In this document: positions 1 through 64,000 of the stretch, piece after piece
How positions within the stretch are numbered: position 1 is the stretch's first letter
How the letters are laid out: the number at the start of each line of letters is the position of its first letter
NCBI GenBank assembly: GCA_002482965.1
Contig: DLGZ01000025.1
Coordinates: 16,777-80,776 of the forward strand
Direction: 5' to 3'
DNA length: 64,000 nucleotides
DNA from: Verrucomicrobiaceae bacterium UBA7681
Lineage (GTDB): Bacteria > Verrucomicrobiota > Verrucomicrobiia > Verrucomicrobiales > Verrucomicrobiaceae
Position numbers and translations under genes: made by a program
Notes under the pieces: model-generated
The model's input: the letters and a program-made list of their open reading frames with translations, nothing else
Databases searched by the model: none
What the model was told of the DNA's origin: nothing

Positions 1-555
1 GCCGAATTTGAACTGGCAGACAGCCTTTCCAGCAGTCCGGATCTTCAATTGGACCCCATGAAGAAATGCGGGCTGCACCTGTTGCTGGCGTGCTATTTCC
101 TGAAGGAACAACGGTGGTCTGATGCGGACCGGTGCCTAGCCTCCGCGAACCGTGCCTGGCCGGACAATCCGGTGGTGATCTATCTGACAGGGGAACGACA
201 GATCGCCGGCAAGGACTATGCGGCGGCTGATGAATCCTTCGCGAAGGCTCTGAAGGGCACCGATTTCGAATGGCTGTCGGAGAGGATTGCTGCGCGGGTG
301 AAACGGTTGCGTGACAACCCGGCCAGTCTGGAACCCTTCTTGCTGGATTATCGGCTGATGGCCGACCTGAGCTGGTCGTTCATCAAAAACCAGTCGGAAA
401 AATCGGATGCTCTGAAGAAGCTGCAGGAGCAGGTGAATGCCACGCAATCCTACATTCAGGAGTTGAAGAAGAAGATGCCTGTCGTGGAGCTGAAAATGCC
501 CGAATTGAAAGACCTGTTCAAGGAGAGCACGGAGCCGCCCAGCGGCAAGCCGTAA
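1..555 (+). CDS. hypothetical protein, 5'-truncated by the window edge (helical C-terminal part)
   Basis: Frame 1 is open from base 1, with no stop before the TTG at 49 or the ATG at 58. Stop TAA at 553-555. Coding-like composition and a K/E-rich helical tail. No catalytic motif recognised. Confidence 0.5.
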   Translation, partial: AEFELADSLSSSPDLQLDPMKKCGLHLLLACYFLKEQRWSDADRCLASANRAWPDNPVVIYLTGERQIAGKDYAAADESFAKALKGTDFEWLSERIAARVKRLRDNPASLEPFLLDYRLMADLSWSFIKNQSEKSDALKKLQEQVNATQSYIQELKKKMPVVELKMPELKDLFKESTEPPSGKP

Positions 556-660
556 ACGGCCTCGGTTGGATGGCTAAATGCGGAGAGCGGAATCTAAAGC
601 GGATGAAGGGAATCTGTCGCAGGGGGAGGGAGACCGTGCTATCTGAGCCGCCCCCCACTC

Positions 661-2574
661 ATGTCTCCTATTACTCCTGCTGTCGTTTCCGCCAAAGACC
701 TGCGCCTTCAATTTGGGCTGCAACAGGTTTTCAATGATGCGACGATGAGCATTCATGAGGGTGAGAAGCTGGGGCTGGTGGGTCGTAATGGCTCAGGGAA
801 GACGAGCCTGATGCGCATCCTGGTGGGGACGGAGAAGCCGGACAGTGGGACGATCTCGCGGAGGAATGGGATCATCGTGAGCCATCTGGCGCAGGAGTTT
901 GTGCTGGATGATGAGTCGTGCGTGATCGACAACGTGCGGGCGGGTGCTTCGGCTCTGCTGGAGATGGTGGAGCGCTACGAGTCTGGCGACTACAAGGGAG
1001 ATCAGGAGGATGATTTGCTGCATCACATCCAACTGCATGATGGCTGGGGCGTGGAGACGCGAATCAGCACGGCGATGAATGAGCTGGGGCTGCCGGCGGC
1101 GGATCGCATTGTGAAAGGGCTTTCCGGGGGTGAGAAGCGGCGTGTGGCGCTGGCGCGGGCGCTGGTGTCGCAGCCGGATCTGCTGCTGCTGGACGAACCG
1201 ACCAACCATCTGGATGCGGAGTCGATCGAATGGCTGGAGATTTTCCTGCGGGACTTCACGGGGGCGGTACTGTTTGTGACGCATGACCGGTACTTTTTGG
1301 ATCGGGTGGCGACGCGGATCATCGAGATTGATGACAGCCGGATTTACAGCCACCCCGGCAACTACAGTGACTTTTTGGAGAGCAAGGCGATCCGCGAGTC
1401 TGTGGAGGCGAATTCGGAGCGGCGGCGGCAGAGCTTTCTGCGGCATGAGCTGGAGTTTGTGCGTGCGGGCGTGAGAGGCCGGGGGACGAAGCAGCGGTCA
1501 CGACTGGATGAGTATGACCGTGTGGCGGCCATCGACGCGCCTGAGGCGGAGCTGGTGATGGATTTGATCATCCCGCCGGCGTCTGCGCTCGCGAACACGA
1601 TCATCGATGCGGTGGAGATCGGTGCGCACATCAATGACCGGTGGTTGTTCAGTCATCTGAATCTGAGCTTTGAAGCGGGGACGTGCACGGGGATCATCGG
1701 CCGCAATGGTCTGGGCAAGACAACGCTGCTGCGGATGCTGATGGGTCAGCAGGCACCGAACGAGGGCAAGGTCACGATTGGCAAGCGCACGGTGTTTAAC
1801 TATGTGGATCAGCAGCGACTGCTGCTGAACCCGGAGAACAGCGTGATGGAGGAGGTGGCGGGGCCGATGTCTGAGTTTGTGCAGTTCGGGCCGGAGAAGA
1901 TGCATGTGCGCACGTATCTGCGGCGCTTCCTCTTCACCGACGAACGTGTGACGATGCGGGTGAAGGAGCTGAGCGGTGGCGAGCAAAGCCGCGTGCTGCT
2001 GGCGAAGATCCTGCGCCGGGGTGGCAACTTCCTGATTCTAGATGAGCCGACGAATGATCTGGATCTGCAGACGATGCGGGTGCTGGAGGAGGCGATCCTT
2101 TCCTTCAAGGGCTGCGTGCTGGTGGTGAGCCATGACCGGTATTTCCTGGACCGTGTGTGCGACCGGATGCTCGCTTTTGAAGGTGAGGGGCGCATTCATG
2201 AGTGCGCGGGGAACTACAGCTACTACCAGGAGAAGCGGGCGGCCAAAGCTGCTGCGGAGCTGGCTCTGGTAAACGCGGCGGTGAAGAAGGAAAAGACGGT
2301 GGCGGCAGCGGCTGGCAATGCGAATGCCGCGAAGGTGAAGAAGATGTCGCAGAAGGAGCAGCGGGAACTGGCTGAGTGCGAAGCGGCGATCACCCGGCTG
2401 GAGGGGGAGATTGCAACGATGGAGGGGGAGCTGAGCAACCCGGAGACGTTTGTGAAACTGGGGGCGGGGACGAATGACTTTATTGCCAAGCTCGATGCGA
2501 AGAAGCATGAGCTGGAGGGGAAGTTTTCGCGGTGGGCGGAGCTGGAAGAGGTACGGGTGGCGTGTGAGGGGTGA
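661..2574 (+). CDS. ABC-F family ATPase (Uup-like: two ABC domains plus C-terminal coiled coil, no TM domain)
   Basis: ATG at 661. Two Walker A motifs (GRNGSGKT, GRNGLGKT), two ABC signatures (LSGGEKRR, LSGGEQSR) and two Walker B motifs (LLLLDEPTNHLD, FLILDEPTNDLD). A/K/E-rich coiled-coil tail. 637 aa. Confidence 0.93.
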   Translation: MSPITPAVVSAKDLRLQFGLQQVFNDATMSIHEGEKLGLVGRNGSGKTSLMRILVGTEKPDSGTISRRNGIIVSHLAQEFVLDDESCVIDNVRAGASALLEMVERYESGDYKGDQEDDLLHHIQLHDGWGVETRISTAMNELGLPAADRIVKGLSGGEKRRVALARALVSQPDLLLLDEPTNHLDAESIEWLEIFLRDFTGAVLFVTHDRYFLDRVATRIIEIDDSRIYSHPGNYSDFLESKAIRESVEANSERRRQSFLRHELEFVRAGVRGRGTKQRSRLDEYDRVAAIDAPEAELVMDLIIPPASALANTIIDAVEIGAHINDRWLFSHLNLSFEAGTCTGIIGRNGLGKTTLLRMLMGQQAPNEGKVTIGKRTVFNYVDQQRLLLNPENSVMEEVAGPMSEFVQFGPEKMHVRTYLRRFLFTDERVTMRVKELSGGEQSRVLLAKILRRGGNFLILDEPTNDLDLQTMRVLEEAILSFKGCVLVVSHDRYFLDRVCDRMLAFEGEGRIHECAGNYSYYQEKRAAKAAAELALVNAAVKKEKTVAAAAGNANAAKVKKMSQKEQRELAECEAAITRLEGEIATMEGELSNPETFVKLGAGTNDFIAKLDAKKHELEGKFSRWAELEEVRVACEG

Positions 2575-2595
2575 GGGGTGAGGGGTGAGGCGGGG
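2564..2595 (+). repeat. G-rich heptamer microsatellite (GTGAGGG)x3 + GTGAGGC + GGGG
   Basis: Read directly: GTGAGGGGTGAGGGGTGAGGGGTGAGGCGGGG. The ABC-F stop codon TGA (2572-2574) lies inside the second unit. Confidence 0.9.
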
Positions 2596-2598
2596 AAA

Positions 2599-2616
2599 GG
2601 AGCCTGTCGTGGCTCC
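2599..2616. terminator. short hairpin in the 48-bp convergent gap (GGAGCC-N6-GGCTCC); possible bidirectional terminator
   Basis: 6-bp perfect stem with a 6-nt loop between convergent stops at 2574 and 2623. No U-tract. Confidence 0.25.
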
Positions 2617-2622
2617 GCAAGA

Positions 2623-3339
2623 TTACTTTGTCAGCACGATGGGCGCACAGTATTTATCGGTCCGGAGAGCGAACGATTCGCCAGCTTTGCATTCTCTGAC
2701 GCACACGATCCATTCAAGGCCCGTTTCATCACTTATGAGGTTGGTGTTTGCCTCCAGAATTTTCCACCCCATGGCCTCGACATCTCGCCGGGAAATAATG
2801 TCATCTGCTTTGTTGCTGTCCTCATTCTGCCAGCGTGACGCAAATGCCACGTATACCAGACCGTCCGTTTCGACGCTGAACTCAGTTAACGCGATGTGTT
2901 TGTGCTTTGGCTGTGCAAACCGCAAGCCCGTAAATGTATCGGGAATTTGCATCCACAGATATTCACTCTCCGTGTAGAGTTTTTCGCCCTTCTTCAGCCG
3001 GGCGATGGCCGAGTTTTTCACGTTCACCTTGGCCATCGTCGGAGCGCCGCCTGGCAGGCTGGAAGCCTTGGATCCCGGCGGCGGCAGTGGAAAACGCTCC
3101 TTAATTTCATTGTCCACGGCGGTAGCCGCTTCGAGCTTGCCATCCTTGACGTATTCGGCTTTCAGCTTGAGCAACTCATCCCTGTATTGCGACCGGACAG
3201 GAGACGTTACTCGTTCAACTGCCCGCTCGAAATTCCCTCGAAGTGTCACCAGACGATCAGGCATCGTCCCTGCGGGCGCCTGGGCCAGACTGGTGCCCGC
3301 AGACACAATCAAGAGACTGAAGATGAGAGCAGGATTCAT
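2623..3339 (-). CDS. secreted hypothetical protein
   Basis: ATG at 3339. N-terminal signal peptide MNPALIFSLLIVSAGTSLAQA. 238 aa. No family recognised. Confidence 0.7.
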   Translation of the reverse strand: MNPALIFSLLIVSAGTSLAQAPAGTMPDRLVTLRGNFERAVERVTSPVRSQYRDELLKLKAEYVKDGKLEAATAVDNEIKERFPLPPPGSKASSLPGGAPTMAKVNVKNSAIARLKKGEKLYTESEYLWMQIPDTFTGLRFAQPKHKHIALTEFSVETDGLVYVAFASRWQNEDSNKADDIISRRDVEAMGWKILEANTNLISDETGLEWIVCVRECKAGESFALRTDKYCAPIVLTK

Positions 3340-3426
3340 GGTTGGATTTCGTGGTGGATGTGAGGCTACTTTGCCGAAAGGAATCTCGGCAAGAAAAATT
3401 TATTCTGGAGACGGGCCCAACGCCTC

Positions 3427-4068
3427 TCACTCCAGCACCTTGATCTTCAGATTGCGGTAATAGACGGGAGCCTGGGCTTTGCCGTGGAGGCCTTGGAGGC
3501 CGATGGGGCCGGTGCGGGCGTAGTCTTTGAGGGCTTTCTTGAATTTGTTGGGGGTGCCGTCGGGGTTTTTGCCGATTTCGGGCCAGTTGTCGAGGTTGGC
3601 GTTGATGACTTCTTCGCCGTTGAAGACGACGCTGATCATGGGGCCTTTGCAGGTGATGGTGAAGTGGTTCCACTCGCCGACGGGCTTGGCCATGCTCTTG
3701 CTGGGGGGCATGGCGTCATAGATGGCGGCGACCATGCCGTACTTGCTGCCGTCTGCGGAATCGTGGACCTGGATTTCGAGGGCGGAGAGCACGTCCTTGA
3801 TGTTGCCTGAGCGGATGAAAACGCCGCTGTTGGACTCCTTTTCGACTTTAAATTCGAGGTCGAGGATGAAGTCGCCGTAGGAATCCTTGGTCCAGAGGGT
3901 TTCGTGGTCCTTAGCGACGAGGACGCCGTCTTTGAGCTCCCACTTGCCGGGATCGACGGCGTTGGAAAGGTCGGCGGCGAAGAGGTCCTTCCAGCCGGTG
4001 GTATCGGGAGCATCGACGGCCAAAGAGAGGGAGGCGGTGGCGAAAAGCGCGAGGAGGGTGTGTTTCAT
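3427..4068 (-). CDS. DUF1080 (3-keto-disaccharide hydrolase-like, concanavalin-fold) secreted protein
   Basis: Start taken at the in-frame ATG 4068 (MKHTLLALFATASLSLA signal peptide). The 46-codon upstream extension in the track has no signal-peptide logic. Family-typical segments: W..KDGVL, GDF.L..EFK....NSGVF.R, EIQV.D, W N...I, and the ending YRNLKIKVLE. Confidence 0.85.
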   Translation of the reverse strand: MKHTLLALFATASLSLAVDAPDTTGWKDLFAADLSNAVDPGKWELKDGVLVAKDHETLWTKDSYGDFILDLEFKVEKESNSGVFIRSGNIKDVLSALEIQVHDSADGSKYGMVAAIYDAMPPSKSMAKPVGEWNHFTITCKGPMISVVFNGEEVINANLDNWPEIGKNPDGTPNKFKKALKDYARTGPIGLQGLHGKAQAPVYYRNLKIKVLE

Positions 4069-4302
4069 GGGGTGAGTGGTAACGTGAATGCGGCCGGGAA
4101 GATTCCAAGTTTTGGAAGGAAGATAGAGTGCGGTAAGGACCTCCATCCCAATGATGGATGCTGTTTTTGGGAGGTAAATCCGGGCCGAATCGACCTGCCT
4201 AAGCATCAGGGAAACGCGGAGCTGGATTTATAGGATTGCTTTTTTCTCCGGCTTGGCCAATTCTCCATAAAATAACCCGCCAGCATTCACAAAATCAGTT
4301 CC

Positions 4303-4662
4303 ATGAAATCCGCTCACTCCCTGGTCATTCTCTCGATTCTTGCCGCTCTTTCCCTCACCTCCTGTGGTCATGACTGGAGCTGGAGTGGTGGCGGCTACAA
4401 TCGCGTGCCCCCGGGTGGCACCTACTACGGCAGCAACTTTAACAGAGCACCGAGCTTTGGTGGGCATGGCGGTGGCTACGGCAATGGCTACAGCGTCTGG
4501 CCACAGCCGACGATCAACTACGGTGAAAACTTCACGTGGGAAGACGAGCCGACCAATGTGGGCAACAGCTGGGACCACGGTGGCTATTCTCTCCAGTCAA
4601 CGAGAACGAATCTAGTTACCCGACAAGAGTCGTACCAAACCGTCCGCACCTCCGGCAAATAG
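4303..4662 (+). CDS. small Gly/Tyr/Asn-rich lipoprotein
   Basis: ATG at 4303. Signal peptide plus lipobox (ALSLTS-C) at residues 15-21. 119 aa, low-complexity G/Y/N-rich mature part. The 3' end overlaps the convergent gene by 51 bp. Confidence 0.6.
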
Positions 4663-5976
4663 TCCCTTCCCATCAAAGGTGATGCTGGTCTGGAGCGGCA
4701 GAGTGCCTCCAGAAGGAAAAGATTTGATGGCGCCGCCGCTGGAGTTCCATAGGCGGACCTGATTGTCCCGGCCGGCGCTGAGGAGTTCGCCTTTGGGGCC
4801 GAAGGCGATGGCGAGGACGCCGTTGGGGAGCTTGCCATAGGAGCCTTGGGGGCGTGCTGGAGGATGGGCGTTGTTTTTGGTGACGGTGGGCCAGCCGTCT
4901 TTCGCATCCCACCAGATGAGGAGGCCGTCTTCACCGCCGCTGGCGAGCATTTTGCTGTCGCTGCGCCAAGCAAGGGCACGCACTGCGGCTTTGTGCTCGG
5001 AGAGGGAGAGGAGGATGCCGCCGCCGGTGGCGTCCCAGAGGTGGATGCCGCCAGCGCGATCTGAGCTGGCGAGTTTTTTGCCGTCGGGGCTGAAGGCGAG
5101 GGCGGTGATCCAGTCGGTGTGCTTGGTGAGCTTATGGCGGAGTTTGCCATCGGCGGTGCCGTAGATTTTAACGACTTTGCCGGAGCCGCCGAGGGCGACG
5201 AGTTGCTGATCGGGGCTGAGATCGGCGGCGAGCACGGCGTCGGTTTCGTCGCCGATGGTGGTGAGGCGTTTGCCGGTTTTGATATCAAAGAGGACGACGC
5301 TGCCGGACTGGACGGGCTTGCCACCGGCGACCACTAGGACGCGCCCGTCGAGGCTGAAGCGGATGACGTTGGGCTGGCCTTCGGGGAATGCGAGGGCGCC
5401 GATCTGCTGCTGCGTGGTGGCATCGAGCAGGCGCACGTGTTCATGACCAGCGACGGCGATGAGGGGTGCGCGCGGACTGGCGGCCATGGCGATGACGGGG
5501 AGCGGGCGGTTTAATGCAGGGGGTGTGAAAGCAGGCAGGGACTCGGGCATTGGTGGCGGGCCGTCGAGTTTGATGTCGGTGGTGGGCGTGAAGGTGGTGT
5601 CGCGCTCGGCTACAAGGGATTTGCTGGCGGAGGATTCGCGCAGGCCGCCTTGGATCCACTGGCGGATTAGCTCGATCTGCGGGGCGGGAATGGCGGCTTT
5701 TTTGGGCGGCATGCGCTCGGCATCATCTTCGGCGGTGATGGCTTGGAAGAGCAGGCTCTGGCTGGAACGACCGGCGATGACGGCTTTGTCGCCGCTGCCG
5801 CCTTTGAGGACGGCGGTGAAGTTGGCGAGGTTCAGGTCGGCCTTCTGTTCATCGTCGCCGTGGCATTTGAGGCAGTGCTCACGGAAGATGGGCTTGATGT
5901 GTTCGTCATAGGTGATGACGGCATCGGCGGCGAGTGCGGACGTGAGCAGGAATGGGAAAAGTAAAAGCGGACGCAT
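4612..5976 (-). CDS. exported c-type-cytochrome-motif (PSCyt1-like, CLKCH) / WD40 beta-propeller protein
   Basis: The track start at 5982 is TTG; I prefer the ATG at 5976 ([19 protein letters not shown] signal peptide). CxxCH motif CLKCH at 5860-5874. Repeated WD-like blades follow (e.g. [40 protein letters not shown]). Confidence 0.85.
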
Positions 5977-5978
5977 GA

Positions 5979-8174
5979 TCAATGATTGAAGATGAACTCC
6001 GTTGAATTGAGGAGGCTCCAGAATATGTCCTGGTAGGGCTTGCGGTCTTTGGTGTCACTGCCGACGAGTTCGAGGAGGGCTTTGAGTTCTTCGGGCTTGG
6101 GTTTGCGGCTGAGGGCGCGGAGGTAGAGGTCTTCGATGATCGTTTCAGGCGGTGTGCCGGCTTTGAGTTGTTTTTCGATGACCTTGCCGGAACCGACCTG
6201 GCTTTGGACGGTGTCGCCAGCGACCATGTGGAGGGTTTGTGAAAGGGTGGGCTCAAGCTTGGTGTCGCAGGCACAGACGCTGGCGCGTCCCGCGCGGCCA
6301 AAGGTTTCGAAAAAGGGATCGCCGGTATTCGCGTTGTTGGTGTCGCCGGGGGTTCGCGGGTAGTGCTGGATGGCCTTGGTGCCTTTGGGAAAATACACGA
6401 AGCCGCGTTGGCCATCAGTGGCTTCAACGATGGCATCGAGCAGGACATCGGCACGCAGGCGGCGGAGCTGGGAGCGTGAGAACTGGCGCGTGTCGTCGGC
6501 GTTGGTGGCGTTTGGCTGCGCGGAGAGCTGGTAGGTGCGCGAGGTGGCGATGTCGCGAATGAAGGCGCGCAGATTGAAGTTGGAGTCGCCAAGGTGCTGC
6601 GCGAGGGCGTCGAGCAGGGGGCCGTTGGTGGGCAGATTGCTCACGCGCATGTCGTCGAGCGGTTCCACGAGACCGCGACCCATAAAGTGGGACCAGATGC
6701 GGTTGGCGAGATTGCGGGTGAAGAGCTCGTTCTTTGGCGAGGTGAGCCATGCGGCGAGGGCCTGACGCGGATCTTTGCCTTTCGGCACGCTGCTTTCACC
6801 GCCGAGCACGGTGGCGGGCATGGGGCGTTCATCGACGAGGTGTTTGGCGGGTGCAGCGGACAAGTCGTTGAAGACATAGAACTCGCGAGGCTCGACGCCG
6901 AGCTTGCGCTGGATACCGGTGAAGAAGCTGACCCAGCCATAGTAGTCGTCCTGGGTCCAGCGGTCGAAGGGATGGTTGTGGCACTCGGCGCACTGGATGC
7001 GCACGCCGGTGAAGAGCTGGGAAAAATCGGCGGCCAGGTTCTTGGGGGTCACGCGCACATCATGCACGAGCATGGTGTAGAGATTGGCGGGGCCGCTGTT
7101 GATGTTGCTGCCGGTGCCGGTGATTTGATCGGCGACGAATTCGTTCAGCGGGCGGTTCTGCGCCATTTGATCGTGAATCCATTCGTAGTACACGTCGGCG
7201 GCTTTGATGTCCGTAGCAGTGGGGGCGTAGCCACCGCCTTTGAGGCGAAGCATTTCGGCCCAGAGATCGGTCCAGAGGTCGGTGAAGCCGTCGCTTTTCA
7301 GCAGGCGGTCGATGAGGGCGGTGCGCTTGTCCTTGTCGGTGTCCGCCATGAAGTCGTGATACTCCTTGGTGGTGGGGAGGGTACCGCTGAGGTCGATGAA
7401 GATGCGGCGGAGGAAGGTTTCGTCATCGCAGATTTCGGAGGGCAGGAGGCGCAGCTTTTGCAGGCGGTCGTGGATGATTTCGTCGATGTAGTTGTTCGCG
7501 ACGGGATGGGTCCATTGGTAGTTTTTGTCCTGCGGGAGGACGATGACTTCGGAGCCGATGGTGAAGCGGTTGAAGCGCGCGAAGACATGGGTGTCGCCAC
7601 GGCCGGTGGCTGAGACGAGGCCGTCTTTGTCGATCTTGGCGGTGGAGGGGTTGTTGGTGGCGAAGAGGGCGAGATCGGTGACATCGCGCTTGGTGCCGTC
7701 GGAGTAGCGGGCGGTGACGGTGGTCTTCTGCGTGCCTTTGCCGCCTTCGAAGACGATGCGGTCGGGGGCGAGGGTGATCTCGACGGGTTGCGGGACGGAT
7801 GCGGCATCGTCGGGTGTGCCGGCGGCGATCCATTTCAGCAGGGTCTGGTAGTATTGGGTATCGGGCTTGAAGAGTTCACCACCGGTGTGGGGGACTTTGC
7901 CGGTGGCTTTGAGGAGCATGAGGCTTTGCTCGGGGGCGGCGAGATTGACGCGACGGCCTACCATCTCCTGAGTGATACGGTAGTAGTCGCCTTTGGCATC
8001 GTAACCGAAGAGGGAGAGCATGAAGCCGTCCTTGCCGCGTGCGGAGCCGTGGCAGGTGCCCTGGTTGCATCCTGAGCGGAAGAGGATGGGCATGACATCG
8101 CGGCGGAAGCTGGGGGCTTCTTCTGCGCAGAGAGAGGCCGCGCACACTGAAAGAACAATCAAAGAGCGGAGCAT
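5979..8174 (-). CDS. exported Big_2 + DUF1549 + DUF1553 (PSCyt/PSD1-type) protein
   Basis: ATG at 8174. Signal peptide [19 protein letters not shown]. Order of segments: N-terminal CNQGTCHG box, an Ig-like Big_2-type segment (..[20 protein letters not shown]..), a DUF1549-like segment ([20 protein letters not shown]..), then DUF1553 with [12 protein letters not shown] (CAECH at 6978-6992). 731 aa. Confidence 0.88.
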
Positions 8175-10598
8175 TTAGCGGGATGAGCTGGAGGTTTGAA
8201 GAAGGGAGGGATCGACACGCAGGATGCCTTTGCCCATGCGCTGGCGGATTTGCTGACCGCGTTCGGTGACGGTGATTTCGCAGCTTAGTTCTTTGTATTG
8301 GCCGAGGAGGGATTCGTTGGAGGCGGAGATTTCGAAGATGAGCTGTTTGTCGCCGACTTTGAGTTTTGGTGCGTTGATGACGCTCACGCCTTTAGGCAGA
8401 CCGAGCAGGGTTGCCTGGGCTTCGCCTTCGAAGGGTTTTTTGTGTTCAATGTCCCAGACGACCTGGGCTTTTTCCCCACGACGGACGGCGGTGGGATTGC
8501 TCTTCAGGGCGATGTAGGGCTGGGCGATGGTGATGTTGATGAATGCGCTCGATGCGCGGATGCGACCCGCGCCGAGGTAATAGGAGCCGCCTGTCGTGGA
8601 GGCCGTCATGGCGAGGCGATAGGTGCCCGGCGCAGCCGAAGCGCTGGCGCTGAGGCGCAGGGTGCCTTCGTTTTTACCCGCAGGAATGGTGAGTGTGGGC
8701 TCTCCTTCGACACCGGGTGGCACCCAGTCGAACTGATGCTCGATGTCTTCATCAAAGCCGGGCTTGCGCGTGATTTTGACCGGGAGCGTGAGTTCACCGT
8801 TTTGCGATAGAGGGATGGACGGCTGCTCGACATCGATTTGATAAGGGGCGGGCTCGGTGACGGCGAAGGCGTAGTGATCGACGACAAAGGAATGCCATGC
8901 GTGACCGCCGCTGTGGCCGAGGAAGGAAAACGACTGCTGCGAGCGGCTGAGCAGCGGCGTGCCATCGGTAGTTTTGCAGGTGATGGAGATGAGCGCGGTC
9001 TGTGGCTTGGTGCCGGCGTCGGCGATGAACTGCACCGGCACCTGACGCTGACCGGCGAGCAGTCGCGGAGCGATCATGCGAACGCCTTGGGGCAGACCCT
9101 GCACGACAAGGTCGAGTTCGCCTTTGTAGCGACTGCCGGCGGCATCGATGAGGTTCACATTCACCGTCCAGCGGCCACCTTGCGGCACGGCAATGCTGGT
9201 GAGGCGCGGACATTCCACCATGTCGATGACACGCGCCTGGATGAAGGTGTTGATCTCATCTCGGGCGGGTTCGACCTCGATGCGGTAAACGGAAGTCGGA
9301 TCGCCGAGGCTGCGCATGTCGGTGATGTTGATGAGGTAATCGCCATCGGTTTTTGGTTCCCAAATGACAGCCGGGTCCATGAGTTCCTTGCGCTGAATCT
9401 GTCGCGACATGGCCCAGAGATCGCGATCAGGAAGCGTCGAGTCATCAGCGGTGATGTCATCTGTTTCGGCATCGGCTTTGCGGATCGTGAGGCGTGGATC
9501 GAGCGGTGTGCCGAACGACCGTGCAAAGACGCGCACCCGCCAGCGATCACCCGCTTTGACTTTGACCCGGAAGCTGTCGGCATCGTTTGCGGCTTCGATG
9601 CGGCCATTCAATGCCGCAGGGAGGGCGCTGACGGTGGTTTCATCCGCCTCTTTGGCTTCGAGCACGTTGGGGAACTCACTCACACGCATCATCAGCGGTG
9701 AAGGCATTTTGTCGTTGAAGGCGAAGTCGCCGGGTTGTGCGGGGAGCATGGCCTGGATGGCTTCATCGCCTTTTGGATCGCCGAGAAGCGTGGCCGCAAG
9801 CATTTCGCCTTTCATGCCACCGGCGGGATACACGGCGAGGGGGCGGTAATTTGAGCCGATGTGCGCGAGGTAGTAGCAGTTGCCGCCCGAGTTGAAGATG
9901 CGCTGTTTGACCTCGATACGGTATTCGCCATCGGCGGGCAGAATCGTGCTGAACACGGGGTCTTGCAGATGCATGGCGCTGTCGTCATTACGGGCGAGTT
10001 CTTTGCCGGTCGCGTCTAGAATGCGTGTGGTGAGGTCGAACTCGGACCCGGCGTAAAACTTCTCCGTGAGCCACACGGAATCGACCTCCACGGAAAGGTG
10101 CTCACCTTGGCGGCCGGTGACGCGATAGACATCGACGTCGCCGACTTGATTGGTGTCCATGCGACCGAGCACCGCGCTGTTCATGGGCACGGGCTGGTCT
10201 TCCTGCGCCTCTTTGACGATGGGAAAGCGCGTCACCGCGAAGGTGCTGAGCGTGGTCAACTCGGTGGCGGTGCGCAGTTTGAAGGGGTGCAGTCCGAGCG
10301 GGCAATCGGCGTCGATCTCAAGCTTCGCTAGCACGCTGTCATGGGTGAAACCGCCGTGCATCGTGCTGCGGGGCTGAGGCAGCGATGGCAGGCTTTTCAG
10401 TTCAATGCAGCGGATGCCGGGACGATAGAAGAGAAGCTCACGCGCTTCTTTGATGAAGGCACCTTCGATGGTGACTTCGACCGTGGTGCCGCGCTGGCCT
10501 GCGCGAGGCGTGACAAACTCGATATGATGTACCATCGGGCCCGCGAGCGCGGAGGTGAGCAGACATGCTGAACCTATGAGGGCGATGAAAAGTCGCAT
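8175..10598 (-). CDS. secreted 807-aa hypothetical protein with two PPC (pre-peptidase C-terminal)-like beta-sandwich segments
   Basis: ATG at 10598. Signal peptide MRLFIALIGSACLLTSALAG. Two segments fit the PPC pattern: GRMDTNQVGDVDVYRVTGRQGEHLSVEV..ILDATGKELARNDDS..DGEYRIEV, and GRIEAANDADSFRVKVKAGDRWRVRV..ADDS..DGDYLINITD..VYRIEVE. Stop TAA (8175-8177) directly abuts the next ATG. Confidence 0.8.
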   Translation of the reverse strand: MRLFIALIGSACLLTSALAGPMVHHIEFVTPRAGQRGTTVEVTIEGAFIKEARELLFYRPGIRCIELKSLPSLPQPRSTMHGGFTHDSVLAKLEIDADCPLGLHPFKLRTATELTTLSTFAVTRFPIVKEAQEDQPVPMNSAVLGRMDTNQVGDVDVYRVTGRQGEHLSVEVDSVWLTEKFYAGSEFDLTTRILDATGKELARNDDSAMHLQDPVFSTILPADGEYRIEVKQRIFNSGGNCYYLAHIGSNYRPLAVYPAGGMKGEMLAATLLGDPKGDEAIQAMLPAQPGDFAFNDKMPSPLMMRVSEFPNVLEAKEADETTVSALPAALNGRIEAANDADSFRVKVKAGDRWRVRVFARSFGTPLDPRLTIRKADAETDDITADDSTLPDRDLWAMSRQIQRKELMDPAVIWEPKTDGDYLINITDMRSLGDPTSVYRIEVEPARDEINTFIQARVIDMVECPRLTSIAVPQGGRWTVNVNLIDAAGSRYKGELDLVVQGLPQGVRMIAPRLLAGQRQVPVQFIADAGTKPQTALISITCKTTDGTPLLSRSQQSFSFLGHSGGHAWHSFVVDHYAFAVTEPAPYQIDVEQPSIPLSQNGELTLPVKITRKPGFDEDIEHQFDWVPPGVEGEPTLTIPAGKNEGTLRLSASASAAPGTYRLAMTASTTGGSYYLGAGRIRASSAFINITIAQPYIALKSNPTAVRRGEKAQVVWDIEHKKPFEGEAQATLLGLPKGVSVINAPKLKVGDKQLIFEISASNESLLGQYKELSCEITVTERGQQIRQRMGKGILRVDPSLLQTSSSSR

Positions 10599-10603
10599 GG
10601 CGG

Positions 10604-11926
10604 TTAGGAGATGATGCCCTTCACGACATTGCCGTCTTTCACGATCTCGATGGGGCGGGTGCCGCCGAAGGCCATGAGCTCTTCGTTGGAGTCGATGCCG
10701 AGCTGGCTGTAAACGGTGGCGAGGAAGTCTTCGAGTTTCACTTCATCGCGTGCGGGTTCAGCGGAGGTGGCGTCGGAGGCACCGTAGATCTGACCTCTCG
10801 TGATGCCGCCGCCAGCGAGGAGCATGGAGTACACTCGGGCCCAATGGTCGCGACCGTTGCTCATGTTTACTTTGGGTGTGCGGCCAAATTCAGTAGTGAC
10901 CATGACGAGAGTGCTGTCGAGCATGCCGCGCTGATCGAGATCCGTGATGAGGCCGCTGATGGCGTGGTCGAGCGCGGGCATGAATTCGGTGCAGGTGCTC
11001 TTGATGTCCACGTGCGAGTCCCAGGAGCCGTAGTTGACGCTGACGAAGCGGACGCCGGACTCGACGAGGCGGCGAGCGAGGAGGAGGCGCTCGCCGACGG
11101 CGGCGGGGGCTTTCTGTTTTAACTCGTAATTGCGGCCATAGAGATCGCGCATGGCGTCGTTTTCATCGGCGAGGGAGAAGGCTTTCCTTGCGGTATCGGA
11201 GGTGAGCAGTGAGTAGGCGCTCTTGTAGAAGTCATCCATCGTGTTGAGCTTGTCGACGTCGGCATCCAGTTTGCGGAGCTGGCCTTCGACGATGTCGCGT
11301 GCGGCTTTGCGGCGTTCGAACTGCTGCATGGAGACGCCATCGGGGATGCTGAAGTCGCGCACCTTGAACTCGCCTTTGGCGCCAGGGTCGGCGTTGAGCT
11401 GGAAGGGGCCGTACTTGCTGCTGAGGAAACCAGTGCCGCCTTCAAAGCCGCGCATGGCGGGAATGGCGACGTAGGGAGGCATGCCCTGGCGAATGCCCAT
11501 GAGATGGGAAACGACGCTGCCCATCTGCGGGTAGTCGATGACAGTGGTCGGCGTGTAGCCGGTGTAAAGGTGGTAGGTGGCCTGCTGGTGATCGGGGATT
11601 TTGCCGGTGACGGAGCGAACAATGGTGAGCTTGTCGGCGATCTTGGCGAGTCGGGTGAAGTTCTCGCTGAAGACCTCGCCGGTGTTGGTTTTAGCCACGC
11701 CAAAGCCGCCGCGATATTCCGTGGGCGCTTCGGGTTTCGGGTCCCAGGATTCCTGCTGGGCCATGCCGCCGGGGAGATGCAGATGGATGATGCTTTTGGC
11801 CTTGCCTTCTTTGAAGAATCCCGGCTCCACGGTGGCGCGGGCTTCGTGTTTGAGAAGATCGGCCATGCTGAGGCCGAGGGCGCTGCAGAAGCCGATGCGC
11901 ATGGCTTCGCGACGCTGGAGATTCAT
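10604..11926 (-). CDS. DUF1501 protein (sulfatase/alkaline-phosphatase-fold) with Tat-type signal
   Basis: Start chosen at ATG 11926 (MNLQRREAMRIGFCSALGL.., twin-Arg). An alternative ATG is at 11968. The track extension to 12265 is P/R/S-rich junk and overlaps the divergent SDR gene. Body matches DUF1501 hallmarks (..GGMAQQESWDPKPEAP.., ..VTTEFGRTPKVN..GRDHW..). Confidence 0.88.
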   Translation of the reverse strand: MNLQRREAMRIGFCSALGLSMADLLKHEARATVEPGFFKEGKAKSIIHLHLPGGMAQQESWDPKPEAPTEYRGGFGVAKTNTGEVFSENFTRLAKIADKLTIVRSVTGKIPDHQQATYHLYTGYTPTTVIDYPQMGSVVSHLMGIRQGMPPYVAIPAMRGFEGGTGFLSSKYGPFQLNADPGAKGEFKVRDFSIPDGVSMQQFERRKAARDIVEGQLRKLDADVDKLNTMDDFYKSAYSLLTSDTARKAFSLADENDAMRDLYGRNYELKQKAPAAVGERLLLARRLVESGVRFVSVNYGSWDSHVDIKSTCTEFMPALDHAISGLITDLDQRGMLDSTLVMVTTEFGRTPKVNMSNGRDHWARVYSMLLAGGGITRGQIYGASDATSAEPARDEVKLEDFLATVYSQLGIDSNEELMAFGGTRPIEIVKDGNVVKGIIS

Positions 11927-12107
11927 CTGGCGGAAGCCGGTGCAGCCGGAGGGGGCGGGGATTTTCATGTGGGGCGGCGAAAGGATTGCGGGGAAACGAG
12001 GATGTGAAGTTACTGAGTGAAAGTGGGTTTCCTTGCGGGACCCCGAGAACTCGGGGGGAGGCCGGACGTGGTCTTTGCATAAGCGGGCGGGATGACCATA
12101 GTGCGGA

Positions 12108-12863
12108 ATGAATTTGAATCTTGAAGGGCAGTCGGTCGCTGTGTTTGGAGCTGGGCGGGGCATTGGCCGGGCGATTGCAGATGGATTTGTCGCGGAGGGG
12201 TGTTCCGTGCGCGGGTTTGACCGAGAGAAGACGGCGGAGTTTATCGCGGCGGGGGATGTGGCCAATTATGAGGCGGTGAAGAGTTTTGCGGATGAGTTTG
12301 AGAGCGTGAAGCACGTGGTGTTTTGCGTAGGCATTGGGTCGGGGAAGTTTGGGTTTCCGTTTTGGAATCTGGAGCCGACCGACTGGGCACGGGTGCTGGA
12401 GGTGAATCTGATCGGCGCGGTGAATGTGGCGCATGCGTTTGCACCGAAGCTGATCGAGAGCGGTGGGGGGTCGATGCTGTTTTTGGTTTCCGTGGCGGGG
12501 CAGATGGGATCGCAGACGGATCCGCCGTACAGTGCTTCGAAGGCGGCGCTGATTAACTTTACGCAGTGCGCGGCGAAGGATCTGGGGCCGCATAATGTGC
12601 GGGTGAATGCGCTGGCGCCGGGGATGGTGAAGACGGAGCTGAACCAGAGCATCTGGGCGGCGGGGCAGAAGAAGCTGCCGGAGGAGAAGCGGCAGAGCTT
12701 TGATGACTGGGCTGCGGAGAAGATCAAGAAGGTGTCGCACCTAGGCCGCTGGCAGATGCCGGACGAGTATGCGGCGATGGCGACGTTTCTGGCGTCAAAT
12801 CATGCGAAGAATATTACCGGGCAGACGATCAATATTGATGGTGGGCAGGTGATGCATGCTTGA
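12108..12863 (+). CDS. SDR-family short-chain oxidoreductase
   Basis: ATG at 12108. Cofactor motif GAGRGIG, catalytic YSASK (YxxxK), NVRVNALAPG. 251 aa. Confidence 0.9.
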   Translation: MNLNLEGQSVAVFGAGRGIGRAIADGFVAEGCSVRGFDREKTAEFIAAGDVANYEAVKSFADEFESVKHVVFCVGIGSGKFGFPFWNLEPTDWARVLEVNLIGAVNVAHAFAPKLIESGGGSMLFLVSVAGQMGSQTDPPYSASKAALINFTQCAAKDLGPHNVRVNALAPGMVKTELNQSIWAAGQKKLPEEKRQSFDDWAAEKIKKVSHLGRWQMPDEYAAMATFLASNHAKNITGQTINIDGGQVMHA

Positions 12864-12892
12864 GGAGCGGAGTGCAAGGTGATGGCGGAGCG

Positions 12893-12912
12893 CCGCACAG
12901 AGGACTGTGCGG
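12893..12912. terminator. perfect 8-bp hairpin CCGCACAG-AGGA-CTGTGCGG in a convergent intergenic gap
   Basis: Read directly. Lies between the stop of the SDR gene (12863) and the stop of the minus-strand dehydrogenase (12999). No U-tract. Confidence 0.35.
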
Positions 12913-12998
12913 ACCACTTTGCTAGCGCTCATGCGACGCGCTGTGAATGGTTGGATGATTTTCCGAATTCGTGCTTTAAGAGAACTTGGAAGTTCGCT

Positions 12999-13871
12999 TT
13001 ACTCGTAGAGGCGGAAGAGGCCGCTGTGATCGAGGTCGCCGAGGTGTTTTTCGTGGACGAATTTTTCCCATTGGGCGAGGGAGTTTTTCAAGGTGGGGGA
13101 GTCGAGGCCGACGGAGTCGGCGAGCTGGGACATGAGGCGGACGTCTTTGAGCTGGAGGGTGGCGCGGCCACCGGGGGCGAAGTCGCGGCGGACCATGCGG
13201 TCGCCATGGAGATCGAGGATGCGGCTTTCGGCGAAGCCGCCGAGGAGGGCTTTCCGAACGAGGGCGGGATCGACGCCGGAGAGTTCGGCGAGGCGGAGGG
13301 CCTGGGCGACGGCATCAATGGTCTGGGCGACGATGAGCTGATTGGCGAGTTTGGTGACCTGGCCGCTGCCGACGGGGCCGAGGTGGGTGATGTTTTTGCC
13401 GACGGTCTGGAAGATGGGGAGGGCGCGCTGGAAATTTTCTTCGCTGCCGCCGGCCATGATAGTGAGGGTGGCGGCTTCGGCGCCGACCTGGCCGCCGGAG
13501 ACGGGGGCATCGACCCAGTTGACGCGTTGGGCCCATTGTTTGGTTTCGGGAACGCCGGTGGTGCCGAAGTCGATGATGAGGGCGTCCGGGTGCAGGCCTT
13601 CGATGAGGCCGCCGGGGCCGAAGACGATGGCTTCGACGACGTCGGTCATGGTGAGATTGATGCAAATGATGCCTGGGCCGATTTCGCGGGCGAGTTCGGG
13701 GAGGGTGGCGGCGCGGCGCATGCCGAGGGCGACGGCATCTTCTGCGGGGCCGGGGCTGCGATTCCAGACGACGACGTCGGCTCCGGCGGTGTGGAGGTGG
13801 CGTGCATTGGCGCGGCCCATGTTGCCGAGTCCGACGAATCCGATCTTGTGTCCTGCGAGTGGCTTGCTCAT
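12999..13871 (-). CDS. NAD(P)-dependent beta-hydroxyacid dehydrogenase (3-hydroxyisobutyrate dehydrogenase / GarR / LtnD family)
   Basis: ATG at 13871. N-terminal Rossmann motif IGFVGLGNMGRANARHL. Family-like core (..VDAPVSGG..GA..ATLTIMAGG..) and helical C-terminal domain. 290 aa. Confidence 0.88.
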   Translation of the reverse strand: MSKPLAGHKIGFVGLGNMGRANARHLHTAGADVVVWNRSPGPAEDAVALGMRRAATLPELAREIGPGIICINLTMTDVVEAIVFGPGGLIEGLHPDALIIDFGTTGVPETKQWAQRVNWVDAPVSGGQVGAEAATLTIMAGGSEENFQRALPIFQTVGKNITHLGPVGSGQVTKLANQLIVAQTIDAVAQALRLAELSGVDPALVRKALLGGFAESRILDLHGDRMVRRDFAPGGRATLQLKDVRLMSQLADSVGLDSPTLKNSLAQWEKFVHEKHLGDLDHSGLFRLYE

Positions 13872-13929
13872 GTCCGGGCGAACTCACATCAGGCGGTGCC
13901 TGATGGCAAACTCCTTCCCAACCTACTTC

Positions 13930-14898
13930 ATGAAAATCATCATCACCGGCGGCGGCGGCTTCCTTGGCTCACAGCTTGCGCAGAAACTTTTGGAACGCGG
14001 CACGTGGTGCGGCAAGGCGATCACGGAGATGGTGCTGCTGGATGCGTTTTTCCGCGGTGAGCCTACGGATGCGCGGGTGAAGCATGTGCAAGGTGACATT
14101 GGTGACCGGGCGACGGTGCTGGCAGCAACGGGGCCGAAGTTTGATGTGATTTTTCACCTGGCCTCGATGGTGAGCGGGGAGTGTGAGGAGAGGTTTGATG
14201 ATGCGATGCGGGTGAATCTGGAGGGCGGGCGCAATGTGTTTGAGGCGGCGCGTGCGGCGGAAGGCAAGCCGCGGGTGGTGTTTGCGAGCAGTGTGGCGGT
14301 TTATGGCGGGCTGGACATGTCGCAACTGATGTCTGACCTGACGAAGCAACTGCCGCAGACGACGTATGGGATGACGAAGGCGATGTGCGAGATGATGGTG
14401 AATGACCATACGCGCAAAGGGCACTTTGATGGACGCAGCGTGCGGCTCCCAACGGTGATCGTGAGGCCGGGCAAGCCGAATGCGGCGGCATCGAGCTGGG
14501 CGAGCGGGATGTTTCGTGAGCCGCTGAATGGTGAGGCGTGCATGCTGCCGATCCGGCGTGATCAACCGCATCCGATGACCGGGTATCGGACAGTGATTGA
14601 GTCGTTCATCGCGCTGAGTGAAGTGCCGGAGGAGATGCTGGGGAAGGATCGGGCGTATGTGCTGCCTGCGCATCGGGTGACGCCGCAGATTGCGGAGAAG
14701 GTGATTCAAGAAGTGGCGGCGGAGCGTGGGATCATTCTGGGGCCGATTGTGGATGCGTTTGATGCGCGGATTCAGGGCATCGTTGATAACTGGCCGCAGC
14801 AGGTGGATGGCGCGCGCTCTGAGGCGATTGGTCTGCCGAGACCGCCGGAGCTGAAAGTGATCGTGGAACAATATGTGGCGGACTTTGGAATGAAGTAG
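13930..14898 (+). CDS. NAD-dependent epimerase/dehydratase-fold SDR, D-erythronate dehydrogenase (DenD)-like
   Basis: Start at ATG 13930 (MKIIITGGGGFLGSQLAQKL). The track ORF from 13342 is an out-of-frame-looking extension antisense to the neighbouring gene. YGMTK (YxxxK) is present. RLPTVIVRPGKPNAAASSWASGMFREPLNG resembles the DenD-type signature as I remember it. Confidence 0.8.
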   Translation: MKIIITGGGGFLGSQLAQKLLERGTWCGKAITEMVLLDAFFRGEPTDARVKHVQGDIGDRATVLAATGPKFDVIFHLASMVSGECEERFDDAMRVNLEGGRNVFEAARAAEGKPRVVFASSVAVYGGLDMSQLMSDLTKQLPQTTYGMTKAMCEMMVNDHTRKGHFDGRSVRLPTVIVRPGKPNAAASSWASGMFREPLNGEACMLPIRRDQPHPMTGYRTVIESFIALSEVPEEMLGKDRAYVLPAHRVTPQIAEKVIQEVAAERGIILGPIVDAFDARIQGIVDNWPQQVDGARSEAIGLPRPPELKVIVEQYVADFGMK

Positions 14899-14935
14899 GC
14901 TTTGCCGTGACCGTGGAATGCGGTAGCCTCGCTGC

Positions 14936-15937
14936 ATGAGTGAGATACGACCCTTTGCGAACGCGCCCGAAATCCACCTCAACCCGAAGTTCGCTCTCAT
15001 TGGTGTTGGAGTGTTGTTTTTGCTGGTTGGCGTCTATTCCGGGATCTATCAGGTTCCGGCGGAATCGGTGGCGGTGGTGCAGCGTTTTGGTGGTTACTTG
15101 AAGACGGAAACCCCCGGGCTGCACTTCAAGCTGCCGTGGGGCATTGATCAGGTCACGGAGGTGGAGATTTTGCGTCAGCAGAAGCTGGAGTTTGGCTTTG
15201 GCACCCGGGGTGCGACCAACCCGTATCAGTATGCGGATCCTGGTGATCAGGAGGGCGAAAAAACGATGGTTACGGGCGATCTGAATACGGCAATGGTGGA
15301 ATGGGTGGTGCAGTACCACATCAGCGATCCAGTGGCGTATGTGTTTAATTTTCGCGAGCCGGTGCCGACGCTAAGAGACTTGTCTCAGGCGGTGATGCGA
15401 GAGGTGGTGGGTGATCGCACGGTGGATGAAGTACTGACCATTGGCCGACAGGAAATGGAGACCAAATGCGCGGAACGACTGCGTGAACTGGTGGCGGCGC
15501 TGAACATGGGCGTGCGGATTGATCAGATTCAGCTAGGGAACATCAATCCGCCTGATGATGTGAAGGCGAGTTTCAGTGACGTGAACCGTGCGAAGCAGGA
15601 GAAGGAGTCTTCGATCAATGCGGCGAGCGGGAATTACAATGAGATCATTCCGAAAGCGCGTGGCGAAGCGGAGCAGAAGCTCAAAGGGGCCGAAGGCTAT
15701 GCGGCCAAACGCATCAATGAGGCCGAAGGTGATGCGGCGCGGTTCAAGTCTGTGCTGGCTGAATACCTGAAGGCTCCGGAGGTGACCAAGAAACGTCTTT
15801 ATTTGGAAACGATGAGCGAGGTGCTGGCCCAGGTGCCGGGGAAAATCATCTTGGATGACAAGGCCTCCTCGTTTCTGCCGCTGATGAATCTTCGTCAGGC
15901 GACCCCACAAACCAACCCTTCTCCTGCCACACGATGA
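14936..15937 (+). CDS. hflK: FtsH protease modulator HflK (SPFH/band-7)
   Basis: ATG at 14936. One N-terminal TM helix, then an SPFH domain (VVQRFGGY..TPGLHFKLPWGIDQV). ATGA overlap with the downstream hflC. Confidence 0.9.
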   Translation: MSEIRPFANAPEIHLNPKFALIGVGVLFLLVGVYSGIYQVPAESVAVVQRFGGYLKTETPGLHFKLPWGIDQVTEVEILRQQKLEFGFGTRGATNPYQYADPGDQEGEKTMVTGDLNTAMVEWVVQYHISDPVAYVFNFREPVPTLRDLSQAVMREVVGDRTVDEVLTIGRQEMETKCAERLRELVAALNMGVRIDQIQLGNINPPDDVKASFSDVNRAKQEKESSINAASGNYNEIIPKARGEAEQKLKGAEGYAAKRINEAEGDAARFKSVLAEYLKAPEVTKKRLYLETMSEVLAQVPGKIILDDKASSFLPLMNLRQATPQTNPSPATR

Positions 15938-16986
15938 AATCCTCCCTCCTTTTGATAGTTGTCCTCGCGCTGGTCTTTGTGGCGAGCAATGGTTTGTACA
16001 CCGTGAGCGAGACGGAGCAGGTGGTGATCACCCAGTTCGGCAAGCCGGTAGGGGAGCCTATCCGTGACGCGGGTCTGCACTGGAAGACGCCTTTTGTGCA
16101 GACCATCAACCGCCTGGACAAACGGGTGCTGGAATGGGACGGGCCTTCGGCCAACATGACGACGAAGGACAAGGTCATCGTGGTGGTGGATGCGTTTGGC
16201 CGCTGGGAGATCAACGACCCGCTGGTGTTTTTCCGTCAGCTCACGGATGAGCGGCGCGCGCTGTCGCGGCTGGATGACATCCTGGCGAGCGAGACGCGCA
16301 TCGTCATCGCGAAGCATGATTTCATCGAAGCGGTGCGGACCACGAAGGACCGAAAAGCGGTGCGTGATGAGAGCAATGTGACCACGACGGGCAGCACGCC
16401 TTCGACTGCGGATACACGTCTGGGTGTGCTGCCGCCGATCACGTATGGTCGAGTCGAGCTTGAGGCTGAGATTCTGAAGAATGCCATCCCGAAGATTGAG
16501 GGGTACGGCATCCGGCTGCTGGATGTGCGCTTCAAACGGATCGACTACGATCCGACGGTGAGCAAGTCGATCCATCAGCGCATGATTTCTGAGCGTGAGC
16601 AGATTGCCAAGCTGCACCGCGCGGAAGGTGAAGGCGAGGCGGCGAAGATCAATGGGGAGCGTGAGCGTGATCTGGCGACGATTGAGTCCGAGGCGTACCG
16701 CAAGGTGCAGGAGATGGAAGGTACGGCGGATGCGAAGGCAACGGAGATTTATGCGAAGGCGTACAACCAGACGCCGGAGGCTGCGGAACTGTTTGATTTC
16801 CTCAAGACGATGGAGACGTACAAGATGCTGATCACTTCTGACACGACGATGATTTTCACGACGGACAGCGAGTTGTTCCGGTATCTGAAGTCGAGCAATC
16901 CGCAGGCGACGAAACCGGTGGCGGGAGCGACAGGGGAGTTCACGCCACTGCACAAGCTACCGACGCTGATGGAAGTGGGGCGGTGA
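15934..16986 (+). CDS. hflC: FtsH protease modulator HflC (SPFH/band-7)
   Basis: ATG at 15934 overlaps the hflK stop (15935-15937). N-terminal TM helix, SPFH domain and coiled-coil region (..RAEGEGEAAKINGERERDLA..). Confidence 0.9.
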   Translation: MKSSLLLIVVLALVFVASNGLYTVSETEQVVITQFGKPVGEPIRDAGLHWKTPFVQTINRLDKRVLEWDGPSANMTTKDKVIVVVDAFGRWEINDPLVFFRQLTDERRALSRLDDILASETRIVIAKHDFIEAVRTTKDRKAVRDESNVTTTGSTPSTADTRLGVLPPITYGRVELEAEILKNAIPKIEGYGIRLLDVRFKRIDYDPTVSKSIHQRMISEREQIAKLHRAEGEGEAAKINGERERDLATIESEAYRKVQEMEGTADAKATEIYAKAYNQTPEAAELFDFLKTMETYKMLITSDTTMIFTTDSELFRYLKSSNPQATKPVAGATGEFTPLHKLPTLMEVGR

Positions 16987-17117
16987 GGAGGGCGGGGTCT
17001 GAACCGGAAACCGGCTGAGGCCGGGACTACAGAACGGCGTTGGGCAGCTTGTGAACGAGGAACCAAGCATCTGAAGTCTGCACCTCTGCGCCTTGGTGGT
17101 GAACCTAACCGTGCTGA

Positions 17118-20100
17118 TCAGGAAACTGTGCGGCGGCGGCGCAGGAAGCTGAAGAGGCCCAGCATGAGAAGGAGGATGCGGGAGGGCTCGGGGACGACAA
17201 CGATGACGCCGTAGGTGGTGAAGGCGCTGGTGTCCCATGAAAGCCCGGGATCCAGCGACACGCTTGAGAGGTCCAAATTCGCCGTGGTAAAGCTGCCGGT
17301 GCCTGCGAGTGAGTCCAGCGTGCCCACTGTGGTCCAGTCGAGGAGTTTGAAGATGTTGCCAGCGTTAAGTGTGGCGCTGTTGTTGTTCACCTTGATCGTG
17401 CCGCCTGCGGTGGTGCCCAGATTGAAGGTGCCGTTGGTCAGCCTGACGCTGTCATAATCTCCGGACTGGTCCCAAATGGTGGTGTAGGCCGTGCCGGTGG
17501 CACCGCCGTGGGTGTTCAAATAGGTGTTGGCGTCGGTTGAGAAATCGAAGGAGGCGTCAACCTGCGAAGTAGAGGTGAGGCCGAGCTGAATCTGGCCACC
17601 ATTCTGGACGTCCACCGCTGTGCCAGCGGCTGTGAAGGTCAGGGTTTGATTGCTGGTGTCCGTGGCCCCCACGCCTGGAGCGAGAACGGCACCGCTGCTG
17701 ATGACGGTAGCGCCGGCGATGCTGCCTGAGCCTGAGAGTGTGCCGTCGATGCTTACCGTAACGATGCCGGAGCCGGCAAGAGCGCCGCTGGCGCCATCTC
17801 CCACCTGCAAGGTGCCTGCGGCCACGGTGGTGGTGCCAGAGTAGGTACTGGTCTGGTTGAGCACGAGGATGTTGGCGCCCAGTTTCTTGAGACCCACGCT
17901 GTTTGCGCCGCTGTTGGTGTCGGCGATGACACCGTCATAGGTGAAACTGCCACCGGTGGCGTTGGTGGTGTCGAGGCCAATGAATGAGCCGTCTGTGAAG
18001 CCGCCGGTGGGGGTGCCTAGCGACTTGATGACGTCCACATCCGATGCGGTGAATTCGCCGGTACCGCCGACGTTGAAGGCGGCAGTGGCACCGCTGCTGA
18101 CGACGATATTGGCGTCTGTCCAGCTTGCGGGGGTGTTGTTATAGAGTGCTGTCTCCACAAGGAACTGCAGGGTGCCGGCGGTGACCGTGGTGGTGCCGGT
18201 GTAAGAGTTCACGCCATCCATGTAAAGGGTGCCGGAGGTGGTCTTGCTGAAGGCAGTGCCGCCATTGAGTTCAGCGAGATTTTTCAAGGTGCCGGACTGA
18301 GCATTGAAGGCGATGGCATTGGTGGAAGCGCCGATGGATCTGCCGGTCATGTCCAGCAGACCGCCATCGAGAGTGATGGAGGCAATGCGGGTTCCTCCGC
18401 CGGTGCCGCTCACGATGTCTCCCTGAACGGTCAGAGTACCGCCGGTGATTCCGATGGAGGCGTTTGCAGTGCCGGTCGTGGCAATGGCCATGGTGACGGC
18501 GGTGGTGGCCAGAGTGACGTCACCCCCAGAGACATTGAGGGCGGTGGTCGTTGAACCGGTGCCGTTGGTGTTGCTGTTGCCCATGATGAGGGCCTGGCCG
18601 CTGCCGGAGCCGATGGTGACGGTGCCAGCTGTGACATTGATGATGGAACTCACCGCTCCGGTGTTGGAGTTGCTGGCGAGAGTGGCGGCCGTGCCCGTGC
18701 CGGAACCGATGGCGACGATGCCGCCGCCGAGGTTGATGACGTTCGTGTTGTTGCCAGAGGATGTCTTCGAACCCATGGTGAGATTGCCGGTGGTCAGGGT
18801 GCCTGTGTCGAAGGCAAAGAGGTTTTCTATCGGGCCGGTTCTGGTGGCCTGAGTGCCAATGGTCACCGCCCCGAAGAGCAGATCCGCCGTATGTCCGGTG
18901 ACATCGAAGGTGTTCCGATTGCCCGCAGGCAGCCCCACTCCAGTGACGCCGTTGATGGAAGCCATATTGAAGGCGGCGGCAGACACGCCGTCGGCAGCGC
19001 GAATGGTGACTGTTCCGTTTGAATTGAAGAAGGTGATGGAACCCAAATCGCGTCCGCCGGTACCGATGTTGACCGCATCAACGTTGATGACGTTGGTGGC
19101 AGTGCCGAGTTGCAGCGCGTTGATCTGGCCGAGGTTACCAGTGTAGGAGCCACCGCCGCCCACGGTCAGCGCGCTGGCCGTAATGGTGGTGTTCTGCGCG
19201 AGGATGAGAGTGCCGTATCCGGTGCTGTTGGTTCCGGAGGTGCTGCCGATCTGAAGAATGCCGCTGGTGGTGTTCAGGGAGACATCCATGGTGGACAGCG
19301 CACTGAAGTCGGCGGTGGAGATGTTGGTGTTCGAGTTGCCGACAAGGAAGGTCACGCCCGTGCCAGTGGTGTTGATGACACTGAGGGCGCCCAAACCTGA
19401 CGCGGTGAAAAGGGTCGTGGAATTAGCCGCCCCACTGCCCAAGGTCACCGTGCCGCCAACTGTGAGGGTCTCCCCGGCACCGATGAGAATCTGATTGGTT
19501 TCTGCCGCTGTGTTCGTCTGCACGAGCAGGTTTCCGGCGAAGGTGGCGCTGGCAGTGGAGAGATCGAGCGTGCCTGCCGTGGAGGTGGAATTGGCAGTGC
19601 CGAAGTTCAACGCCCCCCCGAGGCTCTGGTCTGCGGTGAAGCGCAGGATACCGTCGTTGATGCTGGTAGCACCCGAATACGAACCGGGGCCACTGATGAC
19701 CCAGGTGTTCGTGTCCAACTTGATCAAGGTCAGTACGCCAAGGCCGTATTCATCGAGGCCACCCAGGGTGTTGTCCAGCAGAGGGTCGGAGAGTCCCCTC
19801 AGGGTGAGAGTTTTGTTGCCTGCGGTTTCAAACTGAACTCCGCCGAGCACCAGCGCGCCGGTGCCTGAAGAGTCCAGGGTGAGAGCACCGGTGGTGCCCT
19901 GCATGCCGATGGTGCGATCACTGATGCTGCCGCTGCCGGTGTAGATGAGCGTGGTGGCCACGGTGGAGAGACCCACGTGAATGACGCCGTCCTGCGCAGT
20001 GGCGGAACTGCCCAGCGCGCTGGCACCGCCGCCCACGCTGGTGATGGAGTTGAAGCTGAGAGTGCCAGCCTGAACTTCGACAGGACCAGCGAAAGTGCTC

Positions 20101-23100
20101 AAGCCGGTCAGGGTGAGCGTGTTGGTCTGTGTTTTCAGCAAGCCACCAGCGCCTGCCAGCGCGGTATCGACACTGATATCACCGGTGTTGCCGAAGTAGA
20201 AGCCGGCGCTGGCCGTGATGGAGCCAGAACCCAGAATGACAGGACTGTCGCCAAAGACGGACACCAGTCGGGCGGTGATGTTGTAGCTGACCAAATCCAG
20301 CGTGGCACCGGCCCCGATGTTGAGATTCCCACCCACACCTGTGGCATTGTCGGCATTGATGATCAGCGTGCCGCCGAAAATGTTGGTGGCCCCCGTATAG
20401 GTAGCGGCGGCGTTCAATATCAGGTTTCCCGCCCCAGTTTTGGTCAGGTCACCCACACCGGAGCCAACCGATTGATTGAGCGACAGATTATTGCCGTTGG
20501 TGTCAATGGTGGCACCACCCTGGAGGAAGATGATGCTGCGCAGTGAAATGTCATCCGAGAATCCGGCACCCAGGCGCAGAGTACCACCGGCGAAGACGAG
20601 TGAGCCTGTGGCACCGCCGATGTTGTCGAGAGAGGCGATTTCGAGTACGCCTTCATTGAGGGTGGTCTTCATGGTGCCACCGCCGGCAGTATTGACGCCG
20701 CTGAGGATCAAGGTACCACGACCGGACTTGGTGATGTCCGCCGTGGACGTCAGCGGAGAGTTGATGCTGGCCGTGAGGTTCTCAAGGGTGGCGTATTGAT
20801 AGGTCTGGCTGCTGGCGGTTAATGTGGAGGGCAGACTCATGAGGAAGTGGGTCGCATCCGTCACACTGAGCACGGTGGCACCCGATGCGATGCCCGCTCC
20901 GAAAACCGGCATGCCCGCCAGCAAGCCCGTGGTGCTGGCCACGGTGACGATCGAACTCCCAATCGTGGTGGAACCGGTCGTCAGACTGTTGGAGGAGTTT
21001 GGATTGATCACGCTGAACACGTATTCGTTGGTGCTGCCTACAGTGATACCGTTGTCGAAGCCGCCAAGGGTGGTGGTGTAGGCGATGTTCGTCACCGCAC
21101 CGGTGACGGTGAAGAGCAGCGCACCGCTGGTGACTCCCAGGGTTTGACCCGCGCCGGAACCGGTGACGTTGAGCGCCACAGTCGCGGTGTTGTCAAAGAC
21201 CAGTGCGTTGATTGTCTTGCCGCCAAGTCCGGTGAGGTCGGTGCTCAACGACTCGCGGACATTGTCGGTGGTGCCGGCGAGAGCGTAGGTGTTGTACTCC
21301 GTGGCGAAATCGAGCGGGCGGAAACCAGCGCCGCTGACATAGGTCACGAGAGAGTTGCCCATGTTGGTGGCGGCCAATGCATTGGAGCCGATGTCTTCAC
21401 CGACAGCCCATGGCACAATGCTGATGTTCTTGGTGCCTGCGAGACCGCCGCCACCCACGAGGTTGCTGGAGATAAACGTTGCGTCGCTGGCGGTGACGAT
21501 GCGGAACTGATTGTTACGGGCGTTGGTGCTGCCCAGGTTGGTACCACGAATGTTCAGCGTGGAATTGTTCAGGCGCACGATGTCACTCGCAATGATGTCC
21601 GAGTCATCATTGGACGTGGTGGCTTCCATGCCGACATAGCTGGCACCGGAGGCTGCCGTCACCACACCCACGGTCTCATCGAGAGTTCCATCCTGATCGG
21701 TGCGGATGGAGAGGCCGCGCACAATGGTCTGACCTTGGAGGGTGCCGTCTGCGGAGTCGAGCGTGATGGCCGTGGTGTCGAGAATGCGTGTGCCGGAGCG
21801 GGTGGTGCTGTTGTTGTCGATGAACAGGGCTCCATTCTTGCTCACACGGATGATGGAGGCATTGATCTGACCGATGCCGCTGAGCTGGAGAGTGCCGCTG
21901 GCGACCGTGAAGACGCCGGTAAACCCCGTGCTGATGTTGTTCAGATTGAGATTGCCGGCGCTCAGCTTGACGATGCTGCCGGTGCCGGTGAAGAAACCTG
22001 CATAAGTCGTGCTGGAGACTTCATTGATGGTGAGGGTGTGAGTTCCCACGGCGACGGTGCCGTTGTCTGAATTGGTGGCGCGCTGGCCACCGGAGAGCCG
22101 ACCGATGGTCTCGTCGTCCAAGAGTTCCAAGGTGGTGTCCAGATAGGCATTGAGCGAGACGATGGAATTGTCACCAATGGCATTGCCGCCGGAGACCTGA
22201 AGAGTGCCCTGGAGGATTTCCGTTTCATCGGTGTAAACGTTGTTGCCGGTGAGGAGGAGGGTGCCCGTGCCGGACTTGGTCACTGCATGATTGATGCGGA
22301 TGTCCGAGCTGATGGTGAAAGTCTGGGCGCTTTCCTGAGTGATGATGAGTTCGGTGACGCCCGAAGCGAGGGTGCCGCCCTGAATGCTGGGTGTGCCGCC
22401 GACATTGGAGGTGACGAGGATGCCGCCGCTGGCGATGCTGAGGAGGCCTCCCGAAGCGATGTTCAAATCCGAACCCGCCACGGCATCAAAGCGGAGGCTG
22501 TTGATGCTCAGGCCCTGAAGCGTGCCGCTGAACCCGGTGGTGTCATCGGTGACATGATCACCAACGGCCCAGGTGGTGACGTCGTTTTCAATGGTGGAGA
22601 CAAGTGCAATGATGTTTCCGCCCGAGTTGGTGGCGAACCAGACGCCGGTGCCATCATCCACCGTGGCGAAACCGCTGAGGCCCAACAAGCCCTGGGCGCC
22701 GTTGACCGTGGTGGTGGTAAAACCATGGGTGGCGCTCTGGGTGCCGGTGGGCAGGATGAAGCGGATGGTGCCATCCCGGTTGGTGGAAGTGCGGGTGATC
22801 GCCCCCAGATTGAGAACCATTTCCTGCCCTGCCCCGGGAGTGAGCGTGATGGTGCTGGCGCTGCTGTTGTCGCTGGTAGCGCTGCCGTCCAGAGTAATGC
22901 TGGCCACGGTCTGACTTGTCGCAGCACTGGCGTTGCCGGTGAGAACGAGATTGCCACCGAGAATCTCGAGAGCGGAGGTGGTGCGGAGCTTGGTCGTGTT
23001 GCTGATGGTGTAATCCAGGACCAGAGTGCCTTCATAGAGGATGCTGCTGCCCGTGGAGCCGAGTCCGCTGTTGTCGCCCTTGAGAGTGACGGTGCCGGAG

Positions 23101-26100
23101 CCGAATTTTTCGAGCGCGGTGGAGCCGGTGCTGGCGAGGTTGGCGTTGACGATGCCGTCGTAGAGATTGATGTCGCCATTGGTCACGGTCACCGTGCCAG
23201 TGCCGTCGATCTGGCCCGTCAAGATGGCTGAGCGCTGACCGACATCGAGACGCAGGGTGGTGATATTGAAAGTATTGGTGTTGAGAACACCCGACTCAGG
23301 TCCGCCCGAATCTCCCAGAATGATGAAGTCCAGACCGCCGCTGTTGGCTGCGCCGTTCACATCGTCAGCGTTGAGATTGATGACCGCCCCGGTGCGGGCA
23401 TAGAGGCCGCTGCTGGTTCCCGCAGGGGTGGCGGCGGCGAGTACGCCGGTGGTGTTCAGGTTCAGCACGGTGCCGACACCTGTCACGATGACATCATCGG
23501 CGATGGTGACGGTGTTGTCTCGGAGGGTCCAGATGCCGGAATTCACGAGGAGATCCGCCGAGGCCGCCCCGAGGGGCTGAGCGATGCCGCCGCTGATGAT
23601 GCCTTCTCCGGTGCCAATGAGAGTGAGGACATTGTCGGTCGCCATCGTGATGGCACCGGCATAGGTGATGATGGCGCCCGAGGTGCCGCTGGCTTCCAAA
23701 GTCGGGCTGGCTGATATCGTGATCAACCTGTCGGTGGACTGACTGGTGTCGCCCATGAAACGGAGCGAGGAGGTGCCGAGGATATTGATGGCCGAACCCA
23801 TGCCGAGGCTGCTGGCGGCACCACCGATGTTGGTAACGGTGTTGAATTCGAGAGTTCCCTCCTTGAGCGAAATGTCGCCGCTGAAGGTATTGGCCCCTGT
23901 GAGTGTTACGGTCCGGCTGGTAACACCCCAGGCGCCAAGTTCGTCATTGATGGCAAGGTCGTATCCCATGCCGCCATCGGAGATGACAGCAGAAATGAGC
24001 AACGACCTGACGGACGAACCCTGGTAGGTGAGGCTGGCGTCGTTGCCGAGGACGATGGAGTTGGTGATGTTAATGAGGCTGAAATTGTCCGACGCCTGGC
24101 TGATGCGGAGCGCGTTGTTTGCGTTGGTGGCGCTGCCGATGGTGATGATGCCAGTGAGGTTCACGGTCATGTCGCTCACGGGTGTGCCCGAGGCGTCTGC
24201 ACTGAGCTCAAGAATACCCCCGGAGCCATCCACGGCGATGTTTTGGCCCAAGTTGTGGGTGGTGCCGCCCGCGGTCACAAACTGAATGCGGCCCATGGTG
24301 GCGGTGATGTCTCCCGTGCCGAGACCGGTGACGGTCTGAGTCTGAATGGTGCCGCGGATGAGATTGATGCCCCCGGACCAGCTGCTGTTTTCCGCCTGAA
24401 AGTAGAGCGTGCCGGTGACCTGGTTTCCGCTGGAGAGGGTGGTGATGCTGTCCACGGTGAGGCTGCCAGAACCGCTCACGATGCCACTGAGAACGACATT
24501 GCCTTGAGTTGCGGTGAGCACGGCTGAATTGGACCCGCGCATGTTGATGAAGGAATTTGCGCTGACATTGACCGTGCCGGTGTAGTAATTGTTGCCGGCA
24601 TTGCCGCCAGCAGAAAGAGTGCCGCCGGACAGGGTCAGGTTGTTGGCCACGCCGGTCGCTGCGGAATTGGCGGCCCCATTGTAGTAGAAGGCGCCGCCGC
24701 TGCCGACGGTGATGGTGGCGAGGTTGCCGTTGATCTTGCTGCCCAAGGCGGTGGCATCGAGGATTTCCAAAGTGCCTGCATTGATGTTGAAGTCTGAGGT
24801 GAGCGTGCTGTTGAAGGTCAGATCAGCGGCGTTGGTGAGTGTGACCCTGCCCAAGCCGCTTTTGATGACATCGGCCTCACCGAGGAGGGAGCCAATGGAG
24901 AGTACGGAGCCTGCGTCTGCCACGGTCCAAGTCTGGTCCGAGCCGAGGCGGACGGGAGCGGTGATGTTCACGGTGGCGGGTCCGCCCGTGGTGATGGTGA
25001 TGCCATCGGAGGCGACCTGCGGGGCGATGCTGAGGCGGAAGGAAGGATCCACACCCGAACCGATGGTCACGGAGGCAGGCGTGTTCGCGCCGTTTGTGGC
25101 GGCTTCGAAGGTGAGTGAGTTGATCTTGACGCTTTGTTCCAAGGTGGTGGAGACTGCCGCATTGCTGGCTGCATCCCATTGGAAGATGACATCTGTTCCC
25201 TGACCTGGAGTGGAGAGCGCCACGATGGTGCCCGCTTTGTCCTGAGACCAGTTGTTGACGTTCCCGTTCCAGGTGGTGTCCGTCAAACCGCGCCAGTAGG
25301 AGGTGCCGGTGATGAGGGTGCCGGTGGTGATGGAAATGAGGTTGTCCGTCTGATGGATGGTGATAGAGCTGAAACCACCCGGGGTCAGACCCAGTATCCA
25401 ATCGCTGGCGCCAAGAGGGCCGGTGATCAGACCCCCGTCTGCGGAAGAAATCAGGCTGTAGGTTTGGGATGCATTCAGGCCTGTGTCGCTGAGATTGAGC
25501 GTGATCTGATTTCCCGCGAAGAGATTCAAGGTTCCGCCTGCGAGCAATCCGAGGAGGTCGGTGTTGGCGTTGTCACCCGGCGTGATGCCGTCACCCACAT
25601 TGAATCTGAGAGTGGTCATGGTGCCGCCGGAGGAGCCGAGGGAGAGGAGGGTCAACTGGTTGAGCTGGTTCCCTGCGCCATCGAGAAGGTTGAGGGTGGA
25701 ACCGTTGTCAACGATCACACTGGTGACCGCCAAGGGAGCGGAGATACCGCCGGTGAGAGCGAGCGTGGAGGCGTTGGTGACACTGAGGCCGGTGGTGCCA
25801 TTGAGCGAGGAGCCAACGGTGAAGGAACCGCCGTTCACGTTTGTGGTGCCGGTGTAGGTCAATGAGACGCCGTTGGAGATGGTCGCATCCGCAGAACCCG
25901 TCTTGGTAATGGAGAGGGCGCCGCCGCCGCTGTTCTGAATGGAGTAGGTGCCGACCCCGCCGCCATAGATCACTGCGGAGTCGTTGGCACCGACGGTCAG
26001 GGAGGCGGCGGTGGAGGAGGTGTTGTCGATGGCTGCAGTGCCGTCGGTGTTTGCGGTGAGACCATTGATGGTCTGGGAGGTGCCGTTGAGATCGAGCGTG

Positions 26101-29100
26101 GCGGTGTCGGCATTGGCCAGTTCGGGAGTCAGCAGCACGCTGCCAAAGCCAGCGCCAGAGGCAATGGCATTGTCAGCGCCCATGCGCAGGGTGCCGCGGT
26201 CGATATCCGTGCTGGCGTTGTTTAAGTTGTAGTTGGAGCTGCTGCCATTGAGCTGAAGGACGCCGTCACCGGTCTTGGTGAGTACGATGCCGAAGGAGGT
26301 GGTGGTGGTGAAATCGCCGTCGATGATGGTCAAGCCCGACCCGTCCACGGTGAAAACGCGGTTGGCGGTGAGGAGGTTTGCGGTGGCTCCGGCAAAGGTC
26401 AGGGACTTGCCGCTGACGACGTTGTTGTTCAGGCCGTTGTTGTTCGCGGAGGTCAGCAACTGGAAAACACTGGTGGTGGTGAGGCTGTAGTCACCTGCGA
26501 AGGCGGTGGTGGTGTTGTTGACGAGGCGGACAACGTTATCGATGGTGCGGTCTGCACCGTAGGAGAACAGGGTGCCGTTGCTCCAGTCCAGATTGCCGGT
26601 GCCGAAGGCGTGGTCGTCACCGATGCCGAGCGAGCCTGCGGTGAAGGTGGTGGTGCCGGAGTAGTCGTTTGAGCCGTTGGTGAGGATCCACATGGCGGAG
26701 CTGTCCACCTGAATGCCCAGGGTGCCTCCGTTGTCAGAGAGCTGGCTGGTGATCATGTTGCCGGCGGCATTGACGCCACGAAGGAGGAGCACCTTGTTTC
26801 CAGCCACGAGGTCATTGGCCACATTGGTGAGGATCAAAGCGCCAACGCCGTCGGCGTGGATTTGATTGCTGCCGGTGGTGGTGTTGAGGCGGATGTAGCG
26901 GTCGCTGGTTTCACCGAGGCCGATGTACTCCAAGATGCCGACCGTGGTGCCGCCGTTACCGAGGAGAATGGCACCTGCATTGGTGTTGCCGAGAGTGGCG
27001 TCACCGACGCTGGTGCTGCCGCCCGAGGCGCTGTTGCCAAGGGTGACAACGGCGAGCGTGCCCTGCCGCACCAAGGTCTGCCCGGTGTAGGTGTTATCAC
27101 CGCGCAGATTCAGGATGCCCGCGCCTTCCTTGGCCAGATTGCCTGCGCCGGAGATGACGCCACTGATGGTGGCGAAGTCCGCGCCGATGGTGGTGAAGTC
27201 ACCCACATTGACCTGACGGTAGCCGTCGCCAGAAAAGTTAGTGGAGACACCGGTAGAATCCAGTACACCCGTGCCAGAGGTGAGGGTGAACTGTGTGGCG
27301 CTGATGATGTTGGCAATCGTCGCGCCGACGGGGATGGCGGCGTTGCCGGTAATCGTCTGGCCGGCGGTCAGTCCGGCCGTGGTGCCAGAAGCAACAGTCA
27401 CTGTGGCGCTTCCGGCTGCAGTCGTCAGAGACAGGCCTGAGATGGTGGTGCCCTTGGTGATCTCAAAGCCGTTGAGCATGGTCACGTCTGACTTGGCGAG
27501 GCCGCCCACCGTTTGCGAGATGGCATTGAAGAGGAGGGCACCGCCATCGAGAAAGCCTGCTGTGGCGCCCCAAATCGGATTGCTGCCGAGATCCACAGTC
27601 AGCGAGGCACCGCCCGCAGAAAAACCGCCAGCGGCTGCACCCGAAAACTGCACCTGATTGGCACCGGTGCCGAGGGTACGCGTGAAGGCGCCTGTGGTGG
27701 CCAGGGAACCCCCATTCAACACGAGATTGGAGGCTGTCGGCAGACTGATGCCGTCATCGGCATAGAGGAGGCCGCCGCGGATTTCGGTGACGCCTGAATA
27801 GCCGTTGGTGGCTTCCAAATACCAAACACCTGCATCCGCCTTGTAAACCGAGGTCACTGCTGCGCCGTTGTCATTGATGATGGGAAAGAAGCGGTTGTCC
27901 CCTGTGGAGGTGCCGCCCAGAACGAGGCCCTGGGCCTTGCCGGCGGCGGCACTGCCGAATGCCAAAGCGCCGGTGTTGGTGAAACTCAGCGTGGCTCCGT
28001 TCACCCCATTGGCCTGGATGCGTGCGCCGCCATTGGTGCTGCCGTTGAAGGTGAAGAGGCGGTCGGTGAAATCATTGGTGGTGCCGGCGAAACTGAGACC
28101 GCCGTAGGATTGAATGGTGCTGGTGCCGGTGAAGACGAGATTGCCCGCGTCACTGGTGGCCGCGCCGAAACCGCTTTCGAAACCGCCGTTAGCCACATTG
28201 TTCACGGTCACGATGCCAGTCGAGGCAATGGTGGTGACGCCGGTGTAGTTGCTCAGGCCCAACCAGCTTTGCGCACCGGTGCCCGTTTTGAGAATATTGA
28301 TGACGCCATTGGTTTCCGTGAATGTACCGAAAGATGTTCCGGTGCCGTTGCTTCCGCCGACGTTGAAGGTGACTGCAATGGAACTGGAATTGGTCAGGGT
28401 GCCAGCGTTGTTCCAGGAGTTGGTGCTGCCGCTGGGTGTGACACCGTTCAAGTCAATCGTGGCGCCCTGACGCACCGAGACACTGACATTGCTTGCCGCG
28501 AGACGCCCGGTGCCGCTGAGTTGCACGGTGCCTTCATTGATGTTGACCGTGCCAGTCTGCGCATTCACTCCAGCGAGCACCAGCGTGCCTTCGCCGACCT
28601 TGGTGAAGCCACCGGTGGTGGTGCTGGTGATCGGCGCATTGAGAGTCAGAGTGTTCGCGCCGCCATCCACATTGATGACCAGTGCTCCGCTGCCGCCGGT
28701 GCTGACACCTGTGCCTGAGATGGAGCCAGAGCCGCCGGTCAGGATGATGCCGCCGGAAGCATTCGTGGCAGCAGCGGTGCGGATGGTAAGAAGGCCGGTC
28801 ATGGTGAGCGCCTGGGCACCGTTGATTCTCAAGGAGTCGATGGTGACTGCTGCATTGCTGAAACTGCCGGTGATTTCATTGCTCATACCAGCGGTGAGCG
28901 CCGTTGCCGAGGTCGCAAAATCCGCATCGCTGGCGTAATCGGGCGCACGCAAGGCAAGCCCTGCACCGGGGACAAAAGCGAAGTCAGAACCGTTGTAGAA
29001 AAGGCCAGCATTGGCGATGTTGTTTGTGATGCTGGTGGTGGTGAACGAAACGGTGTCACTGCTGGTGGGAGCCACGATGTTCACGGTGCCGCCGGCCCCG

Positions 29101-31385
29101 ACAGTGCCAAGAGAGTCAAAGACCAGCGAGGCGGTGCCACCGCTGCCGGGAGTGAGCTTGATGGTGCCGGAGCCGGTGGTGGGGGTGAGCACACCAAGGG
29201 TCTCGACGTTGTTGATGCTGGCCTGGCCGACAAACTCCAAGGTGCCACCGGCGTATTGGTTGACCTGATTGAAGACAATCGTGGAGGCGTCGGACACGAC
29301 CGTGGAAGCAGCGGCGTTGGCCTTGAGTTTCAAGATGCCATTGGTGATGGTGGTGGTGCCGGTGTACACGTTGGCACCTGCGAGAACCCAGGTGCCTGCG
29401 TCCACCTTGGTGAGATTGACGAGACCGCCTGCAGCGTTGTTGGGAATGACGCCATTGATGGTGTTCTGAGCGGTGTTGATACCGCCAAGAGTCAAAGTCT
29501 TCGCGTTGGAGGCGCTGCCGCCCGTGGCGGAAAAGTCCGAATTGAGAATCAGGCCGGGGCTGGTGCCGGTCTGATTGGCGAGGATGGTCGCACCGCCGGT
29601 GGTGCCAGCAAGATTGATGACCTTGCTGGTCGTCAAATTGGCTTGGAGGAGATTGTTGCCGACGACGCTCAGAATCGCTGCGGTACTGCCACTGCCGATG
29701 TTGATGGTGCCGGTGTTGTTGTTGATGGCACGCCAGTCGTTGACGGCAAGCGTGCCTCCGCTCACGCTCACGGTGCCATCGAGTGTGGAGGCTGTGCCGG
29801 TGATGGTGAGAGTTCCCGAGCCGGACTTGGTCAAGTTGTGCGCAAAACCGGCGGAGGCTCCATTGACGTTGCCATTGATCAGCGTGTTTCCATTGCCGCT
29901 GATGGTCATCGTTCTGTCGCCCGTGTTATCCGTATTGCTCCAGAAATTTCCGGTGAAGCTGAGCAGCGCGCCACCTTGGAGATTGTTCGTCATCGTCGTA
30001 TTCGAGTTGCCACCGTTGACCGGTGCGGTCGTGAAACTCATGCCGTAGCCATTGCGGCTGTTGAACGTCAGGACGATATTGTCCTCATACGACAAGTTGC
30101 CGAAAGCCACCGTCTGGTCCTTGACCGAACTGTTCGGTGTGTGATCCACATAAATGGTGCTGGCGGCACGAAAATAGACATTGGCATTCGTACCGTTCGA
30201 GACTTTCACATCCGGAGAATCCATGAGCACAGCGAGGACACCGCCATTCAAGTCCAGCACGGCGCTGGTGGTCCCGGCGGTGCGGGTGCCGAGGACACCG
30301 GGCGAGTCGATGCGTACGACGCTCTGACCGCTGGCGGCGCTGCCGCTCACGCGGATGGTGCCGGAAAAGCCGGACGAATCAGTGGGATTGAGGAAGAGGG
30401 TGCCACCGCCGCTGGCTTCTAGCGTTCCGGTGCCGGCGAGAACGCCGGTGATGTTATAAAAACTGGCGCCGGCCTGATTGGTGCCACCCAATGAACTGAT
30501 GGTCGTGGCGGCCGTGCCGAGCACGTTCAAAGTGCCGGTGAAACTGAGGGTGCCATCTGCAGCGATGATGCGGGTGCTGAGGTTGGTGGTGCCATAGGGA
30601 GCGCCCATGGTGACGGTGCCAGAGAGGGTGTTCACGCCGGTGCTGATCACCGCGCCGCTGCGGTCGGAGATGGGCCCCTGCCCCTGAAGCAAAAGATCGC
30701 GCGTGATCGTGATGCCGCCGCCAGTGCCGTCCAAAACCAACGAACCGCCGCCAAAGCCGCGCAAACTGGTGGAGCCGATCACCGGATTGAAGCCCGTGAC
30801 AACAATGGCCGACGAGTCGCTGCCCAGCGCGCTTTGATTGGTGATTATCAGCGCGCCATTGCTGATGGTGGTGGTGCCAGTGTAGGCGTTGGCAATGTTA
30901 CCAAGGCGAATCGTGCCGCCACCCAGCATGGTGAGACCTTCCGCCCCAAGAATCTGGCTGTTGATCGTGGCACTCACCCCCAAGGCTGCGCTCAAGGTGG
31001 GCGTGATTCCTGCGAAGGTGAGATCTCCGCCGGTGAGTGTGAACCCGGTGCGGAGGAAGGACAGTTGATTGGCGGTGATGCCGGAACTGAGCGTCACCGT
31101 GCTGAGTGTCGGCAGGAGAGTGATGGGTGCGCTGAAGATGGCGTTGTCTGAGCTGGTATTGGGCCACAGGCCGAGCGCAGAACCATCCCACCAGTTCGAG
31201 GTTGTCAGTTCCCACTCGCCCGTGCCGCCGAGGCCGGTGCCATTCACGTTGTTGCCAGCAGTACTGGCGTCGGAGTCCCAGTAAAAAGCAGCTGCTTTCG
31301 CAGACTCCAACTGACACAACAGCAGCGTGAAAACAAAAAGTCCGCACCATGCGGGGACGCTGAAAAGCTTACGAGTGGCCTTCAT
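17118..31385 (-). CDS. giant (4755 aa) secreted autotransporter-associated beta-strand repeat protein with PEP-CTERM sorting signal
   Basis: Uninterrupted 14.3-kb ORF. Start taken at ATG 31385 (MKATRKLFSVPAWCGLFVFTLLLCQLESAKA signal peptide), then an AAFYWDSD..W..W head box. Dozens of G.G.L.L.G.N.Y(T/S)G.T.I..G.L units. C-terminus VPEPSRILLLMLGLFSFLRRRRTVS. No beta-barrel domain. Confidence 0.95.
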   Translation of the reverse strand: MKATRKLFSVPAWCGLFVFTLLLCQLESAKAAAFYWDSDASTAGNNVNGTGLGGTGEWELTTSNWWDGSALGLWPNTSSDNAIFSAPITLLPTLSTVTLSSGITANQLSFLRTGFTLTGGDLTFAGITPTLSAALGVSATINSQILGAEGLTMLGGGTIRLGNIANAYTGTTTISNGALIITNQSALGSDSSAIVVTGFNPVIGSTSLRGFGGGSLVLDGTGGGITITRDLLLQGQGPISDRSGAVISTGVNTLSGTVTMGAPYGTTNLSTRIIAADGTLSFTGTLNVLGTAATTISSLGGTNQAGASFYNITGVLAGTGTLEASGGGTLFLNPTDSSGFSGTIRVSGSAASGQSVVRIDSPGVLGTRTAGTTSAVLDLNGGVLAVLMDSPDVKVSNGTNANVYFRAASTIYVDHTPNSSVKDQTVAFGNLSYEDNIVLTFNSRNGYGMSFTTAPVNGGNSNTTMTNNLQGGALLSFTGNFWSNTDNTGDRTMTISGNGNTLINGNVNGASAGFAHNLTKSGSGTLTITGTASTLDGTVSVSGGTLAVNDWRAINNNTGTINIGSGSTAAILSVVGNNLLQANLTTSKVINLAGTTGGATILANQTGTSPGLILNSDFSATGGSASNAKTLTLGGINTAQNTINGVIPNNAAGGLVNLTKVDAGTWVLAGANVYTGTTTITNGILKLKANAAASTVVSDASTIVFNQVNQYAGGTLEFVGQASINNVETLGVLTPTTGSGTIKLTPGSGGTASLVFDSLGTVGAGGTVNIVAPTSSDTVSFTTTSITNNIANAGLFYNGSDFAFVPGAGLALRAPDYASDADFATSATALTAGMSNEITGSFSNAAVTIDSLRINGAQALTMTGLLTIRTAAATNASGGIILTGGSGSISGTGVSTGGSGALVINVDGGANTLTLNAPITSTTTGGFTKVGEGTLVLAGVNAQTGTVNINEGTVQLSGTGRLAASNVSVSVRQGATIDLNGVTPSGSTNSWNNAGTLTNSSSIAVTFNVGGSNGTGTSFGTFTETNGVINILKTGTGAQSWLGLSNYTGVTTIASTGIVTVNNVANGGFESGFGAATSDAGNLVFTGTSTIQSYGGLSFAGTTNDFTDRLFTFNGSTNGGARIQANGVNGATLSFTNTGALAFGSAAAGKAQGLVLGGTSTGDNRFFPIINDNGAAVTSVYKADAGVWYLEATNGYSGVTEIRGGLLYADDGISLPTASNLVLNGGSLATTGAFTRTLGTGANQVQFSGAAAGGFSAGGASLTVDLGSNPIWGATAGFLDGGALLFNAISQTVGGLAKSDVTMLNGFEITKGTTISGLSLTTAAGSATVTVASGTTAGLTAGQTITGNAAIPVGATIANIISATQFTLTSGTGVLDSTGVSTNFSGDGYRQVNVGDFTTIGADFATISGVISGAGNLAKEGAGILNLRGDNTYTGQTLVRQGTLAVVTLGNSASGGSTSVGDATLGNTNAGAILLGNGGTTVGILEYIGLGETSDRYIRLNTTTGSNQIHADGVGALILTNVANDLVAGNKVLLLRGVNAAGNMITSQLSDNGGTLGIQVDSSAMWILTNGSNDYSGTTTFTAGSLGIGDDHAFGTGNLDWSNGTLFSYGADRTIDNVVRLVNNTTTAFAGDYSLTTTSVFQLLTSANNNGLNNNVVSGKSLTFAGATANLLTANRVFTVDGSGLTIIDGDFTTTTSFGIVLTKTGDGVLQLNGSSSNYNLNNASTDIDRGTLRMGADNAIASGAGFGSVLLTPELANADTATLDLNGTSQTINGLTANTDGTAAIDNTSSTAASLTVGANDSAVIYGGGVGTYSIQNSGGGALSITKTGSADATISNGVSLTYTGTTNVNGGSFTVGSSLNGTTGLSVTNASTLALTGGISAPLAVTSVIVDNGSTLNLLDGAGNQLNQLTLLSLGSSGGTMTTLRFNVGDGITPGDNANTDLLGLLAGGTLNLFAGNQITLNLSDTGLNASQTYSLISSADGGLITGPLGASDWILGLTPGGFSSITIHQTDNLISITTGTLITGTSYWRGLTDTTWNGNVNNWSQDKAGTIVALSTPGQGTDVIFQWDAASNAAVSTTLEQSVKINSLTFEAATNGANTPASVTIGSGVDPSFRLSIAPQVASDGITITTGGPATVNITAPVRLGSDQTWTVADAGSVLSIGSLLGEADVIKSGLGRVTLTNAADLTFNSTLTSDFNINAGTLEILDATALGSKINGNLATITVGSGGAFYYNGAANSAATGVANNLTLSGGTLSAGGNAGNNYYTGTVNVSANSFINMRGSNSAVLTATQGNVVLSGIVSGSGSLTVDSITTLSSGNQVTGTLYFQAENSSWSGGINLIRGTIQTQTVTGLGTGDITATMGRIQFVTAGGTTHNLGQNIAVDGSGGILELSADASGTPVSDMTVNLTGIITIGSATNANNALRISQASDNFSLINITNSIVLGNDASLTYQGSSVRSLLISAVISDGGMGYDLAINDELGAWGVTSRTVTLTGANTFSGDISLKEGTLEFNTVTNIGGAASSLGMGSAINILGTSSLRFMGDTSQSTDRLITISASPTLEASGTSGAIITYAGAITMATDNVLTLIGTGEGIISGGIAQPLGAASADLLVNSGIWTLRDNTVTIADDVIVTGVGTVLNLNTTGVLAAATPAGTSSGLYARTGAVINLNADDVNGAANSGGLDFIILGDSGGPESGVLNTNTFNITTLRLDVGQRSAILTGQIDGTGTVTVTNGDINLYDGIVNANLASTGSTALEKFGSGTVTLKGDNSGLGSTGSSILYEGTLVLDYTISNTTKLRTTSALEILGGNLVLTGNASAATSQTVASITLDGSATSDNSSASTITLTPGAGQEMVLNLGAITRTSTNRDGTIRFILPTGTQSATHGFTTTTVNGAQGLLGLSGFATVDDGTGVWFATNSGGNIIALVSTIENDVTTWAVGDHVTDDTTGFSGTLQGLSINSLRFDAVAGSDLNIASGGLLSIASGGILVTSNVGGTPSIQGGTLASGVTELIITQESAQTFTISSDIRINHAVTKSGTGTLLLTGNNVYTDETEILQGTLQVSGGNAIGDNSIVSLNAYLDTTLELLDDETIGRLSGGQRATNSDNGTVAVGTHTLTINEVSSTTYAGFFTGTGSIVKLSAGNLNLNNISTGFTGVFTVASGTLQLSGIGQINASIIRVSKNGALFIDNNSTTRSGTRILDTTAITLDSADGTLQGQTIVRGLSIRTDQDGTLDETVGVVTAASGASYVGMEATTSNDDSDIIASDIVRLNNSTLNIRGTNLGSTNARNNQFRIVTASDATFISSNLVGGGGLAGTKNISIVPWAVGEDIGSNALAATNMGNSLVTYVSGAGFRPLDFATEYNTYALAGTTDNVRESLSTDLTGLGGKTINALVFDNTATVALNVTGSGAGQTLGVTSGALLFTVTGAVTNIAYTTTLGGFDNGITVGSTNEYVFSVINPNSSNSLTTGSTTIGSSIVTVASTTGLLAGMPVFGAGIASGATVLSVTDATHFLMSLPSTLTASSQTYQYATLENLTASINSPLTSTADITKSGRGTLILSGVNTAGGGTMKTTLNEGVLEIASLDNIGGATGSLVFAGGTLRLGAGFSDDISLRSIIFLQGGATIDTNGNNLSLNQSVGSGVGDLTKTGAGNLILNAAATYTGATNIFGGTLIINADNATGVGGNLNIGAGATLDLVSYNITARLVSVFGDSPVILGSGSITASAGFYFGNTGDISVDTALAGAGGLLKTQTNTLTLTGLSTFAGPVEVQAGTLSFNSITSVGGGASALGSSATAQDGVIHVGLSTVATTLIYTGSGSISDRTIGMQGTTGALTLDSSGTGALVLGGVQFETAGNKTLTLRGLSDPLLDNTLGGLDEYGLGVLTLIKLDTNTWVISGPGSYSGATSINDGILRFTADQSLGGALNFGTANSTSTAGTLDLSTASATFAGNLLVQTNTAAETNQILIGAGETLTVGGTVTLGSGAANSTTLFTASGLGALSVINTTGTGVTFLVGNSNTNISTADFSALSTMDVSLNTTSGILQIGSTSGTNSTGYGTLILAQNTTITASALTVGGGGSYTGNLGQINALQLGTATNVINVDAVNIGTGGRDLGSITFFNSNGTVTIRAADGVSAAAFNMASINGVTGVGLPAGNRNTFDVTGHTADLLFGAVTIGTQATRTGPIENLFAFDTGTLTTGNLTMGSKTSSGNNTNVINLGGGIVAIGSGTGTAATLASNSNTGAVSSIINVTAGTVTIGSGSGQALIMGNSNTNGTGSTTTALNVSGGDVTLATTAVTMAIATTGTANASIGITGGTLTVQGDIVSGTGGGTRIASITLDGGLLDMTGRSIGASTNAIAFNAQSGTLKNLAELNGGTAFSKTTSGTLYMDGVNSYTGTTTVTAGTLQFLVETALYNNTPASWTDANIVVSSGATAAFNVGGTGEFTASDVDVIKSLGTPTGGFTDGSFIGLDTTNATGGSFTYDGVIADTNSGANSVGLKKLGANILVLNQTSTYSGTTTVAAGTLQVGDGASGALAGSGIVTVSIDGTLSGSGSIAGATVISSGAVLAPGVGATDTSNQTLTFTAAGTAVDVQNGGQIQLGLTSTSQVDASFDFSTDANTYLNTHGGATGTAYTTIWDQSGDYDSVRLTNGTFNLGTTAGGTIKVNNNSATLNAGNIFKLLDWTTVGTLDSLAGTGSFTTANLDLSSVSLDPGLSWDTSAFTTYGVIVVVPEPSRILLLMLGLFSFLRRRRTVS
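17121..17195 (-). other. PEP-CTERM sorting signal of the 4755-aa protein
   Basis: GTC CCC GAG CCC TCC (VPEPS) read on the minus strand at 17181-17195, followed by the hydrophobic LLLMLGLFSFL and RRRR. Confidence 0.9.
18270..19430 (-). repeat. C-terminal module shared with the 7614-aa paralogue (copy 1; boundaries approximate)
   Basis: Collinear protein matches: ADFSALS/ADFSSLS, NIGTGGRDLGSITF/NIGTGTRDFGSVTF, IRAADGVSAAAFNM/VRAADGVSRVAFNM, NTFDVTGHTADLLFGAVTIGTQ/NTFDVTGHNADLLFGAVAIGTQ, DGGLLDMTG/DGGTLDMTG, GTLKNLAELNGG/GTLKNLGELNGG. Confidence 0.8.
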
Positions 31386-31441
31386 GCACGTAATGAAATA
31401 GTTGGGATTGGTCTTTCCATGACGGCAGGATGCACCGCACA

Positions 31442-31560
31442 TATGATCAGACAGGTTGTGGTAGAGTGATCAGTCTGAGTGATCTGCATTCTTTGGAACA
31501 AGACCAAAGTGATCCTTAGAACAACTCTTGGCCTATGTCTTAGCCGCTAAGAATTTAGTC
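31442..31560 (-). promoter_or_regulatory. AT-rich putative promoter/operator region upstream of the 4755-aa gene
   Basis: Marked GC drop versus the flanks. Four TGATC motifs (GATC at 31445, 31468, 31481, 31511), three of them as AGTGATC. Perfect 15-bp palindrome TCTTAGC-C-GCTAAGA at 31538-31552. Nearby TTAGTCT/TTAGACT direct repeats. Confidence 0.45.
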
Positions 31561-31784
31561 TTTATGTTTAGACTTCTAATTTCTTTACTTTCCCCACTGA
31601 CTCATCATTCATCGCTGATTTTTTCAATCCGATGAAGGCACGCAACCACCCACGGTACGTCCCATTGACCCGAGCACAATGTTGCCTGTGCCCCCTTAAA
31701 GACAGGTGGCCACTATTTAGGCTGCGTCTGCAAAACGCCTTACTGTGCCTGCCGCAGTTTCAGGAGGCGCTGAGAGGAGGCCGT

Positions 31785-34700
31785 TCAGCGAACTGACCGG
31801 CGGCGGCGAACCATCAGTCCGAAAAGCCCCAGCATCAGGAAGAGCAAACGAGAGGGCTCCGGAACGACGACGATGATGCCATTGCTGGCAAAGAGATCGG
31901 AATTGAAAGACAGGCCGTCGCCAAGCACAATGCCGCCGTAGTCGAAGGTGGTTGATACAGGCATGGAGCCAGTGGCAGTCCAGTCGATGAGTTTGAAAAC
32001 ATCTCCATAAGCCGGAATGTAACCGTAAAGGAAAACAGAGTCTATTTTGAGGGTGCCGTCGATGACGGGAACTGCAGTTCCATTCACCATGATGTTGTCG
32101 TGCAGGGTGGTTCCGACGACATAATTGCTCCATGCGGAGGGCACACTGCCCACCAGCCCGGTGAGATTGCCATTGCTGCCCATCTGTGCCTGCACTGTCG
32201 AGGCGTCATTGGTGGTGGCACCACCGAGCTGCATCAGCAGAGTGCCGCCTGCACTGACGGTGAAATTACCACCGACGGTGAGCTGGCCCTCTGCCGCAAT
32301 GCCTGGAGCAATCGTGCTGCCAGCATGCACATTCAGGTCTCCACCCAACACGCCGGTGCCGCCCAGAATGCCATTGTTGACCTCCGTAGATCCGGTGTTG
32401 GTATTGACCGCCGTAAACAACAGGGTGCCGGCACCTTCCTTGGTGAGGGTCCCTTCGCCGGTGACGACACTGCTGACAGTCGCCGTGGTGCTGGCGGCTG
32501 TTTCAATGGTGCCACCTGAGGCTCCAACGGTGATGCCACGATTGCTGTTTTGAATGGCGAGGGTCGCGGTGGTCAACAGCGTTCCGCCATTCAGTGTGAG
32601 CTGGTCTGCGGTGGCTGCGCCTGGATTTGCACCGAGGTTTGATTCACTTGAAATGGAGAGCTTGCCCGCGCTGATGACGGTCTTGCCGGTGTAGGTGTTC
32701 GTGCCCGCAAGAACCAGCGTGCCGCCCGTAGTCTTGGTGAGGGTGCCGCCACCATTAAGCTCGCCGAGATTTTTCAAAGTGCCTGCGGCGGCCACAAAGG
32801 TGACGTTTTGTGCAGCGGAACCGATGTTGCTGCCGGTCATGTCGAGAGTTCCGCCATCGAGGTTCACTGTGGCAGAGGAGGTGCCAGCCCCGAGGGCTCG
32901 GACGATGTTGCCGTTTACCGTGGTGGTGCCGCCGGTCAGATTGAGGCTGGCAGTGGCTGTCGTGTTGGTAGCGGCGCTGGCCATTGTGATCGCGGTGCCA
33001 GCAGTCGCTCCAATGGAAACCGTACCGCCTGTGACATTGATGGTGGCAACAGCCTGGTTGGTTGCGGTGGCAGCCTGTCCCATCTGCAGAATGCCGCTGC
33101 CAATGGTCACCGTGCCGCCACCCAGATTGAGGGTGCTGCTGACCAGAGGGACGCCAGCCAGCGGCGTGCCCGTTTTGACGGACATCGTGAGGCTGGTCAT
33201 GTCGAGAGTGCCCGTGTCAAAGGAGAAGACGTTGGTCAGGGTGTCTCCACGAGTGGACTGCGTGCCGATGGCAACCGCACCGAACAGCAGGTCTGCATTG
33301 TGGCCTGTGACGTCGAAGGTGTTCTGCACACCCGTGGCGGTGGCCACACCCGTCCCGCCGCCGATGGCGCCCATGTTGAACGCCACACGGCTGACGCCGT
33401 CTGCGGCCCGCACGATGATGGTGCCGGAACCTGAATTGAAGGTGACGGATCCGAAGTCGCGCGTGCCGGTGCCGATGTTGAACACATCTGCATTGATGGC
33501 GTTGGTGCCAGAGCCGAGCTTGAGCTGATTGACCTGTCCCACGGAGCCTCCGTACTGACCACCGTCACCGACGGCAAAGGTCTTGGCTGTGATGGTGTTG
33601 TCGGTGGCCAATGTCAGCACCGAGTAGGCATTGGCGGTGTTGGCCGTGGAGTTGTTGCTGACCCTGAATGTGCCAGTGCTGGCATTCAAGAGGATGCTCA
33701 AGCTGCTCAAGCTGCTGAAATCAGCCGTCGCCAGATTGCCCTGACCGCTGGTTGTACCAACGTAGCCACCCACTGTGAAGAACCCGTTGGCAGTGGTATT
33801 GTTCACGGTCACGGTGCCACTGCCGCTGGTCGTGAAATTGGTGGTGGTGAGTGTGGCATTGCTGGAGCCAATGGTGACGTTGCCATTGATCGTCAGTGTC
33901 CGGCCGGAAGCTGTGAGAAGCTGGTTGGCCGTGACATTGTCGCTGGAGACTGAGAAATTGCCCACCGTCTGATTGAAGCCGGAGATATCCAGAGTGGCCG
34001 CAGCACCACCCGTAGCCAGGGTACCCAGCACAAACGCATTCGCGACCGGCAGCGTGTTGGTCGCTCCAATGACGAGAGTGCCTGCACCCGCCGTGGTGGT
34101 GCCGGTGTAGGTGCTGACGCCAGAGGCCGCACTGATGGTGGTGGTATTGGTGTTCGTGATCGTCAGGTTATTGGCGGTGGTGCCATTGCCGTTGGCGATG
34201 GCTCCGGTGATGGCGGTGGCTCCGGTGCCGGCAATCGTCAGCGTGCGTGCATTGGCGGTTTCCGGATTGATGTCGACGCTGGTGAAGGTCAGAGTTTTGC
34301 CAGCACCGATGTTGTTGGTGAGTGTTCTGGAGGCACCCGTCGAACCAGTGAGTTTGCCGTTGAAGGTCAGGTTCTCAGTGCCTGAGACCGTCACGGCGGT
34401 GAGCGTGATGGCATTGGCGATGCTGCGCGAAGCATTGAGCGCCTGAACGGTGCCTGCGGTGAAGGTGAGGAGGCCGCTGGCCAGGCCGCCGTTCGAGTTG
34501 CTGTTGAACTGGAGCATGCCGGTGGTCAGCGTGGTAGCTCCGGCGGAGCTGTTGCTGCCGGAAAACACGAGCGTGCCGGCGGCCGCATTCATTGTGGTGG
34601 TGCCGGTGTAAGTGTTGGCACCGCCAAGGGTGGTGATTCCCGTGTTGGTGATGGTGAGAGTACCTGCAAGACCAGAACCGTTGAAGTCGGCAATGTTGCC

Positions 34701-37700
34701 GCTCACGGTGGTGTTGCCGCTGCCGGCGATGGTCTGAGTGCCGGCTGTTCCCGAAACGTCAGAGAGGAACACATTGCCACCCAGAGTGAGCAGGTTGCCG
34801 CCAGTGATGCTGCTGGTCAAAGTTCTGGAGCCACTGACGAAGGTGAAGCTGCCATTCATGGTCAGACTTTGGGAACCGGAAACCGTGACCGCCGTCATCA
34901 ACACATTGCTGGTGATCGAGCGTGCGGCATTGAGCGCCTGCAATGTACCCGCCGTGAGTGTGAGAGTGCCGCTGCCAAGACCACTGCCGCCACCCAGGGC
35001 GGAACTGCTGTTGAACTGGATGGTGCCAGTGGTCAGCGTGGTGGCTCCGGCGCTGCTGTTGCTTCCGGAGAGCACCAGGAAGCCCGCAGCCGCGTTCATG
35101 GTAGTGAGGCCGGAATAAGTGTTCGCCCCGCTGAGAGTGGTGGTGCTGGTGTTGGTGATGATGAGCGCACCCGCAACGCCAGAGCCATTGAAGTTGGCGA
35201 TGTTGCCGCTGAGGGTGGTGAGTCCCGAACCCGCGATGGTCGCCGCACCTGCGACGGTGGCGGAGTCAGAGAGAAACACATTGCCGCCCAGGGTAAGCAG
35301 GTTGCCACCGGTGATGCTGCTGGTCAGCGTGCGGGCGCCGCTGACGAATGTGAAGTTGCCGTTGATGGTCAGACTCTGGGAACCTGAAACCGTGACAGCG
35401 GTCAACGTTACGGCGTTGGAGAGGGTGCGTGCGGCATTGATGGCCTGCAGAACGCCTGCCGTGAGAGTCAGTGTGCCGCTGGCAATGCCGCCGTTGGTCG
35501 CGCCCCCAAGCTGGATCGTACCGGCGGTCAAAGTTGTGCCGCCAGCGCCGCTGTTGCTGCCGTTGAAAATGATCGTGCCGCCGGAGGTGGTCTGGGAAGT
35601 GAGGCCGCCATAATTGTTGGCCCCGTTGAGTGTGAGGATGCCAGTGCCGGTGTAGTTGAGGCCGCTGGTCGTCGAGGTGCCGCCGTTGGTCACGGCACCA
35701 TTGATGATGATGTTGGCCACGTTGCCGGTGAGAACATCAACGCGATTTGCGGCATTGTTGCTGAGGGCATAGCTGCCGATGACCAAGCTGCTGCCGGCTC
35801 CGGCGGTAACCGTGATGGTGTTGACGGCGTTGGCCGTGTTGGTCAGGGCACCCAGAGACAGCATCCTGTTGGTGCCGCCCATGGTGATCGTCAAAGCTGA
35901 AGCACCCACATTGACCGCACCCGAACCGAAGTTGAGGTCGTTGCTGCCCGTGAAGATGAAGCTGCCGCCCAGAGTCATGTTGTTGTTCTGGACGAGAGTC
36001 AGGGCGGAACCGGTGACATTGTCGATGGTGCCGCCGCTGATGATGATGGTACCACCGGCGAGACCGCCGTTGTTGGCACTGGAGTTGTTCAAGAGCAGCG
36101 TGCCTGCCGTCAGCGTGGTGCCGCCGGTGGAGCTGCTGTTGGTGCCGGAGGTTTTGAGTGTGCCGGCGGCATTGTTCATCACCGTCAAACCACTGTAGCT
36201 GTTGTCGCCATTGAGTTCGAGGATCCCGGAGCCCACCTGTTGCAATCCACCGCTGCCGGAGACCGTGGCACCGAAGGTGACGTTGTCACTGCGATTGAAG
36301 GAGAGCGTGCCATTGTCAGTGATGGTGCTGCCATTGCTGAGACTGCCGGTGGTGCCGCCATTGCCAAGCTGGAGAGTGGCGCCCGAGTTGATCTGGGTGG
36401 CGCCAGAGTAGGTGTTCGCATTGGTCAATGTCGTGGTGCCGGAGGCGATGGTCAGCCCCGTCTTGAAGGTGCCTGAGCCCAACGCATCCTGAATGAGACC
36501 GCCGAAGGTCGAGGTGCCGTTGATGGTCAGGAATCCATCGCCCGTGGTGCTGCTGTTGCCAATGATCTGACTGCCTGCGACCGCGCCAGCTCCCTCGGCG
36601 AGTGAGCTGACGGTTTGACTGAAACCGTTGAGATCCAGCACACCGTTAGAACCGGTCGTTCCCAGTGAGATGGCTCCGGTGCCAAGCGCACCGTCAGCCC
36701 CCAGCATGATGGTGCCATTGAGCACGATGACACCCCCCGTGAAGGTGTTGGTGCTGGCCAGAACCAACGTGCCGCCACCGGTGACAACCACGGAAATGTT
36801 GCGTGAAGCACCGTTGCTGATGAGACCACCGAAAGTGCTCGATGTCGCGCTGCTGTAGGTCAGGACTGAATTGCTGGTGGCGCTGTTGTTGGTGATCGTC
36901 TGGTCCGAAGCCGTACCTGCGGTGGCCAAAGCGCTTACCGTGAGGTTGAATCCATTCAAGTCCAGGATGCCACTGGTGCCGCTGGCGCCAACGAGAACTG
37001 CGGAGCCCGTGGGAACTGCCGTGGCGCTACCGAGGGCCAGGACACCCTGTGCGACGGTGACACCGCCGCCGTAGGTGTTGGTTCCCGAGAGGGTTTTAAC
37101 CGCAGTGGGCGAGGACATGTTGATGAGCACCGAACCGGTGCCGCTGATATTTCCGGCAAAGGTCGAACTGTCGGAACGGTTGAAAGCCAGGACGCCATTA
37201 TCCAGAATGTCACCTGTGATGGAACCGGTGGTGCCACCATTGCCGATCTGCAGGGTGCCGCCGGTGATGGTCGTGGAGGAACCGGAACCGAAGTTGTTGG
37301 TGCCGGTGAGGATGGTGAAGCCTGCGATGTTTTCGAGCGTGCCAGAACCGGTGATGCTGCCGGACACGACCAGGCCGGTGCTGGTGGTGTTGAAGGTCAG
37401 CGCACCATTGTTAAGGATGTCCCCGGAGATGGAGCCGCCCGCACCGCCATTGCCCACGTTCAGTGTGTTGGCAGCGTCAATCGTGGTGCCACCCGTGCTG
37501 TCGAGAGTGCCTGTCAGAGTGAGTGCGCCGCCGCCGGTGACCAGCGTGGTGCCGGAGCCGGTGATGTTTCCGGTGTAGCTGTAAGCGTTGCTGCGATTGA
37601 AGACGAGTGCGGCATTGTTCGTAATACCGCCCGTGCCCACAATGGAACCCGTGGTGGAGCCATCACCGATGAGCAGTGTACCGCCACTGATGGTGGTGAG

Positions 37701-40700
37701 GCCGGTGTAGGAGTTGGCACCCGAGAGCGTCAGAGTACCATTGCCAGTCAGTGTGAGGCCGAGTTTCCCACTGGATCCGTCCTGCAGGACACCGGCGAAG
37801 ACACTGGAGGCGTCTCCGCTCGGCGGACCTCCAACCGTCTGGAGATTCAGCGTGAGGGTGGCGGCTGAAGCGCCGCCGTTTTCCACGACTGCAGAGCCCG
37901 GTGTGGCATTGGTGTTCAGACCTGCCAGGGTGATGCTGTTGGAGTTGAGCTGAAGTTTGGTGCCTGCGGCGACATTTGCGCCAAACAGCAGGCCGTTGGT
38001 TGTTCCCAGTGCGCCCGCTGATCCGAGCTGAATGACACCACCATTGAGAATGACGCCACCATTGAAGGAGTTCGTGTTGTTGATGATCAGAGTGCCAGTG
38101 CCGAACTTGTTCAGGTTCGCCGTGCCTGCAATGCCATTGCTGCCGGTGAGGGTGTAGGTGAGGGAGCTGTTGTTAAAGGTGACCGAGGAAGGGCTCACAT
38201 TTCCCTCTGAGATGTCCACTGTTGTGCTGCCAATGGCGGAATCGTCGAAGAGCACCACGTCACCTTCAAGGTAAGAGGTGGATGTGCCGGCACTGATGAG
38301 CTTCCAATTGAGCAGCGCCGCGTCAATGGGAGCCCAGCGTGAGCTGACCAGCCCTGACGTAACATCAAAACCCGTCCATTTTGGATTGTCCGCGGTGAGG
38401 GTCAGAGTAATGGCGCTGCCGGTGTCACTGAGGAGGCCCGAGGTGCGGGAGTTGGTGCCGGCAATGGTGCCAAGGGTGAAGCCACTAAAACCTGCCGTCC
38501 CAAGAATGGAGCCCCCGGTGTAAGTGAGCAGTGTGTAGGGTGTGGAGTTGGCATAGCCCGAGGGTGAATTGGCGATGACATTGATGGTGATCGAACCTGC
38601 CACAGAGCCGACTGTGAGCGCGCCTACATTGAGAACGTTCGAAGCCGTCTCGGCAATCTGACCGACATTGATGGTGCCACCGCCCAGGAAAGTCAGCCCT
38701 CCGCTCATGGTGAGCGAGCCGTCACCGGCCACATCTCCCGCCAGAATGGTACCGCCGGAAGATACCGTAGTCAGGGCGGAGACGGAGCCGCTGCCACCCA
38801 GGGTGCTGCCACCTCCGACTGTAATGCCTGAAGTAGCCAGCGTGCTGTTCACAAACAGCGCTCCACCACTGACGGTGGTCGCCCCGGTGTAGGTCTGTGC
38901 ATTGGTGAGAGACATGCTTCCTGAGCCCGTCTTGGTCAGACCGCCCGAAGTGCCGGAAATGACGCCATCAAAAACCGTCGTGCCATTGTTGCCGCCGGTC
39001 GTCAGCACACCTGCACCCAAGGAAACATTGCCGCCTGTGGTTCCGCCACCGGCGAGGGAACCGATGACCTGATTGTTGCCATTGAGGTCGAGGGAGACGC
39101 CGCTGGTGTTATCGAGGGTGAAGGCGGAGGCGCTGGAAAACACATTGGCTGCTCCGGCGAGCAGTCTGCCACCACTGATCTGGGTGGTGCCGGAGTAGGT
39201 GCTGGAGCCGGTCAGGGAGAGTGTGCCAGCGGCTGTTTTGAGAATTCCGCCGCCGCTGCTGCTGTCACTCACAGCACCAGAAAGCACGGCATCCGTGTCT
39301 GCCGAACCATCGTCCACCTGGACCGTGCGGACGGCACCATTGGTGTCGATCCCATTTTGGAAGGTGACGGTGTTGTCTGAAGTCGTGCTCGACAGCACCA
39401 AGGCGCTGCCGGTGGGAACAAAGCTGCCGCTGTTCCAGACCACCGTGGCGGCAGCACCGCCAAGGTTCACATTGCGCGCTGCACCAAAGGCACTGAAACC
39501 ACTGCTGGCGGTAAACTGCACCTGGTTGTTGCCGGCTCCTAGAGCACGCGTGAAATCACTGCTGGCAAGTTCAACGACACCACCGCTGAGATTGAGATTA
39601 CTGTTCGAAGACAGCGCGCCTGAGCTCGCCAGGCGCAACACACCCGCCATGACGGCGACCTGAGTACCGCTGACAGCCGAATTCGAACCTAACAAAACCA
39701 GCCCCCCGGTGCCGGCTTTGGTCAGAGTTCCGGCATTGAGCGCCACGGCTCCGTTCACGCTGACGAGTTTCCCTGCGTCCGTGGTGATGGTGGCTCCGCC
39801 GCTGCCAATGGTGACTCCACGATTGGCGTTGAAAGCCATGTCTGCGGTGAGATGGAAAATGGCATTATTGCTGATCTGCAACTGATCGGCCACCGCTGTG
39901 GCAGGGGGGGATCCGAGATTCAAATTCGTGCTGATCTGCAGCTCACCTCCCAGCAGGATCGTCTTGCCCGTCCATGGGGTGTTGATGCCGCCCAGCACCA
40001 CGGTGCCGGCACCGTTGAGGGTGAGATCGCCGGTGCCTGAAAGGGTGTTTGGCAGCGTCAACGTGGTGCCGAGAGCTGGTGTCAGGGTACCGCCATAGCC
40101 CTGAATGGTGACACCCCGGTTGGCGTCGTTCAAGGACAGGGTGGCAGTGGTAACCAGCTGACCGCCATTGAAAGTGAGCTGATCTGCCGTGGCGCTGGCG
40201 GGATTGCCACCCAGTGCGCCCTGGGCCGAGATGGAAAGGATGCCGAGATTCAGGACGGTCTTGCCGGTGTAGGTGTTCGCACCACCGAGCATCACCACCG
40301 TGCCCGCCCCTTCCTTGGTGAAGCGGCCTGTGCCAGCGATGATGTTGGCGGCGGCAATGGTGAAGGTCTTGGAGCTGGCGACTTCAAAAATACCGCCCCC
40401 AGTAGCCAAGGTGATGCCCACATTGTTGCGTGCGGCATCCAAGGTGACATTTTCAGTCATCACCAATCGCCCGCCATTCAAGGTCCACTGATCTGCGGTG
40501 AAGTTGGCGGGGTTGTTACCAAGGTTGAGCTCGGAGGAGATGCTGATGCCGCCAAAATAAATTCCTGATGTGAGGTATTGCTGGCCGATGATGGTCGTCT
40601 TGCCGGTGTAGGTGTTGATGCCGGTCAACGTGAAGATATTGCCGCCGATCATGGTGAGGCCCAGCGTGCCCGTGCCGTCCTGCAGCGAACCGTCGAACTG

Positions 40701-43700
40701 CGTGGAAGCACCCAGCGTCATGGATGAATTGCCCACGGTCAAAACAGCGCCCGAGGCGCTGGAGTTGGTGATCACGCTCGAAGAAGAACCGCCGAGACCA
40801 TCAATGGTTTCACTGTGTCCGGCGAGATCCAGCATGCCGCTGCCATTGAGCTGCACGCTTGAGGCATTGAGAATCTGGTCGCCGTTCGCTGTGTCGCCTC
40901 CGAGCTGTGCCAACGCGCCGTCCTCAACTGTAAGCCCGATGTTGGACAGCACGATGGTCGAACTGATGCCAAGCGCATTCACATTGCCGCCCGACTTGTT
41001 GAGGATCAGCGTTCCTTGAGCGACATTCACATAGAGAACGTTGTTGGAGCTGCCGCCAAGAACGAGGGTGCCGGCACCGGTCTTGGTCAACAGTTCATAG
41101 GTCGGACTCAGAAGTGTACTGGTGACGGTGCCGGAGAGGGTGAGCGTGGCACCGCTGTCCACATCGATCGAAGTATGGCGTGCGACGTTGACGCTGCCAT
41201 TGGTGAGGGTTCCAGCATTGGAGATGTCACCTGAGCCCGTATAATGCAGCACGGCACCGTTTAAATTGATGGCACTGCCACCCGCACCCATCTGACTCAC
41301 CGAGTTGAAGGTGACCTTGCCTTCATTGAGGAACAAACTGCCGGAGAAGGTGTTGGAGCCAGTGAGCACCAGCTCTCCTGCGCCGCTTTTGGTCAACGCG
41401 ACGGCATTGGCCCCGTTGTCCACGATATTGGCACCGATGGTGAGAGCGCCAGCGGTGTTGGCCTGATACACGACCAGGTCGGCATTGGCTGCCGCACCAG
41501 AGGCGGTGCTGAGCGAGCCACCTGTGATCGTTGAGCCATTGCCGCCCACGGCTGCAGTCACCAGAATCCCACCGACATTCAGGGTGTTGCCGCCCAGATT
41601 GAGTGTGCGTGATTCGGCAAGGTTGAAGCGCAGGCTGTCAGCCGCCGCATTGGCGACCAGCGTGGTGTTCACTCCGGTGTCGACGGTGGCATTGCCGGAA
41701 AGGGTGGAGCTCGTGGTGAGAGTGTAGTTCGAAAGCGCGACGATGGTGCCGCCAGAAACTCCGGCCCAGCCTGTGATGGCTCCGCCCTGCGTGCCTGTCA
41801 CCATGAAGGCAGATTTCGTTGCGGCAGCATCCACCAGCAAGGAATTCTGCGCCACGAGCCCGGCGGTGACGGCGACCGATGCGGGGCCCGCGGTTGGCAG
41901 TGTCAGAGCGACCGTGCCCCCGGCCGCACGCGTAGCCATGGAGGTGAAGGAAGTGGTCAATGTCCCGCCGTTGGAATTCAACGTGATGGCACTGGCTCCC
42001 TGAGTCACCGTGAGAGCACCAAAGGCCTGACTGTTCGCTGTCGAGCTCTTGCCGGTGAGCAGCAGTGTGCCACCCGACAACGTCAAAGGTGCTGCGGTCG
42101 CCGATGAATTGGCGAGACGGATCATGTTGGAGGCCACCGCTGAAGTGGTGAAATTGGCGCTCAAGGTACCCTGAGCAATCGTGATGCCCGCCGTGCCCCA
42201 GGTGGAAGCCCCCGAGTTTGGATTTAATCCCACACCTATGTCGAAGGTTCCGAGCCCGGTCTTGGTGTAGAGCTGTCCGGTGCGGGCGGAGGTCTGAACG
42301 ATGCCAGAGGTGAGCGTGAAGGTTTGTGTCGCCATCGGAACATCGACCACCTGGGCGAAGGAGTTGCCGTTGGCGACAAACGTAATGTTGCTTGAGGTGG
42401 TGACATTCCCCGCCGTGGGGAGAATGCCAAAGACAGCGCCGTTGCTGTTATAGCTCACACCACGAGCGGTGGCGGTGTCGCCGAGGTCCGAGGCCTGCCC
42501 GATGAGGAAGGTGGCTGCACTATTAAGGAAGATGTTGCTGGTGGTGTAGTTGCTTGCAGTCCCCGAGAGGTTGTTGAAGACGATCAACGAACTGCCACCG
42601 TTGAAGTAGAAGTTCGGGCTGGATCCGGTGCTGGTGATCTGACCCGTGAACATCAGACCGGTCGTGCGCTGATTGAACTGAAGGTTGTTGGTAATTGTGG
42701 TCGGTCCTTGGATCGTCACCGTTCCGCTGTAGGTCATGCGACCTGCCGATGGCACGCCATCGCTCGCAGTGTCCCCGCCGAGGAAGAAGTTGTTGCCTGA
42801 GGCACCACCGGCATCATTGAGGACAATGTTGTTGGCCAGTGTATGATCGCCATACGCCGCTCCCAGACCGGGATAACCCGCCTGGTTGGCGGCAGTGATG
42901 GTGTTGGTCAGCGTGATGGTGCCCGTGCCGAGGGCTTTGTCGTTCGCAATCCAGACAAAGGCGGCACCTGAAATGGAGTTGGTGCCGACCAGAGGAACGC
43001 TCTGGATGTTCACCGCGCCACCGATGTCATTGGCCCCACCCAGAAGGAGGATGCCCGTGCCGACATTCAAGGTGCTGCTGGCGCCTGTGAGTGCATTGGT
43101 GCGTGACAGCATCAGCCTGTTCTGACCGGCCGCAGAGGCGACAAGGTTTCCGGACACACCGTTGATGAGATAGGTGCCTGAGGTGCCGGGAGTGAACAGC
43201 CCGGTGTAGGCCACATTGCCAAACGCACCGAAGCGGGCGTTGGTGAAGCCTGCCGCATTGAAGTTGATGCTCTCGCTCGAGCTGGTGTCGAGCATCAGTT
43301 CGCCGTTGGTGCTGCTGTTGATGTGCGAATAGAGGGTATTGAAGTTGGTGGCACCCTGAAGCACCACGCCCCCCACGGCACCAGCAGTCAGGGAGATGGT
43401 CGAGCTCAATGTCAGCGTGGCAGGCAATGCGGCAGCGTTGGAAAACAACACGGTGCCATTGGCGATGTTGAGGGTGCCGAGGAAGCCGGAGTTGTCACCG
43501 TTCAGCCACAGCACGCCGGTGCCTGTCTTGGTGAATCCGCCGGTGACGGTGCTGATCAAATTGCCACTGAGCTGGGCATCATAGCCAGCATTGCTGGCGG
43601 CGATGCTTGCGGTGTTAAAGCCGTACGAGCTGTTTCCAACTTCAATGGTGCGAGTCGTCAGGGCACCAAAATCAATCCCGTTCTGGAAGTTTACGGAACC

Positions 43701-46700
43701 GAGCGAGGGGTTGTTGAGGGCATTCTGATTGAGGCCCAGGATGGACCCACTGGGAACAAAGCCGCCGGCCCCCCAGGTTACCATGTCACCTGCTCCACCC
43801 AAGTTCACCGTGACACTCGTGGCAGTGGCCGTGCCAGCGCCAGCGCTGAACCCGCCATTGCCAAGCCATTGCACCTGGCCGGGGCCTGTGCCGAGAGAGC
43901 GTGTGAAGGTGGTGCCGTAGGTCGCAGTCAATTCGAGCTCTGCCAGATTGAAACCGGTGCCGCTGAAAGTGAGACTGCTCATTCCAGGCAATGCCGAGAC
44001 ATTGTTGAGGATGAGATACCCCCCTTGGATCGTGGTGGAGCCGGAATACGAGTTGGCACCCGACAACTGGAAGCCCGACGTCGTCGTGCCGCCGTTCACG
44101 ATCAAAAAGGTAGGGCCGCCACCGTCTCCCAAAGCGGCGACGAGGGTGGCGATTCGATCCGTGTCCGTTCCTTGAAGGGTGAGGGTGCGGCTGCCAGAAC
44201 CCAGAAAGGCGATTGCTGTCGTGTTATTCCAACCGCCATTGCCAGAACCAGTGCCCGTGGTGCTGTTGTAGGACAGCGTGCCGCCTGAAAGGCCAAGAGT
44301 GATTGCCTGGGTGATGCTGCCCGAAAGCGTGGTGCTGCCTGAAAACAACGTGCCCCCATTGAGGGTGATGCCGCTGGTGCTGCCCAGACGGTCAGGTGCG
44401 AGCGCCTGCAGCACACCCCCGTTGATCACAGTCTGCCCGGTGTAGTTGTTGAGATTGCTGGTGGTGGCGTTGGTCAGATTGAGCGTGCCGCCACCGGACT
44501 TGGTGATGCCAAAGCCGTTGGTGCTTCCAGCAATGCCGCCCACGCCGGCGCTGATCGTCAAGGTACCGCCCGCGTTGACATAAACGAGCAGTTCACCGCC
44601 GGAAGCCGTGCCCGTGCTGACCATGCCCAGCCCCGTGGCAAGCGCAGCCGTGCCGCTGATGGTACCGGTACCGCTGCTCAGGGCATAGAGAATGCCACCC
44701 GTGACGCTGCTGAGGGTCAAGCTGTTCGTTCCTGCCAGAGCCAGCGTGGAGGTGGCTGACATGCGGAGCGAGTTTGCCGTAACGCTGGCCCCGCCGGCGG
44801 CGGTCAGCGTCACGCTGGCCCCCATGGTGAAGTTCGTGGTTGTCTGCGTGCCGCCACCTGACGTCGTCAGCGTTGTGTACGAGGCATAGGGGGCCACCAG
44901 ATTGCCGCTATTGATCGCCCAGTCTGTCAAAGTGGCGCTGGTGTTGTAAGTGGCCCAGCCGCCGAGGATGCCTGCGGCGTTGTTGGAGTTGCCGGCAATG
45001 TTGATGGAGGTGCTGGCGGGCAGCAGGCTGAAGTTGATTGCCGCCCCGGCACTGCGGGAGATGGTGCCAAGCGTGAGGCCCACAGAGCTGGCGGAGCCCT
45101 TGGTCAGCGTGACAACGGAGTTCCCCGCCTGCAAGCTGGTGCTTGCAAACGCCTGCGTCACCGCGCTGGTGTTGGTCCCGCCGTTCACCGTCAGCGTACC
45201 ACCTTGCATCTGGAGGATTGAACTGCTGCTGATGAGGTTGCTCGTCGCGCCACCGCTGACGAAATTCAGAGCCAGGGTACCCGCGCCGACCGTCGTGGCT
45301 CCCGTGAAGGTCTCACTGTCGGTGGTCGGCGTGAGGTTCAACGTGCCTGCACCCACCTTCGACAGCCCGGCAGTGCTGCTGCTGCCAAAAGCTGTGGTGT
45401 AATTGATGGTGAGACCGCTGGCAATGTCCAGGATGAGCGTGCCGCCGGAGGTGAGCGTGAGCAAGGAGCTGTAGTCCGTCGTGGCAGCAGCCGGGGCATA
45501 GAGAAGACTGCCACCTGATGAACCGATAACAAGGGCACCCGGCAGTGCGTAACTGCCAAGCAGCCCGAGCAGGCCGCCATTGATGGTCGTGGTGCCGGAG
45601 AAGTTTGTGGACGTCGGGCCAGCCCCGAGGATCAAAGCACCACCGGTGATACTGATGCCGCCGGTGAAATTTTTGTCGCCCAGAAGGTACACAGTGCCAG
45701 GTCCCACCGCATTGAAAGTTTTGGCGCCGCCGGATTCGCCCACGGCACCTGTGATAACCAGGGAGGTATTGGCCGCAGCGCCGAAATTGACCGCGCCTGA
45801 GCTCTTGGCGAGCGTGATCGGAGCGGCAATAGTGCCCATGCCGCCGACAGGCATGCCAAAGCCAAGGAGATTGGGAACCGCAACGGTGGCCGTGCTCACG
45901 GTGGTGATGTTGGTCGCGCCGCTGCTGCCATCACGGATCACAAAGGCATTATCCACGACGACACCATTGGCACCGATCGCAAGGGTGGCGGCGTTGCTGC
46001 CGCTGGTATCGCCCACATTCACCGTGCCGGCGGCATTGGCACCCGTGGCGGTGTAAACGACCGAACCGTTCAACACGTTGACCGTTCCAGTGTTGGCGCC
46101 AGCAGCTCCAAGCACAAGATAGGAACCCCCGGTGACATTGATGGTGCCGGTGAAGCTCGTTGACGCAGCATTGATGCCGAGCGCACCGCCACCAGTCGTG
46201 GTGATCGTACGCGCCGTACCACCGTCATCCAACCCACCGAGGTTCAGCGTGGCAATACCTGAACCGTTGACGTTGGTGAGGTTGAAGATGACATCGCTCG
46301 TGAGCGTCGTCGAGGTGAAGGTCAGATTGGCCACACCGGGGGCGGTGTTGAGATTTCCATTCGCAAAGGTGACTGTACCGCCGCCTACAGTCAGATCGCC
46401 CATCGTCAGGGTGATATTGGTGGCGGCAGCCGTGGTCCGCCCCGACTTCAAAGTGACGTCACCGGCAATGGTGACATCGTTGCCAAAAATCCCGCCGGTG
46501 TTGAGACGCAAATCGAGCGTCGTCCCGTCGTTCAGTGTGATCGAGGCTTTGTTGGTGCCTCCAAGCGCCGCCGCATTTGCCTGCAACTGCAGGGTGGCCG
46601 TGCCGCCCACATTGATGGATGAACCGGACTGCACTCCTGTTGTCAGGGTGCTGCTGCCGTAAGCAGCGGTCAGAACATCATAGTTGCCGCCAAGCAACAA

Positions 46701-49700
46701 GGTTCCCGCGCCTGTCAGATTTAAAGTACCGTTGAGGGTGAACTGTCCGGCGTCATCAAACTGGAAGGTCGCTCCACTGGCAACGCTCACTGTGGTCGAA
46801 CTGCTGCTATTCTGACCAAAGCTGTAGAACACCGAATTGGCCGATGTGAAGGCCACTGGGTTCTGCGATGCAGTGGCCACGTAGGTGCTGCCGCTCTGAA
46901 TGAAAACCTGCTTGGGCTTCTGGTTCAGCGCCGCCGTGCCGAGATTGAGCGTGGTGACGATGGTGTTGACTGACAGCGTCGAATTTCCGGCCACGATGAC
47001 GTCACCGGTGAAAGTGTTGCTGGCAGACAAAACCACCGTGCCGCCTCCCGTGATGGTGAGAGAATTATTCCCCACCACACCCGATGCCGCACCGCCGCTG
47101 ATCACGCCCGAAAGGGTCAGGATGGTACCGGAACCGACGCTGATGGTGTCACCCGTAGCACTGCCGGCCTGAGTGCCAAGGGCGATGGCCCGCGCGATGG
47201 TGGCTGTGGAGCCGGTGTACTGCAGGGTGCCCACGCTGGTGGAAGTGCCGATGGTGAGGGTGTTCAAGGAGCTGCCCAGTTGCGCATCCGCGCTGAACTG
47301 CAAGGTGCCCGCCTGCACATTGACGGTGGTGGCCGCGCCGCCGAAGAGATTGCCCGCGCTGCTCAAGATGAGGGTGCCTGCACCCGCCTTGCTGAGGCTG
47401 TTCCCTGCTGCGCCTGAAATAACGCCGCTGACAGTCAGCACCGTGTCTGCATCCGCCACGGTCCAGGTCTGGGCAGCACCCAGATTAACCGGAGCGGAGA
47501 TGCTGATGCTCGCGGGTGCACCAGTCAGAACGGTGATGCCTGTACTCGAACTGGACGGCGCAATGGTCAGAGTGTTGGCGGCGTTGGCTCCCGCTGCGAT
47601 GGAGATGCTGCCCACGGGGCCGCTGCCAAGCGCGCTGTTAAACTGGAGGTCGTTGAGGATGACGTTCATGCCGAGCGTCGTGGCAATCGAGGTACCGCTC
47701 TGGCCATTGGCGCTGAAGATGGCGGTGTTGGCAAAGCCCGGCATGGCCTGTGAGTTCACTGTACCCGTCACGTCAGTCCAGTTTGACTGAAAGCTGCCGT
47801 TGAGGGTGTTCCAGGAGTTGTCCACACCGCCCTTCCAATACAGGGTGGTTGCGGTAGCTGCTCCGAGGGTCACGCTGACAGCGGTGTCGGAGATGGATTG
47901 TGCGGTGGTCGCAAAACCGCCCACGGCGGAGATCTGGTAGGTGGCACCGCTGAGCCCGCTGGACGCGGAGAGCAGCGTGTAGGTGCCGGAGGCGATACCG
48001 CTGATCGCCGAAAGATTGATGAGCACGGTATTGGCCGTCGTGGCTGAATTGTTGGTGGTGAGAGTGCTTGCCGTGGCACCGAGGGTCAGGCCCAAGGTGG
48101 CTGTACCGGAACCAGAACCCAGATTCAATGTGGTCAGATTGGACAGAGCTGCCACGGAGCTGCTGATCATGTTGAGCGTACCGCCGCCAGCCACCGTCAC
48201 ACCGGTCATGGAGCCGGGGGTGGTCAGCGTTCCCAAAAGATTCAGCGTGCCAGCATTCACGGTGAGCGCTCCTTTGATGCCGACCGCGCCGGTGAAGCTT
48301 GCTGCTCCGGTGCCGGTCTTGGTCAGATTGAGGGCGCCGGCGCCACTGTTGGCGATGACGCCGGCGTAAAAAGTGCCGGTCGTGTCATTGTTGCCGATGG
48401 TCAGGGTGGTGCTCGAACTGCTGGTGTTGTCAATCGTTCCACCAGCAGCAGCGGCGGTGACCGCATTCAGGTTTATGTTGAAGCCGTTGAGATCAAAGGT
48501 GCCTGCATTGATGATCAGATTCCCCTTCCCGTCACCAAATGGCAGCGCATTGTTGACGCCTGCCTGCACGATTCCTGCAGCTGACAGGGTGGTGTTTCCT
48601 GCATAGGTGCTCTGGCCGCTGAGCAGCAACTGGCCGACGCCCGCGACGGTCACACCGCCAGCACCGGAGATCACGGAGGAGATGGCCAAGTCCACAGCAG
48701 CGTTGGTGCTGTTGCCCACGGTGATGGTGCGCGTGGCGGAACCAAGATCCAGAGTGCCGCCGATGATCTGTCCACCGAGTGGGTTGCCTGACGCTGAATA
48801 GGTGATGCCATTCAGTATGCTGAGAGTGCCACCATTGAGATTCACAACCGGAGTACTGGTCGCCGTGCTGCCACCCAGGGCCAGCACATTGTTCAGGCTC
48901 TGCACAGTGCCGCTGAGGTCCAGAGTCGCGGTGACACCGGCACCCGTGGCGGTCACCGTCCAGGTGCCTGCCGTCGAGAGCGCGCCGTTGACACCGGCGG
49001 TCAAGGTGCCGACTTGAATGATGTTCGCGCCCGTGGTGGTGTTGACACCGGCAAGCACCAGATTGCCAGCACCTGTCTTGGTGATGCCGCCGGCAGCACC
49101 AGTGATCGCCGAAGTGATCGTGAGATCGGCCGCCGCGTTGATGCTGTCAGCGATGGCAAAGGTGCGTGCCGCAGTCATCGTCAGAGTGCCGCCATTGATG
49201 AAGGCACCCAGGAATCCGTTCGCGGCCGTCGCGTTGACGGTTGCGGTGAGAGTGCCCGCGAGCGTGAGGTTGCCACCGGCACCGATGTTGATGATCGCCT
49301 GGCTGGTCGCCGTGGAAGTGGTGCCATACAAGGTGGGGCCGGCCAGTGTCTGAGAGTGACCATTGAGGTCCAGCATGGCGACGATAGGACCGGCTGCATT
49401 TCCAAGCGTGACAACCGTCGTGCTGGTGAGTGCATTGTCCACGCCCCACTGGATGGTGCCGTTGTTTACCGTGGTGGTGCCGGTGTAAAGGTTGGAGGCG
49501 TTTAAGGTCAGCGTACCGGTGCCGTTTTTGATAAAATTCAGGTTGGCGGCGGTGCCCGTGGCCTGCAACACACCGGAGTAAACGGTGCTCTGGTTGTTGC
49601 CACCCACGGTCAATGCCGCGGCTGTTCCGCCCGAGTTTTTGATATTGCCCGAACCCGCAATGCCACCCACCGTGAGCGTGAAATTGTTCATCTCCACCAG

Positions 49701-52700
49701 ACCGCTGGCACCTACGTTCAAGTTGCCGCCGGTGGAAGCATTGATGAACGTGGCCACACCGCCCTGCAGGGTGCCGGAGTTCACATAGGTGGCCCCCGTG
49801 TAGGTGGCTGCCGCGGTGATTGAGAGCGTGCCGGTGTTGTTCAAAGTGAGCCCGCCTGCGCCTGAGATGACTCCGTTAATCGTCAGGGTGGTGGCTGGCG
49901 CGATGTCGAGCATCGCATTGCCGCCGGTGAGCGAATATGTGTGCGTGCCGGTGCTAAAAGTGGCGGTGGTTTGAAGCGTCGCCCCATCGGTGAGATTGAT
50001 GGCGCTGGTGAGGGTGTTACCGAGCTGATTGTTGTTGCTGATGCTGAGAATCCCCGCATCAACAAATGTCGCGCCTGTGTAGGTGTTAACGCCGGAAAGG
50101 ACCAGCCTGCCAGTGCCCGCCTTGGTCAGCGTGGAAGCGCCGGTGCCGTCCGCAATGATGGCGCTGATGGTGAGGGTGCCCGCACCATACTGGTGAATGA
50201 TGAGGTCGGAGTTGGTGGCGACACCGCTTTTAAGCGAACCGGTGGTGCTGCTGATGAGGTAGCCGTTCGCCCCAGTATAGAGCAAGCCGCCAGTAGTGAT
50301 GGTGAGAACGTTGCCGGCGAGCGCCAGTGTGCCACCTGCCGCGACGTCTGTGATTTTCAGGGTGTTGACGGCCTCACTGGCGGTGATGCCTCCGACCAAC
50401 GTGCCCGTCTGCAAGTAGTTGATGGTCGAGGTGGAGCCCGAGGCCACCAGATTGGTGTAGCTGCCGAGACCGGTGGTCACGGAGCCCGCGCCGGAATTCG
50501 TGGCCCAGTTGAAGCCGCCCGCCGTGCCATCTGAAAAAACGATGCGGCCAGCACCCAGAAGGCCGGTGGCATCTGCTGCTGTCGCAAAAGTCACGGATGT
50601 GTTGGTTGGCGCGGTGATGAGCATCGCGCCACCTGCCGCAGTCGTGGTCAGTGCGCCGGTCACATTCAGCAAAGTGCTGCCGCCGCCACCGCCGTCCACC
50701 AAGGTGATCTGTCCGCCGCGAACACCGAGGGTGAACGCATTCAGCGTTTGCGTCACCGCAGCCCCGCTGCGGCCTGTCACATTGAGCGAGCCGCCTTGCA
50801 GAGTGAGGGTGGCAACCTGGTTCATGATGTTGCCGGTCACCGAACCGGCGGAATAGTCGAGCTTGATGGTGCCGGCGTTCAGTGTCCAAGCCCCCGTCGC
50901 CGTGCCTGCGGCAGAGGTGAGAGTCAGTGTGCCGCCGCCGGTTTTCGTCAGGGTCAAACTCGCCGGGGTGGTCGAATTGAAAACGCCACTGAAGGTCGTA
51001 TCGAAATTGCCGGCGAAATTGCCGAGAGTCAGGGCAACTGCAGTGGCATTTGTGTTGGTGACCACGCCCGAGCCGGTGAACTGGCCTACCGTGACCGCAA
51101 CAGCATTGAGGTCGAGCGTGCCGTTCACAGTCAAGGCCGTGGCCGCAGGAAGGAAGGCTGCAATGCCGCCTTTCAGCGTACCGCCGGAATTGATCGTCGT
51201 GGAACCCGCAAAGGTATTGGCGGCGCTGAGGGTCAAAGTGCCGGTGCCCGTTTTGACGAGAGAGCCAGTGCTGTAAATCAAACCGGCAAAGGTGGTGTCA
51301 GTGTTGTCGCTGCCCACCGTCAGGGTTGCCCCCCTGAGGCTGACAATACCGGCCGTGGCGCTACCACCTGAAAGTGAGCCAAGGGAATTGTCAAAACCAG
51401 CCAGGTCCAGAACTACCCCGGCAGTCGTGGCCAATGACACCGCCGAGTTCGGACCGAAGGCCGACGTCGTACCCGCGCGGAGAACCCCGCCATTCACCTT
51501 GGTGGCACCGGTGTAATTGTTCACACCATTGAAGGTCAGAACACCGTTTGACGATTTGGTGAGGCCGCCGCTGCCGGAGATCACGCTGTTGATCCGCAAA
51601 TCCGAGGTCACCGTGTAAATAATGGCCTCCTGCGCGCCGAACGCCAGATTGCTGACGGAAATGCCGGTGTATCCATTCCCTGCAAGCGACAGAATAGCAC
51701 CGCTGTTGAGTGTGAGTGTCCCGGAACCGGACACGCTGCCGCCTGAGTTAAGACGCAGTGAATTGATCTTCGTCCCGGCGCTGTCGAGCCCGGAAACGAG
51801 GCTGCTCAAGCTGACGTTGTCCAGAAAGGTCGCTGCATCAGCGATTGAGCCGGCATATTCCGCCGAGGTCAGATTGCGCAGGCCGCCGGCAAGCATGGAC
51901 CCGTTGATCTTGTCGGTCATGAACCCGTATTGGGCACTGCCACTTAGCGCCGTGTCCTGCCCGAGGACAAAGGAATTGATGCTGATCGAGGTCGAGCCGG
52001 CGAGGCCGGTGCCGCCAATCGCATCAGCCCCCGCACCATTGGCGGTCACAATGAGGTTGGTGTTGTTTGCCCCGGCGGCGGCACCGAGGTTGGCCCCGGT
52101 CAGGAGCAGCGTGGCACCCGCAGCGCGGGTGAGGCTGGAGACTGTGACGGAAGTAGCTCCCGTCGTATTCGCCGTCAGATTGATGATGCTGTTGCCCCCG
52201 GAGTTCAGCGCCAGAGTTCCAACCGCATCCGTGCTGGCGCCTGTGCCGCTGATGTAATTGAACGTACCGTTGGTAAGCGTCAGGTTCTGTGAGTTCAGGC
52301 GGTTCAGCTTGATGCCTCCAGCTGCCGTGGTGTTGTCCACCGTGAGTGTGGCACCAGGATTGATTGCGATTGAGGAATTGTTGATTGCGCCATCAGCCCC
52401 TGCGATTTTGAGAATGCCAGTGTTGACGTTGGTGTTACCGGAGTAGGTGTTGCTGCCTGCGAGAATCCAGGTGCCAGTGCCCGCCTTGGTCAGCGAGATG
52501 ACCGCACTGGTGCCATCACCGATGACGCCAGCGAATGTGTTGCTGCCGGTATTGGCCCCCTGCAGCGTGAAGGTCTTCGCGCCCGCGCCGCTGACCATCA
52601 GATCGGTGTTGACGGTGATGGTATTGGCAGCCGAGGCGTTTGAATTGTCAATCGTCGCCGTACCACCGGTGCCCATCAAATCGAACTGGCGGTTGTTCAA

Positions 52701-54629
52701 GACGAGCGCGGAAATGGCGGCGGTGCTCCATTGAAAGATGCCATTGCCGGTGGTGGCCTGAAGACGAATCGCGCCATTGGCCGAAGCAGAATCCGCCAAA
52801 CTGGCGATGACACCCGTCACCGAGTTCGACGTGAAGCCGATGACCAACACCCCTTGGAAATCATTGGCCGTGTTGGAGAGGGTGACCCCATGTGTGCCTG
52901 AGGTCGTCTCAATGATGATACCGCCGGTGCCGGTGACCTTGCCGGCGATGACAAGGTCAAAGGCGGCTTCGGTGAACTTCGCAATCGCCCCGTTGTTGAT
53001 CGTGATGGTGCGTGCGGCATTGAGCGTGAGGCTGGCAGTGATCTGCAGAGTGCCGCTGCTGTTGAAGGTGAGGCCTCCCGTCAAGGCCCCGAGATTGGTG
53101 TCTGCGCCGATGCTGATCGCAGCAGTCGTGGCAGCGCCAATGGCCGGCCGCGCTGCAGCGTCGATCACGGTGCCACCGCTGTAGCTGTTTGAGGTTGAGC
53201 TGAGAGTCAGTGCGCCAGCCGAACCCGTCTTCACCAAGGTCACAGCGCCACCGTTGTCGCTGATCGGCGCACTGATGGTGATGCCGGCACTGCCGGTGTT
53301 AACATAAAGGTTGCCGCCGCCGGTCGGAGTTGTCAGCACACCGCCTGTTCCGGTTGCCACCGTCAAGAGCGTCGCCACACCATTGAGCAGCCCGTAGGTT
53401 TGCAGATTTGCCCCTGCTGCCAGCGTGAGAGTGGAAGTGGCTCCTGTGTTCAGCAGGGCCGCAATGGTGCGAGTGGTGGCCAGCGTCTGTGAAGCGGAAC
53501 TGGTGTAGGCATTGCTTGCATTGGTCCAAGTCGATTCCAACGATCCGGCAATGCCCGCACCCACGACCTGTGAAGAGGCATTGTAAACGGCGTAGTCGGT
53601 CTGCAGCGCGGCCGTGGTCCCCACGGTAGCCCAAGGGCCGATAATCTGGCCGGCAGTGGTGGCGGTGGCACCCGTGACAACAATCATGTTTTTGGTCGTG
53701 TTCAATCCCGACGCAGAAGAAAAGGTGATCGCGGAAGTGTTGGTGGCACCGGTACGGGTCAGGCCGGAAAGGGTCAGGGTCTGACTGCCAGCGCCTGCCT
53801 GATTGGTGGTTTCGACAAGATTCAACTGCCCGCTGGTCAGCGCCACCGTGCCGAGTGTTTCAGCGTAAACAGCGGTGCCTGAAGTGTTGGTGAAGGTGAT
53901 CGTGCCGCCGTTGGAGGTGATGCCGGCACCATTGGCAACACGATTGAGCAAAGCCTCAGTAGAGGACGTATTCGTCAGGGTGATCCCGCCACCGTTGAGC
54001 GTGATGCCGGTGGTGGCAGCCAATGCCAGATTGCTGGCGGCCAGGGCCATGGTCATCCCGTTGTTGATCGTGGTGGTGCCTGACCAGCCAGTGCCGTTCT
54101 GCGTCCCGTTAAAGGTAAGCGTCCCTGCGGTCTGACCTCCATAAATGCCCCCGCTAAGTGTCACATTGCTAGATGCAACACTCGACACCCCGCTGGTGAT
54201 CGTGGCGGCGGCGATGTTGTTCAGTGTGATCAGATTATTCGCCGCACCAAAGGTCAGCGTTTTGCTGTTTGTGGTTCCATTAATCGTGTATGCCGTCGTA
54301 TTGAACATCAAGCCGCCAACGGTCACGTTGTCTGTGAGTGTCACCGTTCCGGCCGCGCCCCTAAATACCGCCGTGTCATTGTTCTCATTGACCCAGGAAG
54401 TGTCGCTCGTTCCGTTAAACCAGTTTTGCAGCGGAGTGCCTGAGAGTGAATTATTCCAATTCCCCGCCCCACCTAAACCTGCTCCTGTGCCGACATTGTT
54501 GTTCGCTGCATTTGTATCAGTGTCCCAATAAAGAGTCGCTGCCTGCAACGGCTGCCCCACCTGCCACGAAAGCATCAGCACGAACATCAGTGTGCCCAAG
54601 GAACGGCGAAAAGCGCGTAAGTAACTCAT
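31785..54629 (-). CDS. giant (7614 aa) secreted autotransporter-associated beta-strand repeat protein with PEP-CTERM sorting signal
   Basis: Uninterrupted 22,845-nt ORF with ATG at 54629. Signal peptide MSYLRAFRRSLGTLMFVLMLSWQVGQPLQA, then an ATLYWDTD..NW..NW head box. Very many G.G.L.L.G.NTY(T/S)G.T.(I/V)..G.L units and ADQL.(L/F)NGG..NRG(I/V)T motifs. C-terminus VPEPSRLLFLMLGLFGLMVRRRRSVR. No beta-barrel domain. Confidence 0.95.
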   Translation of the reverse strand: MSYLRAFRRSLGTLMFVLMLSWQVGQPLQAATLYWDTDTNAANNNVGTGAGLGGAGNWNNSLSGTPLQNWFNGTSDTSWVNENNDTAVFRGAAGTVTLTDNVTVGGLMFNTTAYTINGTTNSKTLTFGAANNLITLNNIAAATITSGVSSVASSNVTLSGGIYGGQTAGTLTFNGTQNGTGWSGTTTINNGMTMALAASNLALAATTGITLNGGGITLTNTSSTEALLNRVANGAGITSNGGTITFTNTSGTAVYAETLGTVALTSGQLNLVETTNQAGAGSQTLTLSGLTRTGATNTSAITFSSASGLNTTKNMIVVTGATATTAGQIIGPWATVGTTAALQTDYAVYNASSQVVGAGIAGSLESTWTNASNAYTSSASQTLATTRTIAALLNTGATSTLTLAAGANLQTYGLLNGVATLLTVATGTGGVLTTPTGGGNLYVNTGSAGITISAPISDNGGAVTLVKTGSAGALTLSSTSNSYSGGTVIDAAARPAIGAATTAAISIGADTNLGALTGGLTFNSSGTLQITASLTLNAARTITINNGAIAKFTEAAFDLVIAGKVTGTGGIIIETTSGTHGVTLSNTANDFQGVLVIGFTSNSVTGVIASLADSASANGAIRLQATTGNGIFQWSTAAISALVLNNRQFDLMGTGGTATIDNSNASAANTITVNTDLMVSGAGAKTFTLQGANTGSNTFAGVIGDGTSAVISLTKAGTGTWILAGSNTYSGNTNVNTGILKIAGADGAINNSSIAINPGATLTVDNTTAAGGIKLNRLNSQNLTLTNGTFNYISGTGASTDAVGTLALNSGGNSIINLTANTTGATSVTVSSLTRAAGATLLLTGANLGAAAGANNTNLIVTANGAGADAIGGTGLAGSTSISINSFVLGQDTALSGSAQYGFMTDKINGSMLAGGLRNLTSAEYAGSIADAATFLDNVSLSSLVSGLDSAGTKINSLRLNSGGSVSGSGTLTLNSGAILSLAGNGYTGISVSNLAFGAQEAIIYTVTSDLRINSVISGSGGLTKSSNGVLTFNGVNNYTGATKVNGGVLRAGTTSAFGPNSAVSLATTAGVVLDLAGFDNSLGSLSGGSATAGIVSLRGATLTVGSDNTDTTFAGLIYSTGSLVKTGTGTLTLSAANTFAGSTTINSGGTLKGGIAAFLPAATALTVNGTLDLNAVAVTVGQFTGSGVVTNTNATAVALTLGNFAGNFDTTFSGVFNSTTPASLTLTKTGGGTLTLTSAAGTATGAWTLNAGTIKLDYSAGSVTGNIMNQVATLTLQGGSLNVTGRSGAAVTQTLNAFTLGVRGGQITLVDGGGGGSTLLNVTGALTTTAAGGAMLITAPTNTSVTFATAADATGLLGAGRIVFSDGTAGGFNWATNSGAGSVTTGLGSYTNLVASGSTSTINYLQTGTLVGGITASEAVNTLKITDVAAGGTLALAGNVLTITTGGLLYTGANGYLISSTTGSLKSGVATNSDLIIHQYGAGTLTISAIIADGTGASTLTKAGTGRLVLSGVNTYTGATFVDAGILSISNNNQLGNTLTSAINLTDGATLQTTATFSTGTHTYSLTGGNAMLDIAPATTLTINGVISGAGGLTLNNTGTLSITAAATYTGATYVNSGTLQGGVATFINASTGGNLNVGASGLVEMNNFTLTVGGIAGSGNIKNSGGTAAALTVGGNNQSTVYSGVLQATGTAANLNFIKNGTGTLTLNASNLYTGTTTVNNGTIQWGVDNALTSTTVVTLGNAAGPIVAMLDLNGHSQTLAGPTLYGTTSTATSQAIINIGAGGNLTLAGTLTATVNATAANGFLGAFINGGTLTMTAARTFAIADSINAAADLTITSAITGAAGGITKTGAGNLVLAGVNTTTGANIIQVGTLTAGVNGALSTAGTWTVTATGAGVTATLDLSGTVQSLNNVLALGGSTATSTPVVNLNGGTLSILNGITYSASGNPLGGQIIGGTLDLGSATRTITVGNSTNAAVDLAISSVISGAGGVTVAGVGQLLLSGQSTYAGNTTLSAAGIVQAGVNNALPFGDGKGNLIINAGTFDLNGFNINLNAVTAAAAGGTIDNTSSSSTTLTIGNNDTTGTFYAGVIANSGAGALNLTKTGTGAASFTGAVGIKGALTVNAGTLNLLGTLTTPGSMTGVTVAGGGTLNMISSSVAALSNLTTLNLGSGSGTATLGLTLGATASTLTTNNSATTANTVLINLSAISGIASGTYTLLSASSGLSGATYQISAVGGFATTAQSISDTAVSVTLGAATATTLYWKGGVDNSWNTLNGSFQSNWTDVTGTVNSQAMPGFANTAIFSANGQSGTSIATTLGMNVILNDLQFNSALGSGPVGSISIAAGANAANTLTIAPSSSSTGITVLTGAPASISISAPVNLGAAQTWTVADADTVLTVSGVISGAAGNSLSKAGAGTLILSSAGNLFGGAATTVNVQAGTLQFSADAQLGSSLNTLTIGTSTSVGTLQYTGSTATIARAIALGTQAGSATGDTISVGSGTILTLSGVISGGAASGVVGNNSLTITGGGTVVLSASNTFTGDVIVAGNSTLSVNTIVTTLNLGTAALNQKPKQVFIQSGSTYVATASQNPVAFTSANSVFYSFGQNSSSSTTVSVASGATFQFDDAGQFTLNGTLNLTGAGTLLLGGNYDVLTAAYGSSTLTTGVQSGSSINVGGTATLQLQANAAALGGTNKASITLNDGTTLDLRLNTGGIFGNDVTIAGDVTLKSGRTTAAATNITLTMGDLTVGGGTVTFANGNLNTAPGVANLTFTSTTLTSDVIFNLTNVNGSGIATLNLGGLDDGGTARTITTTGGGALGINAASTSFTGTINVTGGSYLVLGAAGANTGTVNVLNGSVVYTATGANAAGTVNVGDTSGSNAATLAIGANGVVVDNAFVIRDGSSGATNITTVSTATVAVPNLLGFGMPVGGMGTIAAPITLAKSSGAVNFGAAANTSLVITGAVGESGGAKTFNAVGPGTVYLLGDKNFTGGISITGGALILGAGPTSTNFSGTTTINGGLLGLLGSYALPGALVIGSSGGSLLYAPAAATTDYSSLLTLTSGGTLILDIASGLTINYTTAFGSSSTAGLSKVGAGTLNLTPTTDSETFTGATTVGAGTLALNFVSGGATSNLISSSSILQMQGGTLTVNGGTNTSAVTQAFASTSLQAGNSVVTLTKGSASSVGLTLGTISRSAGAAINFSLLPASTSINIAGNSNNAAGILGGWATYNTSATLTDWAINSGNLVAPYASYTTLTTSGGGTQTTTNFTMGASVTLTAAGGASVTANSLRMSATSTLALAGTNSLTLSSVTGGILYALSSGTGTISGTAALATGLGMVSTGTASGGELLVYVNAGGTLTISAGVGGIAGSTNGFGITKSGGGTLNLTNATTSNLNNYTGQTVINGGVLQALAPDRLGSTSGITLNGGTLFSGSTTLSGSITQAITLGLSGGTLSYNSTTGTGSGNGGWNNTTAIAFLGSGSRTLTLQGTDTDRIATLVAALGDGGGPTFLIVNGGTTTSGFQLSGANSYSGSTTIQGGYLILNNVSALPGMSSLTFSGTGFNLAELELTATYGTTFTRSLGTGPGQVQWLGNGGFSAGAGTATATSVTVNLGGAGDMVTWGAGGFVPSGSILGLNQNALNNPSLGSVNFQNGIDFGALTTRTIEVGNSSYGFNTASIAASNAGYDAQLSGNLISTVTGGFTKTGTGVLWLNGDNSGFLGTLNIANGTVLFSNAAALPATLTLSSTISLTAGAVGGVVLQGATNFNTLYSHINSSTNGELMLDTSSSESINFNAAGFTNARFGAFGNVAYTGLFTPGTSGTYLINGVSGNLVASAAGQNRLMLSRTNALTGASSTLNVGTGILLLGGANDIGGAVNIQSVPLVGTNSISGAAFVWIANDKALGTGTITLTNTITAANQAGYPGLGAAYGDHTLANNIVLNDAGGASGNNFFLGGDTASDGVPSAGRMTYSGTVTIQGPTTITNNLQFNQRTTGLMFTGQITSTGSSPNFYFNGGSSLIVFNNLSGTASNYTTSNIFLNSAATFLIGQASDLGDTATARGVSYNSNGAVFGILPTAGNVTTSSNITFVANGNSFAQVVDVPMATQTFTLTSGIVQTSARTGQLYTKTGLGTFDIGVGLNPNSGASTWGTAGITIAQGTLSANFTTSAVASNMIRLANSSATAAPLTLSGGTLLLTGKSSTANSQAFGALTVTQGASAITLNSNGGTLTTSFTSMATRAAGGTVALTLPTAGPASVAVTAGLVAQNSLLVDAAATKSAFMVTGTQGGAITGWAGVSGGTIVALSNYTLTTSSTLSGNATVDTGVNTTLVANAAADSLRFNLAESRTLNLGGNTLNVGGILVTAAVGGNGSTITGGSLSTASGAAANADLVVYQANTAGALTIGANIVDNGANAVALTKSGAGELVLTGSNTFSGSLFLNEGKVTFNSVSQMGAGGSAINLNGAVLHYTGSGDISNAGTLTNGSVNVARHTSIDVDSGATLTLSGTVTSTLLSPTYELLTKTGAGTLVLGGSSNNVLYVNVAQGTLILNKSGGNVNALGISSTIVLSNIGLTVEDGALAQLGGDTANGDQILNASSVQLNGSGMLDLAGHSETIDGLGGSSSSVITNSSASGAVLTVGNSSMTLGASTQFDGSLQDGTGTLGLTMIGGNIFTLTGINTYTGKTTIIGQQYLTSGIYFGGISISSELNLGNNPANFTADQWTLNGGRLVMTENVTLDAARNNVGITLATGGGIFEVASSKTFTIAAANIIAGTGRFTKEGAGTVVMLGGANTYTGKTVLNLGILSISAQGALGGNPASATADQLTFNGGQLVTTATLSLNDANRGVTIQGYGGTLTPALGTTLTLPNTLSGTGDLTLNGAGTVVLGGINTPWTGKTILLGGELQISTNLNLGSPPATAVADQLQISNNAIFHLTADMAFNANRGVTIGSGGATITTDAGKLVSVNGAVALNAGTLTKAGTGGLVLLGSNSAVSGTQVAVMAGVLRLASSGALSSNSNLNLSGGVVELASSDFTRALGAGNNQVQFTASSGFSAFGAARNVNLGGAAATVVWNSGSFVPTGSALVLSSTTSDNTVTFQNGIDTNGAVRTVQVDDGSADTDAVLSGAVSDSSSGGGILKTAAGTLSLTGSSTYSGTTQISGGRLLAGAANVFSSASAFTLDNTSGVSLDLNGNNQVIGSLAGGGTTGGNVSLGAGVLTTGGNNGTTVFDGVISGTSGGLTKTGSGSMSLTNAQTYTGATTVSGGALFVNSTLATSGITVGGGSTLGGSGSVSALTTVSSGGTILAGDVAGDGSLTMSGGLTFLGGGTINVGQIAETASNVLNVGALTVGSVAGSITINVIANSPSGYANSTPYTLLTYTGGSILGTAGFSGFTLGTIAGTNSRTSGLLSDTGSAITLTLTADNPKWTGFDVTSGLVSSRWAPIDAALLNWKLISAGTSTSYLEGDVVLFDDSAIGSTTVDISEGNVSPSSVTFNNSSLTYTLTGSNGIAGTANLNKFGTGTLIINNTNSFNGGVILNGGVIQLGSAGALGTTNGLLFGANVAAGTKLQLNSNSITLAGLNTNATPGSAVVENGGASAATLTLNLQTVGGPPSGDASSVFAGVLQDGSSGKLGLTLTGNGTLTLSGANSYTGLTTISGGTLLIGDGSTTGSIVGTGGITNNAALVFNRSNAYSYTGNITGSGTTLVTGGGALTLTGTLDSTGGTTIDAANTLNVGNGGAGGSISGDILNNGALTFNTTSTGLVVSGSITGSGTLENIAGFTILTGTNNFGSGSSTTITGGTLQIGNGGTTGSITGDILDNGVLAFNRSDSSTFAGNISGTGSVLINMSSPTAVKTLSGTNTYGGGVTVAQGVLALGSATAVPTGSAVLVGASGTSGILDLNGFNLTVSALATAGTASDQTITNNSATSNSVLTYSSATSSTFGGLISNGASRNISVVVTGGGTLVLASTNTFTGGVIVLNGTIMLGADGALGTGAISLGTTGSNGVLDLNGFSQTVSSLAEGAGAVAGSQIIGNSSTTGDGFLTINGTSTFGGLIQDALGSGTFKTGLTIASGTTTLTNANTYSGATQINSGATLQLGNGGTTGSLSNGSTITDNGTLSFNRSDNVTFGATVSGSGGLQQVGSGILELNGDNSYSGLTVMNNAAGTLKTSGTNSSSTGGTTLTAGTLLLNNSSANNGGLAGGTIIISGGTIDNVTGSALTLVQNNNMTLGGSFIFTGSNDLNFGSGAVNVGASALTITMGGTNRMLSLGALTNTANAVNTITVTAGAGSSLVIGSYALSNNAANRVDVLTGNVANIIINGAVTNGGTSTTSGLNYTGTGILTLNGANNYGGLTSQTTSGGTIIFNGSNSGAGGTTLTAGTIQLGGATNGGIASGTLTLTAGVLQAINAARTLSNAVTLTAVTVSGSQSLTINGNFTFVSGARTLTSSITGGNLLTLGGNVFLSDSATVAGAATIAGSGLTTLSGNIANFNGSGVAGALIITNTSTTTLSGANTYSGLTTMNAAAGFLVLSGSNSSAGATTLTTGTIQFNSSSALGGGSGLGSGTLTLTAGTLQALNAARSITSNVLMTAVTVSGSQSLTMNGSFTFVSGSRTLTSSITGGNLLTLGGNVFLSDVSGTAGTQTIAGSGNTTVSGNIADFNGSGLAGTLTITNTGITTLGGANTYTGTTTMNAAAGTLVFSGSNSSAGATTLTTGMLQFNSNSNGGLASGLLTFTAGTVQALNASRSIANAITLTAVTVSGTENLTFNGKLTGSTGASRTLTNNIGAGKTLTFTSVDINPETANARTLTIAGTGATAITGAIANGNGTTANNLTITNTNTTTISAASGVSTYTGTTTAGAGTLVIGATNTLPVANAFVLGTLATGGAAATLDISGFNQTVGNFSVSSDNVTANQLLTASGRTLTINGNVTIGSSNATLTTTNFTTSGSGTVTVNNTTANGFFTVGGYVGTTSGQGNLATADFSSLSSLSILLNASTGTFRVSNNSTANTANAYSVLTLATDNTITAKTFAVGDGGQYGGSVGQVNQLKLGSGTNAINADVFNIGTGTRDFGSVTFNSGSGTIIVRAADGVSRVAFNMGAIGGGTGVATATGVQNTFDVTGHNADLLFGAVAIGTQSTRGDTLTNVFSFDTGTLDMTSLTMSVKTGTPLAGVPLVSSTLNLGGGTVTIGSGILQMGQAATATNQAVATINVTGGTVSIGATAGTAITMASAATNTTATASLNLTGGTTTVNGNIVRALGAGTSSATVNLDGGTLDMTGSNIGSAAQNVTFVAAAGTLKNLGELNGGGTLTKTTGGTLVLAGTNTYTGKTVISAGKLSISSESNLGANPGAATADQLTLNGGTLLTTATLAIQNSNRGITVGASGGTIETAASTTATVSSVVTGEGTLTKEGAGTLLFTAVNTNTGSTEVNNGILGGTGVLGGDLNVHAGSTIAPGIAAEGQLTVGGNFTVSAGGTLLMQLGGATTNDASTVQAQMGSNGNLTGLVGSVPSAWSNYVVGTTLHDNIMVNGTAVPVIDGTLKIDSVFLYGYIPAYGDVFKLIDWTATGSMPVSTTFDYGGIVLGDGLSFNSDLFASNGIIVVVPEPSRLLFLMLGLFGLMVRRRRSVR
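31788..31865 (-). other. PEP-CTERM sorting signal of the 7614-aa protein
   Basis: GTT CCG GAG CCC TCT (VPEPS) read on the minus strand at 31851-31865, followed by a hydrophobic helix and RRRR. Confidence 0.9.
32760..33840 (-). repeat. C-terminal module shared with the 4755-aa paralogue (copy 2; boundaries approximate)
   Basis: Same collinear motif series as 18270-19430. DNA identity is roughly 70% by eye in the aligned stretch around 33261-33520 versus 18853-19110. Confidence 0.8.
33950..35480 (-). repeat. in-frame tandem repeat, about 507 bp (169 aa) x3, inside the 7614-aa gene (boundaries approximate)
   Basis: AGAGAGGAACACATTGCC at 34761 recurs as AGAGAGAAACACATTGCC at 35268, an offset of 507 = 3 x 169. 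Protein units: LTLTAG.LQA.NAAR....V..TAVTVSGSQSLT.NG.FTFVSG.RTLTSSITGGNLLTLGGNVFLSD.... The third copy is more diverged, and weaker copies extend toward about 36200. Confidence 0.85.
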
Positions 54630-54854
54630 ATTGAAATTTGATTGGCAAATTTCGATGTTAAGGGATTTGGAAGATCACAAGCAAGCAATTGTGCAGGGGT
54701 AATGCTAAAGATTTTGTCACCTTGATCCACCACCTAAGGGCATTCATTATTTAAAGATTAAACTTAACACCTCATTGGGCTTCAATCTCTGAGCTGCAGC
54801 GGCCTCATCGGAGTTTGGCAAGATCTGTCTTTTCCCGGCGTTTCCCCCGGCCGC
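54630..54854. promoter_or_regulatory. AT-rich divergent promoter region (7614-aa gene to the left, sulfatase operon to the right)
   Basis: 225-bp gap between divergent ATGs (54629 and 54855) with a clear GC drop. Contains TTAAAGATTAAACTTAA and three GATC sites (54673, 54724, 54822). No Shine-Dalgarno-like purine run before the giant gene's ATG. Confidence 0.5.
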
Positions 54855-56372
<1,518 letters not shown>

Positions 56373-56409
56373 GGAGTCTGCGCCGTCATTTCTCAGTCAC
56401 CCAATTTTT

Positions 56410-57882
56410 ATGAAAATTCTACCCTTTCTGCTTTCGTCATTCATCGCTTTGCATTCGTCGTTTGCGGCGACTCCGAACATCGTCCTCATCAACATTGATG
56501 ATCTTGGTTATGCGGACATTGGTCCTTTTGGTGCCAAGATTTCCACGCCGAACATTGAGCGCATGGCGAAGGAGGGAATGAAGCTCATGAGTCATTATGC
56601 GGCACCCGTGTGCACGCCTTCACGTGCGGCGATGATGACGGGTTGTTATCCGAAGCGGGTGCTGCCGGTTCCCGGGGTGCTGTTTCCGGCTGCGGCAGTG
56701 GGATTGAACCCGAATGCAATCACGGTAGCAGAAGTGCTGAAGGCGGGGGGTTATGCCACCACCTGCATTGGCAAATGGCATCTCGGGGATCAGCCGGAGT
56801 TTCTGCCTACAAGCCAGGGGTTTGACAGCTACTTCGGCATCCCATACTCGAACGACATGGGCCCTGCGGCTGAGGGCTCCAAGAGCAATCCTGACCAGCC
56901 GCTGCCCAAGGGTCCTGGCAAAGGAAAAGGGGGAGCCGGCAAGGGCGATGCGGATGCTGAAACCGGCCTCAAAGGCGGTGCGCAGCCGCCGCTGCCGCTG
57001 GTCGAAAACCACAACGTCGTCGAACGCGTCAAAGCTGCGCAGCAGCACACCTTCACGCGCCGCTACACCGAGCGCGCGGTGAAGTACATCCGCGAAAATC
57101 AAAAGCAGCCTTTCTTCCTCTATCTCGCGCACAATGCGGTTCACTTTCCGCACTACCCGCATCAGGAGTTTACCGGCAAATCGGGCATCAGTTTGCAGAA
57201 GGACTGGGCCACGGAAGTCGATTGGTCAGTCGGACAGGTGCTCGACACGCTGCGCGAACTGAAGATGGACGCCAACACCCTCGTCATCTTCACCAGCGAC
57301 AACGGCGGACCGCTCAATCAAGGGGCAGACAACGGCCCGCTGCGCGGCAGCAAAGGCAGCACGCTGGAAGGCGGCATCCGCGTCTGCACGATTGCGTGGT
57401 GGCCCGGCAAAGTCGCCGCTGGTTCGAAAAGCAACGAGATCACCGCGCACATAGACTGGCTGCCCACGTTTGGCACCCTGGCGCGATGCAAAAGCATTGG
57501 AGAATTGCAGCTCGACGGCAAGGACATCTCCCCTGTGCTGCTCGGCCAGAAGGACGCCGTCGGACATGATGTGTTTCATTACTACGCCGGCTTCAATCTC
57601 CAGGCGGTGCGCAGTGGTGCGTGGAAGCTGCACCTTGGAAAAAATGAGCTGTACAATCTTGATGAAGACATCGGCGAAGCTAAAAACGTCGCGGCGGATC
57701 ATGCGGATATCGTGGCGCAATTGCAGAAGCATGCCGAGACGATGAAGGCGGATCTGGGTGACAAGACCAAGGACGCGCCCGGCGTGCGCGAACTGGGGCG
57801 CGTGGAGCATCCGAAGCCGCTCATCAGCGCTGACGGCACTGTACGCGAAGGTTTTAACAAGATCGCCAAAACACTGCCATGA
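56410..57882 (+). CDS. formylglycine-dependent sulfatase (arylsulfatase family)
   Basis: Start at ATG 56410 (MKILPFLLSSFIALHSSFA signal peptide); the track extension from 56308 overlaps the upstream sulfatase. NIVLINIDDLGYAD. CTPSR at 56611-56625 followed by AAMMTG. TSDNGG. 490 aa. Confidence 0.92.
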   Translation: MKILPFLLSSFIALHSSFAATPNIVLINIDDLGYADIGPFGAKISTPNIERMAKEGMKLMSHYAAPVCTPSRAAMMTGCYPKRVLPVPGVLFPAAAVGLNPNAITVAEVLKAGGYATTCIGKWHLGDQPEFLPTSQGFDSYFGIPYSNDMGPAAEGSKSNPDQPLPKGPGKGKGGAGKGDADAETGLKGGAQPPLPLVENHNVVERVKAAQQHTFTRRYTERAVKYIRENQKQPFFLYLAHNAVHFPHYPHQEFTGKSGISLQKDWATEVDWSVGQVLDTLRELKMDANTLVIFTSDNGGPLNQGADNGPLRGSKGSTLEGGIRVCTIAWWPGKVAAGSKSNEITAHIDWLPTFGTLARCKSIGELQLDGKDISPVLLGQKDAVGHDVFHYYAGFNLQAVRSGAWKLHLGKNELYNLDEDIGEAKNVAADHADIVAQLQKHAETMKADLGDKTKDAPGVRELGRVEHPKPLISADGTVREGFNKIAKTLP

Positions 57883-58463
57883 AATCTGTTCTGTTTCTAT
57901 TTTTCGTCGCCGCTGCACTGGCTGCCGATGCACCGCTGCTTAAGGACGACTTTTCCGCGCCCAAGCTGGCGACACGCCGCGCCTCACGGGGTGAGTGGAA
58001 ATTTGCCGACAACAGCGCCACCTGCACGCAGGACGATGAGCTGTACAAGAAGAACAAGGACCATGGGCCAATTCTCTTTTACGATCTCGTTTATACCGAC
58101 GCGGCGATTCGTTTTGCGGTGAAACCGGATGCTGCGAACAAGGCGGTCGTTTTTACGACCAACAGCGCGGAGGGGCATGTCTTCCGCCTGGTTTTCAGTC
58201 AGGCTGGCATGGGTGTGCGGGCTTTCCCGCCGGAGGAGAAGGACCACAAGTCGATCTCACTTGGCAATGAAAAGGCGGCGAAACTGAAGGTGGGGGAGTG
58301 GACGAATGTCAGCGTGGAGCTGCGGGGGACGAAGGCCACGGTGAAGGTGGGTGAGTTTGCGAAGACGTATGAGCATGCTTCCATTGCACGCGAGAAAGCG
58401 AATCTCAGTGTTGGCTTCAGCTATGGGAAAGTGGGCGTGAAGGAGCTGATGGTGGAAAAATAG
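57879..58463 (+). CDS. small secreted protein of unknown function (possibly a jelly-roll/DUF1080-like fold), translationally coupled to the sulfatase
   Basis: The ATG at 57879 overlaps the sulfatase stop (ATGA, 57879-57882). Signal peptide MKSVLFLFFVAAALAADA. 194 aa. Fold assignment is a guess based on its alternating beta-strand-like pattern. Confidence 0.7.
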   Translation: MKSVLFLFFVAAALAADAPLLKDDFSAPKLATRRASRGEWKFADNSATCTQDDELYKKNKDHGPILFYDLVYTDAAIRFAVKPDAANKAVVFTTNSAEGHVFRLVFSQAGMGVRAFPPEEKDHKSISLGNEKAAKLKVGEWTNVSVELRGTKATVKVGEFAKTYEHASIAREKANLSVGFSYGKVGVKELMVEK

Positions 58464-58585
58464 ATTCACCGACCGAAGACTGACAGGTCAAGAATCGTCA
58501 TCTGCGTTTCTGGTGTTTTTTGAAACGCGGCGGCGGTTTTTGTGTGTCGGATTCGGCAATCCTGCATGTTGTTTGCAGGAGCGTT

Positions 58586-59050
58586 TTACAAACCGCCGAG
58601 TTTGCAGATGCGGTCCCAGTGTTTTGTTTCCACGGGGGTGATGGAGAGGCGGTTGCCGCGCTTGAGAGTGATCAGGTCTGCGAGCTTGGGATCGGCGCGG
58701 AGCATGTCGAGGGTGACGAAGGTTTCAAAGTCGGCCTCCCATTTGACATCGACCATGAGCCAGCGGGGGTCTTCGCGTTTGCTGCCTTTGTCGAAGTATT
58801 CGGAGGAGGGGTCGAACTGGGTGTGGTCGGGGTAGGCGTCCTTGACGATTTTCACGATGCCGGCGATGCCGGGGACGTCGCAACTGGAGTGGTAGAAGAA
58901 GCCGAGGTCTCCCTCGGCCATCTGGTCGCGCATCATGTTGCGGACCTGGTAATTGCGGACGCCGTTCCAGGGCTCGGTCTTTTTCGGGCGCTTCTTCAGG
59001 TGGTCGAAGGAGAAGACGTCGGGTTCGGTTTTGAGGAGCCAGTGATTCAT
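58586..59050 (-). CDS. EVE domain (PUA-like, DUF55) protein
   Basis: ATG at 59050. MNHWLLKTEPDVFSFD..W.GVRNYQVRN.MRD.M..GD..FFYHS......I.GI..I.. is the classic EVE N-terminal pattern. 154 aa. Confidence 0.88.
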   Translation of the reverse strand: MNHWLLKTEPDVFSFDHLKKRPKKTEPWNGVRNYQVRNMMRDQMAEGDLGFFYHSSCDVPGIAGIVKIVKDAYPDHTQFDPSSEYFDKGSKREDPRWLMVDVKWEADFETFVTLDMLRADPKLADLITLKRGNRLSITPVETKHWDRICKLGGL

Positions 59051-59089
59051 GAGGTTGGCCTACGGAAGGGGAAATTCGACTTGCCGGAC

Positions 59090-60202
59090 TTAGACGGTGA
59101 TGAGGCGGTTGCGGGCGGTGATGGGCCAGCGTTCGGTGGTTTTGAAGCCGTCGATGATGTAGGCTTCGCCGTGCATGGAGACGGTGGGGCAGACGTGGCG
59201 GGGGATGCCGTGGAGGGCCTGGCCGATGGTGAATTCGTGGGCGCGTTCGGTTTCGAGGACGAGGTGCTCCTCGCTCTGCATGACGACGGTGGCGTCGGGC
59301 AATTCTTCGAAGCGGACGCGGGGATGCGGGTTTTCAGGGGCGACGGATTTGTGGCCGAGGTCGAGGGTGATGCGGTTTTTGCCGGGCTTGCTGATGACGC
59401 GAGTTAGCAGGACGGCAGCGGGCTGGAAGGGGAGGTCGGCGAGGTATTTGTCGCCGTAGCCGAAGTCCCAGAGGACGGTGGTGCCGGGGCTGAGGGTGCG
59501 GTCCGGATAGGTGGCGTGGATGCCGAAGGTGGGGGAACCGCCGGCGACGAGTTCTTTGACGATGATGCCCTCTCCCTGCAAGCGGCAGCGGAACTGGAGG
59601 ACGGGGGCGAAGGCGGCGTCACAGCGCTCGCGGCGGACGTCGAGGCTGTCATCGTGAATGTGGCCGTCGTAGGCGTGGATGCCGCGGAACTGGAGACGGG
59701 GCATGTCTTTGAGGACGTGGGCGAGAATGACGGCCTCATCGCCGGGCAAGATGCCGGTGCGGCCCATGCCGCAGTCGATTTCTATGTAGACTCCGAGGGT
59801 GACCTTGTGCTGCTGGGCGGCGGAGGCGAGGTAGGAGATCGTTTCCTCGGCATCGGCGATGCTGGAGAACTGTGTTTCTGGGAACTTCGCGGCGAGGTCT
59901 GCCAGGCGATGCGCATTGATGCCGACGCAGGGCATGGCGAGGAGGACATCCGTGGCACCGACGGCAGCGCACATCTCGGCCTCGGCGATGGTGGAGGTCT
60001 TGAACTTGGTGATGCCGAGACGGAGTTGCATGGCAATGACCTCGGCTGCCTTGTGGGTCTTGACATGGGGGCGCAGGCGATTGGGATCGCCGGCAATCTG
60101 GAGCATGAGGGCTAGATTGTGCTCTATGCGACTGCGGTAGAACAGGAGCGAGGGCGATGGGATGTCAGCTTCGTTATCGACGTGGAACCAGGCGGGTTGC
60201 AT
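59090..60202 (-). CDS. D-TA family PLP-dependent enzyme (D-threonine aldolase / D-serine dehydratase-like, alanine-racemase-fold N-domain)
   Basis: The track start at 60238 is TTG; the in-frame ATG at 60202 (MQPAWFHVDN..) is preferred. SPSLLFY..IEHN. PLP-lysine context RPHVKTHK. C-terminal ..VCPTV...... segment typical of this family. Confidence 0.82.
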   Translation of the reverse strand: MQPAWFHVDNEADIPSPSLLFYRSRIEHNLALMLQIAGDPNRLRPHVKTHKAAEVIAMQLRLGITKFKTSTIAEAEMCAAVGATDVLLAMPCVGINAHRLADLAAKFPETQFSSIADAEETISYLASAAQQHKVTLGVYIEIDCGMGRTGILPGDEAVILAHVLKDMPRLQFRGIHAYDGHIHDDSLDVRRERCDAAFAPVLQFRCRLQGEGIIVKELVAGGSPTFGIHATYPDRTLSPGTTVLWDFGYGDKYLADLPFQPAAVLLTRVISKPGKNRITLDLGHKSVAPENPHPRVRFEELPDATVVMQSEEHLVLETERAHEFTIGQALHGIPRHVCPTVSMHGEAYIIDGFKTTERWPITARNRLITV

Positions 60203-60632
60203 GGAGCACAAAGTGGCGAGGACGTGCGGCGCGGTCAAATGCGCGCGTGAAGTGGATTTTTAATTCCAACAGCGGACGCAGAGAGGAGCATTTTTCGCGC
60301 GGGCGGCACGCTTGAGCGCGGCGGAGTTTCTTGCAAACGCTGCTGGTGGACTTGGTGTGTGGCGAAGGCGCTGGGTTTGCTTTCCGGTGACGACGTCTGG
60401 TACCAGGGGAGCCTCGCTGTGGCTCGGCACCCCTTCGCTATGATGCGCAGTCCCGTTGGGACTGCTGGAAAGCGGAATGGGATGACGAAAGGCAGTGACA
60501 ATCTGCCAAGGGCATTCCACGGCGTAAGTTGTGATGCGGCAGGGAAGACCTTCCGAAGGATTTTACGCCCCCCTGATGACTTGCCCAAGTAGAATTACAC
60601 CAGACTCTTTCTCGCGGAGCGAAATGGCTGCT

Positions 60633-60779
60633 TTAGGTGTTCTTCGGAATCCAGTCGCCATCGCGATAGTCGAGAGGTTTCTCTTTATCGGGATCATGAT
60701 CGAGTTTCACGGGCTGGAAGCCACTGCAGCCAGGGAGTATCAACAGAAAGGCGGCGAGAAGAAACAGGGACGGTTTCAT
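60633..60779 (-). CDS. 48-aa putative lipoprotein (below the ORF-track size cut-off)
   Basis: Hand translation of the minus strand gives MKPSLFLLAAFLLILPGCSGFQPVKLDHDPDKEKPLDYRDGDWIPKNT*. ATG at 60777-60779, TAA at 60633-60635. Textbook signal peptide plus lipobox L-P-G-C. Confidence 0.5.
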   Translation of the reverse strand: MKPSLFLLAAFLLILPGCSGFQPVKLDHDPDKEKPLDYRDGDWIPKNT

Positions 60780-60904
60780 GGCACGGAAGATGCGCGTTCC
60801 TATTGAAGGAGCAAGCTAACAAATGAGGGGGATGAAATCCGTTCATGCAGGCAGCGCAGTGCGGGCTTGACCGGGCTGTCACAAGCCTTCAGCATCTTGG
60901 CACC

Positions 60905-62053
60905 ATGATCCGCTCCTCTCTTGCCTTTGCTTTTGCCGCGCTCACCACCACCGCCATCGCGGGGGAAAATTTTCTCGTGTACTTCGGTACGAACACGAAT
61001 GCGAAGAATGGGAGCAAGGGGGTATACGTGGCAAGATTCAACACGGCGACGGGCGAACTGACGCAGCCTGAACTGGCGGTTGAGGCTGGCAACCCGGGAT
61101 TTTTGGCGATTCATCCGTCGAAAAAATTTCTGTATGCCTGCGGGGATGTCATGAACGCCGATGGCAAGAAGGCTGGGGGGATCAGTGCGTTTGGGATTGA
61201 GAAGGGAAGCGGGAAGCTGACGCTGATCAATCAGGCAGCGACGGCGGGAGCGGGACCCTGCCATGTGAGCGTGGACAAGACGGGGAAGATGGCGACGATC
61301 GCGAACTACGGCAGCGGGAGCATCGGTTCTTTTGCGATCAAGGAGGACGGCGCGGTCTCTCCGGAAGTGAGCTTTTTCCAGCATGAGGGCTCAGGCGCTG
61401 ACCCGAAGCGGCAGGCGGGACCGCATGCGCATTCGGTGAACTTCAGCCCGGACAACCGCTTTGCCTTCGCCTGCGACCTGGGTCTGGACAAGGTGCTGAT
61501 CTACAAGACCGACCCCGCCACGGGCAAGCTGACGCCGAACGATCCGCCCTTTGCGAAAACACCGGCGGGCGGCGGGCCGCGCCACCTGGCGTTTCACCCC
61601 AGCGGCAAGTTTGTCTTTGTGAACAACGAGATGGCCATGACGGAGACTGTGTTTGCCTACGATGCTGAAAAGGGTGCGCTCACGGAGATCCAAACCATCT
61701 CAACGCTGCCGGAAGCGGACCGTGGCAAGAAGGGCCTCAGCACGGCTGAAACGGTGGCGCATCCGAACGGGCGGGTGGTGTATGTTTCCAACCGCACGCA
61801 TGACACCATCGCCGTTTTTGCGTGCGATCCGGCCACCGGGAAACTGACGCTGCTGCAAAACGTGCCTGTCGAAGGCAAGATTCCCCGCAACATCTGCCTG
61901 GACCCGACGGGCAAGTGGCTCATCGCAGCGCATCAGGACAGTGCGACGGCGGCGCTTTTCAAGGTGGATCAGGACAGCGGCAAGCTGACTTTCACCGGCA
62001 CCAAGGTGAACGTGCCGGGCAGCATCTGCGTGCGGTTCCTCGCGCTTGATTAA
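60905..62053 (+). CDS. lactonase-family 7-bladed beta-propeller protein (YbhE/Pgl-like) with N-terminal signal peptide
   Basis: Start at ATG 60905 ([21 protein letters not shown]). Family-typical segments: ..GPCHVSVD..G....ANY..G....F, GPHAHS..FSPD..F....DLG.D....Y, GPRH..FHP.G...FV.NE, RV.YVSNR.HD.I..F. 382 aa. Confidence 0.85.
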
Positions 62054-62097
62054 CCTGCCACAGCCTTTACTCTCATACCCCCCAAAACCCCAAGACT

Positions 62098-63036
62098 ATG
62101 ACCCAGCTCGATCAGCTCAAGCAGCACACCGTGGTGGTCGCCGACACCGGCGACTTCGAAGCCATGAAGGCCTACAAGCCTCAGGACGCCACGACCAACC
62201 CTTCCCTCATCCTCCAGGCCTCGCAGAAGGCTGAGTACAAGTCGCTGTTCGACAAAGCGGTCGCGGATGGCAAATCCGGTGGCGTGAGCGCTGTGATGGA
62301 CAACGTGGTGGTGGCCTTTGGCCTCGAAATTTTGAAGATCGTCCCAGGTCGTGTTTCGACGGAAGTGGATGCCCGCCTGTCCTTCGACACGCAGGCGAAC
62401 ATCGACAAGGCGCGCCAGTTGATCGGCATGTATGAAAAGGCAGGCATTGGCCGCGAGCGCATCCTCATCAAGATCGCCTCCACGTGGGAAGGCATCAAAG
62501 CGGCTGAAGTGCTGCAGAAGGAAGGCATCAACTGCAATCTGACGCTGCTTTTCAGTCTCGCGCAGGCGGTGGTTTGTGCTGAAGGCGGCATCAAGCTGAT
62601 CTCCCCATTCGTGGGCCGCATCCTTGACTGGCACAAGAAGAGCACGGGCAAGGATTTCGCGCCGACGGAAGATCCGGGCGTGCAGTCGGTGACGCAGATC
62701 TACAACTACTACAAGCACTTCGGCTACACGACGGAGATCATGGGAGCCAGCTTCCGCAACAAGGGCGAGATCACTGAACTCACCGGCTGCGACCTGCTGA
62801 CCATCAGCCCCGGCCTGCTGGGTGAACTTGCTGCGAGTGAAGAAGCCCTGGCTCCGAAGCTTAACGCCGCCAACGCGAAGTCCCTGCAGATCGAGAAGAT
62901 CGGCAGCGACGAGAAGACCTTCCGCTGGTTGTTCAACGAAGACGCGATGGCGACTGAGAAGACGGCTGAAGGCATTCGTAACTTCGCGAAGGACATCGTG
63001 AAGCTGGAGACGATGGTGGCGGCGGCTTTGGGCTGA
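62098..63036 (+). CDS. tal: transaldolase (TalB type)
   Basis: [38 protein letters not shown]. Active-site Lys context [12 protein letters not shown]. ..[26 protein letters not shown] pattern. 312 aa. Confidence 0.96.
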
Positions 63037-63063
63037 GGTTTAGCCGAAAGAAAGGAAAGAGGT

Positions 63064-63110
63064 GAAAAAATCGGAGACTGAGTTCTCTGATTTTTTCCTT
63101 CTTTTGCTTT
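63064..63110 (+). terminator. rho-independent terminator after tal
   Basis: GAAAAAATC(G)GAGA-CTGAGT-TCTC(T)GATTTTTTC hairpin (arms at 63064-63072 and 63089-63097), running into the T-rich tract TTTTTTCCTTCTTTTGCTTTTT. Confidence 0.75.
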
Positions 63111-63131
63111 TTAGGCGTATCCCATTTTCAT

Positions 63132-63890
63132 ATGCTTACCAAACGCATCATTCCCTGTCTGGACGTGAAGGAAGGTCGTGTCGTCAAAGGCACGAAGTTC
63201 CTGCAACTGCGCGATGCCGGTGATCCGGTGGAGTGTGCGCAGGTGTACAATGCGCAGGGGGCGGATGAACTGGTGTTTCTGGACATCACGGCGAGCCATG
63301 AGGAGCGCAAGACGATGGTGGATGTGGTGGCACGCACGGCGGCGAGTTGTTTCATGCCGCTGACAGTGGGTGGTGGCATCCGTACCGTGGCGGACATGCG
63401 CGAGATGCTGCTGGCGGGTGCGGACAAGGTGGGGATCAACACCGCCGCCGTGAATACGCCGCACGTCATTGACGAGGCGGCGAATGCGTTTGGGTGCCAG
63501 TGCCTGGTGGTGGCCATTGATGCGAAGAGGAATGCGAATGGTTCCTGGACGGTTTATACGCATGGAGGCCGCAACGCGACGGAGCTGGATGCGGTGGAAT
63601 GGGCGGTGGAGGTTTGCCGGCGCGGTGCGGGTGAGATTTTGCTGACGAGCATGGACTCGGATGGAACGAAGGCGGGTTATGACATCGCGCTGACCAAGGC
63701 CGTGAGCGAGGCGGTGACGATTCCGGTGATCGCCAGCGGTGGCGCAGGGAACATTGACCACATGGTGGATGTTTTGAGAGATGGGAAAGCGGATGCGGTG
63801 CTGGCGGCGAGCATTTTCCACTTTGGAGAGTACACCGTGGGGGATGTGAAGAAGTATCTGGGTGCGCGTGGGGTGCCGGTGAGGCTGTAG
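63132..63890 (+). CDS. hisF: imidazole glycerol phosphate synthase cyclase subunit HisF
   Basis: [32 protein letters not shown]...[22 protein letters not shown]. ..ASGGAG... 252 aa. Confidence 0.96.
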
Positions 63891-64000
63891 CGAGAGGGGC
63901 TTGCCTGCGAATGGTGAGGGCGCCTCTTGTACTCAAACGGTGAAGAGACAGTTCGTCGAATTTTTGGGGATATGGAGCTTTTATCGCGCCGATGTGCGCC

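Follow-up and report, generated by a model that had tools for sequence, protein, structure and literature searches.

A four-gene DUF1501/planctomycete-cytochrome operon from a Verrucomicrobiaceae bacterium, possibly encoding a haem-wired periplasmic metalloenzyme complex

Results

The window, meaning the whole 64,000-nt stretch of DNA that was analysed, carries on its minus strand a block (11926–4612) of four genes in the order G1-G2-G3-G4. To judge from the sequence, the block is a single transcription unit, a PVC-type DUF1501/planctomycete-cytochrome module in its 'complex four-gene' form. As the best explanation we propose, tentatively, that its products would form a periplasmic haem-wired, sulfatase-fold metalloenzyme complex.

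G1 (11926..10604, (−), 440 aa) is a DUF1501 protein, G2 (10598..8175, (−), 807 aa) is an all-β protein containing a PPC (pre-peptidase C-terminal) domain, G3 (8174..5979, (−), 731 aa) is a Big_2/PSCyt2(DUF1549)/PSD1(DUF1553) protein, and G4 (5976..4612, (−), 454 aa) is a PSCyt1/WD40 protein. The reading frames and junctions confirmed the original prediction, with spacings of 5 nt at G1/G2 (TAA-ccgcc-ATG), 0 nt at G2/G3 (TAAATG) and 2 nt at G3/G4 (TGA-tc-ATG). For G1, the gene caller chose an upstream ATG at 11968, which gives 454 aa; the RR pair is kept with either start. The domain assignments also stood: Pfam found DUF1501, PPC, DUF1549, DUF1553, PSCyt1 and WD40, and Big_2 came through PDB repeats and Foldseek. 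The upstream neighbour of G1 is a divergent SDR gene (12108..12863 (+)), and the intergenic region between them (11927..12107, no strand assigned) is presumed to hold the promoter; it shows neither a sigma-70-like consensus nor an Rfam element. The downstream limit of the operon is a convergent small ORF (4303..4662 (+), 119 aa) with a lipoprotein-like leader (...LSLTSC), which has no Pfam match and overlaps the 3' end of G4 by 51 nt. Neither regulatory elements nor neighbouring genes gave a clue to the substrate.

Export leaders were judged by eye, and all four products appear to carry one, Tat-type on G1 and Sec-type on G2, G3 and G4, as had been predicted. No membrane anchor is predicted in any of the four sequences. 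The yardstick for a Tat substrate was a motif of the S/T-R-R-x-F-L-K type, a weakly hydrophobic h-region and an AxA cleavage site. The leader of G1, MNLQRREAMRIGFCSALGLSMADLLKHEARA/T (slashes mark the putative cleavage sites), contains RR, a stretch of moderate hydrophobicity and an ARA site; its motif QRREAMR is off the consensus at the F-L positions. The twin-arginine pair (R5 R6, codons at 11909..11914, (−)) does not vary among 66 diverse DUF1501 proteins, nor among the orthologs from the two phyla. The Sec-type leaders end in ...LLTSALA/GP (G2, hydrophobic), ...AASLCA/EE (G3) and ...LTSALA/AD (G4).

The gene order is kept in all 19 informative Verrucomicrobial loci and in three Planctomycete genomes (Pirellulales, Planctomycetaceae and one further Planctomycete-type locus), and the cluster is also present in Opitutus-type and other bins. 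The flanking genes are unrelated between loci. Identity between the two phyla is 62–70% for G1, 46–60% for G2, 61–66% for G3 and 57–64% for G4. P0212 is a natural G4::G3 fusion that adjoins a G2 gene, and single chains of the form PSCyt1-WD40-PSCyt2-PSD1, which join gene-4-like and gene-3-like modules, make up about 40 further protein clusters. The same order across two phyla despite unrelated flanks, the cross-phylum identity and these fusions point to a functional linkage of the four genes. The 5/0/2-nt spacing is retained in close relatives such as L001, L006–L008, L013 and L019. In other relatives, G2 and G3 lie about 1 kb apart, or G3 and G4 lie 4.3–4.9 kb apart, and in several of them the insert encodes a PD-(D/E)XK protein or a 1420-aa protein with NHL repeats. 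Thus, tight coupling is not obligatory, and the co-translation and stoichiometric assembly that the original prediction drew from spacing alone are overstated. For physical assembly, the recurrent fusions of G4-like and G3-like modules provide an indirect hint.

Kamneva et al. in 2012 (PMC3542564) already described exactly this four-gene cluster in the same order, from Verrucomicrobia and Planctomycetes. The operon appears to be its ortholog and is already known, not new; the idea that the DUF1501 pair is here extended by two further partners therefore loses its novelty. The published gene 1 encodes DUF1501 with or without a twin-arginine leader, gene 2 a signal peptide, one or more weak PPC domains and otherwise uncharacterised conserved regions, gene 3 PSCyt1/Big_2/PSCyt2/PSD1, and gene 4 PSCyt1/WD40. 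G1 to G4 share these four architectures, the order 1-2-3-4, the Tat motif on DUF1501 and the signal peptides on the other three. There is no essential difference; the N-terminal PSCyt1 of G3 is weakly supported, with no Pfam call here and a C-X4-CH motif instead of CxxCH. To the published cluster we add the FoxE homology of PSCyt1, three cross-phylum-invariant haem-type motifs including the unusual C-X4-CH, the weak alignment of DUF1501, which lacks CxPxR, with S1 sulfatases, a β-sandwich model of G2 without a protease domain, the fusions of G4 and G3 modules, the PSD1–DUF1800 overlap and the unrelated genes inside the operon in some relatives.

G1 matched DUF1501 in Pfam with an E value of 3e-104. 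Invariant or near-invariant in this family are D62, R104, H113, D303, H305, E346, R349, D360 and H361, and G1 keeps every DUF1501-invariant Asp, His, Glu and Arg. Candidate metal ligands are found in the polar motifs WD303-S-H305, E346-F-G-R349 and R359-D-H361 (10844..11020, (−)), whose columns (D303/H305, E346–R349, R359–H361) are conserved in 61–66 out of 66 DUF1501 proteins. Ser56, His57 and His108, the majority residues of DUF1501, are replaced by Ala, Gln and Gly in the clade of G1, and this replacement could mean an altered or lost activity.

When the DUF1501 profile was compared with the PDB, only S1 sulfatases and LtaS were seen at the top of the list. The aligned region spans the strand ending in EFGR, which falls on the sulfatase DHG, and the two sulfatases encoded in the window align with DUF1501 in the same register. 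A sub-threshold Pfam match of G1 was to Phosphodiest. The sulfatase alignments are weak (E 0.02–2; hhalign probability 4–18%) and keep one register throughout. The part that aligns with S1 sulfatases, NPP and LtaS is the C-terminal half of the catalytic fold, with EFGR on the sulfatase DHG/DNG and the next β-hairpin also aligned. E346 takes the position of the sulfatase metal-binding Asp in these weak alignments; the nucleophile position obtained no mapping from them, and they cover the C-terminal half only. Unlike the S1 sulfatases, G1 has no C/S-x-P-x-R (CxPxR) formylglycine nucleophile motif in its sequence, and the corresponding stretch of DUF1501 reads R104-S-x-x-x-x-x-x-x-H113. G1 also differs in its invariant set (D62, H113, D303, H305, E346, D360, H361) and in its Tat-type leader. 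This weak but consistent alignment suggests a place for G1 in the alkaline-phosphatase/sulfatase superfamily, as a protein that lacks the formylglycine motif.

The PPC domain (aa 154–231; 9906..10139, (−); E 9e-8) is the sole Pfam match of G2, and its fold match is the ColG collagen-binding domain. Its acidic cluster is invariant (D156, E171, E186, D188, D205, D206 and D213). The AF2 model (pLDDT 90.4, pTM 0.85) consists of strands only, arranged in about eight β-sandwich domains, and in Foldseek it matched only generic Ig/MG/PPC domain arrays (TM ≤ 0.17). The model thus describes G2 as a rigid chain of about eight β-sandwich domains with conserved acidic clusters. The likeness to alpha-2-macroglobulin and complement C3 is limited to single MG/Ig domains at this TM, the sequence has no CGEQ thioester motif and the model no helical domain, and a protein of that kind was rejected. 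There are 686 full-length relatives of G2, which serves as the marker gene of the four-gene cluster. In one lineage, it has diverged much faster than its neighbours (68–70% versus 88–96%).

G3 matched PSCyt2/DUF1549 (E 2e-47) and PSD1/DUF1553 (E 7e-42) in Pfam. Its Big_2 Ig-like domain (aa 130–212; 7539..7787, (−)) is below the Pfam cut-off and is backed by matches in the PDB to a teneurin-like protein with Big_2 repeats (E as low as 6e-7) and by Foldseek matches to the Big domains of LigA/LigB. An extra conserved domain that the original prediction did not list occupies aa 22–124. It holds the haem-type motif C-X4-CH (C36-N-Q-G-T-C41-H42; 8049..8069, (−)), invariant in 88 homologues and in both phyla. 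This domain is colinear with PSCyt1, albeit weakly (hhalign probability 8%), and has no match in the PDB. A CxxCH motif (C395-A-E-C398-H399; 6978..6992, (−)) lies inside PSCyt2 and is also invariant across both phyla. The AF2 model has a pLDDT of 82.8 and a pTM of 0.85; the low pLDDT of the C-X4-CH region is as expected for a model made without cofactor. The helical body has no relative in the PDB by fold or by profile. G3 itself has no match to DUF1800 (Pfam PF08811) at E ≤ 10, and the DUF1800 likeness comes from the G3-like homologue P0422, where DUF1800 falls over the PSD1 region at E 9e-6, just below the Pfam cut-off (25.5 versus 26.1 bits).

G4 consists of a PSCyt1 c-type cytochrome domain (aa 20–118; E 4e-16) and a WD40 β-propeller (about aa 160–450; E 6e-31). 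The best PDB match of the PSCyt1 profile is FoxE (5MAB, E 2.8e-9), in an alignment that pairs CxxCH and RMP; CcoP and c-552 cytochromes come next. The domain aligns to both haem domains of FoxE. The haem-binding motif of G4 (C35-L-K-C38-H39; 5860..5874, (−)) is invariant in the orthologs and aligns with the FoxE CxxCH. Met89 (RMPP; 5710–5712, (−)) is the candidate distal ligand, in an invariant R-M89-P that aligns with the FoxE RMP. By this homology, G4 is predicted to carry a real class-I-like c-type cytochrome domain, FoxE-like with CxxCH plus Met, and a haem site. Together with the C-X4-CH and CxxCH of G3, this makes three haem-type motifs that are invariant across both phyla. Maturation of c-type cytochromes requires Sec export, and the Sec leaders on G3 and G4 agree with this need. 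To our knowledge, covalent haem on a PSCyt1, PSCyt2 or C-X4-CH domain has never been demonstrated.

The pairing of a cytochrome with a propeller in G4 parallels the di-haem c-type cytochrome FoxE and its partner FoxY, a periplasmic β-propeller protein (PMC10654088), in the foxEYZ system of phototrophic Fe(II) oxidisers. G4 differs from that system in having one haem domain fused to a WD40-type, not PQQ-type, propeller; FoxZ is absent, and nothing points to iron oxidation. An exported c-type cytochrome domain joined to a β-propeller is also seen in cytochrome cd1 nitrite reductase and the quinohaemoprotein dehydrogenases; here the likeness is of architecture only, as the propeller of G4 has its matches in WD40 families, and the best 25 of the 43 Pfam matches of G4 include none of the d1 or PQQ type.

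The two-gene PSCyt/PSD1 + DUF1501 pairs share the core of a DUF1501 enzyme and a PSCyt2-PSD1 partner. They differ in that the partner precedes DUF1501, G2 is missing, CBM domains are frequent and CAZymes adjoin. Full-length paralogues are at most 47% identical to G1 (the closest reaches 47%), against 62–70% for its cross-phylum orthologs. The pairs are expanded in Planctomycetes and Verrucomicrobia and are also present on megaplasmids of marine Alteromonadaceae. On those of Catenovulum and Saccharobesus, the same pairs adjoin extra cytochrome c and cytochrome b genes as well as GH115, GH98, GH88, pectate lyase and TonB-receptor genes. Carbohydrate-binding modules have been reported on paralogous PSCyt proteins (PMC5615132; PMC3542564). 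The DUF1800-DUF1501 operons of Proteobacteria (PMC5122149) likewise pair a Tat-signal DUF1501 with a helical partner; PSCyt haem motifs, a WD40 protein and G2 are not reported there.

Discussion

The originally proposed split into a subunit with a hydrolase fold, subunits with haem motifs and a β-sandwich scaffold fits the AF2, Foldseek and profile results. We infer a joint action of the four proteins in the periplasm. G1, the catalytic subunit, would be folded and loaded with metal in the cytoplasm and exported by Tat. G3 would be its obligate helical partner and the PVC counterpart of the Proteobacterial DUF1800. The haem of G4 and the two haems of G3 could serve as a short wire that carries electrons to or from the metal site of G1 or the substrate. 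The WD40, Big_2 and G2 domains may keep the assembly together and bind a substrate that is polymeric or associated with the envelope. As to the chemistry, a redox-assisted conversion of an ester or glycan seems to us more likely than plain hydrolysis. It is unlikely, in our estimate, that the four proteins are a previously uncharacterised kind of periplasmic oxidoreductase, in which a three-haem wire (a FoxE-like His/Met haem on the WD40 propeller plus the C-X4-CH and CxxCH haems on the PSCyt2-PSD1 partner) would lead to the metal centre of the sulfatase-fold subunit. We know of no redox enzyme in the alkaline-phosphatase superfamily.

This superfamily consists of hydrolases, transferases and mutases throughout, and PhoD and PhoX are typically exported by Tat. 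Both points speak for a non-redox role in nutrient scavenging, in which G1 would simply be a phospho- or sulfo-esterase of the PhoD/PhoX/NPP kind that leaves by Tat, G2–G4 would be substrate-binding or chaperone-like accessories, and the Cys-x-x-Cys-His motifs would be structural (disulfide or metal). The fold link of G1 to the superfamily, the carbohydrate-binding modules of the paralogues and the location of paralogous pairs in CAZyme islands add to this. However, PSCyt1 conserves both CxxCH and the Met ligand and has a haem-loaded homologue among the solved cytochromes, the three haem-type motifs are invariant over two phyla, and cytochrome c and b genes adjoin the paralogous pairs; we hold scavenging to be somewhat unlikely, if worth keeping in mind. 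The genes tolerated at G2/G3 and G3/G4 in relatives (about 1 kb to 4.9 kb) and the different evolutionary rate of G2 in one lineage would suit co-transcribed proteins of one pathway or substrate that stay separate and soluble in the periplasm, with no stoichiometric complex. The repeated fusion of G4-like and G3-like modules and an order strictly kept across phyla between unrelated flanks make this quite doubtful.

Kamneva et al. 2012 (PMC3542564) first suggested a role in internal membranes, a structural or cell-plan function specific to PVC bacteria in which WD40 and β-sandwich proteins would form a membrane-associated architecture. It draws on a correlation of 0.852 between the cluster and internal membranes, which, according to the authors themselves, may simply mirror phylogeny. 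The four products are exported with no predicted anchor, Opitutus-type and other bins have the cluster too, and the conserved catalytic-type residues and haem motifs point to chemistry rather than architecture; such a role seems very improbable. NCBI and UniRef label G2 homologues 'serine protease', and the PPC domain is of a kind found in secreted peptidases. A protease system built around G2 is nevertheless scarcely credible, and we rejected it: Pfam and NCBIfam searches of G2 revealed no peptidase family, and its confident model contains β-sandwiches only, with fold matches to Ig/MG/PPC arrays. The name stems from the accessory PPC domain.

The haem-wired complex, our preferred reading, bears on a large group of proteins. 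If its haem sites exist and communicate with the metal centre of DUF1501, they would offer a mechanism for a large block of 'hypothetical' periplasmic proteins of environmentally abundant polysaccharide degraders. Should the oxidoreductase reading be true, DUF1501 would be the first redox-coupled member of the alkaline-phosphatase superfamily, and hundreds of PVC DUF1501/PSCyt pairs would have their housekeeping prototype in this module, which is single-copy and very highly conserved. The four-gene form is the best-conserved member (46–70% identity between phyla) and is self-contained, and it thus offers genetics and biochemistry a clean point of entry. The family names go back to 2004 and that of the cluster to 2012; as originally predicted, we found no later paper in the searchable literature that assigns a function to either. 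Few protein families have expanded as much in Planctomycetes and Verrucomicrobia as DUF1501, DUF1549 (PSCyt2) and DUF1553 (PSD1); for DUF1501 alone, 16,431 representatives were found among 1.84 billion representative proteins searched.

Operon organization and domain composition

When the segment 4612-11926 of the window was analyzed, four closely packed genes on the minus strand (called G1 to G4 here) could be delimited. G1 (11926..10604, minus strand) encodes a protein of 440 aa, G2 (10598..8175, minus) one of 807 aa, G3 (8174..5979, minus) one of 731 aa and G4 (5976..4612, minus) one of 454 aa. The junctions read TAA-ccgcc-ATG (G1/G2), TAAATG (G2/G3) and TGA-tc-ATG (G3/G4), which bears out the gaps of 5, 0 and 2 nt given in the original prediction. 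The gene caller preferred an alternative ATG for G1 at 11968, and the RR pair in the leader is kept with either start. A divergent SDR gene bounds the operon upstream and a convergent small ORF (4303..4662), overlapping the 3′ end of G4 by 51 nt, bounds it downstream; the unit therefore comprises exactly four genes.

The small ORF (4303-4662, plus strand; 119 aa) has a lipoprotein-like leader ([21 protein letters not shown]) followed by a body rich in Gly, Tyr and Trp; it gave no match in Pfam. A gene for a 3-keto-disaccharide hydrolase (DUF1080; 3427-4206, minus), a family also expanded in PVC genomes, lies downstream of the operon on the same strand. The flanking SDR, DUF1080 and ABC-F genes were rejected as members of the system because they are syntenic only in close relatives. 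Neither a sigma-70-like promoter nor a minus-strand terminator pattern was found at the operon, no riboswitch or other Rfam element was found in or around it, and the window contains no paralogues of G1-G4 elsewhere.

All four N-termini read as export leaders. Those of G2, G3 and G4 are short and hydrophobic with A-x-A-type sites, and the RR pair of G1 is invariant across a diverse DUF1501 alignment. Read from the N-terminal sequences, this agrees with the predicted export of all four products. The Pfam scan confirmed every domain that had been proposed: G1 is a DUF1501 protein (E 3e-104), G2 matches PPC only (aa 154-231, E 9e-8), G3 contains PSCyt2/DUF1549 (E about 1e-47) and PSD1/DUF1553 (E about 1e-42), and G4 combines PSCyt1 with WD40. 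Big_2 in G3 falls under the Pfam threshold and was established from Big_2 repeats in the PDB and by fold. The NCBIfam scan yielded nothing useful.

Conservation and prior description

G2 was used as the marker gene for a census of the four-gene order. It has 686 homologue clusters, and among the matches listed all are full-length with 46-92% identity. In species-representative genomes, 27 loci were found, mostly from Prosthecobacter and other Verrucomicrobiaceae, with one Opitutus-type locus. The order G1-G2-G3-G4 is present in each of the 19 loci whose flanking sequence extends far enough; the remaining eight are fragmentary or cut by contig ends, and a differing order was seen in none of the 27. 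Three more distant G2 homologues, found by exact sequence (Pirellulales and Planctomycetaceae, as named by NCBI, and one JGI metagenome contig), show the same order amid wholly different neighbours. The four genes are thus co-conserved, as the original prediction had required. Identity between the window and Planctomycete orthologs is 62-70% for G1, 46-60% for G2, 61-66% for G3 and 57-64% for G4, and the closest full-length DUF1501 paralogue of G1, among 1.84 billion representatives, is 47% identical. From these alignments, the four-gene set stands apart as an orthologous module of its own and is strongly constrained.

Not all relatives keep the tight spacing: several have approximately 1 kb between G2 and G3, and others have 4.3-4.9 kb between G3 and G4. 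One such insertion (locus L003, 10483-11274) is an unrelated PD-(D/E)XK gene (PDDEXK_3, GxxExxY-like) between G2 and G3; another (L015, 12653-16915) is an unrelated gene between G3 and G4 for a 1420-aa NHL-repeat protein with a signal peptide. In one Prosthecobacter lineage (L014, L015 and L021), G1, G3 and G4 are 88-96% identical to those of the window and G2 only 68-70%, with its N-terminal half the most diverged (38-68% in 40-aa blocks), suggesting that the scaffold gene alone evolved faster or was replaced. Locus L026 (CAVYKL010000005.1) gave only fragment matches (G1 aa 1-237, G2 aa 196-421, G3 aa 249-516) and may be a decayed copy of the cluster or a poor assembly. Two Logan contigs from independent read-set assemblies (L032, 53,388 bp, and L033, 5,842 bp) carry the exact G2 of the window and both stop at the same point, 1218 nt into G3, suggesting an assembly break at a sequence common to paralogues.

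The cluster has been described before. Kamneva et al. 2012 (PMC3542564) reported, from Verrucomicrobium spinosum and further PVC species, "the most complex gene clusters" around DUF1501, which consist of four genes: a DUF1501 gene, sometimes with a twin-arginine signal; a gene with a signal peptide and weak PPC support; a PSCyt1/Big_2/PSCyt2/PSD1 gene; and a PSCyt1/WD40 gene. In the full-text literature up to 2026 we found descriptive genomics only and no functional study of DUF1501, DUF1549, DUF1553 or PSCyt. The operon is therefore a re-discovery of a published cluster, of which it is almost certainly an ortholog, and it is ordinary for PVC genomes. The original prediction was right in what it observed and reasonable in how it read the operon, but the extension to four genes, which it presented as though novel, had been published before. 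The interest of the operon lies only in the question of function, for which a conserved, self-contained unit is a good experimental handle.

Structural features of the four proteins

A single-sequence search of the PDB with G1 gave no match. With a diverse DUF1501 profile, the top matches were only S1 sulfatases and LtaS (E 0.02-2), and they always cover a strand ending in E-F-G-R, placed on the D-H-G of the sulfatases. Phosphodiest (Pfam, sub-threshold) falls at the same place in G1. The family-invariant polar residues are all kept in G1 (D62, R104, H113, D303, H305, E346, R349, D360 and H361), and the C/S-x-P-x-R motif is absent. The G1 clade differs from most DUF1501 proteins at positions 56-57 (A-Q instead of S-H) and 108 (G instead of H), a signature that is kept across phyla. 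The window also contains a pair of canonical S1 sulfatase genes side by side (54855-56372 and 56308-57882, both plus strand; Pfam Sulfatase E 1e-47 and 1e-52), and the listed ORFs overlap by about 65 nt. When used to map the G1 nucleophile, their products align in the same register, in the C-terminal half only.

The PSCyt1 domain profile of G4 matched the structurally solved di-haem cytochrome FoxE (PDB ID: 5MAB; E 2.8e-9), followed more weakly by CcoP and c-552 cytochromes. FoxE is a haem-loaded periplasmic cytochrome and the partner of the propeller protein FoxY (PMC10654088). PSCyt1 aligns with each of the two FoxE haem domains, the CxxCH and the RMP methionine included; it therefore adopts a genuine class-I-type cytochrome c fold. 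G4 retains the distal Met as well as the attachment motif.

G3 has two haem-type motifs, both invariant across phyla. The first is G-C-N-x-G-x-C-H-G (C-X4-CH) with a conserved V-P-H-T-G-G downstream, and the second is [15 protein letters not shown]. The alignment of the N-terminal domain with PSCyt1 is colinear but of low probability, and the domain has no match in the PDB. The AF2 model of G3 is confident overall (pLDDT 82.8, pTM 0.85), with low confidence at exactly the two motifs, as would be expected if a cofactor is missing. Single-sequence and profile searches of the PDB, as well as Foldseek with the full model, returned Big_2 domains only; the helical PSCyt2-PSD1 body is therefore without a solved relative. 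One G3-like homologue scores with DUF1800 over the PSD1 region (E 9e-6, 25.5 bits against a cut-off of 26.1). DUF1800 shares an operon with DUF1501 in Proteobacteria (PMC5122149), and this overlap suggests one ancient enzyme-partner pair. At the C-terminus of G3 (window 5979-5999; [12 protein letters not shown]726), position 726, F727 and N730 are invariant in 88 homologues and the terminal H731 is nearly so. That this free histidine could reach the metal site of a partner is pure speculation.

The AF2 model of G2 is very confident (pLDDT 90.4, pTM 0.85) and consists of β-strands only, arranged in about eight sandwich domains. A single-sequence search of the PDB gave nothing above chance. Foldseek retrieved generic Ig/MG/PPC domain arrays (TM <= 0.17), among them alpha-2-macroglobulin, complement C3, ciliary central-pair proteins and the ColG collagen-binding domain, and no global structural analogue; an alpha-2-macroglobulin-like identity was rejected. 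Invariant acidic clusters in the PPC-like domains suggest Ca2+ sites.

Proposed function

The four genes are strictly linked, and their products, with their predicted export leaders, may form a periplasmic assembly. G1, which appears to be an alkaline-phosphatase-superfamily subunit and has a conserved Asp/His/Glu set, would be the catalytic component, metal-loaded and Tat-exported, with G3 as its helical partner. Together, G4 and G3 contain one real cytochrome c fold and two further conserved haem-type motifs, and could supply a three-haem path; G2, modeled as a rigid β-sandwich protein, would act with WD40 and Big_2 in scaffolding and substrate binding. We consider it probable that G1-G4 work jointly in the periplasm and with haem, and rather unlikely that electrons are transferred to the G1 site. 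The explanation as a whole, in which an ortholog of the known cluster forms a haem-bearing periplasmic assembly with an electron path to G1, falls slightly short of an even chance.

Were the products co-expressed yet separate, the looser spacing in some relatives would be accommodated; on the other side stands P0212, a natural fusion of 1193 aa whose two parts are orthologs of G4 (56% identity) and of G3 without its leader (66% identity) and whose gene adjoins a G2 gene. A read-through artefact was rejected because the domain order reverses the gene order. Searching with this fusion revealed approximately 40 further clusters (1170-1970 aa) that join PSCyt1-WD40-PSCyt2-PSD1 in a single chain; where a source is named, it is Prosthecobacter, Verrucomicrobiales, Pirellulales, Planctomycetales, Planctomycetaceae or Thermoguttaceae. 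One "eukaryotic" gene model also includes DUF1501 and was given no weight because it is probably a merged bacterial contaminant.

Plain hydrolysis by G1, the other proteins being accessory binders, would agree with the sulfatase-like register of DUF1501, and the cytochrome domain of G4 speaks for the haem-bearing assembly. Paralogous pairs on megaplasmids of algal-polysaccharide degraders adjoin glycoside hydrolases, a pectate lyase and a TonB receptor, and also extra cytochrome c and b genes; this context fits a redox-assisted role in complex-substrate processing. A role in cell architecture recalls the link to internal membranes on which the authors of PMC3542564 speculated, alongside electron transport. 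A protease system would match the database name "serine protease" carried by G2 homologues, an annotation artefact caused by the PPC domain. G2 has no peptidase domain in Pfam or NCBIfam and only β-sandwiches in its model, and was rejected as a serine protease on these grounds.

Other features of the window

Two giant tandem ORFs (17118-31442, minus, 4774 aa; 31785-54629, minus, 7614 aa) together span approximately 37 kb. PATR (passenger-associated transport) repeats occur in both, suggesting that the products are huge surface proteins of an autotransporter-like kind. The GC skew is strongly positive on the plus strand almost throughout the window (0.04-0.29), although most long genes lie on the opposite, minus strand. 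It reverses only at 54-56 kb, and the sulfatase pair sits in this sole stretch of negative skew, which also has a lower G+C content (0.563).

Follow-up and report, generated by a model that had tools for sequence, protein, structure and literature searches.

Tandem genes for two giant PEP-CTERM proteins with predicted beta-helices in Prosthecobacter belong to a large, already annotated family

We analyzed a 64-kb window of DNA from a Prosthecobacter (Verrucomicrobia), in which two giant, co-oriented ORFs lie next to each other on the minus strand. Both are present and intact at the lengths given in a preliminary description of this DNA (14,268 and 22,845 nt), and their features are collected in Table 1. 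Since stop-free frames of 4,755 and 7,614 codons are impossible by chance and orthologues exist, both genes, here named A and B, are real and conserved. The 342-bp spacing given earlier is correct for the start of A at 31442 but not for the 14,268-nt form of A, which leaves 399 bp. The region between B and A has no Rfam match and no terminator-like site, and no riboswitch or other known RNA came up when the window and the two upstream regions were scanned against Rfam. The inverted-repeat block of this spacer also occurs in the matching spacer of a related contig (L018).

Table 1. Coordinates of genes A and B and of their features in the 64-kb window.
Feature	Position	Strand	Description or basis
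Gene A	17118..31385	minus	4,755 aa, 14,268 nt; giant PATR beta-helix protein with PEP-CTERM tail; intact ORF from MKATRK
Gene A, alternative start	17118..31442	minus	4,774 aa from the first ATG
Gene B	31785..54629	minus	7,614 aa, 22,845 nt; giant PATR beta-helix protein with PEP-CTERM tail; intact ORF
B signal peptide, aa 1-30	54540..54629	minus	Read from sequence: basic n-region, hydrophobic core, A-x-A-like site
B Trp-rich head box ATLYWDTD...W...NW...W, mature N-terminus	54360..54539	minus	Read from sequence; N-terminal alignment
B, three tandem copies of ~169-aa unit, aa 6324-6816	34182..35660	minus	Protein and DNA self-comparison
B copy of shared C-proximal module, aa 6877-7345	32595..34001	minus	Alignment to A module
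B PEP-CTERM sorting signal VVVPEPSRLLFLMLGLFGLMVRRRR	31797..31865	minus	TIGR02595; PEP motif, hydrophobic helix and Arg cluster read directly
B-A intergenic region	31386..31784	minus	Contains inverted repeat CTTTGG-N7-CCAAAG at 31491-31509
A signal peptide, aa 1-31, MKATRKLFSVPAWCGLFVFTLLLCQLESAKA	31293..31385	minus	Read from sequence
A Trp-rich head box AAFYWDSD...W...NWW...W	31101..31292	minus	Alignment with relatives
A copy of shared C-proximal module, aa 3937-4430	18096..19577	minus	Alignment to B module
A PEP-CTERM sorting signal VVVPEPSRILLLMLGLFSFLRRRR	17130..17195	minus	TIGR02595

Both proteins start with a signal peptide, judged by eye from the sequence with no dedicated predictor, and in both the Trp-containing head box begins right at the predicted cleavage site (ESAKA/AAFYWDSD in A and QPLQA/ATLYWDTD in B). 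In an N-terminal alignment anchored on A and including B, the head box of A is kept in 37 relatives, and its residues W36 and W58 hardly vary. At the other end, the PEP-CTERM signal reported for both proteins was recovered by TIGR02595 with 20.4 bits for A and 17.5 bits for B (cutoff 16), and the tail can be read directly as VVVPEPSR, ~14 hydrophobic residues and RRRR. The Pfam model for PEP-CTERM (PF07589) stays under its gathering cutoff (17.4 and 18.5 vs 20.7); this model also misses the set of Verrucomicrobium spinosum (Haft et al. 2006, PMC1569441). The PEP-CTERM signal of A is present in all of its orthologues.

HMM scans detected PATR/TIGR02601 repeats in both proteins above the curated NCBIfam and Pfam thresholds, which bears out their earlier assignment. 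A contains 13 curated PATR stretches and reaches 193 bits with TIGR02601 (cutoff 19.85); with the same NCBIfam model and cutoff the two halves of B reach 125 and 115 bits (9+12 stretches), and they contain 12+11 stretches of Pfam PATR. Strict regular expressions for the repeat matched only 1-2 copies, and an iterated HMM was used instead; a lenient HMM built from A and B counted 37 repeats in A and 70 in B. The most similar internal repeat of either gene is the ~169-aa tandem unit of B, whose copies are 52-72% identical as protein by tiled BLAST (self-BLAST with the whole proteins A and B gave nothing useful) and 70-80% identical as DNA, at a spacing of 507 nt. Charged residues, Cys and aromatics are scarce, as noted before: DEKR amount to 8.9% in A and 5.3% in B and FWY to ~5%, and the only two Cys residues, both of A, lie within its signal peptide, B having none. 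N-x-S/T sequons of A and B are not enriched over shuffled sequence, and thus give no pointer to heavy N-glycosylation. Pfam and NCBIfam scans of both proteins found no domain beyond PATR and PEP-CTERM, in line with the previous remark that no enzymatic, lectin, Ig or barrel domain is visible. The same scans gave no match to a T9SS/Por C-terminal sorting domain (TIGR04183).

In addition, A and B share a module near their C-termini. It exists as proposed, but its size is ~470-500 aa instead of ~380 aa. The two copies are 46-50% identical, compared with ~25% for the rest of A vs B, and the last ~80 aa form a second common stretch. The module carries the motifs NTFDVTGHxADLxF, FSFDTGTL and GTGxRDxG as well as three nearly invariant residues, R176, R193 and H229. 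Among orthologues of A it is no better conserved than the body of the protein (76% vs 80% identity). No Pfam family covers the first ~340 module positions, and there is no Pfam or NCBIfam model for the ~480-aa module as a whole; being widespread yet outside both collections, it merits definition as a family.

Orthologues of A were identified in seven Prosthecobacter genomes, and their length is strictly conserved. Five of them can be aligned collinearly to A across at least 4,077 codons; indels are few, identity is ~80% over the full length and dN/dS values are 0.22-0.26. The dN/dS values of L004 and L008 were dropped because the global alignment had slipped (~400-600 gaps). Relatives of B were found via re-analysed homologue matches and a search of cluster representatives: one (P0180) is 75% identical to B across 4,595 aa, and contig L018 has a B-like C-terminus (68.6% identity). 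A search of metagenome contigs with the C-terminus of B retrieved one distant locus only (L012).

A profile of the module plus the C-terminal tail matched 1,446 cluster representatives at E<=1e-30, so the architecture is common rather than rare. Among the best profile matches not previously collected, 51/136 have at least 4,000 aa, with many of 4-8 kaa, and 80/136 have a PEP-CTERM tail. Tandem pairs of giants occur in four contexts with varying partners, and related contigs also have two adjacent giants of which the upstream one ends in PEP-CTERM. Public databases already label homologues as 'autotransporter-associated beta strand repeat-containing protein'. The members of this database family (TIGR02601/PF12951) in Prosthecobacter, Luteolibacter, Roseimicrobium and related genera are direct homologues of A and B with 35-91% identity; they have the same repeats and module, often the same PEP-CTERM tail and many of them 4-8 kaa, with no essential difference from A and B. 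The order of parts in the family is signal peptide, Trp-rich N-terminal box, long PATR beta-helix, ~480-aa module, an 'F-x-L-x-DW ... WDTS-x-F' stretch and PEP-CTERM tail. A and B are therefore members of a large, already annotated family and not a new kind of system. A literature search on Prosthecobacter together with PEP-CTERM or exosortase found nothing.

The proposed beta-helical fold was examined by AlphaFold2 on two tiles covering 1,479 of the 12,369 aa, and both were modelled as confident beta-helices, not as disorder. The 819-aa tile of A containing the module has a mean pLDDT of 90.3 and a pTM of 0.87, and the second, which includes the N-terminus of A, has a pLDDT of 84.8; there, residues 1-27 are helical and residues 28-75 (head box) have pLDDT <50. 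Among solved structures, autotransporter passengers come closest (Ag43, Ssp, SepA, EspC, IcsA and Hap), all Foldseek matches having E>0.001; by sequence, the PDB matched only with IcsA, Ssp and fusolisin. No sharp coil period emerged when hydrophobic, Gly and Asn positions were autocorrelated, and rod lengths can therefore be estimated only roughly, from DSSP strand counts. A canonical beta-helix rises 0.48 nm per coil. At this rise and ~34 residues per coil, as counted in the two tiles, A and B as single-chain rods would be approximately 70 nm and 110 nm long. The term 'filaments' used earlier is not supported: each product resembles a single-chain rod, and nothing points to polymerisation.

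The suggestion that the pair forms a dedicated locus or system was also not upheld. A Pfam scan of the predicted proteins gave no match to exosortase families within the 64-kb window, which likewise has no gene for EPS export, an outer-membrane protein, a barrel, secretion or another accessory function. The neighbours of A and B are Band_7, epimerase, sulfatase and PSCyt/DUF1501 genes, and the sole ABC gene (661-2574) encodes two fused ATPase domains plus ABC_tran_Xtn and CTD, with no membrane domain detected. Upstream of the A-like gene, relatives carry either a different giant or none.

From these data, A and B are probably two diverged paralogues in a large family of Verrucomicrobiota whose members are giant, right-handed beta-helical rods without enzymatic function, exported and processed by an exosortase. 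The PEP-CTERM signal was first found in V. spinosum, with 65 copies (PMC1569441), and this organism has a cognate exosortase (PMC3237569); PEP-CTERM proteins of Akkermansia have been detected by mass spectrometry (PMC4960237), and those of Nostoc enter the exoproteome in dependence on the exosortase CrtB (PMC12188702). By this precedent we infer that A and B depend on an exosortase and are located at the surface. The chain would be exported by Sec and lose its signal peptide, after which the C-terminal hydrophobic helix and Arg cluster would retain the protein in the inner membrane. An exosortase encoded elsewhere may then cut at the PEP motif and transfer the protein, perhaps onto a carrier that is a glycan or a lipid. 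The outer membrane would be crossed by the PEP-CTERM route, where extracellular folding of the PATR beta-helix may help to pull the chain, as in autotransporter passengers; according to Doyle 2015, as cited in PMC9977779, passenger secretion is promoted by PATR. The predicted product is a single rigid, acidic, Thr/Gly/Asn-rich rod at the cell surface or within the exopolysaccharide matrix, which could act as an adhesin, an aggregation factor or a matrix scaffold. The preliminary description rightly called the export route unexplained, and outer-membrane crossing is likewise open for all PEP-CTERM proteins (PMC12188702).

A more specific and doubtful version of this scheme is that the combination of PATR beta-helix and PEP-CTERM defines passengers of a barrel-independent, exosortase-coupled export. 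The protein would cross unfolded, perhaps attached to a glycan, with the module as an autochaperone-like nucleus or anchor and PATR-assisted sequential folding pulling out the rest, and the length-conserved rod of ~0.1 um would set an exclusion or contact distance. If such a route exists, no cargo would be more extreme than these giants, or tell more about PEP-CTERM export.

Alternatively, the rods may stay in the envelope, either anchored in the inner membrane through the C-terminal helix or freed into the periplasm, which is typically enlarged in PVC bacteria, and serve as an internal scaffold or spacer. No outer-membrane export component is linked to A and B, and a ruler or scaffold would be in keeping with the strictly conserved length of the orthologues. 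Moreover, the PEP-CTERM proteins ScyE/F of Nostoc are documented only in the periplasm (PMC12188702). However, a rigid rod of the estimated 70-110 nm would be several times as long as the usual periplasm is wide, the passengers from which PATR are otherwise known fold extracellularly, and PEP-CTERM proteins occur in exoproteomes and outer-membrane fractions (PMC4960237, PMC12188702). We consider retention in the envelope unlikely.

It is quite unlikely, too, that A and B are carbohydrate-active or carbohydrate-binding beta-helices (pectate-lyase or CASH-like) that work on sulfated polysaccharides jointly with the adjacent sulfatases and DUF1080 proteins, the module being the active or binding site. 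This idea is prompted by two sulfatase genes and a 3-keto-disaccharide-hydrolase-like gene directly upstream of B, by the near-invariant Arg, Arg and His of the module, and by weak Foldseek matches that include PL6 alginate lyases and phage tailspikes. Yet the lyase and tailspike matches have E>0.1 and TM-scores <0.2, the sulfatase genes are divergently oriented and do not stand beside the A-like genes in five related loci (L013, L015-L017, L020), and neither protein matches a lyase, hydrolase or Beta_helix/CASH model in Pfam or NCBIfam, the module having been scanned even at E<=5.

Returning to exosortase-processed surface rods, the closest structural parallel is with type Va passengers, such as the self-associating Ag43 and TibA or IcsA, Ssp and SepA. 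These share with A and B the right-handed parallel beta-helix with PATR and include the best structural and PDB-sequence matches; they also have an autochaperone near the C-terminus, where A and B have their most conserved part. In contrast, A and B lack a C-terminal barrel and linker (no PF03797/TIGR01414 match at E<=0.01 across either protein, nor at E<=5 in the C-terminal 350 aa), end in PEP-CTERM instead, are five to ten times longer and have only weak structural matches (E>0.001), which together indicate that they are not autotransporters. One could still regard them as passengers of a split type V-like pathway, served by an unlinked barrel of the Omp85/TpsB or autotransporter type, with the PEP-CTERM signal as incidental. 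PATR as a hallmark of autotransporter passengers, the restriction of PDB sequence matches to IcsA, Ssp and fusolisin, and the autochaperone-like position of the strongest A/B paralogue conservation are in favour of it. This seems very unlikely, because the PEP-CTERM tail is kept in all orthologues and in 80/136 newly retrieved top representatives and hence is not incidental, and because neither protein has a PF03797 barrel or TPS domain and no transporter gene was found in the window or related loci. Type I-secreted RTX adhesins (LapA, SiiE or MpIBP type) do not fit, as A and B have no RTX or Ig-like match, carry a Sec signal peptide and have in their window only the lone ABC gene, in which no membrane domain was detected; the same holds for type Vb two-partner exoproteins, as A and B have no TPS domain, their N-terminus being the Trp box, and the window has no Omp85-family gene.

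Finally, that the ORFs are assembly artefacts (collapsed or chimeric repeats) or decaying pseudogenes is hardly credible. The idea is prompted by the repetitive, low-complexity sequence and by frameshifts in the A-like gene of contig L018, but all internal DNA repeats are at most 80% identical and the longest is 236 nt, which makes a collapse unlikely, the frames are open for 14.3 and 22.8 kb, and the five collinear orthologues come from independent Prosthecobacter assemblies and evolve at dN/dS ~0.23.

Among described systems, the exosortase cargo of V. spinosum and Akkermansia muciniphila resembles A and B in its signal peptide, TIGR02595 tail, Ser/Thr/Asn-rich composition, scant homology to characterised proteins and more than one paralogue per genome, our window containing two (PMC1569441, PMC4960237). 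V. spinosum also belongs to the same bacterial family. A and B differ in being far larger (4.7 and 7.6 kaa) than typical PEP-CTERM proteins, and their processing is predicted. The tandem-repeat scaffold giants of Omnitrophota and the giant genes of PVC bacteria are likewise very long with one dominant repeat type, and they include up to 38 copies of PF12951, with suspected adhesion (bioRxiv 10.64898/2026.06.07.730766; 10.1101/2023.11.21.568195). However, these surveys concern another phylum, mention neither PEP-CTERM tails nor the module, and focus on 10-80 kaa, whereas A and B are smaller. PEP-CTERM proteins of flocs and biofilms (PepA of Zoogloea and Aquincola; CrtB cargo of Nostoc) share the sorting signal and have been proposed to link the cell surface to exopolysaccharide (PMC9850573, PMC12188702). 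Unlike A and B, they are small, and their sequences are unrelated; a link between A or B and EPS would be only an analogy.

PEP-CTERM, PATR and giant PVC genes have each been described already, and close homologues are annotated. A and B nevertheless provide a well-defined example for two questions, namely how PEP-CTERM proteins cross the outer membrane and what PATR do without an autotransporter barrel. Since both length and sequence are conserved along the whole rod, results of deletion, proteomics and EM should be interpretable. Prosthecobacter has cultured strains, and contig NZ_JBHSMQ010000003.1 of one of them, P. fluviatilis KACC 12649, carries the orthologue of A.

Both proteins are encoded by very long ORFs that are co-oriented, as the preliminary description had reported, and lie on the minus strand of the window. 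Its 342-bp gap between them holds for the longer version of A; with A at 4,755 aa the spacing is 399 bp. A Sec signal peptide and a Trp-rich head box could be read in each sequence, the signal peptide stopping directly before the conserved mature N-terminus (AAFYWDSD..W..NWW..W in A, ATLYWDTD..W..NW..W in B). The C-termini are also alike: the final ~80 aa share F-K-L-[LI]-DWT ... S[WF][DN][TS] ... VVVPEPSR, followed by a hydrophobic helix and then RRRR. Thr, Gly, Ser, Ala, Leu and Asn together account for ~70% of both proteins, an extreme composition that is uniform over their full length. Charged residues are scarce (8.9% in A, 5.3% in B), the net charge of each protein is acidic, and Cys is confined to the signal peptide of A.

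Features of the window and of related loci (L-numbers)
Feature	Position	Strand or orientation	Basis or remark
ORF A, longer version	17118..31442	minus	from first ATG
ORF A, MKATRK start, 4,755 aa	17118..31385	minus	version of the preliminary description
ORF B, 7,614 aa	31785..54629	minus	ORF call
Three ~169-aa tandem units in B, 507-nt spacing	34182-35660	minus	self-comparison
Perfect inverted repeat CTTTGG-N7-CCAAAG	31491-31509		~106-124 nt upstream of A start
SPFH/Band_7 pair	14936-16986; L008 12507-14551; L009 12724-14762	convergent with A	Pfam, synteny
Two sulfatases and weak DUF1080 gene	54855-58463	divergent from B	Pfam
Second, stronger DUF1080 gene	3427-4206		Pfam
Four-gene run: PSCyt1+WD40, PSCyt2+PSD1 (DUF1549/DUF1553), 807-aa PPC-domain protein, DUF1501	4612-12265	minus	
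L018			B-like end, 333-bp spacer, A-like start
L015-L017			A-like start (72% identical), 230 bp downstream of a different PEP-CTERM giant
L020	1-27336		4,593-aa A-like PEP-CTERM giant, 387 bp, then second A-like giant
L013			A-like start preceded by sugar kinase, no giant

Overall identity between A and B is ~25%; in a common C-proximal module (A 3937-4430, B 6877-7345) it is 46-50%. This module had been noticed before but put at 380 aa, and its length is ~470-500 aa. Its conserved motifs are GTGxRDxG, IRAxDG..FNM, NTFDVTGHxADLxF and FSFDTGTL, and it terminates in a PATR repeat, the only part with sequence relatives in the PDB (IcsA, Ssp, fusolisin). The ~480-aa module is widespread and has no family definition.

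The repeat HMM scan suggested in the preliminary description matched both proteins: Pfam and NCBIfam found 13 PATR/TIGR02601 stretches in A, and the two halves of B gave 9+12 (NCBIfam) or 12+11 (Pfam). A lenient HMM trained on A and B themselves marked 37 repeat-like sites in A and 70 in B, often spaced ~100-110 aa apart. The PEP-CTERM tail was recognized by TIGR02595 (20.4 bits in A, 17.5 in B; cutoff 16). PF07589 scored slightly under its own cutoff on both, and likewise fails on the Verrucomicrobium PEP-CTERM set (Haft et al., PMC1569441). These were the sole families found: barrel, TPS, RTX, T9SS, Ig, lectin and enzyme families gave no match in Pfam or NCBIfam, with terminal pieces scanned down to E<=5, which agrees with the earlier reading that enzymatic, lectin, Ig and barrel domains are absent. 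Every feature tested for PEP-CTERM cargo was present, and on this sequence basis A and B are classed as predicted PEP-CTERM cargo. Membership of type Va, Vb, T1SS-RTX and T9SS cargo was also tested and rejected.

AlphaFold2, supplied with homologue alignments, was applied to two tiles, both of A, and predicted them to be beta-helical. The last 819 aa form a confident beta-helix (mean pLDDT 90.3, pTM 0.87), and the first 660 aa form one from ~residue 80 (mean pLDDT 84.8), the head box (residues 28-75) having pLDDT <50. Strand counts suggest ~34 residues per coil, which at a rise of 0.48 nm per coil would give a rod length of about 70 nm for A and about 110 nm for B; these are estimates because the sequence has no sharp periodicity.

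A and B are probably single-chain beta-helical rods: the chains would be exported by Sec, sorted by an exosortase and presented at the surface or within the matrix, with a non-enzymatic role in adhesion or scaffolding. The analysis itself shows the gene structures, the motifs, the predicted fold of the two tiles, the selection on the genes and how the family is distributed; the proposed processing, outer-membrane passage, location and function draw on published work and on the signatures of the family. The PEP-CTERM signal was first recognized in Verrucomicrobium spinosum, which carries 65 copies together with a cognate exosortase (PMC1569441; PMC3237569). Mass spectrometry has detected 9 of the 23 PEP-CTERM proteins of Akkermansia (PMC4960237). 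PATR is described as promoting the secretion of passengers (Doyle 2015, as cited in PMC9977779). The route of PEP-CTERM proteins through the outer membrane was still called unclear in 2025 (PMC12188702). It is conceivable, if unlikely, that A and B are scaffolds inside the envelope. That they are carbohydrate-active beta-helices linked to the neighbouring sulfatases is quite improbable; Foldseek against the PDB gave no convincing enzyme match for the A tiles. Its top matches were the autotransporter passengers Ag43, Ssp, SepA, EspC, IcsA, Hap and TibA, all at E>0.001. Slightly less probable still is export of A and B as passengers by an unlinked transporter of type V-like kind.

An artefact or pseudogene is highly improbable, since the internal repeats are too diverged for assembly collapse, being at most 80% identical in DNA, and gene A is reproduced in independent assemblies of related genomes. 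The highest DNA identity (70-80%; protein 52-72%) belongs to the three tandem units of B, a fairly recent triplication; neither gene shows any other trace of repeats having expanded recently. The remaining DNA repeats are 60-75% identical over 40-70 nt, and no internal protein pair of A exceeds 36%.

A search with the C-terminal 819 aa of A gave orthologues (62-91% identity) in the genomes of nine GTDB species. Seven carry the label Prosthecobacter, among them the isolate P. fluviatilis KACC 12649; another is labelled Verrucomicrobiaceae bacterium, and the ninth is a 'Rhodobacterales' MAG. The last (Rhodobacterales bacterium 32-66-7, NCDS01000088.1; L010/P0004), which encodes a C-terminus 79% identical to that of the Prosthecobacter protein A, is probably a mis-binned Verrucomicrobia contig. 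The reading frame is open over the full 10 kb upstream in seven A-like loci. Five cleanly aligned loci are collinear with A over 4,077-4,144 codons with 11-78 gap positions, at 76-84% amino-acid identity and dN/dS of 0.22-0.26. Identity is flat at ~80% along the whole rod, and among A orthologues the module is no better conserved than the body. A relative of B (P0180) is 75% identical over 4,595 aa, and the B-like C-terminus in L018 is 68.6% identical.

Tandem giants recur in related loci, but the partner differs: the upstream giant in L015-L017, whose called ORF spans at least 6,994 aa, is no close orthologue of B. No accessory gene common to the contexts of L013, L015-L017, L018 and L020 was found, and the 64-kb window holds no exosortase, EPS-export, Omp85 or secretin gene. 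The pair therefore looks like a local paralogue duplication, and 'dedicated locus' or 'system' overstates it. Its neighbours are two Band_7 genes, an epimerase, PSCyt/PSD1/DUF1501 genes, two sulfatases and DUF1080 (3-keto-disaccharide hydrolase-like) proteins. Downstream of A, the Band_7 pair (possibly HflK/HflC-like) and the epimerase-like ORF keep their synteny in L008 and L009; the genomes sharing the Band_7 pair are P. fluviatilis and another Prosthecobacter. The four genes of the PSCyt/PSD1/DUF1501 run are of kinds typical of Planctomycetes and Verrucomicrobia, and L013 has a comparable PSCyt/PSD1 and DUF1501 pair near its A-like gene. Genes upstream in L020 are envelope/LPS genes (LptF/G, a lipid A acyltransferase/heptosyltransferase fusion, FtsW/RodA). 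In L018 (GCA_040384145.1, 3093-10961) the A-like gene is broken into 443-, 356- and 1,822-aa ORFs in different frames, and the B-like gene changes frame close to its visible start, from either a noisy assembly or gene decay.

The preliminary description was sound overall as to the feature, and A and B are real members of a known, widely annotated, experimentally uncharacterized family; it overstated their rarity. A profile of module plus tail, searched against 1.84 billion cluster representatives, matched 18,528 proteins at E<=0.001, of which 1,446 reach E<=1e-30, counts partly due to the PATR part alone. Of the 136 top matches that this search added, 51 reach 4,000 aa or more and 80 have a PEP-CTERM-like tail as their C-terminus; several 7-8 kaa proteins share the whole layout (signal peptide, W..NW head, module, PEP-CTERM). 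Relatives are publicly named 'autotransporter-associated beta strand repeat-containing protein' or 'fibronectin-binding autotransporter adhesin'. In the homologue searches one index listed no protein above 1,433 aa, although many relatives of 4-8 kaa are present in the representative library; giant homologues are thus under-reported in that index, which could make such genes seem rarer than is the case. Giant genes are frequent in Verrucomicrobiota (10.1101/2023.11.21.568195), and PATR-dominated giants have been catalogued in Omnitrophota (10.64898/2026.06.07.730766). For work on the unsolved route by which PEP-CTERM proteins are exported, A and B are a clean and conserved case, and their genus includes cultured strains.

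The inverted repeat between B and A could be an operator site. The L018 spacer (about 2975-2995) has the same block, TTTGG[G/T]CTTGTTCCAAAG..GCAG.TC, which is missing upstream of B and upstream of the L013 and L015 A-like genes; a lone match in the window is not unusual by chance (at least one in 23 of 100 shuffles). Two long ORFs without a Pfam match, 12879-14060 (+) and 11691-12740 (-), overlap the epimerase-like and DUF1501 ORFs, and gene starts are uncertain in 12879-14898 and 10604-12740, where ORFs overlap. Plus-strand GC skew is strongly positive (0.04-0.29) in nearly all 2-kb bins of positions 1-64000; the cumulative curve rises monotonically, the sole dip lying at 54-56 kb. The skew is unusually strong, and it holds irrespective of gene strand.

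Follow-up and report, generated by a model that had tools for sequence, protein, structure and literature searches.

The window, a stretch of 64,000 nucleotides from the genome of a Prosthecobacter-like Verrucomicrobiaceae bacterium, contains two genes on the minus strand for giant beta-helical proteins, called giant 1 and giant 2 here. Their features are the following:

17118..31385, minus strand: gene of giant 1, PATR beta-helix repeats and PEP-CTERM tail (Pfam, open reading frame)
17121..17195, minus strand: PEP-CTERM domain of giant 1, VPEPSR, 12-residue helix, RRRR, TVS (TIGR02595, 27.5 bits)
17196..17900, minus strand: terminal beta-helix module of giant 1, last PATR rung and autochaperone-like cap
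31293..31385, minus strand: predicted Sec signal peptide of giant 1, MKATRK, hydrophobic core, SAKA/AA (read by eye)
31785..54629, minus strand: gene of giant 2 (7614 codons), PATR beta-helix repeats and PEP-CTERM tail (Pfam, open reading frame)
31788..31865, minus strand: PEP-CTERM domain of giant 2, VPEPSR, 13-residue helix, RRRR, SVR (TIGR02595, 22.1 bits)
31866..32567, minus strand: terminal beta-helix/cap module of giant 2 with the GDVFKLIDW motif (row 2 of alignment A1)
54540..54629, minus strand: predicted Sec signal peptide of giant 2, MSYLRAFRRS, hydrophobic core, PLQA/AT (read by eye)

The frame of giant 1 is open up to position 31442, which gives 4774 codons (17118..31442, minus-strand translation). 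Translation probably starts at M20 (31385), with a product of 4755 aa, and the sequence beginning with MKA at this position matches the beginnings of homologues of 4766-4784 aa with 82-89% identity. The signal peptide is kept in these homologues and is followed by a conserved YWD head. The N-terminus of giant 2, a protein of 7614 aa, recurs in the homologues P0026, P0027 and P0030. Both predicted signal peptides show a basic n-region, a hydrophobic core and a site of the AxA type. The PATR repeats were detected by Pfam over the full lengths, in 13 stretches of giant 1 (PF12951, 126 bits) and in 12 and 10 stretches of giant 2 (125 and 98 bits). Promoter and terminator scans of both gene ends and of the 342-bp spacer showed nothing on the minus strand. 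Parts of the gene were present in two wastewater runs labelled RNA-Seq, one of which is probably DNA, and the RNA label of the other is a guess.

Our results clearly showed that both giants end with the tripartite PEP-CTERM signal described in the initial annotation, namely VPEPSR, a hydrophobic helix of 12-13 residues and RRRR. The translated C-termini are VVVPEPSR-ILLLMLGLFSFL-RRRR-TVS in giant 1 and VVVPEPSR-LLFLMLGLFGLMV-RRRR-SVR in giant 2, and the coordinates given there, 17121-17195 and 31788-31865, correspond to exactly 25 and 26 codons from the V of VPEP to the last residue. TIGR02595, whose curated cut-off is 16 bits, matched residues 176-197 (giant 1) and 175-197 (giant 2) of the last 200, and PF07589 scored 19.8 and 20.3 bits on the two tails, slightly short of the gathering score, 20.7. 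None of 14 control genomes was matched by the PEP-CTERM model at E <= 0.001, so the match of the tails is above chance. A genome-wide search with TIGR02595, which had been proposed as a check, gave 45 PEP-CTERM matches above the cut-off. The VPEPSR...RRRR tails of both giants are true PEP-CTERM domains.

The absence of a type V barrel was likewise borne out, since Pfam searches over the full lengths gave only PATR and PEP-CTERM, and PF03797 matched neither protein at E <= 0.01; the same model detected 11 autotransporter barrels elsewhere in the genome, several of them with short passengers. A 1987-aa protein on another contig (C83) was matched by PF03797 in the genome-wide profile search and not in a separate Pfam run. 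The window lacks an exosortase, as had been noticed, because every PF09721 match lies on the contigs C48, C20 and C35 and none on the contig of the window (C80), and the genes flanking the giants do not form a polysaccharide locus. A genome devoid of exosortase had been named as the finding that would refute the assignment; the search returned three homologues with conserved Cys, Arg and His and so did not refute it.

The C48 exosortase has 324 aa and a separate EpsI, and it is located inside a polysaccharide locus, with genes for GT9, GT4, an FkbM methyltransferase, a Wzx-type flippase, SIS and PfkB as neighbours. The C20 enzyme is a stand-alone exosortase-EpsI fusion of 620 aa, and the third is XrtZ (605 bits), which adjoins its own PGAP-CTERM target. 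The two generic exosortases scored 118.7 and 109.9 bits with TIGR02602 (cut-off 105.55), and TIGR04178 gave 61, 66 and 40 bits on the three enzymes against a cut-off of 23. No cut-off of a named subtype was reached by either generic exosortase, the scores being 109 and 118 bits against 208 for XrtA (TIGR03109) and 112 and 145 bits against 400 for XrtD. Cys205, Arg250 and His278 are invariant across 32 exosortases of the order.

The giants resemble the PEP-CTERM/exosortase system (EpsH; TIGR02595, PF07589; TIGR02602, PF09721) in the tripartite C-terminal tag combined with an N-terminal signal peptide in both proteins, in dozens of scattered paralogous targets served by few exosortases, in one exosortase inside a polysaccharide locus, and in an EpsI fused to or adjoining the exosortase. 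PEP-CTERM was first described in Verrucomicrobium spinosum, with 65 proteins, two EpsH and no PrsK/R/T (PMC1569441), and the source organism belongs to the same bacterial order as this founding organism. The initial annotation had regarded the distance from an exosortase and the size of the cargo as oddities, and neither holds. Separation is the rule in such a many-to-one system (PMC1569441, PMC3237569), and PEP-CTERM frames of 11,546, 10,487, 7,875 and 7,323 aa occur in the same genome and of up to 14,657 aa in congeners. The giants do differ from typical PEP-CTERM proteins in their uniform P-E-P-x-R variant, which follows a conserved W-D-x-S-x-F...G-x-I-x-V-V lead-in, and in a size 10-50 times that of the PEP-CTERM proteins studied experimentally. 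To our knowledge, no exosortase substrates this large and no Verrucomicrobial exosortases have been studied experimentally.

We found 26-27 PEP-CTERM open reading frames of at least 1000 aa in the genome, all with PATR and a P-E-P-x-R tail, and the 26 detected by regular expression sum to 87,389 aa, or 3.7% of the genome. Among the two window proteins and their homologues, 59 of 73 giants end with a PEP-CTERM tail. Sixteen giants of Prosthecobacter and other Verrucomicrobiota, of 2731-6288 aa, are 68-89% identical to those of the window in the last 400 aa and have the same signal peptides and tails. Nothing essential sets the giants apart from these annotated relatives, which vary in the number of repeats and in length; the putative giant 2 counterparts with the same signal peptide, for instance, have 5273-5340 aa as compared to 7614 aa. 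With three exosortases and about 27 giants of this kind in the genome, PEP-CTERM-tailed giants are the normal and already annotated pattern in Prosthecobacter, and they overturn nothing established. A literature search on giant PEP-CTERM genes or Prosthecobacter autotransporters found nothing specific. The NCBI annotation in Prosthecobacter is 'autotransporter-associated beta strand repeat-containing protein'; this name can mislead on the secretion system, and the correct reading is probably Sec plus exosortase.

As compared to type Va autotransporters, the giants share the signal peptide and the PATR repeats (PF12951), and they lack the linker helix and the 12-stranded barrel, having a transmembrane helix and an Arg cluster instead. 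By structure, the likeness extends to the terminal module, which in giant 1 contains a GNIFKLLDW motif and a WDTSAF..G.I.VV lead-in to PEP. W189, G231, V236, PEP and R241 are invariant in all 22 paralogous tails from the genome (alignment A1), which otherwise share about 30-40% identity. An AF2 model covering the last 260 aa of giant 1 (pLDDT 81, pTM 0.82) shows a beta-helix and a single helix, the latter at 239-258, directly after the PEP motif at 237-239. In this model, the fold of the last 240 residues resembles the autochaperone-type C-terminal end of type Va passengers. These residues superpose on the passenger ends of Ssp (8E7F), IcsA (5KE1/3ML3), Ag43 and pertactin with Z of 15.3, 13.2, 13.2 and 11.4, where the VIA-align matches cover Ssp 462-642 and IcsA 544-740, and the match with the IcsA autochaperone 3ML3 reached Z 9.8, with 138 of 156 residues aligned. 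Generic beta-helices gave Z of only 5-8, against 9.8-15.3 for the passenger C-terminal ends. The autochaperone likeness is structural only, because the Pfam autochaperone and pertactin families matched neither the tails nor the genome's own autotransporters. These true autotransporter paralogues nevertheless have the terminal module too: the tail HMM matched them via a GDxFxLxD motif 116-158 aa upstream of the barrels. Since the homologous module precedes the barrel there, the tag appears to replace linker and barrel, which have probably been exchanged for about 55 residues and the PEP-CTERM tag.

Taken together, both giants are quite probably Sec-exported, beta-helical, adhesin-like surface fibres, type Va-like passengers that carry an exosortase-processed PEP-CTERM tag; the cleavage of the tail, the acting exosortase, the outer-membrane route and the adhesin function are what we infer here. 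The signal peptide would carry the giant across the inner membrane, where the C-terminal helix and the RRRR cluster would retain it with the PEP motif facing the periplasm. An exosortase encoded elsewhere in the genome, a Cys/Arg/His enzyme, would then cut at this motif and pass the giant on for surface display. A processing model for PEP-CTERM proteins has been published (PMC1569441), and exosortase-dependent changes in the exoproteome have been reported (PMC12188702). A hydrophobic helix with RRRR behind it suffices as a stop-transfer anchor, so the tail might also stay uncleaved and tether the fibres permanently to the cytoplasmic membrane. This is very improbable, because a plain anchor needs neither the V-P-E-P nor the Arg two residues later that are invariant in the 22 paralogues. 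PEP-CTERM and exosortase also co-occur perfectly in the related genomes, 19 of 21 having both and two having neither. Moreover, the geometry of Ssp, with about 7 turns and about 40 Angstrom per about 180 aa (PMC9977779), would put the length of a 4.7-7.6 kaa beta-helix at roughly 100-160 nm, far beyond the room of the periplasm.

PEP-CTERM cleavage could also do no more than free the giant from the inner membrane, with export across the outer membrane left to tag-independent machinery, either the pseudopilin/type II-like Verru_Chthon cassette or a short autotransporter barrel acting in trans. Of the three Verru_Chthon cassettes in the genome, two begin behind other PEP-CTERM giants, 64 and 440 bp downstream, and one adjoins a 1417-aa PEP-CTERM giant. 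The 11 barrels, several with short passengers, and the autochaperone-like terminal module point in the same direction. Neither a Verru_Chthon cassette nor a barrel gene lies beside the two window genes, however, and we know of no case in which trans action of type Va barrels is established. We consider such export rather unlikely, about one chance in a few; it is compatible with exosortase processing of the giants and not exclusive of it.

As to the cognate enzyme, the exosortases of the congeners were divided into type 1, like the C48 enzyme, and type 2, like the fused C20 enzyme. Type 2 was found in each of the 12 congeners, type 1 in 10 of them. In two genomes with type 2 only, all 14 tails are P-E-P-x-R and mostly sit on giants. 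No type 1 orthologue turned up in G010 or G011, both of which nevertheless encode giants with P-E-P-x-R tails. In G017, which has a type-1-like main exosortase and a second, divergent match, 20 of 20 sampled tails are non-R and all belong to small proteins; these three genomes are 93-96% complete. The cognate enzyme of the giants is thus more probably the C20 exosortase-EpsI fusion, paired with the P-E-P-x-R subclass, although we would put this at about an even chance, as the pairing is drawn from four genomes and is imperfect. The fourth, G018 (83% complete), has 5 of 20 tails non-R even though only a type-2-like enzyme was found, so the tail subclasses are not strictly partitioned. That genome leaves some room for the EPS-linked C48 enzyme with its separate EpsI as the cognate one, with the C20 fusion uninvolved, and the polysaccharide genes around C48 recall the original EpsH paradigm (PMC1569441). 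Against the data from G010, G011 and G017, we hold this assignment to be doubtful.

We tentatively suggest that the exosortase pathway of Prosthecobacter may provide a barrel-independent route of export and anchoring for whole autotransporter-type passengers, with the autochaperone-like cap and a size that reaches about 14.6 kaa, in which P-E-P-x-R tails would pair with the stand-alone fusion enzyme and small PEP-x-S/G proteins with the enzyme of the polysaccharide locus. If this is true, the C-terminal cap would imply that folding proceeds from the C- to the N-terminus on the outside of the outer membrane, with no type V translocator involved. The same passenger architecture, including the cap, ends in a type V barrel or in PEP-CTERM depending on paralogue and genome, which amounts to a natural experiment. 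Prosthecobacter may therefore serve as a good system for asking how exosortase cargo crosses the outer membrane and how several exosortases are matched to tail variants. We also considered the idea that only PEP-CTERM permits giants, with barrel paralogues staying below 2.8 kaa; it is true in the source genome and was rejected by the relatives, whose barrel frames have 5,979, 4,806 and up to 21,153 aa. The frames of up to 21,153 aa are carried by a related genome without exosortase, and the PEP-CTERM/exosortase pathway has no exclusive claim to giant size.

The two giant open reading frames (ORFs) of the window carry genuine PEP-CTERM tags at their C-termini, and both giants are members of a known and already annotated kind of protein.

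17118-31442, minus strand: giant 1, 4774 codons
31785-54629, minus strand: giant 2, 7614 codons, co-oriented with giant 1

The translation of giant 1 ends in ...VVVPEPSR-ILLLMLGLFSFL-RRRR-TVS* and that of giant 2 in ...VVVPEPSR-LLFLMLGLFGLMV-RRRR-SVR*, and because both C-termini read as initially described, the tail coordinates proposed then (17121-17195 and 31788-31865) were exact. The tag assignment was also right, since NCBIfam TIGR02595 (PEP_CTERM) scored 27.5 bits on the tail of giant 1 and 22.1 bits on that of giant 2 (cut-off 16); at E <= 0.001 this model matched 0 of 14 control genomes, and Pfam PF07589 fell 0.4-0.9 bits below its gathering score on both tails. By sequence, both giants begin with a Sec-type signal peptide, and the conserved start of giant 1 is M20 (MKATRK...), the same as in its homologues. 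Over the full length of the giants, the PEP-CTERM tag and PATR beta-helix repeats (PF12951; 13, 12 and 10 stretches) were the only Pfam domains detected, and the PF03797 autotransporter barrel was absent from both, as the initial annotation had claimed. Independent support for the gene of giant 1 comes from a soil-metagenome contig of another study, which matches 16900-20099 with 12 differences. It carries two in-frame insertions, a GCG at 17129 that gives one extra Arg in the RRRR cluster and 9 nt at 18499. A search for RNA evidence of the gene yielded nothing usable.

An alignment of 22 paralogues over their last 260 aa shows that they share the module ...D-x-L...G-x-L-x-L...G-D-V-F-N-L-I-D-W...L-D-L-P...W-D-x-S-x-F...G-I-I-V-V-V-P-E-P-S-R...R-R-R-R, in which W189, G231, V236, P-E-P, R241, R255 and R257 are invariant. 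The AlphaFold2 model built on this alignment (pLDDT 81, pTM 0.82) consists of beta-helix rungs and a cap, followed by a single helix (239-258) starting at the PEP motif, and contains no barrel within these 260 aa. Its structural matches fall almost all on the C-terminal ends of passengers of type Va (classical) autotransporters; one high-ranking structure that is not an autotransporter is the gut-metagenome beta-helix domain 7JVI (Z 14.6).

Structural matches of the tail model
Ssp, 462-642, Z 15.3 (rmsd 2.8, 169 aligned, 25% identity)
Ag43, 353-562, Z 13.2
IcsA, 544-740, Z 13.2
EspC, 807-1001, Z 11.6
Pertactin, 381-572, Z 11.4
IgA1 protease, 778-989, Z 11.2
IcsA autochaperone fragment, 138 of 156 residues, Z 9.8
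Pectate lyases (generic beta-helices), Z 5-8

The matched region of Ssp holds the PATR motif and autochaperone-like last rungs (PMC9977779). When the HMM of the tail alignment was compared with the barrel-bearing PATR proteins of the same genome, only the last match of each protein reached HMM position ~175-183, and these last matches span a G-D-x-[FW]-x-L-x-D motif lying 116-158 aa upstream of the barrel. Taken with the structural matches, this indicates that the giants are probably complete autotransporter-type passengers, in which ~55 residues and a PEP-CTERM tag follow this module in place of the linker and barrel; the type Va autotransporters of this genome share the terminal module, but there the linker and barrel come after it. 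The autochaperone likeness is structural only, because Pfam autochaperone models matched neither the tails nor the genome's own autotransporters. This passenger-end homology, together with a possible pairing of tail and exosortase, is of modest added value.

Barrel and PEP-CTERM ends look interchangeable on one kind of passenger. Barrel-type open frames reach 2,786 aa at most in the window's genome, and a size rule drawn from this maximum, with barrels only on short frames, was refuted by the longer barrel frames of relatives (5,979 and 4,806 aa in congeners). G020, a 2.4-Mb genome of the same order, shows the reverse of the situation in the window's genome: it has 15 barrels (e.g. G020:C1:62701-63459) on open frames of up to 21,153, 9,234 and 8,252 aa, and neither exosortase nor PEP-CTERM was found in it. 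A 968-aa true autotransporter of the window's genome (G000:C78:14617-17520, minus strand, L119) combines an Ice_binding (DUF3494) domain of 200 bits with one PATR and a PF03797 barrel. The 1987-aa frame L118 (G000:C83:25450-31411) scored 128.8 bits for PF03797 in the genome search; hmmscan of its translation gave only PATR.

TIGR02595 had 45 matches above cut-off in the window's genome. The giants had initially been considered unusually large for such cargo, a view that does not hold, as PEP-CTERM open frames of 11,546, 10,487, 7,875, 7,323, 4,023 and 3,355 aa are also present here, and the longest in the genus Prosthecobacter measure 14,657, 14,376 and 14,338 aa. Among the PEP-CTERM ORFs picked out by a motif scan over all open frames, 26 are 1000 aa or longer and sum to 87,389 aa or 3.7% of the genome; all 26 read P-E-P-x-R, with Arg two residues past PEP, whereas this residue varied in the shorter ones. 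The long ORFs were all present among the PATR matches. The C-terminal 400 aa of giant 1, used as a query, matched 72 proteins of 2.6-8.4 kaa, and the named ones among them place the genome in Prosthecobacter (Verrucomicrobiales). With giant 2 included, 59 of 73 end in PEP-CTERM by motif, a few more by eye, and a handful in autotransporter barrels. The species in which PEP-CTERM was originally identified, Verrucomicrobium spinosum, has 65 copies of it and two genes for EpsH (PMC1569441).

A genome free of exosortase homologues would have spoken against sorting, as the initial annotation had pointed out, and three PF09721 matches were found in this 7.0-Mb, 86-contig genome, all outside the window's contig. 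The type-1 exosortase (C48) is a 324-aa generic enzyme (TIGR02602, 118.7 bits) followed by a separate EpsI-like gene, and its neighbours (GT9, FkbM-type and other methyltransferases, GT4, a Wzx-type flippase, SIS and PfkB) make up a polysaccharide locus, like the original EpsH paradigm (PMC1569441). The type-2 exosortase (C20), a 620-aa exosortase-EpsI fusion (TIGR02602, 109.9 bits), lies outside any polysaccharide locus and is nearest to XrtD and XrtW, yet far under both cut-offs. The third is XrtZ (NF050190, 605 bits), directly downstream of an Npun_F0296-family protein ending in a PGAP-CTERM domain (45 bits); the two are a dedicated sorting pair (G000:C35:9252-12584, L003; ORFs 367-2052 and 1997-3010, both minus strand). 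All 32 exosortases gathered from the order have Cys205, Arg250 and His278 (type-1 numbering), which form the proposed catalytic centre (PMC1569441). In this genome (L001/L004) and its closest kin the type-1 enzyme (324-351 aa) is separate from EpsI, here with an EpsI-like gene of 258 aa, and it is fused to an EpsI-like C-terminus in four other congeners (L012, L018, L025 and L027; 569-606 aa).

PEP-CTERM and exosortase were both present in 19 of 21 genomes (20 relatives and the window's own) and both absent from the same two, a pattern rather than a test because the kin are non-independent and the genomes are drafts. Of the 12 genomes of the genus, all were found to have the type-2 fusion and 10 to have type 1.

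Exosortases and tails in related genomes
G010 and G011 (93-96% complete): type 2 only; 14/14 recovered tails P-E-P-x-R, mostly on 1.1-4.3 kaa proteins
G017: type-1-like and one divergent match; 20/20 sampled tails VPEPSS-type, on 190-410 aa proteins
G018 (83% complete): type-2-like only; 15/20 sampled tails P-E-P-x-R

These genomes suggest, but do not establish, that the type-2 fusion serves the P-E-P-x-R class, including the giants.

Following the published PEP-CTERM model (PMC1569441), which exosortase genetics in Nostoc supports (PMC12188702), the C-terminal helix would tether the giant, exosortase would cleave it at PEP, and the cleaved giant would be transferred and displayed on the surface. 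The tail could instead serve as a permanent inner-membrane anchor, which is unlikely because the motif invariance among the 22 paralogues far exceeds an anchor's needs and because, by the geometry of Ssp (PMC9977779), 4.7-7.6 kaa of beta-helix would extend over ~100-160 nm.

The initial report of no exosortase or exopolysaccharide genes in the window holds, as the flanks of the two giants are a PVC-type gene set, with neither an exosortase nor a polysaccharide cluster among them: an ABC-F ATPase, 3-keto-disaccharide hydrolase-like proteins, PSCyt1/WD40, PSCyt2/PSD1 and DUF1501 proteins, an SDR, an epimerase, two SPFH proteins, two sulfatases, a lactonase, transaldolase and HisF. Such surroundings are not odd, since a scattered, many-to-one arrangement of targets is the described norm (PMC3237569). 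The PVC-typical run upstream of the giants (4612-12265, minus strand; PSCyt1 + WD40, PSCyt2 + PSD1, a PPC-domain protein and DUF1501) shows no apparent connection with the two genes. Three Verru_Chthon cassettes (TIGR02600, 951-1089 bits; TIGR02596) are present in the genome, all elsewhere and none adjoining the window's two giants.

G000:C78:56648-61762, plus strand: Verru_Chthon cassette
G000:C64:27166-31764, minus strand: Verru_Chthon cassette
G000:C19:95419-102439, minus strand: Verru_Chthon cassette

Two of them lie downstream of PEP-CTERM giants, one beginning 64 bp past the 10,487-aa giant and the other 440 bp past the 7,323-aa one, and the third adjoins a 1,417-aa PEP-CTERM PATR gene.

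Follow-up and report, generated by a model that had tools for sequence, protein, structure and literature searches.

The question raised by this locus is whether a single open reading frame of 22,845 bp (gene A) is a functional gene and, if so, what kind of protein it encodes and how that protein is exported. Gene A begins with ATG and encodes a product of ~737 kDa. We consider it probable (about three chances in four) that gene A is both intact and functional and codes for a giant fibrous β-helical PATR/TIGR02601 protein (protein A) that serves as a PEP-CTERM/exosortase substrate. For this protein, we infer a Sec route, exosortase processing, a surface location, and an adhesive or matrix function. 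The features discussed below are listed in Table 1; the window is the whole 64-kb stretch of DNA that was analyzed.

Table 1. Features of gene A, gene B, and the adjoining intergenic regions (positions in the window; aa, residues of protein A unless stated otherwise).
Feature	Position	Strand	Basis or remark
Gene A, 7614 codons plus stop codon at 31785-31787	31785..54629	minus	ORF listing, translation
Signal peptide of A, aa 1-30, followed by ATLYWD	54540..54629	minus	sequence inspection
Conserved N-terminal domain of A, aa ~31-500 (~470 aa), family-wide	53130..54539	minus	alignments A1, A2
PATR/TIGR02601 repeat body of A, aa 167-7420	32370..54131	minus	Pfam, TIGR02601, iterated HMM
Internal duplication in A, ~168-aa unit, three to four copies, aa ~6150-6820	34170..36182	minus	chunked self-BLAST
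C-terminal pre-anchor region of A, aa 7421-7588	31866..32369	minus	alignment A3, AlphaFold
PEP-CTERM sorting signal of A, aa 7589-7614	31788..31865	minus	TIGR02595, AlphaFold helix
A-B intergenic spacer, 342 bp	31443..31784		GC 0.48 vs. ~0.60
Gene B, 4774 aa as longest ORF	17118..31442	minus	ORF listing, HMM scans
PEP-CTERM tail of gene B, VPEPSRILLLMLGLFSFLRRRRTVS	17121-17195	minus	TIGR02595
Divergent intergenic region, 225 bp, GC 0.44	54630..54854		between A and sulfatase gene 54855-56372(+)

By inspection, the signal peptide of protein A consists of a basic n-region, a hydrophobic core, and an AxA-like cleavage site; it contains no Cys and is thus not a lipoprotein signal. AlphaFold placed a helix at aa 8-24, within the signal peptide, and the same layout was common to the orthologs/paralogs P0133, P0163, and P0217. 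Tat export, suggested by the motif FRRSLG, was rejected: no TAT-signal model matched at E ≤ 0.01, and a folded 0.7-MDa cargo is implausible. In the N-terminal domain, W35, W58, W70, and W79 were nearly invariant, and the motifs GQIIGPWATVGT and QTDYAVYN were found. The alignment of this domain (A1) comprised 61 sequences; like the family alignment A2, it was so diverse that no patterns could be extracted. With a 175-aa query from the conserved N-terminal part (aa 226-400), 20 genomic loci were found.

The repeat body was recognized by PF12951 (E = 1e-36 and 4e-28; scores of 124.9 and 97.6 bits, cutoff 27) and by TIGR02601 (E = 4e-41 and 6e-33; scores of 138.3 and 112.3 bits, cutoff 19.85), the latter in at least 21 stretches. 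About 60 recognizable PATR units of ~30 residues were identified, often ~100 aa apart. Repeat motifs had previously been described as consistent and in frame throughout; the units from aa 167 to 7420 were indeed in frame, but they were irregular, made up ~5-22% of the residues of protein A, and formed no regular tandem array. An HMM trained on gene B alone detected 30 PATR units in protein A, compared with approximately none in 20 composition-matched shuffles. A hand-written PATR regular expression found two units, and iterated HMMs were used instead. The composition of the repeat body was uniform and rich in T/G/A/S/L/N, and neither the composition profile nor domain scans detected a linker or foreign domain in it. 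Further, the PATR-poor stretch at aa 3800-4500 matched other PATR proteins exclusively.

The internal repeat copies shared a median identity of 34%, and the PATR repeats appear to be old. No tandem arrays were found in gene A at the DNA level, where Tandem Repeats Finder returned trivial near-duplications of 15-27 bp. Neighboring copies of the ~168-aa unit were 62-68% identical, with HMM unit spacings of 6413/6584 and 6486/6655, and this repeat would be the sole relatively young internal duplication in the protein. The pre-anchor region that follows the repeat body was β-rich in the AlphaFold model, with one helical insert at aa ~7476-7492, and was kept in gene B and many family members with the motif F.L.DW (alignment A3).

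The C-terminus of protein A is composed of VPEPSR, LLFLMLGLFGLMV, and RRRRSVR, which corresponds to the tripartite PEP-CTERM signal as defined here by a Pro-Glu-Pro motif, a hydrophobic helix of ~14-20 residues, and a basic cluster at the extreme C-terminus. TIGR02595 scored 17.4 bits in A and 20.4 bits in B, against a cutoff of 16. PF07589 scored 18.5-18.9 bits on A, under its cutoff of 20.7; this model misses the Verrucomicrobium spinosum set (Haft 2006). In the AlphaFold model of aa 7015-7614, a terminal helix was located at model residues 578-599. Protein B ends in VPEPSR-ILLLMLGLFSFL-RRRRTVS, and the window alone holds two PEP-CTERM proteins, A and B.

PEP-CTERM was first found in V. spinosum, with 65 copies and two EpsH. 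According to the literature, every species in which PEP-CTERM proteins occur possesses an exosortase, which is usually encoded remotely and stands in a many-to-one relation to its substrates (PMC3237569, PMC1569441). The sequence-only reading of this DNA had considered export of such a polypeptide puzzling without a dedicated TPS or T1SS partner in the neighborhood. It had missed the C-terminal PEP-CTERM segment, which scored above the TIGR02595 cutoff and whose exosortase is normally encoded elsewhere. Exosortase-associated export had itself stood among the checks named there. Since the signal peptide and the PEP-CTERM segment point to the Sec/exosortase route, export of A is not left unexplained, and the sequence points to assignment of A to the Sec and exosortase sorting pathway. 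The remainder of the puzzle is the outer-membrane step, which is common to PEP-CTERM proteins and whose route has been described as "currently unclear" (PMC12188702). With ~737 kDa and a Sec signal and PEP-CTERM as its only recognizable export determinants, protein A sharpens this question for exosortase substrates in general.

The genes encoded around A and B were searched for export functions. Within the 64-kb window, no genes for T1SS, TpsB, a β-barrel, or an exosortase were identified, nor were Omp85/POTRA, ABC exporter, MFP, or TolC genes. Exosortase candidates were sought in the window and the related loci among ORFs ≥200 aa long for which five or more TM segments were predicted; the four retrieved proved to be an MFS transporter, an ABC-2 permease, a TPR protein, and a 7TM-HD receptor. 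Nor did an exosortase gene turn up in a further 3.2 kb of upstream sequence or in the regions flanking the 20 related loci. The sole ABC protein of the window (661-2574) was a soluble ABC-F protein with two ABC_tran, Xtn, and CTD domains, and the ORF at 49-555 showed a sub-threshold TPR-type match to PrsT (19 bits versus 312). An exosortase is assumed to be present in the source genome, because the literature rule is that every PEP-CTERM species has one.

Gene B, located 342 bp downstream of A, has the same architecture as A, yet the two are ~25% identical; TIGR02601 matched B with E = 3e-58. The likely true start of B is the ATG at 31385, giving MKATRKLFSVPAWCGLFVFTLLLCQLESAKA|AAFYWD, and the N-termini of A and B both resemble signal peptides. 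Scans of the A-B spacer revealed no sigma-70, sigma-54, or terminator consensus. The divergent region upstream of A is presumed to be its promoter region, and no consensus promoter was detected within it. Terminator-like and sigma-54-like matches were all within coding sequence and were discarded, the sigma-54 ones reflecting composition. No tRNA or Rfam matches were found in the window.

AlphaFold models were obtained for aa 1-1200 and aa 7015-7614, which together represent 24% of protein A. The N-terminal model was all-β with a pLDDT of 83 (mostly >90 over aa 80-740), and the N-terminal domain in it consisted of β-strand-rich rungs. The C-terminal model was also all-β (pLDDT 91, pTM 0.88). 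In the models, the strand pattern repeated every ~21-27 residues (DSSP periodicity). A continuous β-helix had been supposed for the entire protein; the modeled 24% was all-β and passenger-like, but aa 872-915 of the N-terminal model form a break of low confidence, with a helix following at aa 922-932.

The closest PDB matches of the models were the autotransporter-passenger β-helices of Ag43, pertactin, Ssp, EspC, and Hbp. In Foldseek, Ag43 matched with E = 2e-3 (probability 0.91) and Ssp locally with a probability of 1.00; no match had an E value at or below 1e-3. The best match of the 1200-aa model (E = 0.048) was not significant, as would be expected when a long, bent solenoid is superposed globally, and just the kind of fold in the top matches was used. 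At the sequence level, aa 712-882 matched the solved IcsA passenger (E = 3e-6); a PDB sequence match to macrophage migration inhibitory factor (E = 0.0028) was judged spurious. Extrapolated from the modeled 24%, with solenoid geometry and length both derived from the DSSP periodicity alone, the contour length of A would be ~107-165 nm at 22-34 residues per rung. This falls inside the range of 0.1-0.2 μm proposed earlier, which is reasonable, though only as an extrapolation, because the best structural matches are autotransporter-passenger β-helices.

Based on the sequence and the models, the following pathway is proposed. The signal peptide would direct export of the unfolded A chain through Sec, and the PEP-CTERM helix, predicted by motif and by AlphaFold, would together with the RRRR cluster hold the protein in the inner membrane. 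According to the literature model, a remotely encoded exosortase would then cut at or near PEP and transfer the protein to an exopolysaccharide- or envelope-linked acceptor. The repeat body would form a long, segmented, right-handed β-helix with a contour of ~0.1-0.16 μm, and the protein may serve as an adhesin or matrix fiber located on the outer membrane or outside it. It may also be glycosylated; Thr, Ser, and Asn make up 35% of its residues. Gene B would encode another substrate of this type, the product of an ancient divergence. Genes A and B fill 58% of the window, a large outlay on biosynthesis that speaks for an important surface or matrix role in these environmental bacteria.

If A and B are surface-located, the exosortase pathway might feed an undescribed outer-membrane route for β-solenoids of 7,600 residues, possibly coupled to polysaccharide export; we regard this extension as doubtful. 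If it were true, such a route might be found with the help of A and B as extreme natural substrates. Proteobacteria export like repeats via their own β-barrel (type V); here the repeats are fused to PEP-CTERM in proteins of up to ~0.74 MDa.

An unlikely alternative is that A stays in the envelope, with PEP-CTERM acting as an inner-membrane anchor or allowing periplasmic release, and serves as a periplasmic or prostheca scaffold. A folded rod of ~0.7 MDa would be hard to pass through known outer-membrane channels, and such retention would be in line with the undefined outer-membrane route of PEP-CTERM proteins and with the lack of a translocator gene nearby. However, the typical periplasmic width is far below the estimated contour of ~100-160 nm. 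Also pointing outward, the closest structural and sequence relatives of A are extracellular autotransporter passengers, and relatives with the same repeats carry the PF03797 barrel, which exports repeats to the surface. Moreover, loss of the exosortase in Nostoc depleted PEP-CTERM proteins from the exoproteome.

Far less probable is the possibility that gene A is decaying, unexpressed, or an assembly artifact, produced by NNC-rich, stop-poor codons or by repeat mis-assembly. The antisense frame of A contained just 89 stops in 22.8 kb, which is unusually low and indicates that the composition suppresses stops to some degree, and both A and B were singletons at 90% identity, A having no relative above 90%. 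Nevertheless, the sense frame contained no internal stop, compared with 89-609 stops in each of the five other frames of 31785..54629. At a per-codon stop probability of 0.0296 derived from the coding-strand composition, the probability of 7614 codons without a stop is ~10^-99.5. The claims of a single uninterrupted frame and of a stop-free length beyond chance were thus both borne out. Gene A looks like native coding sequence, because its GC3 (0.73 versus 0.69-0.81 in neighboring genes) and its synonymous codon preferences match those of its neighbors. The architecture is complete from the signal peptide through the sorting signal.

With respect to mis-assembly, the internal repeats are too diverged at the protein level, and DNA tandem arrays are lacking. 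Contigs from SRR5322583 and SRR845265 were 100% identical to the window over 34.3 and 28.7 kb, respectively, an identity that takes in the 3' 9.7 kb of gene A, and the gene tables of both assemblies listed the same 7614-aa product. SRR28552074 contained a strain with 99.2% identity over a 3.5-kb contig. The exact 7614-aa protein was also present, unnamed, in a public collection (NCBI and Logan). P0121 (6762 aa), an ortholog of A, was 75% identical over 4570 colinear residues. A comparison with L003 gave 58% protein identity with saturated synonymous sites. A pseudogene, the outcome that the sequence-only reading had named as refuting its view, is unlikely in light of the P0121 colinearity and the two independent assemblies that agree base for base where they cover the gene, and the explanation by decay or artifact is largely refuted.

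Relatives of A were found in large numbers, and those with lengths of 4000-7600 aa were common. The N-terminal 1200 aa gave 544 matches at E ≤ 1e-10, mostly from Verrucomicrobiota (proteins up to ~1.7 times the query length), which were named [quoted passage not shown] and whose consensus ended in PEPxT..LLxRRR. In an exhaustive search with the C-terminal 1200 aa, 6290 representative proteins matched at E ≤ 1e-3. Among the best 150 of these, 50 were of at least 4000 aa, 36 of which had a PEP-CTERM-like tail, and protein A was the longest (7614 versus a maximum of 7596 aa, that of P0134). Complete family members in genomes were mostly just 900-2300 aa. P0133 (6479 aa) had a signal peptide and tail similar to those of A, and just the two ends aligned, with 47-52% identity; P0147 (5865 aa) and gene B shared 62% identity along 2291 aa. 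No relatives of the central 1000 aa of A were found in genome and metagenome scans.

Gene A belongs to the giant genes (>5 kb), and to their subclass above 20 kb, in the convention of Reva & Tummler (2008) as cited in PMC5177795. Its placement among the largest bacterial genes was overstated, since none of the 7,478 longest BV-BRC proteins analyzed is shorter than 10,624 aa, and the record stands at 85,804 aa (bioRxiv 10.1101/2023.11.21.568195). Protein A is large but otherwise ordinary within a common family of giant, probably β-helical repeat proteins in Verrucomicrobiota, a phylum in which genes of the giant PATR/PEP-CTERM type are numerous and already automatically annotated. Gene A on its own adds little; its value is that of a clean, extreme example. 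No experimental work on giant PATR/PEP-CTERM proteins was found in the searchable literature.

Least credible of all is a classical adhesin (type Va, TpsA, or type 1 secreted RTX) with partner genes elsewhere: PATR repeats typically occur in the passengers of autotransporters, the JGI name for relatives is "fibronectin-binding autotransporter adhesin", and A weakly matches ShdA, but membership in all three classes is refuted by the absence from A and B of the PF03797 barrel (E ≤ 0.01; detected by the same scan in the relatives P0123, E = 5e-25, and P0149, E = 2e-57), by the absence from A of a TPS domain (PF05860) and of RTX repeats (each at E ≤ 0.01), by an N-terminal signal peptide that T1SS substrates lack, and by a window with a soluble ABC-F as its sole ABC protein and none of TpsB/Omp85, ABC exporter, MFP, or TolC.

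Among known systems, the T1SS adhesins LapA, SiiE, and MpIBP and the PVC giant genes above 20 kb resemble A in size class and in a presumed surface or adhesive role. In contrast to A, LapA, SiiE, and MpIBP are built of Ig-like/BIg/RTX modules, have no signal peptide, and are encoded adjacent to T1SS genes. The type Va passengers (Ag43, pertactin, IcsA, Hbp, EspC, and Ssp) share PF12951/TIGR02601 repeats with A, and their right-handed β-helix is its best structural match. They are generally adhesins or self-association factors. Unlike type Va autotransporters, A carries PEP-CTERM in place of the 12-stranded C-terminal barrel (PF03797), is 7-15 times longer than their passengers, and originates from an environmental Verrucomicrobiaceae-like bacterium rather than from proteobacterial pathogens.

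[quoted passage not shown] These substrates are much smaller than the 7614-aa protein A and have little domain content. Studied PEP-CTERM/exosortase substrates have been proposed to connect exopolysaccharide with the cell surface (PMC12188702, PMC9850573, PMC1569441). The giant PATR/PEP-CTERM proteins of Verrucomicrobiota share with A the signal peptide, the YWD...W...W motif, scattered PATR units, and the VPEPSR..RRRR tail. By swapping a type V β-barrel and a PEP-CTERM tag on one repeat scaffold, the family offers a natural experiment on the export of β-helical passengers.

The single uninterrupted ORF of 7614 codons that the sequence-only reading had proposed was borne out with exact coordinates on the minus strand (gene A, encoding a protein of ~737 kDa; see table). 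From its coding-strand composition (A.206, C.328, G.276, T.190), a stop is expected with p=0.0296 per random codon, and a stop-free run of this length therefore has P ~10^-99.5. The remaining five frames contained 89-609 stops, and GC3 (0.73) and synonymous codon choice were like those of neighbouring housekeeping genes. An antisense frame (31785..54629, plus strand) held just 89 stops in 22.8 kb, and many shadow ORFs of 150-321 aa were found antisense to A (e.g., 43323..44288); these arise from the NNC-rich sense codons and are not genes. The identical 7614-aa product was already present in public protein collections (NCBI, Logan) and was a singleton at 90% identity.

Features of genes A and B and of the four-gene block in the window (aa, residues of the A protein)
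Feature	Position	Strand	Remarks
Gene A ORF	31785..54629	-	ATG start, 7614 sense codons, one terminal stop
A, conserved N-terminal domain	residues ~31-500		common to the family; near-invariant W35/W58/W70/W79
A, PATR/TIGR02601 body	aa 167 to 7420		sole recognisable family there
A, ~168-aa unit, three to four copies	aa ~6150-6820; 34170..36182	-	62-68% identity
A, PEP-CTERM sorting signal	last 26 residues		VPEPSR-LLFLMLGLFGLMV-RRRRSVR
Gene B	17118..31442	-	4774 aa, ~473 kDa, 342 bp downstream of A
PSCyt1 + WD40 propeller	4612-5982	-	
PSCyt2/PSD1	5979-8174	-	
807-aa protein	8175-10598	-	weak PPC-domain match only
DUF1501	10604-12265	-	454 aa in public gene call, 553 aa as longest ORF

At 22.8 kb, A falls in the class of giant genes (>20 kb). 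Of 29 planctomycete genomes, 15 were reported to have genes of this size, and giant genes chiefly code for surface proteins or PKS/NRPS (PMC5177795). The proposal that it is among the largest bacterial genes does not hold: the longest BV-BRC proteins analysed in one study number 7,478 sequences, none shorter than 10,624 aa, and that study lists proteins of as many as 85,804 aa (bioRxiv 10.1101/2023.11.21.568195). A is large, yet outside that group.

Two Logan contigs, assembled independently from sequencing runs SRR5322583 (53 kb) and SRR845265 (47.6 kb), matched the window at 100% identity for 34.3 and 28.7 kb, respectively; the shared stretch takes in the 3' 9.7 kb of A, and the gene tables of both list the identical 7614-aa product. 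No DNA-level tandem arrays were found in A, which makes repeat-driven mis-assembly unlikely. In an exhaustive search of representative proteins, the relative P0121 (6762 aa, N-terminally truncated) showed 75% identity to A across 4570 colinear residues and 63% across the C-terminus. Another relative, P0133 (6479 aa), possessed a signal peptide and a PEP-CTERM tail like that of A, and only both ends aligned (47-52% identity). Thousands of codons kept open in a diverged ortholog argue for selection on the full-length product. The independent assemblies, for the 3' 9.7 kb of A, and P0121 thus both speak against a pseudogene, the case that the earlier reading had set against its own. In addition, a contig from a closely related strain (SRR28552074) matched 60443..64000 with 99.24% identity (25 mismatches in 3.5 kb); given longer contigs or reads, this strain pair would allow population-level pN/pS analysis of the giant genes.

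On sequence inspection, the N-terminus of the A protein was built like a Sec signal peptide, and the protein contains no Cys and is therefore no lipoprotein. The conserved N-terminal domain carries the motifs GQIIGPWATVGT and QTDYAVYN. Autotransporter-associated beta strand repeats (PATR) were matched by PF12951 (125 and 98 bits) and TIGR02601 (138 and 112 bits). Our own iterated HMM located ~60 units, and an HMM trained on B alone found 30 units in A versus ~0 in 20 shuffles of A. The in-frame repeat motifs described from the sequence were present from aa 167 to aa 7420, but their spacing was irregular (often ~100 aa) and only about 5-22% of residues lay in recognisable units. Outside the units, composition was uniform: in each 300-aa window, T+G+S+N+A made up 56-70%, hydrophobic residues 24-32% and Pro at most 2.7%. 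The longest PATR-poor stretch (aa 3800-4500) matched solely other PATR proteins. Internal repeat copies were old (median identity 34%), and the ~168-aa unit was the only comparatively recent internal expansion. The C-terminal signal scored 17.4 bits with the PEP-CTERM model TIGR02595 (cutoff 16) and 18.5-18.9 with PF07589, slightly under its cutoff of 20.7, which agrees with the remark of Haft et al. (2006) that PF07589 missed the PEP-CTERM set of Verrucomicrobium spinosum (PMC1569441).

Two structural models, covering 24% of the chain, were built with AlphaFold2 and family alignments (aa 1-1200, pLDDT 83.2, pTM 0.73; aa 7015-7614, pLDDT 91.1, pTM 0.88). Both consisted nearly entirely of short strands, and the single closing helix of the C-terminal model coincided with the PEP-CTERM hydrophobic segment. 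Strands were ~9 residues long with autocorrelation peaks at 21-24 residues and multiples, so that a rung of three strands would correspond to about 23-27 residues. Foldseek returned no PDB match at E<=1e-3; the top matches were nearly all right-handed beta-helices, chiefly autotransporter passengers, including Ag43 (E=2e-3, prob 0.91), Ssp (prob 1.00, rmsd 4.9 A, 248 columns), pertactin, EspC, Hbp, SepA, Hap, IgA1 protease and IcsA, and also VacA, EtpA and phage tailspikes. By sequence, aa 712-882 matched the solved IcsA passenger (E=3e-6). With 22-34 residues and 0.48 nm per rung and ~7,560 mature residues, a span of about 107-165 nm is plausible as an extrapolation from the modelled 24%, in agreement with the 0.1-0.2 micrometre suggested previously. 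The all-beta models and beta-helical matches favour the helix proposed in the same reading, but not its continuity: the N-terminal model was broken by long strands (aa 780-870), a low-confidence segment (aa 872-915) and a helix (aa 922-932), and the rod is probably segmented or bent.

The second giant gene, B, showed the same architecture of signal peptide, PATR repeats (TIGR02601, E=3e-58) and PEP-CTERM (20.4 bits), with only ~25% identity to A; together they occupy 58% of the window. The start at 31442, given by the longest ORF and by public pipelines, probably lies 19 codons upstream of the true one, which is likely ATG 31385 since a canonical signal peptide results from it. Other genes encoded an ABC-F ATPase, a 3-keto-disaccharide hydrolase, an SDR, an epimerase, two SPFH proteins, two sulfatases, an alanine-racemase-like protein, a lactonase, a transaldolase and HisF, whose cluster at >=90% identity includes proteins named from Verrucomicrobiaceae MAGs. 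Such a set of genes is usual in the Planctomycetota-Verrucomicrobiota group, as is the four-gene block (4612..12265, minus strand). Two tandem sulfatase genes and a weak 3-keto-disaccharide-hydrolase-like ORF (54855..58463, plus strand) are divergent from A, and a further sulfatase lies immediately upstream of the window; the sulfatase genes suggest a lifestyle of degrading sulfated polysaccharides. The longest ORFs at 12879..14898 overlapped mutually (12879-14060 and 13342-14898, plus; 12999-13871, minus); public gene calls and Pfam matches indicate a 290-aa NAD-binding dehydrogenase (12999-13871, minus) and a 331-aa epimerase (plus) ending at 14898. No tRNA or Rfam features were found in the window. 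On the plus strand, GC skew was above zero in 31 of the 32 segments of 2 kb, with frequent values of 0.15-0.29, regardless of gene strand, which explains the C-rich coding strand of the giant genes (C.328 versus G.276) and may reflect replication strand bias across 1..64000.

The flanks were searched for export genes, and none for T1SS, TpsB/Omp85, T2SS or exosortase were found in the window, an extra 3.2 kb upstream, or the flanks of 20 related loci. In the PEP-CTERM model, Sec export and C-terminal inner-membrane tethering are followed by exosortase recognition and cleavage, with possible transfer to an EPS-linked acceptor, and the protein ends in the surface or exopolysaccharide layer. Exosortase, which spans the membrane several times and has a Cys/Arg/His triad like that of sortases, serves many substrates per enzyme, whose genes are remote; the system was discovered in V. 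spinosum (65 copies, two EpsH genes), and exosortase deletion depleted PEP-CTERM proteins from the Nostoc exoproteome (PMC1569441, PMC3237569, PMC12188702). The A protein would, according to this model, leave the cytoplasm by the Sec route and be cleaved by exosortase; it may be glycosylated (Thr+Ser+Asn 35% of residues, 172 N-x-S/T sequons) and could serve an adhesive or matrix function. The lack of a TPS or T1SS partner, considered puzzling from the sequence, is largely answered, at the pathway level and short of the outer-membrane step, because A carries the overlooked PEP-CTERM tag and exosortase genes are remote from their substrates. Across the PEP-CTERM class, and above all for a protein of 737 kDa, that step is hard to envisage, and the main value of A is as a test substrate for this part of exosortase-dependent sorting.

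For the N-terminal 1200 aa of A, 544 homologs were recovered at E<=1e-10, annotated as 'autotransporter-associated beta strand repeat-containing protein' or as 'fibronectin-binding autotransporter adhesin'. Most came from Opitutaceae, Rariglobus, Luteolibacter, Chthoniobacter and Akkermansiaceae, and others from Planctomycetota and Lentisphaerae. The family tail had the consensus PEPxT...LLxRRR. Complete genomic homologs were mostly 900-2300 aa long with PEP-CTERM at the end; the closest (locus L003, 74% identical over the conserved stretch) extends past the edge of its locus and has no fewer than 3755 aa. With the C-terminal 1200 aa, the exhaustive search recovered 6290 representative proteins at E<=1e-3. 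Of the 150 best, 70 reached 3000 aa or more, 50 reached 4000, 24 reached 5000 and two reached 7000 (maximum 7596), all shorter than A; a PEP-CTERM-like tail was present in 87 of the 150, and in 36 of the 50 with at least 4000 aa. A is thus a new, extreme-sized protein of a known, widely annotated family, and no experimental work on its giant PATR/PEP-CTERM proteins was found in the literature.

Three giant relatives (P0123, P0124 and P0149; 5298-6576 aa) combined the same PATR repeats with aromatic autotransporter-type tails. The autotransporter beta-barrel PF03797 was found at the end of P0123 (E=5e-25) and P0149 (E=2e-57), whereas the same scan detected none in A or B, which carry PEP-CTERM there; such endings were a minority among the relatives of A. 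One repeat scaffold thus appears with two alternative C-terminal export modules, a swap of modules between the type V secretion and exosortase sorting systems.
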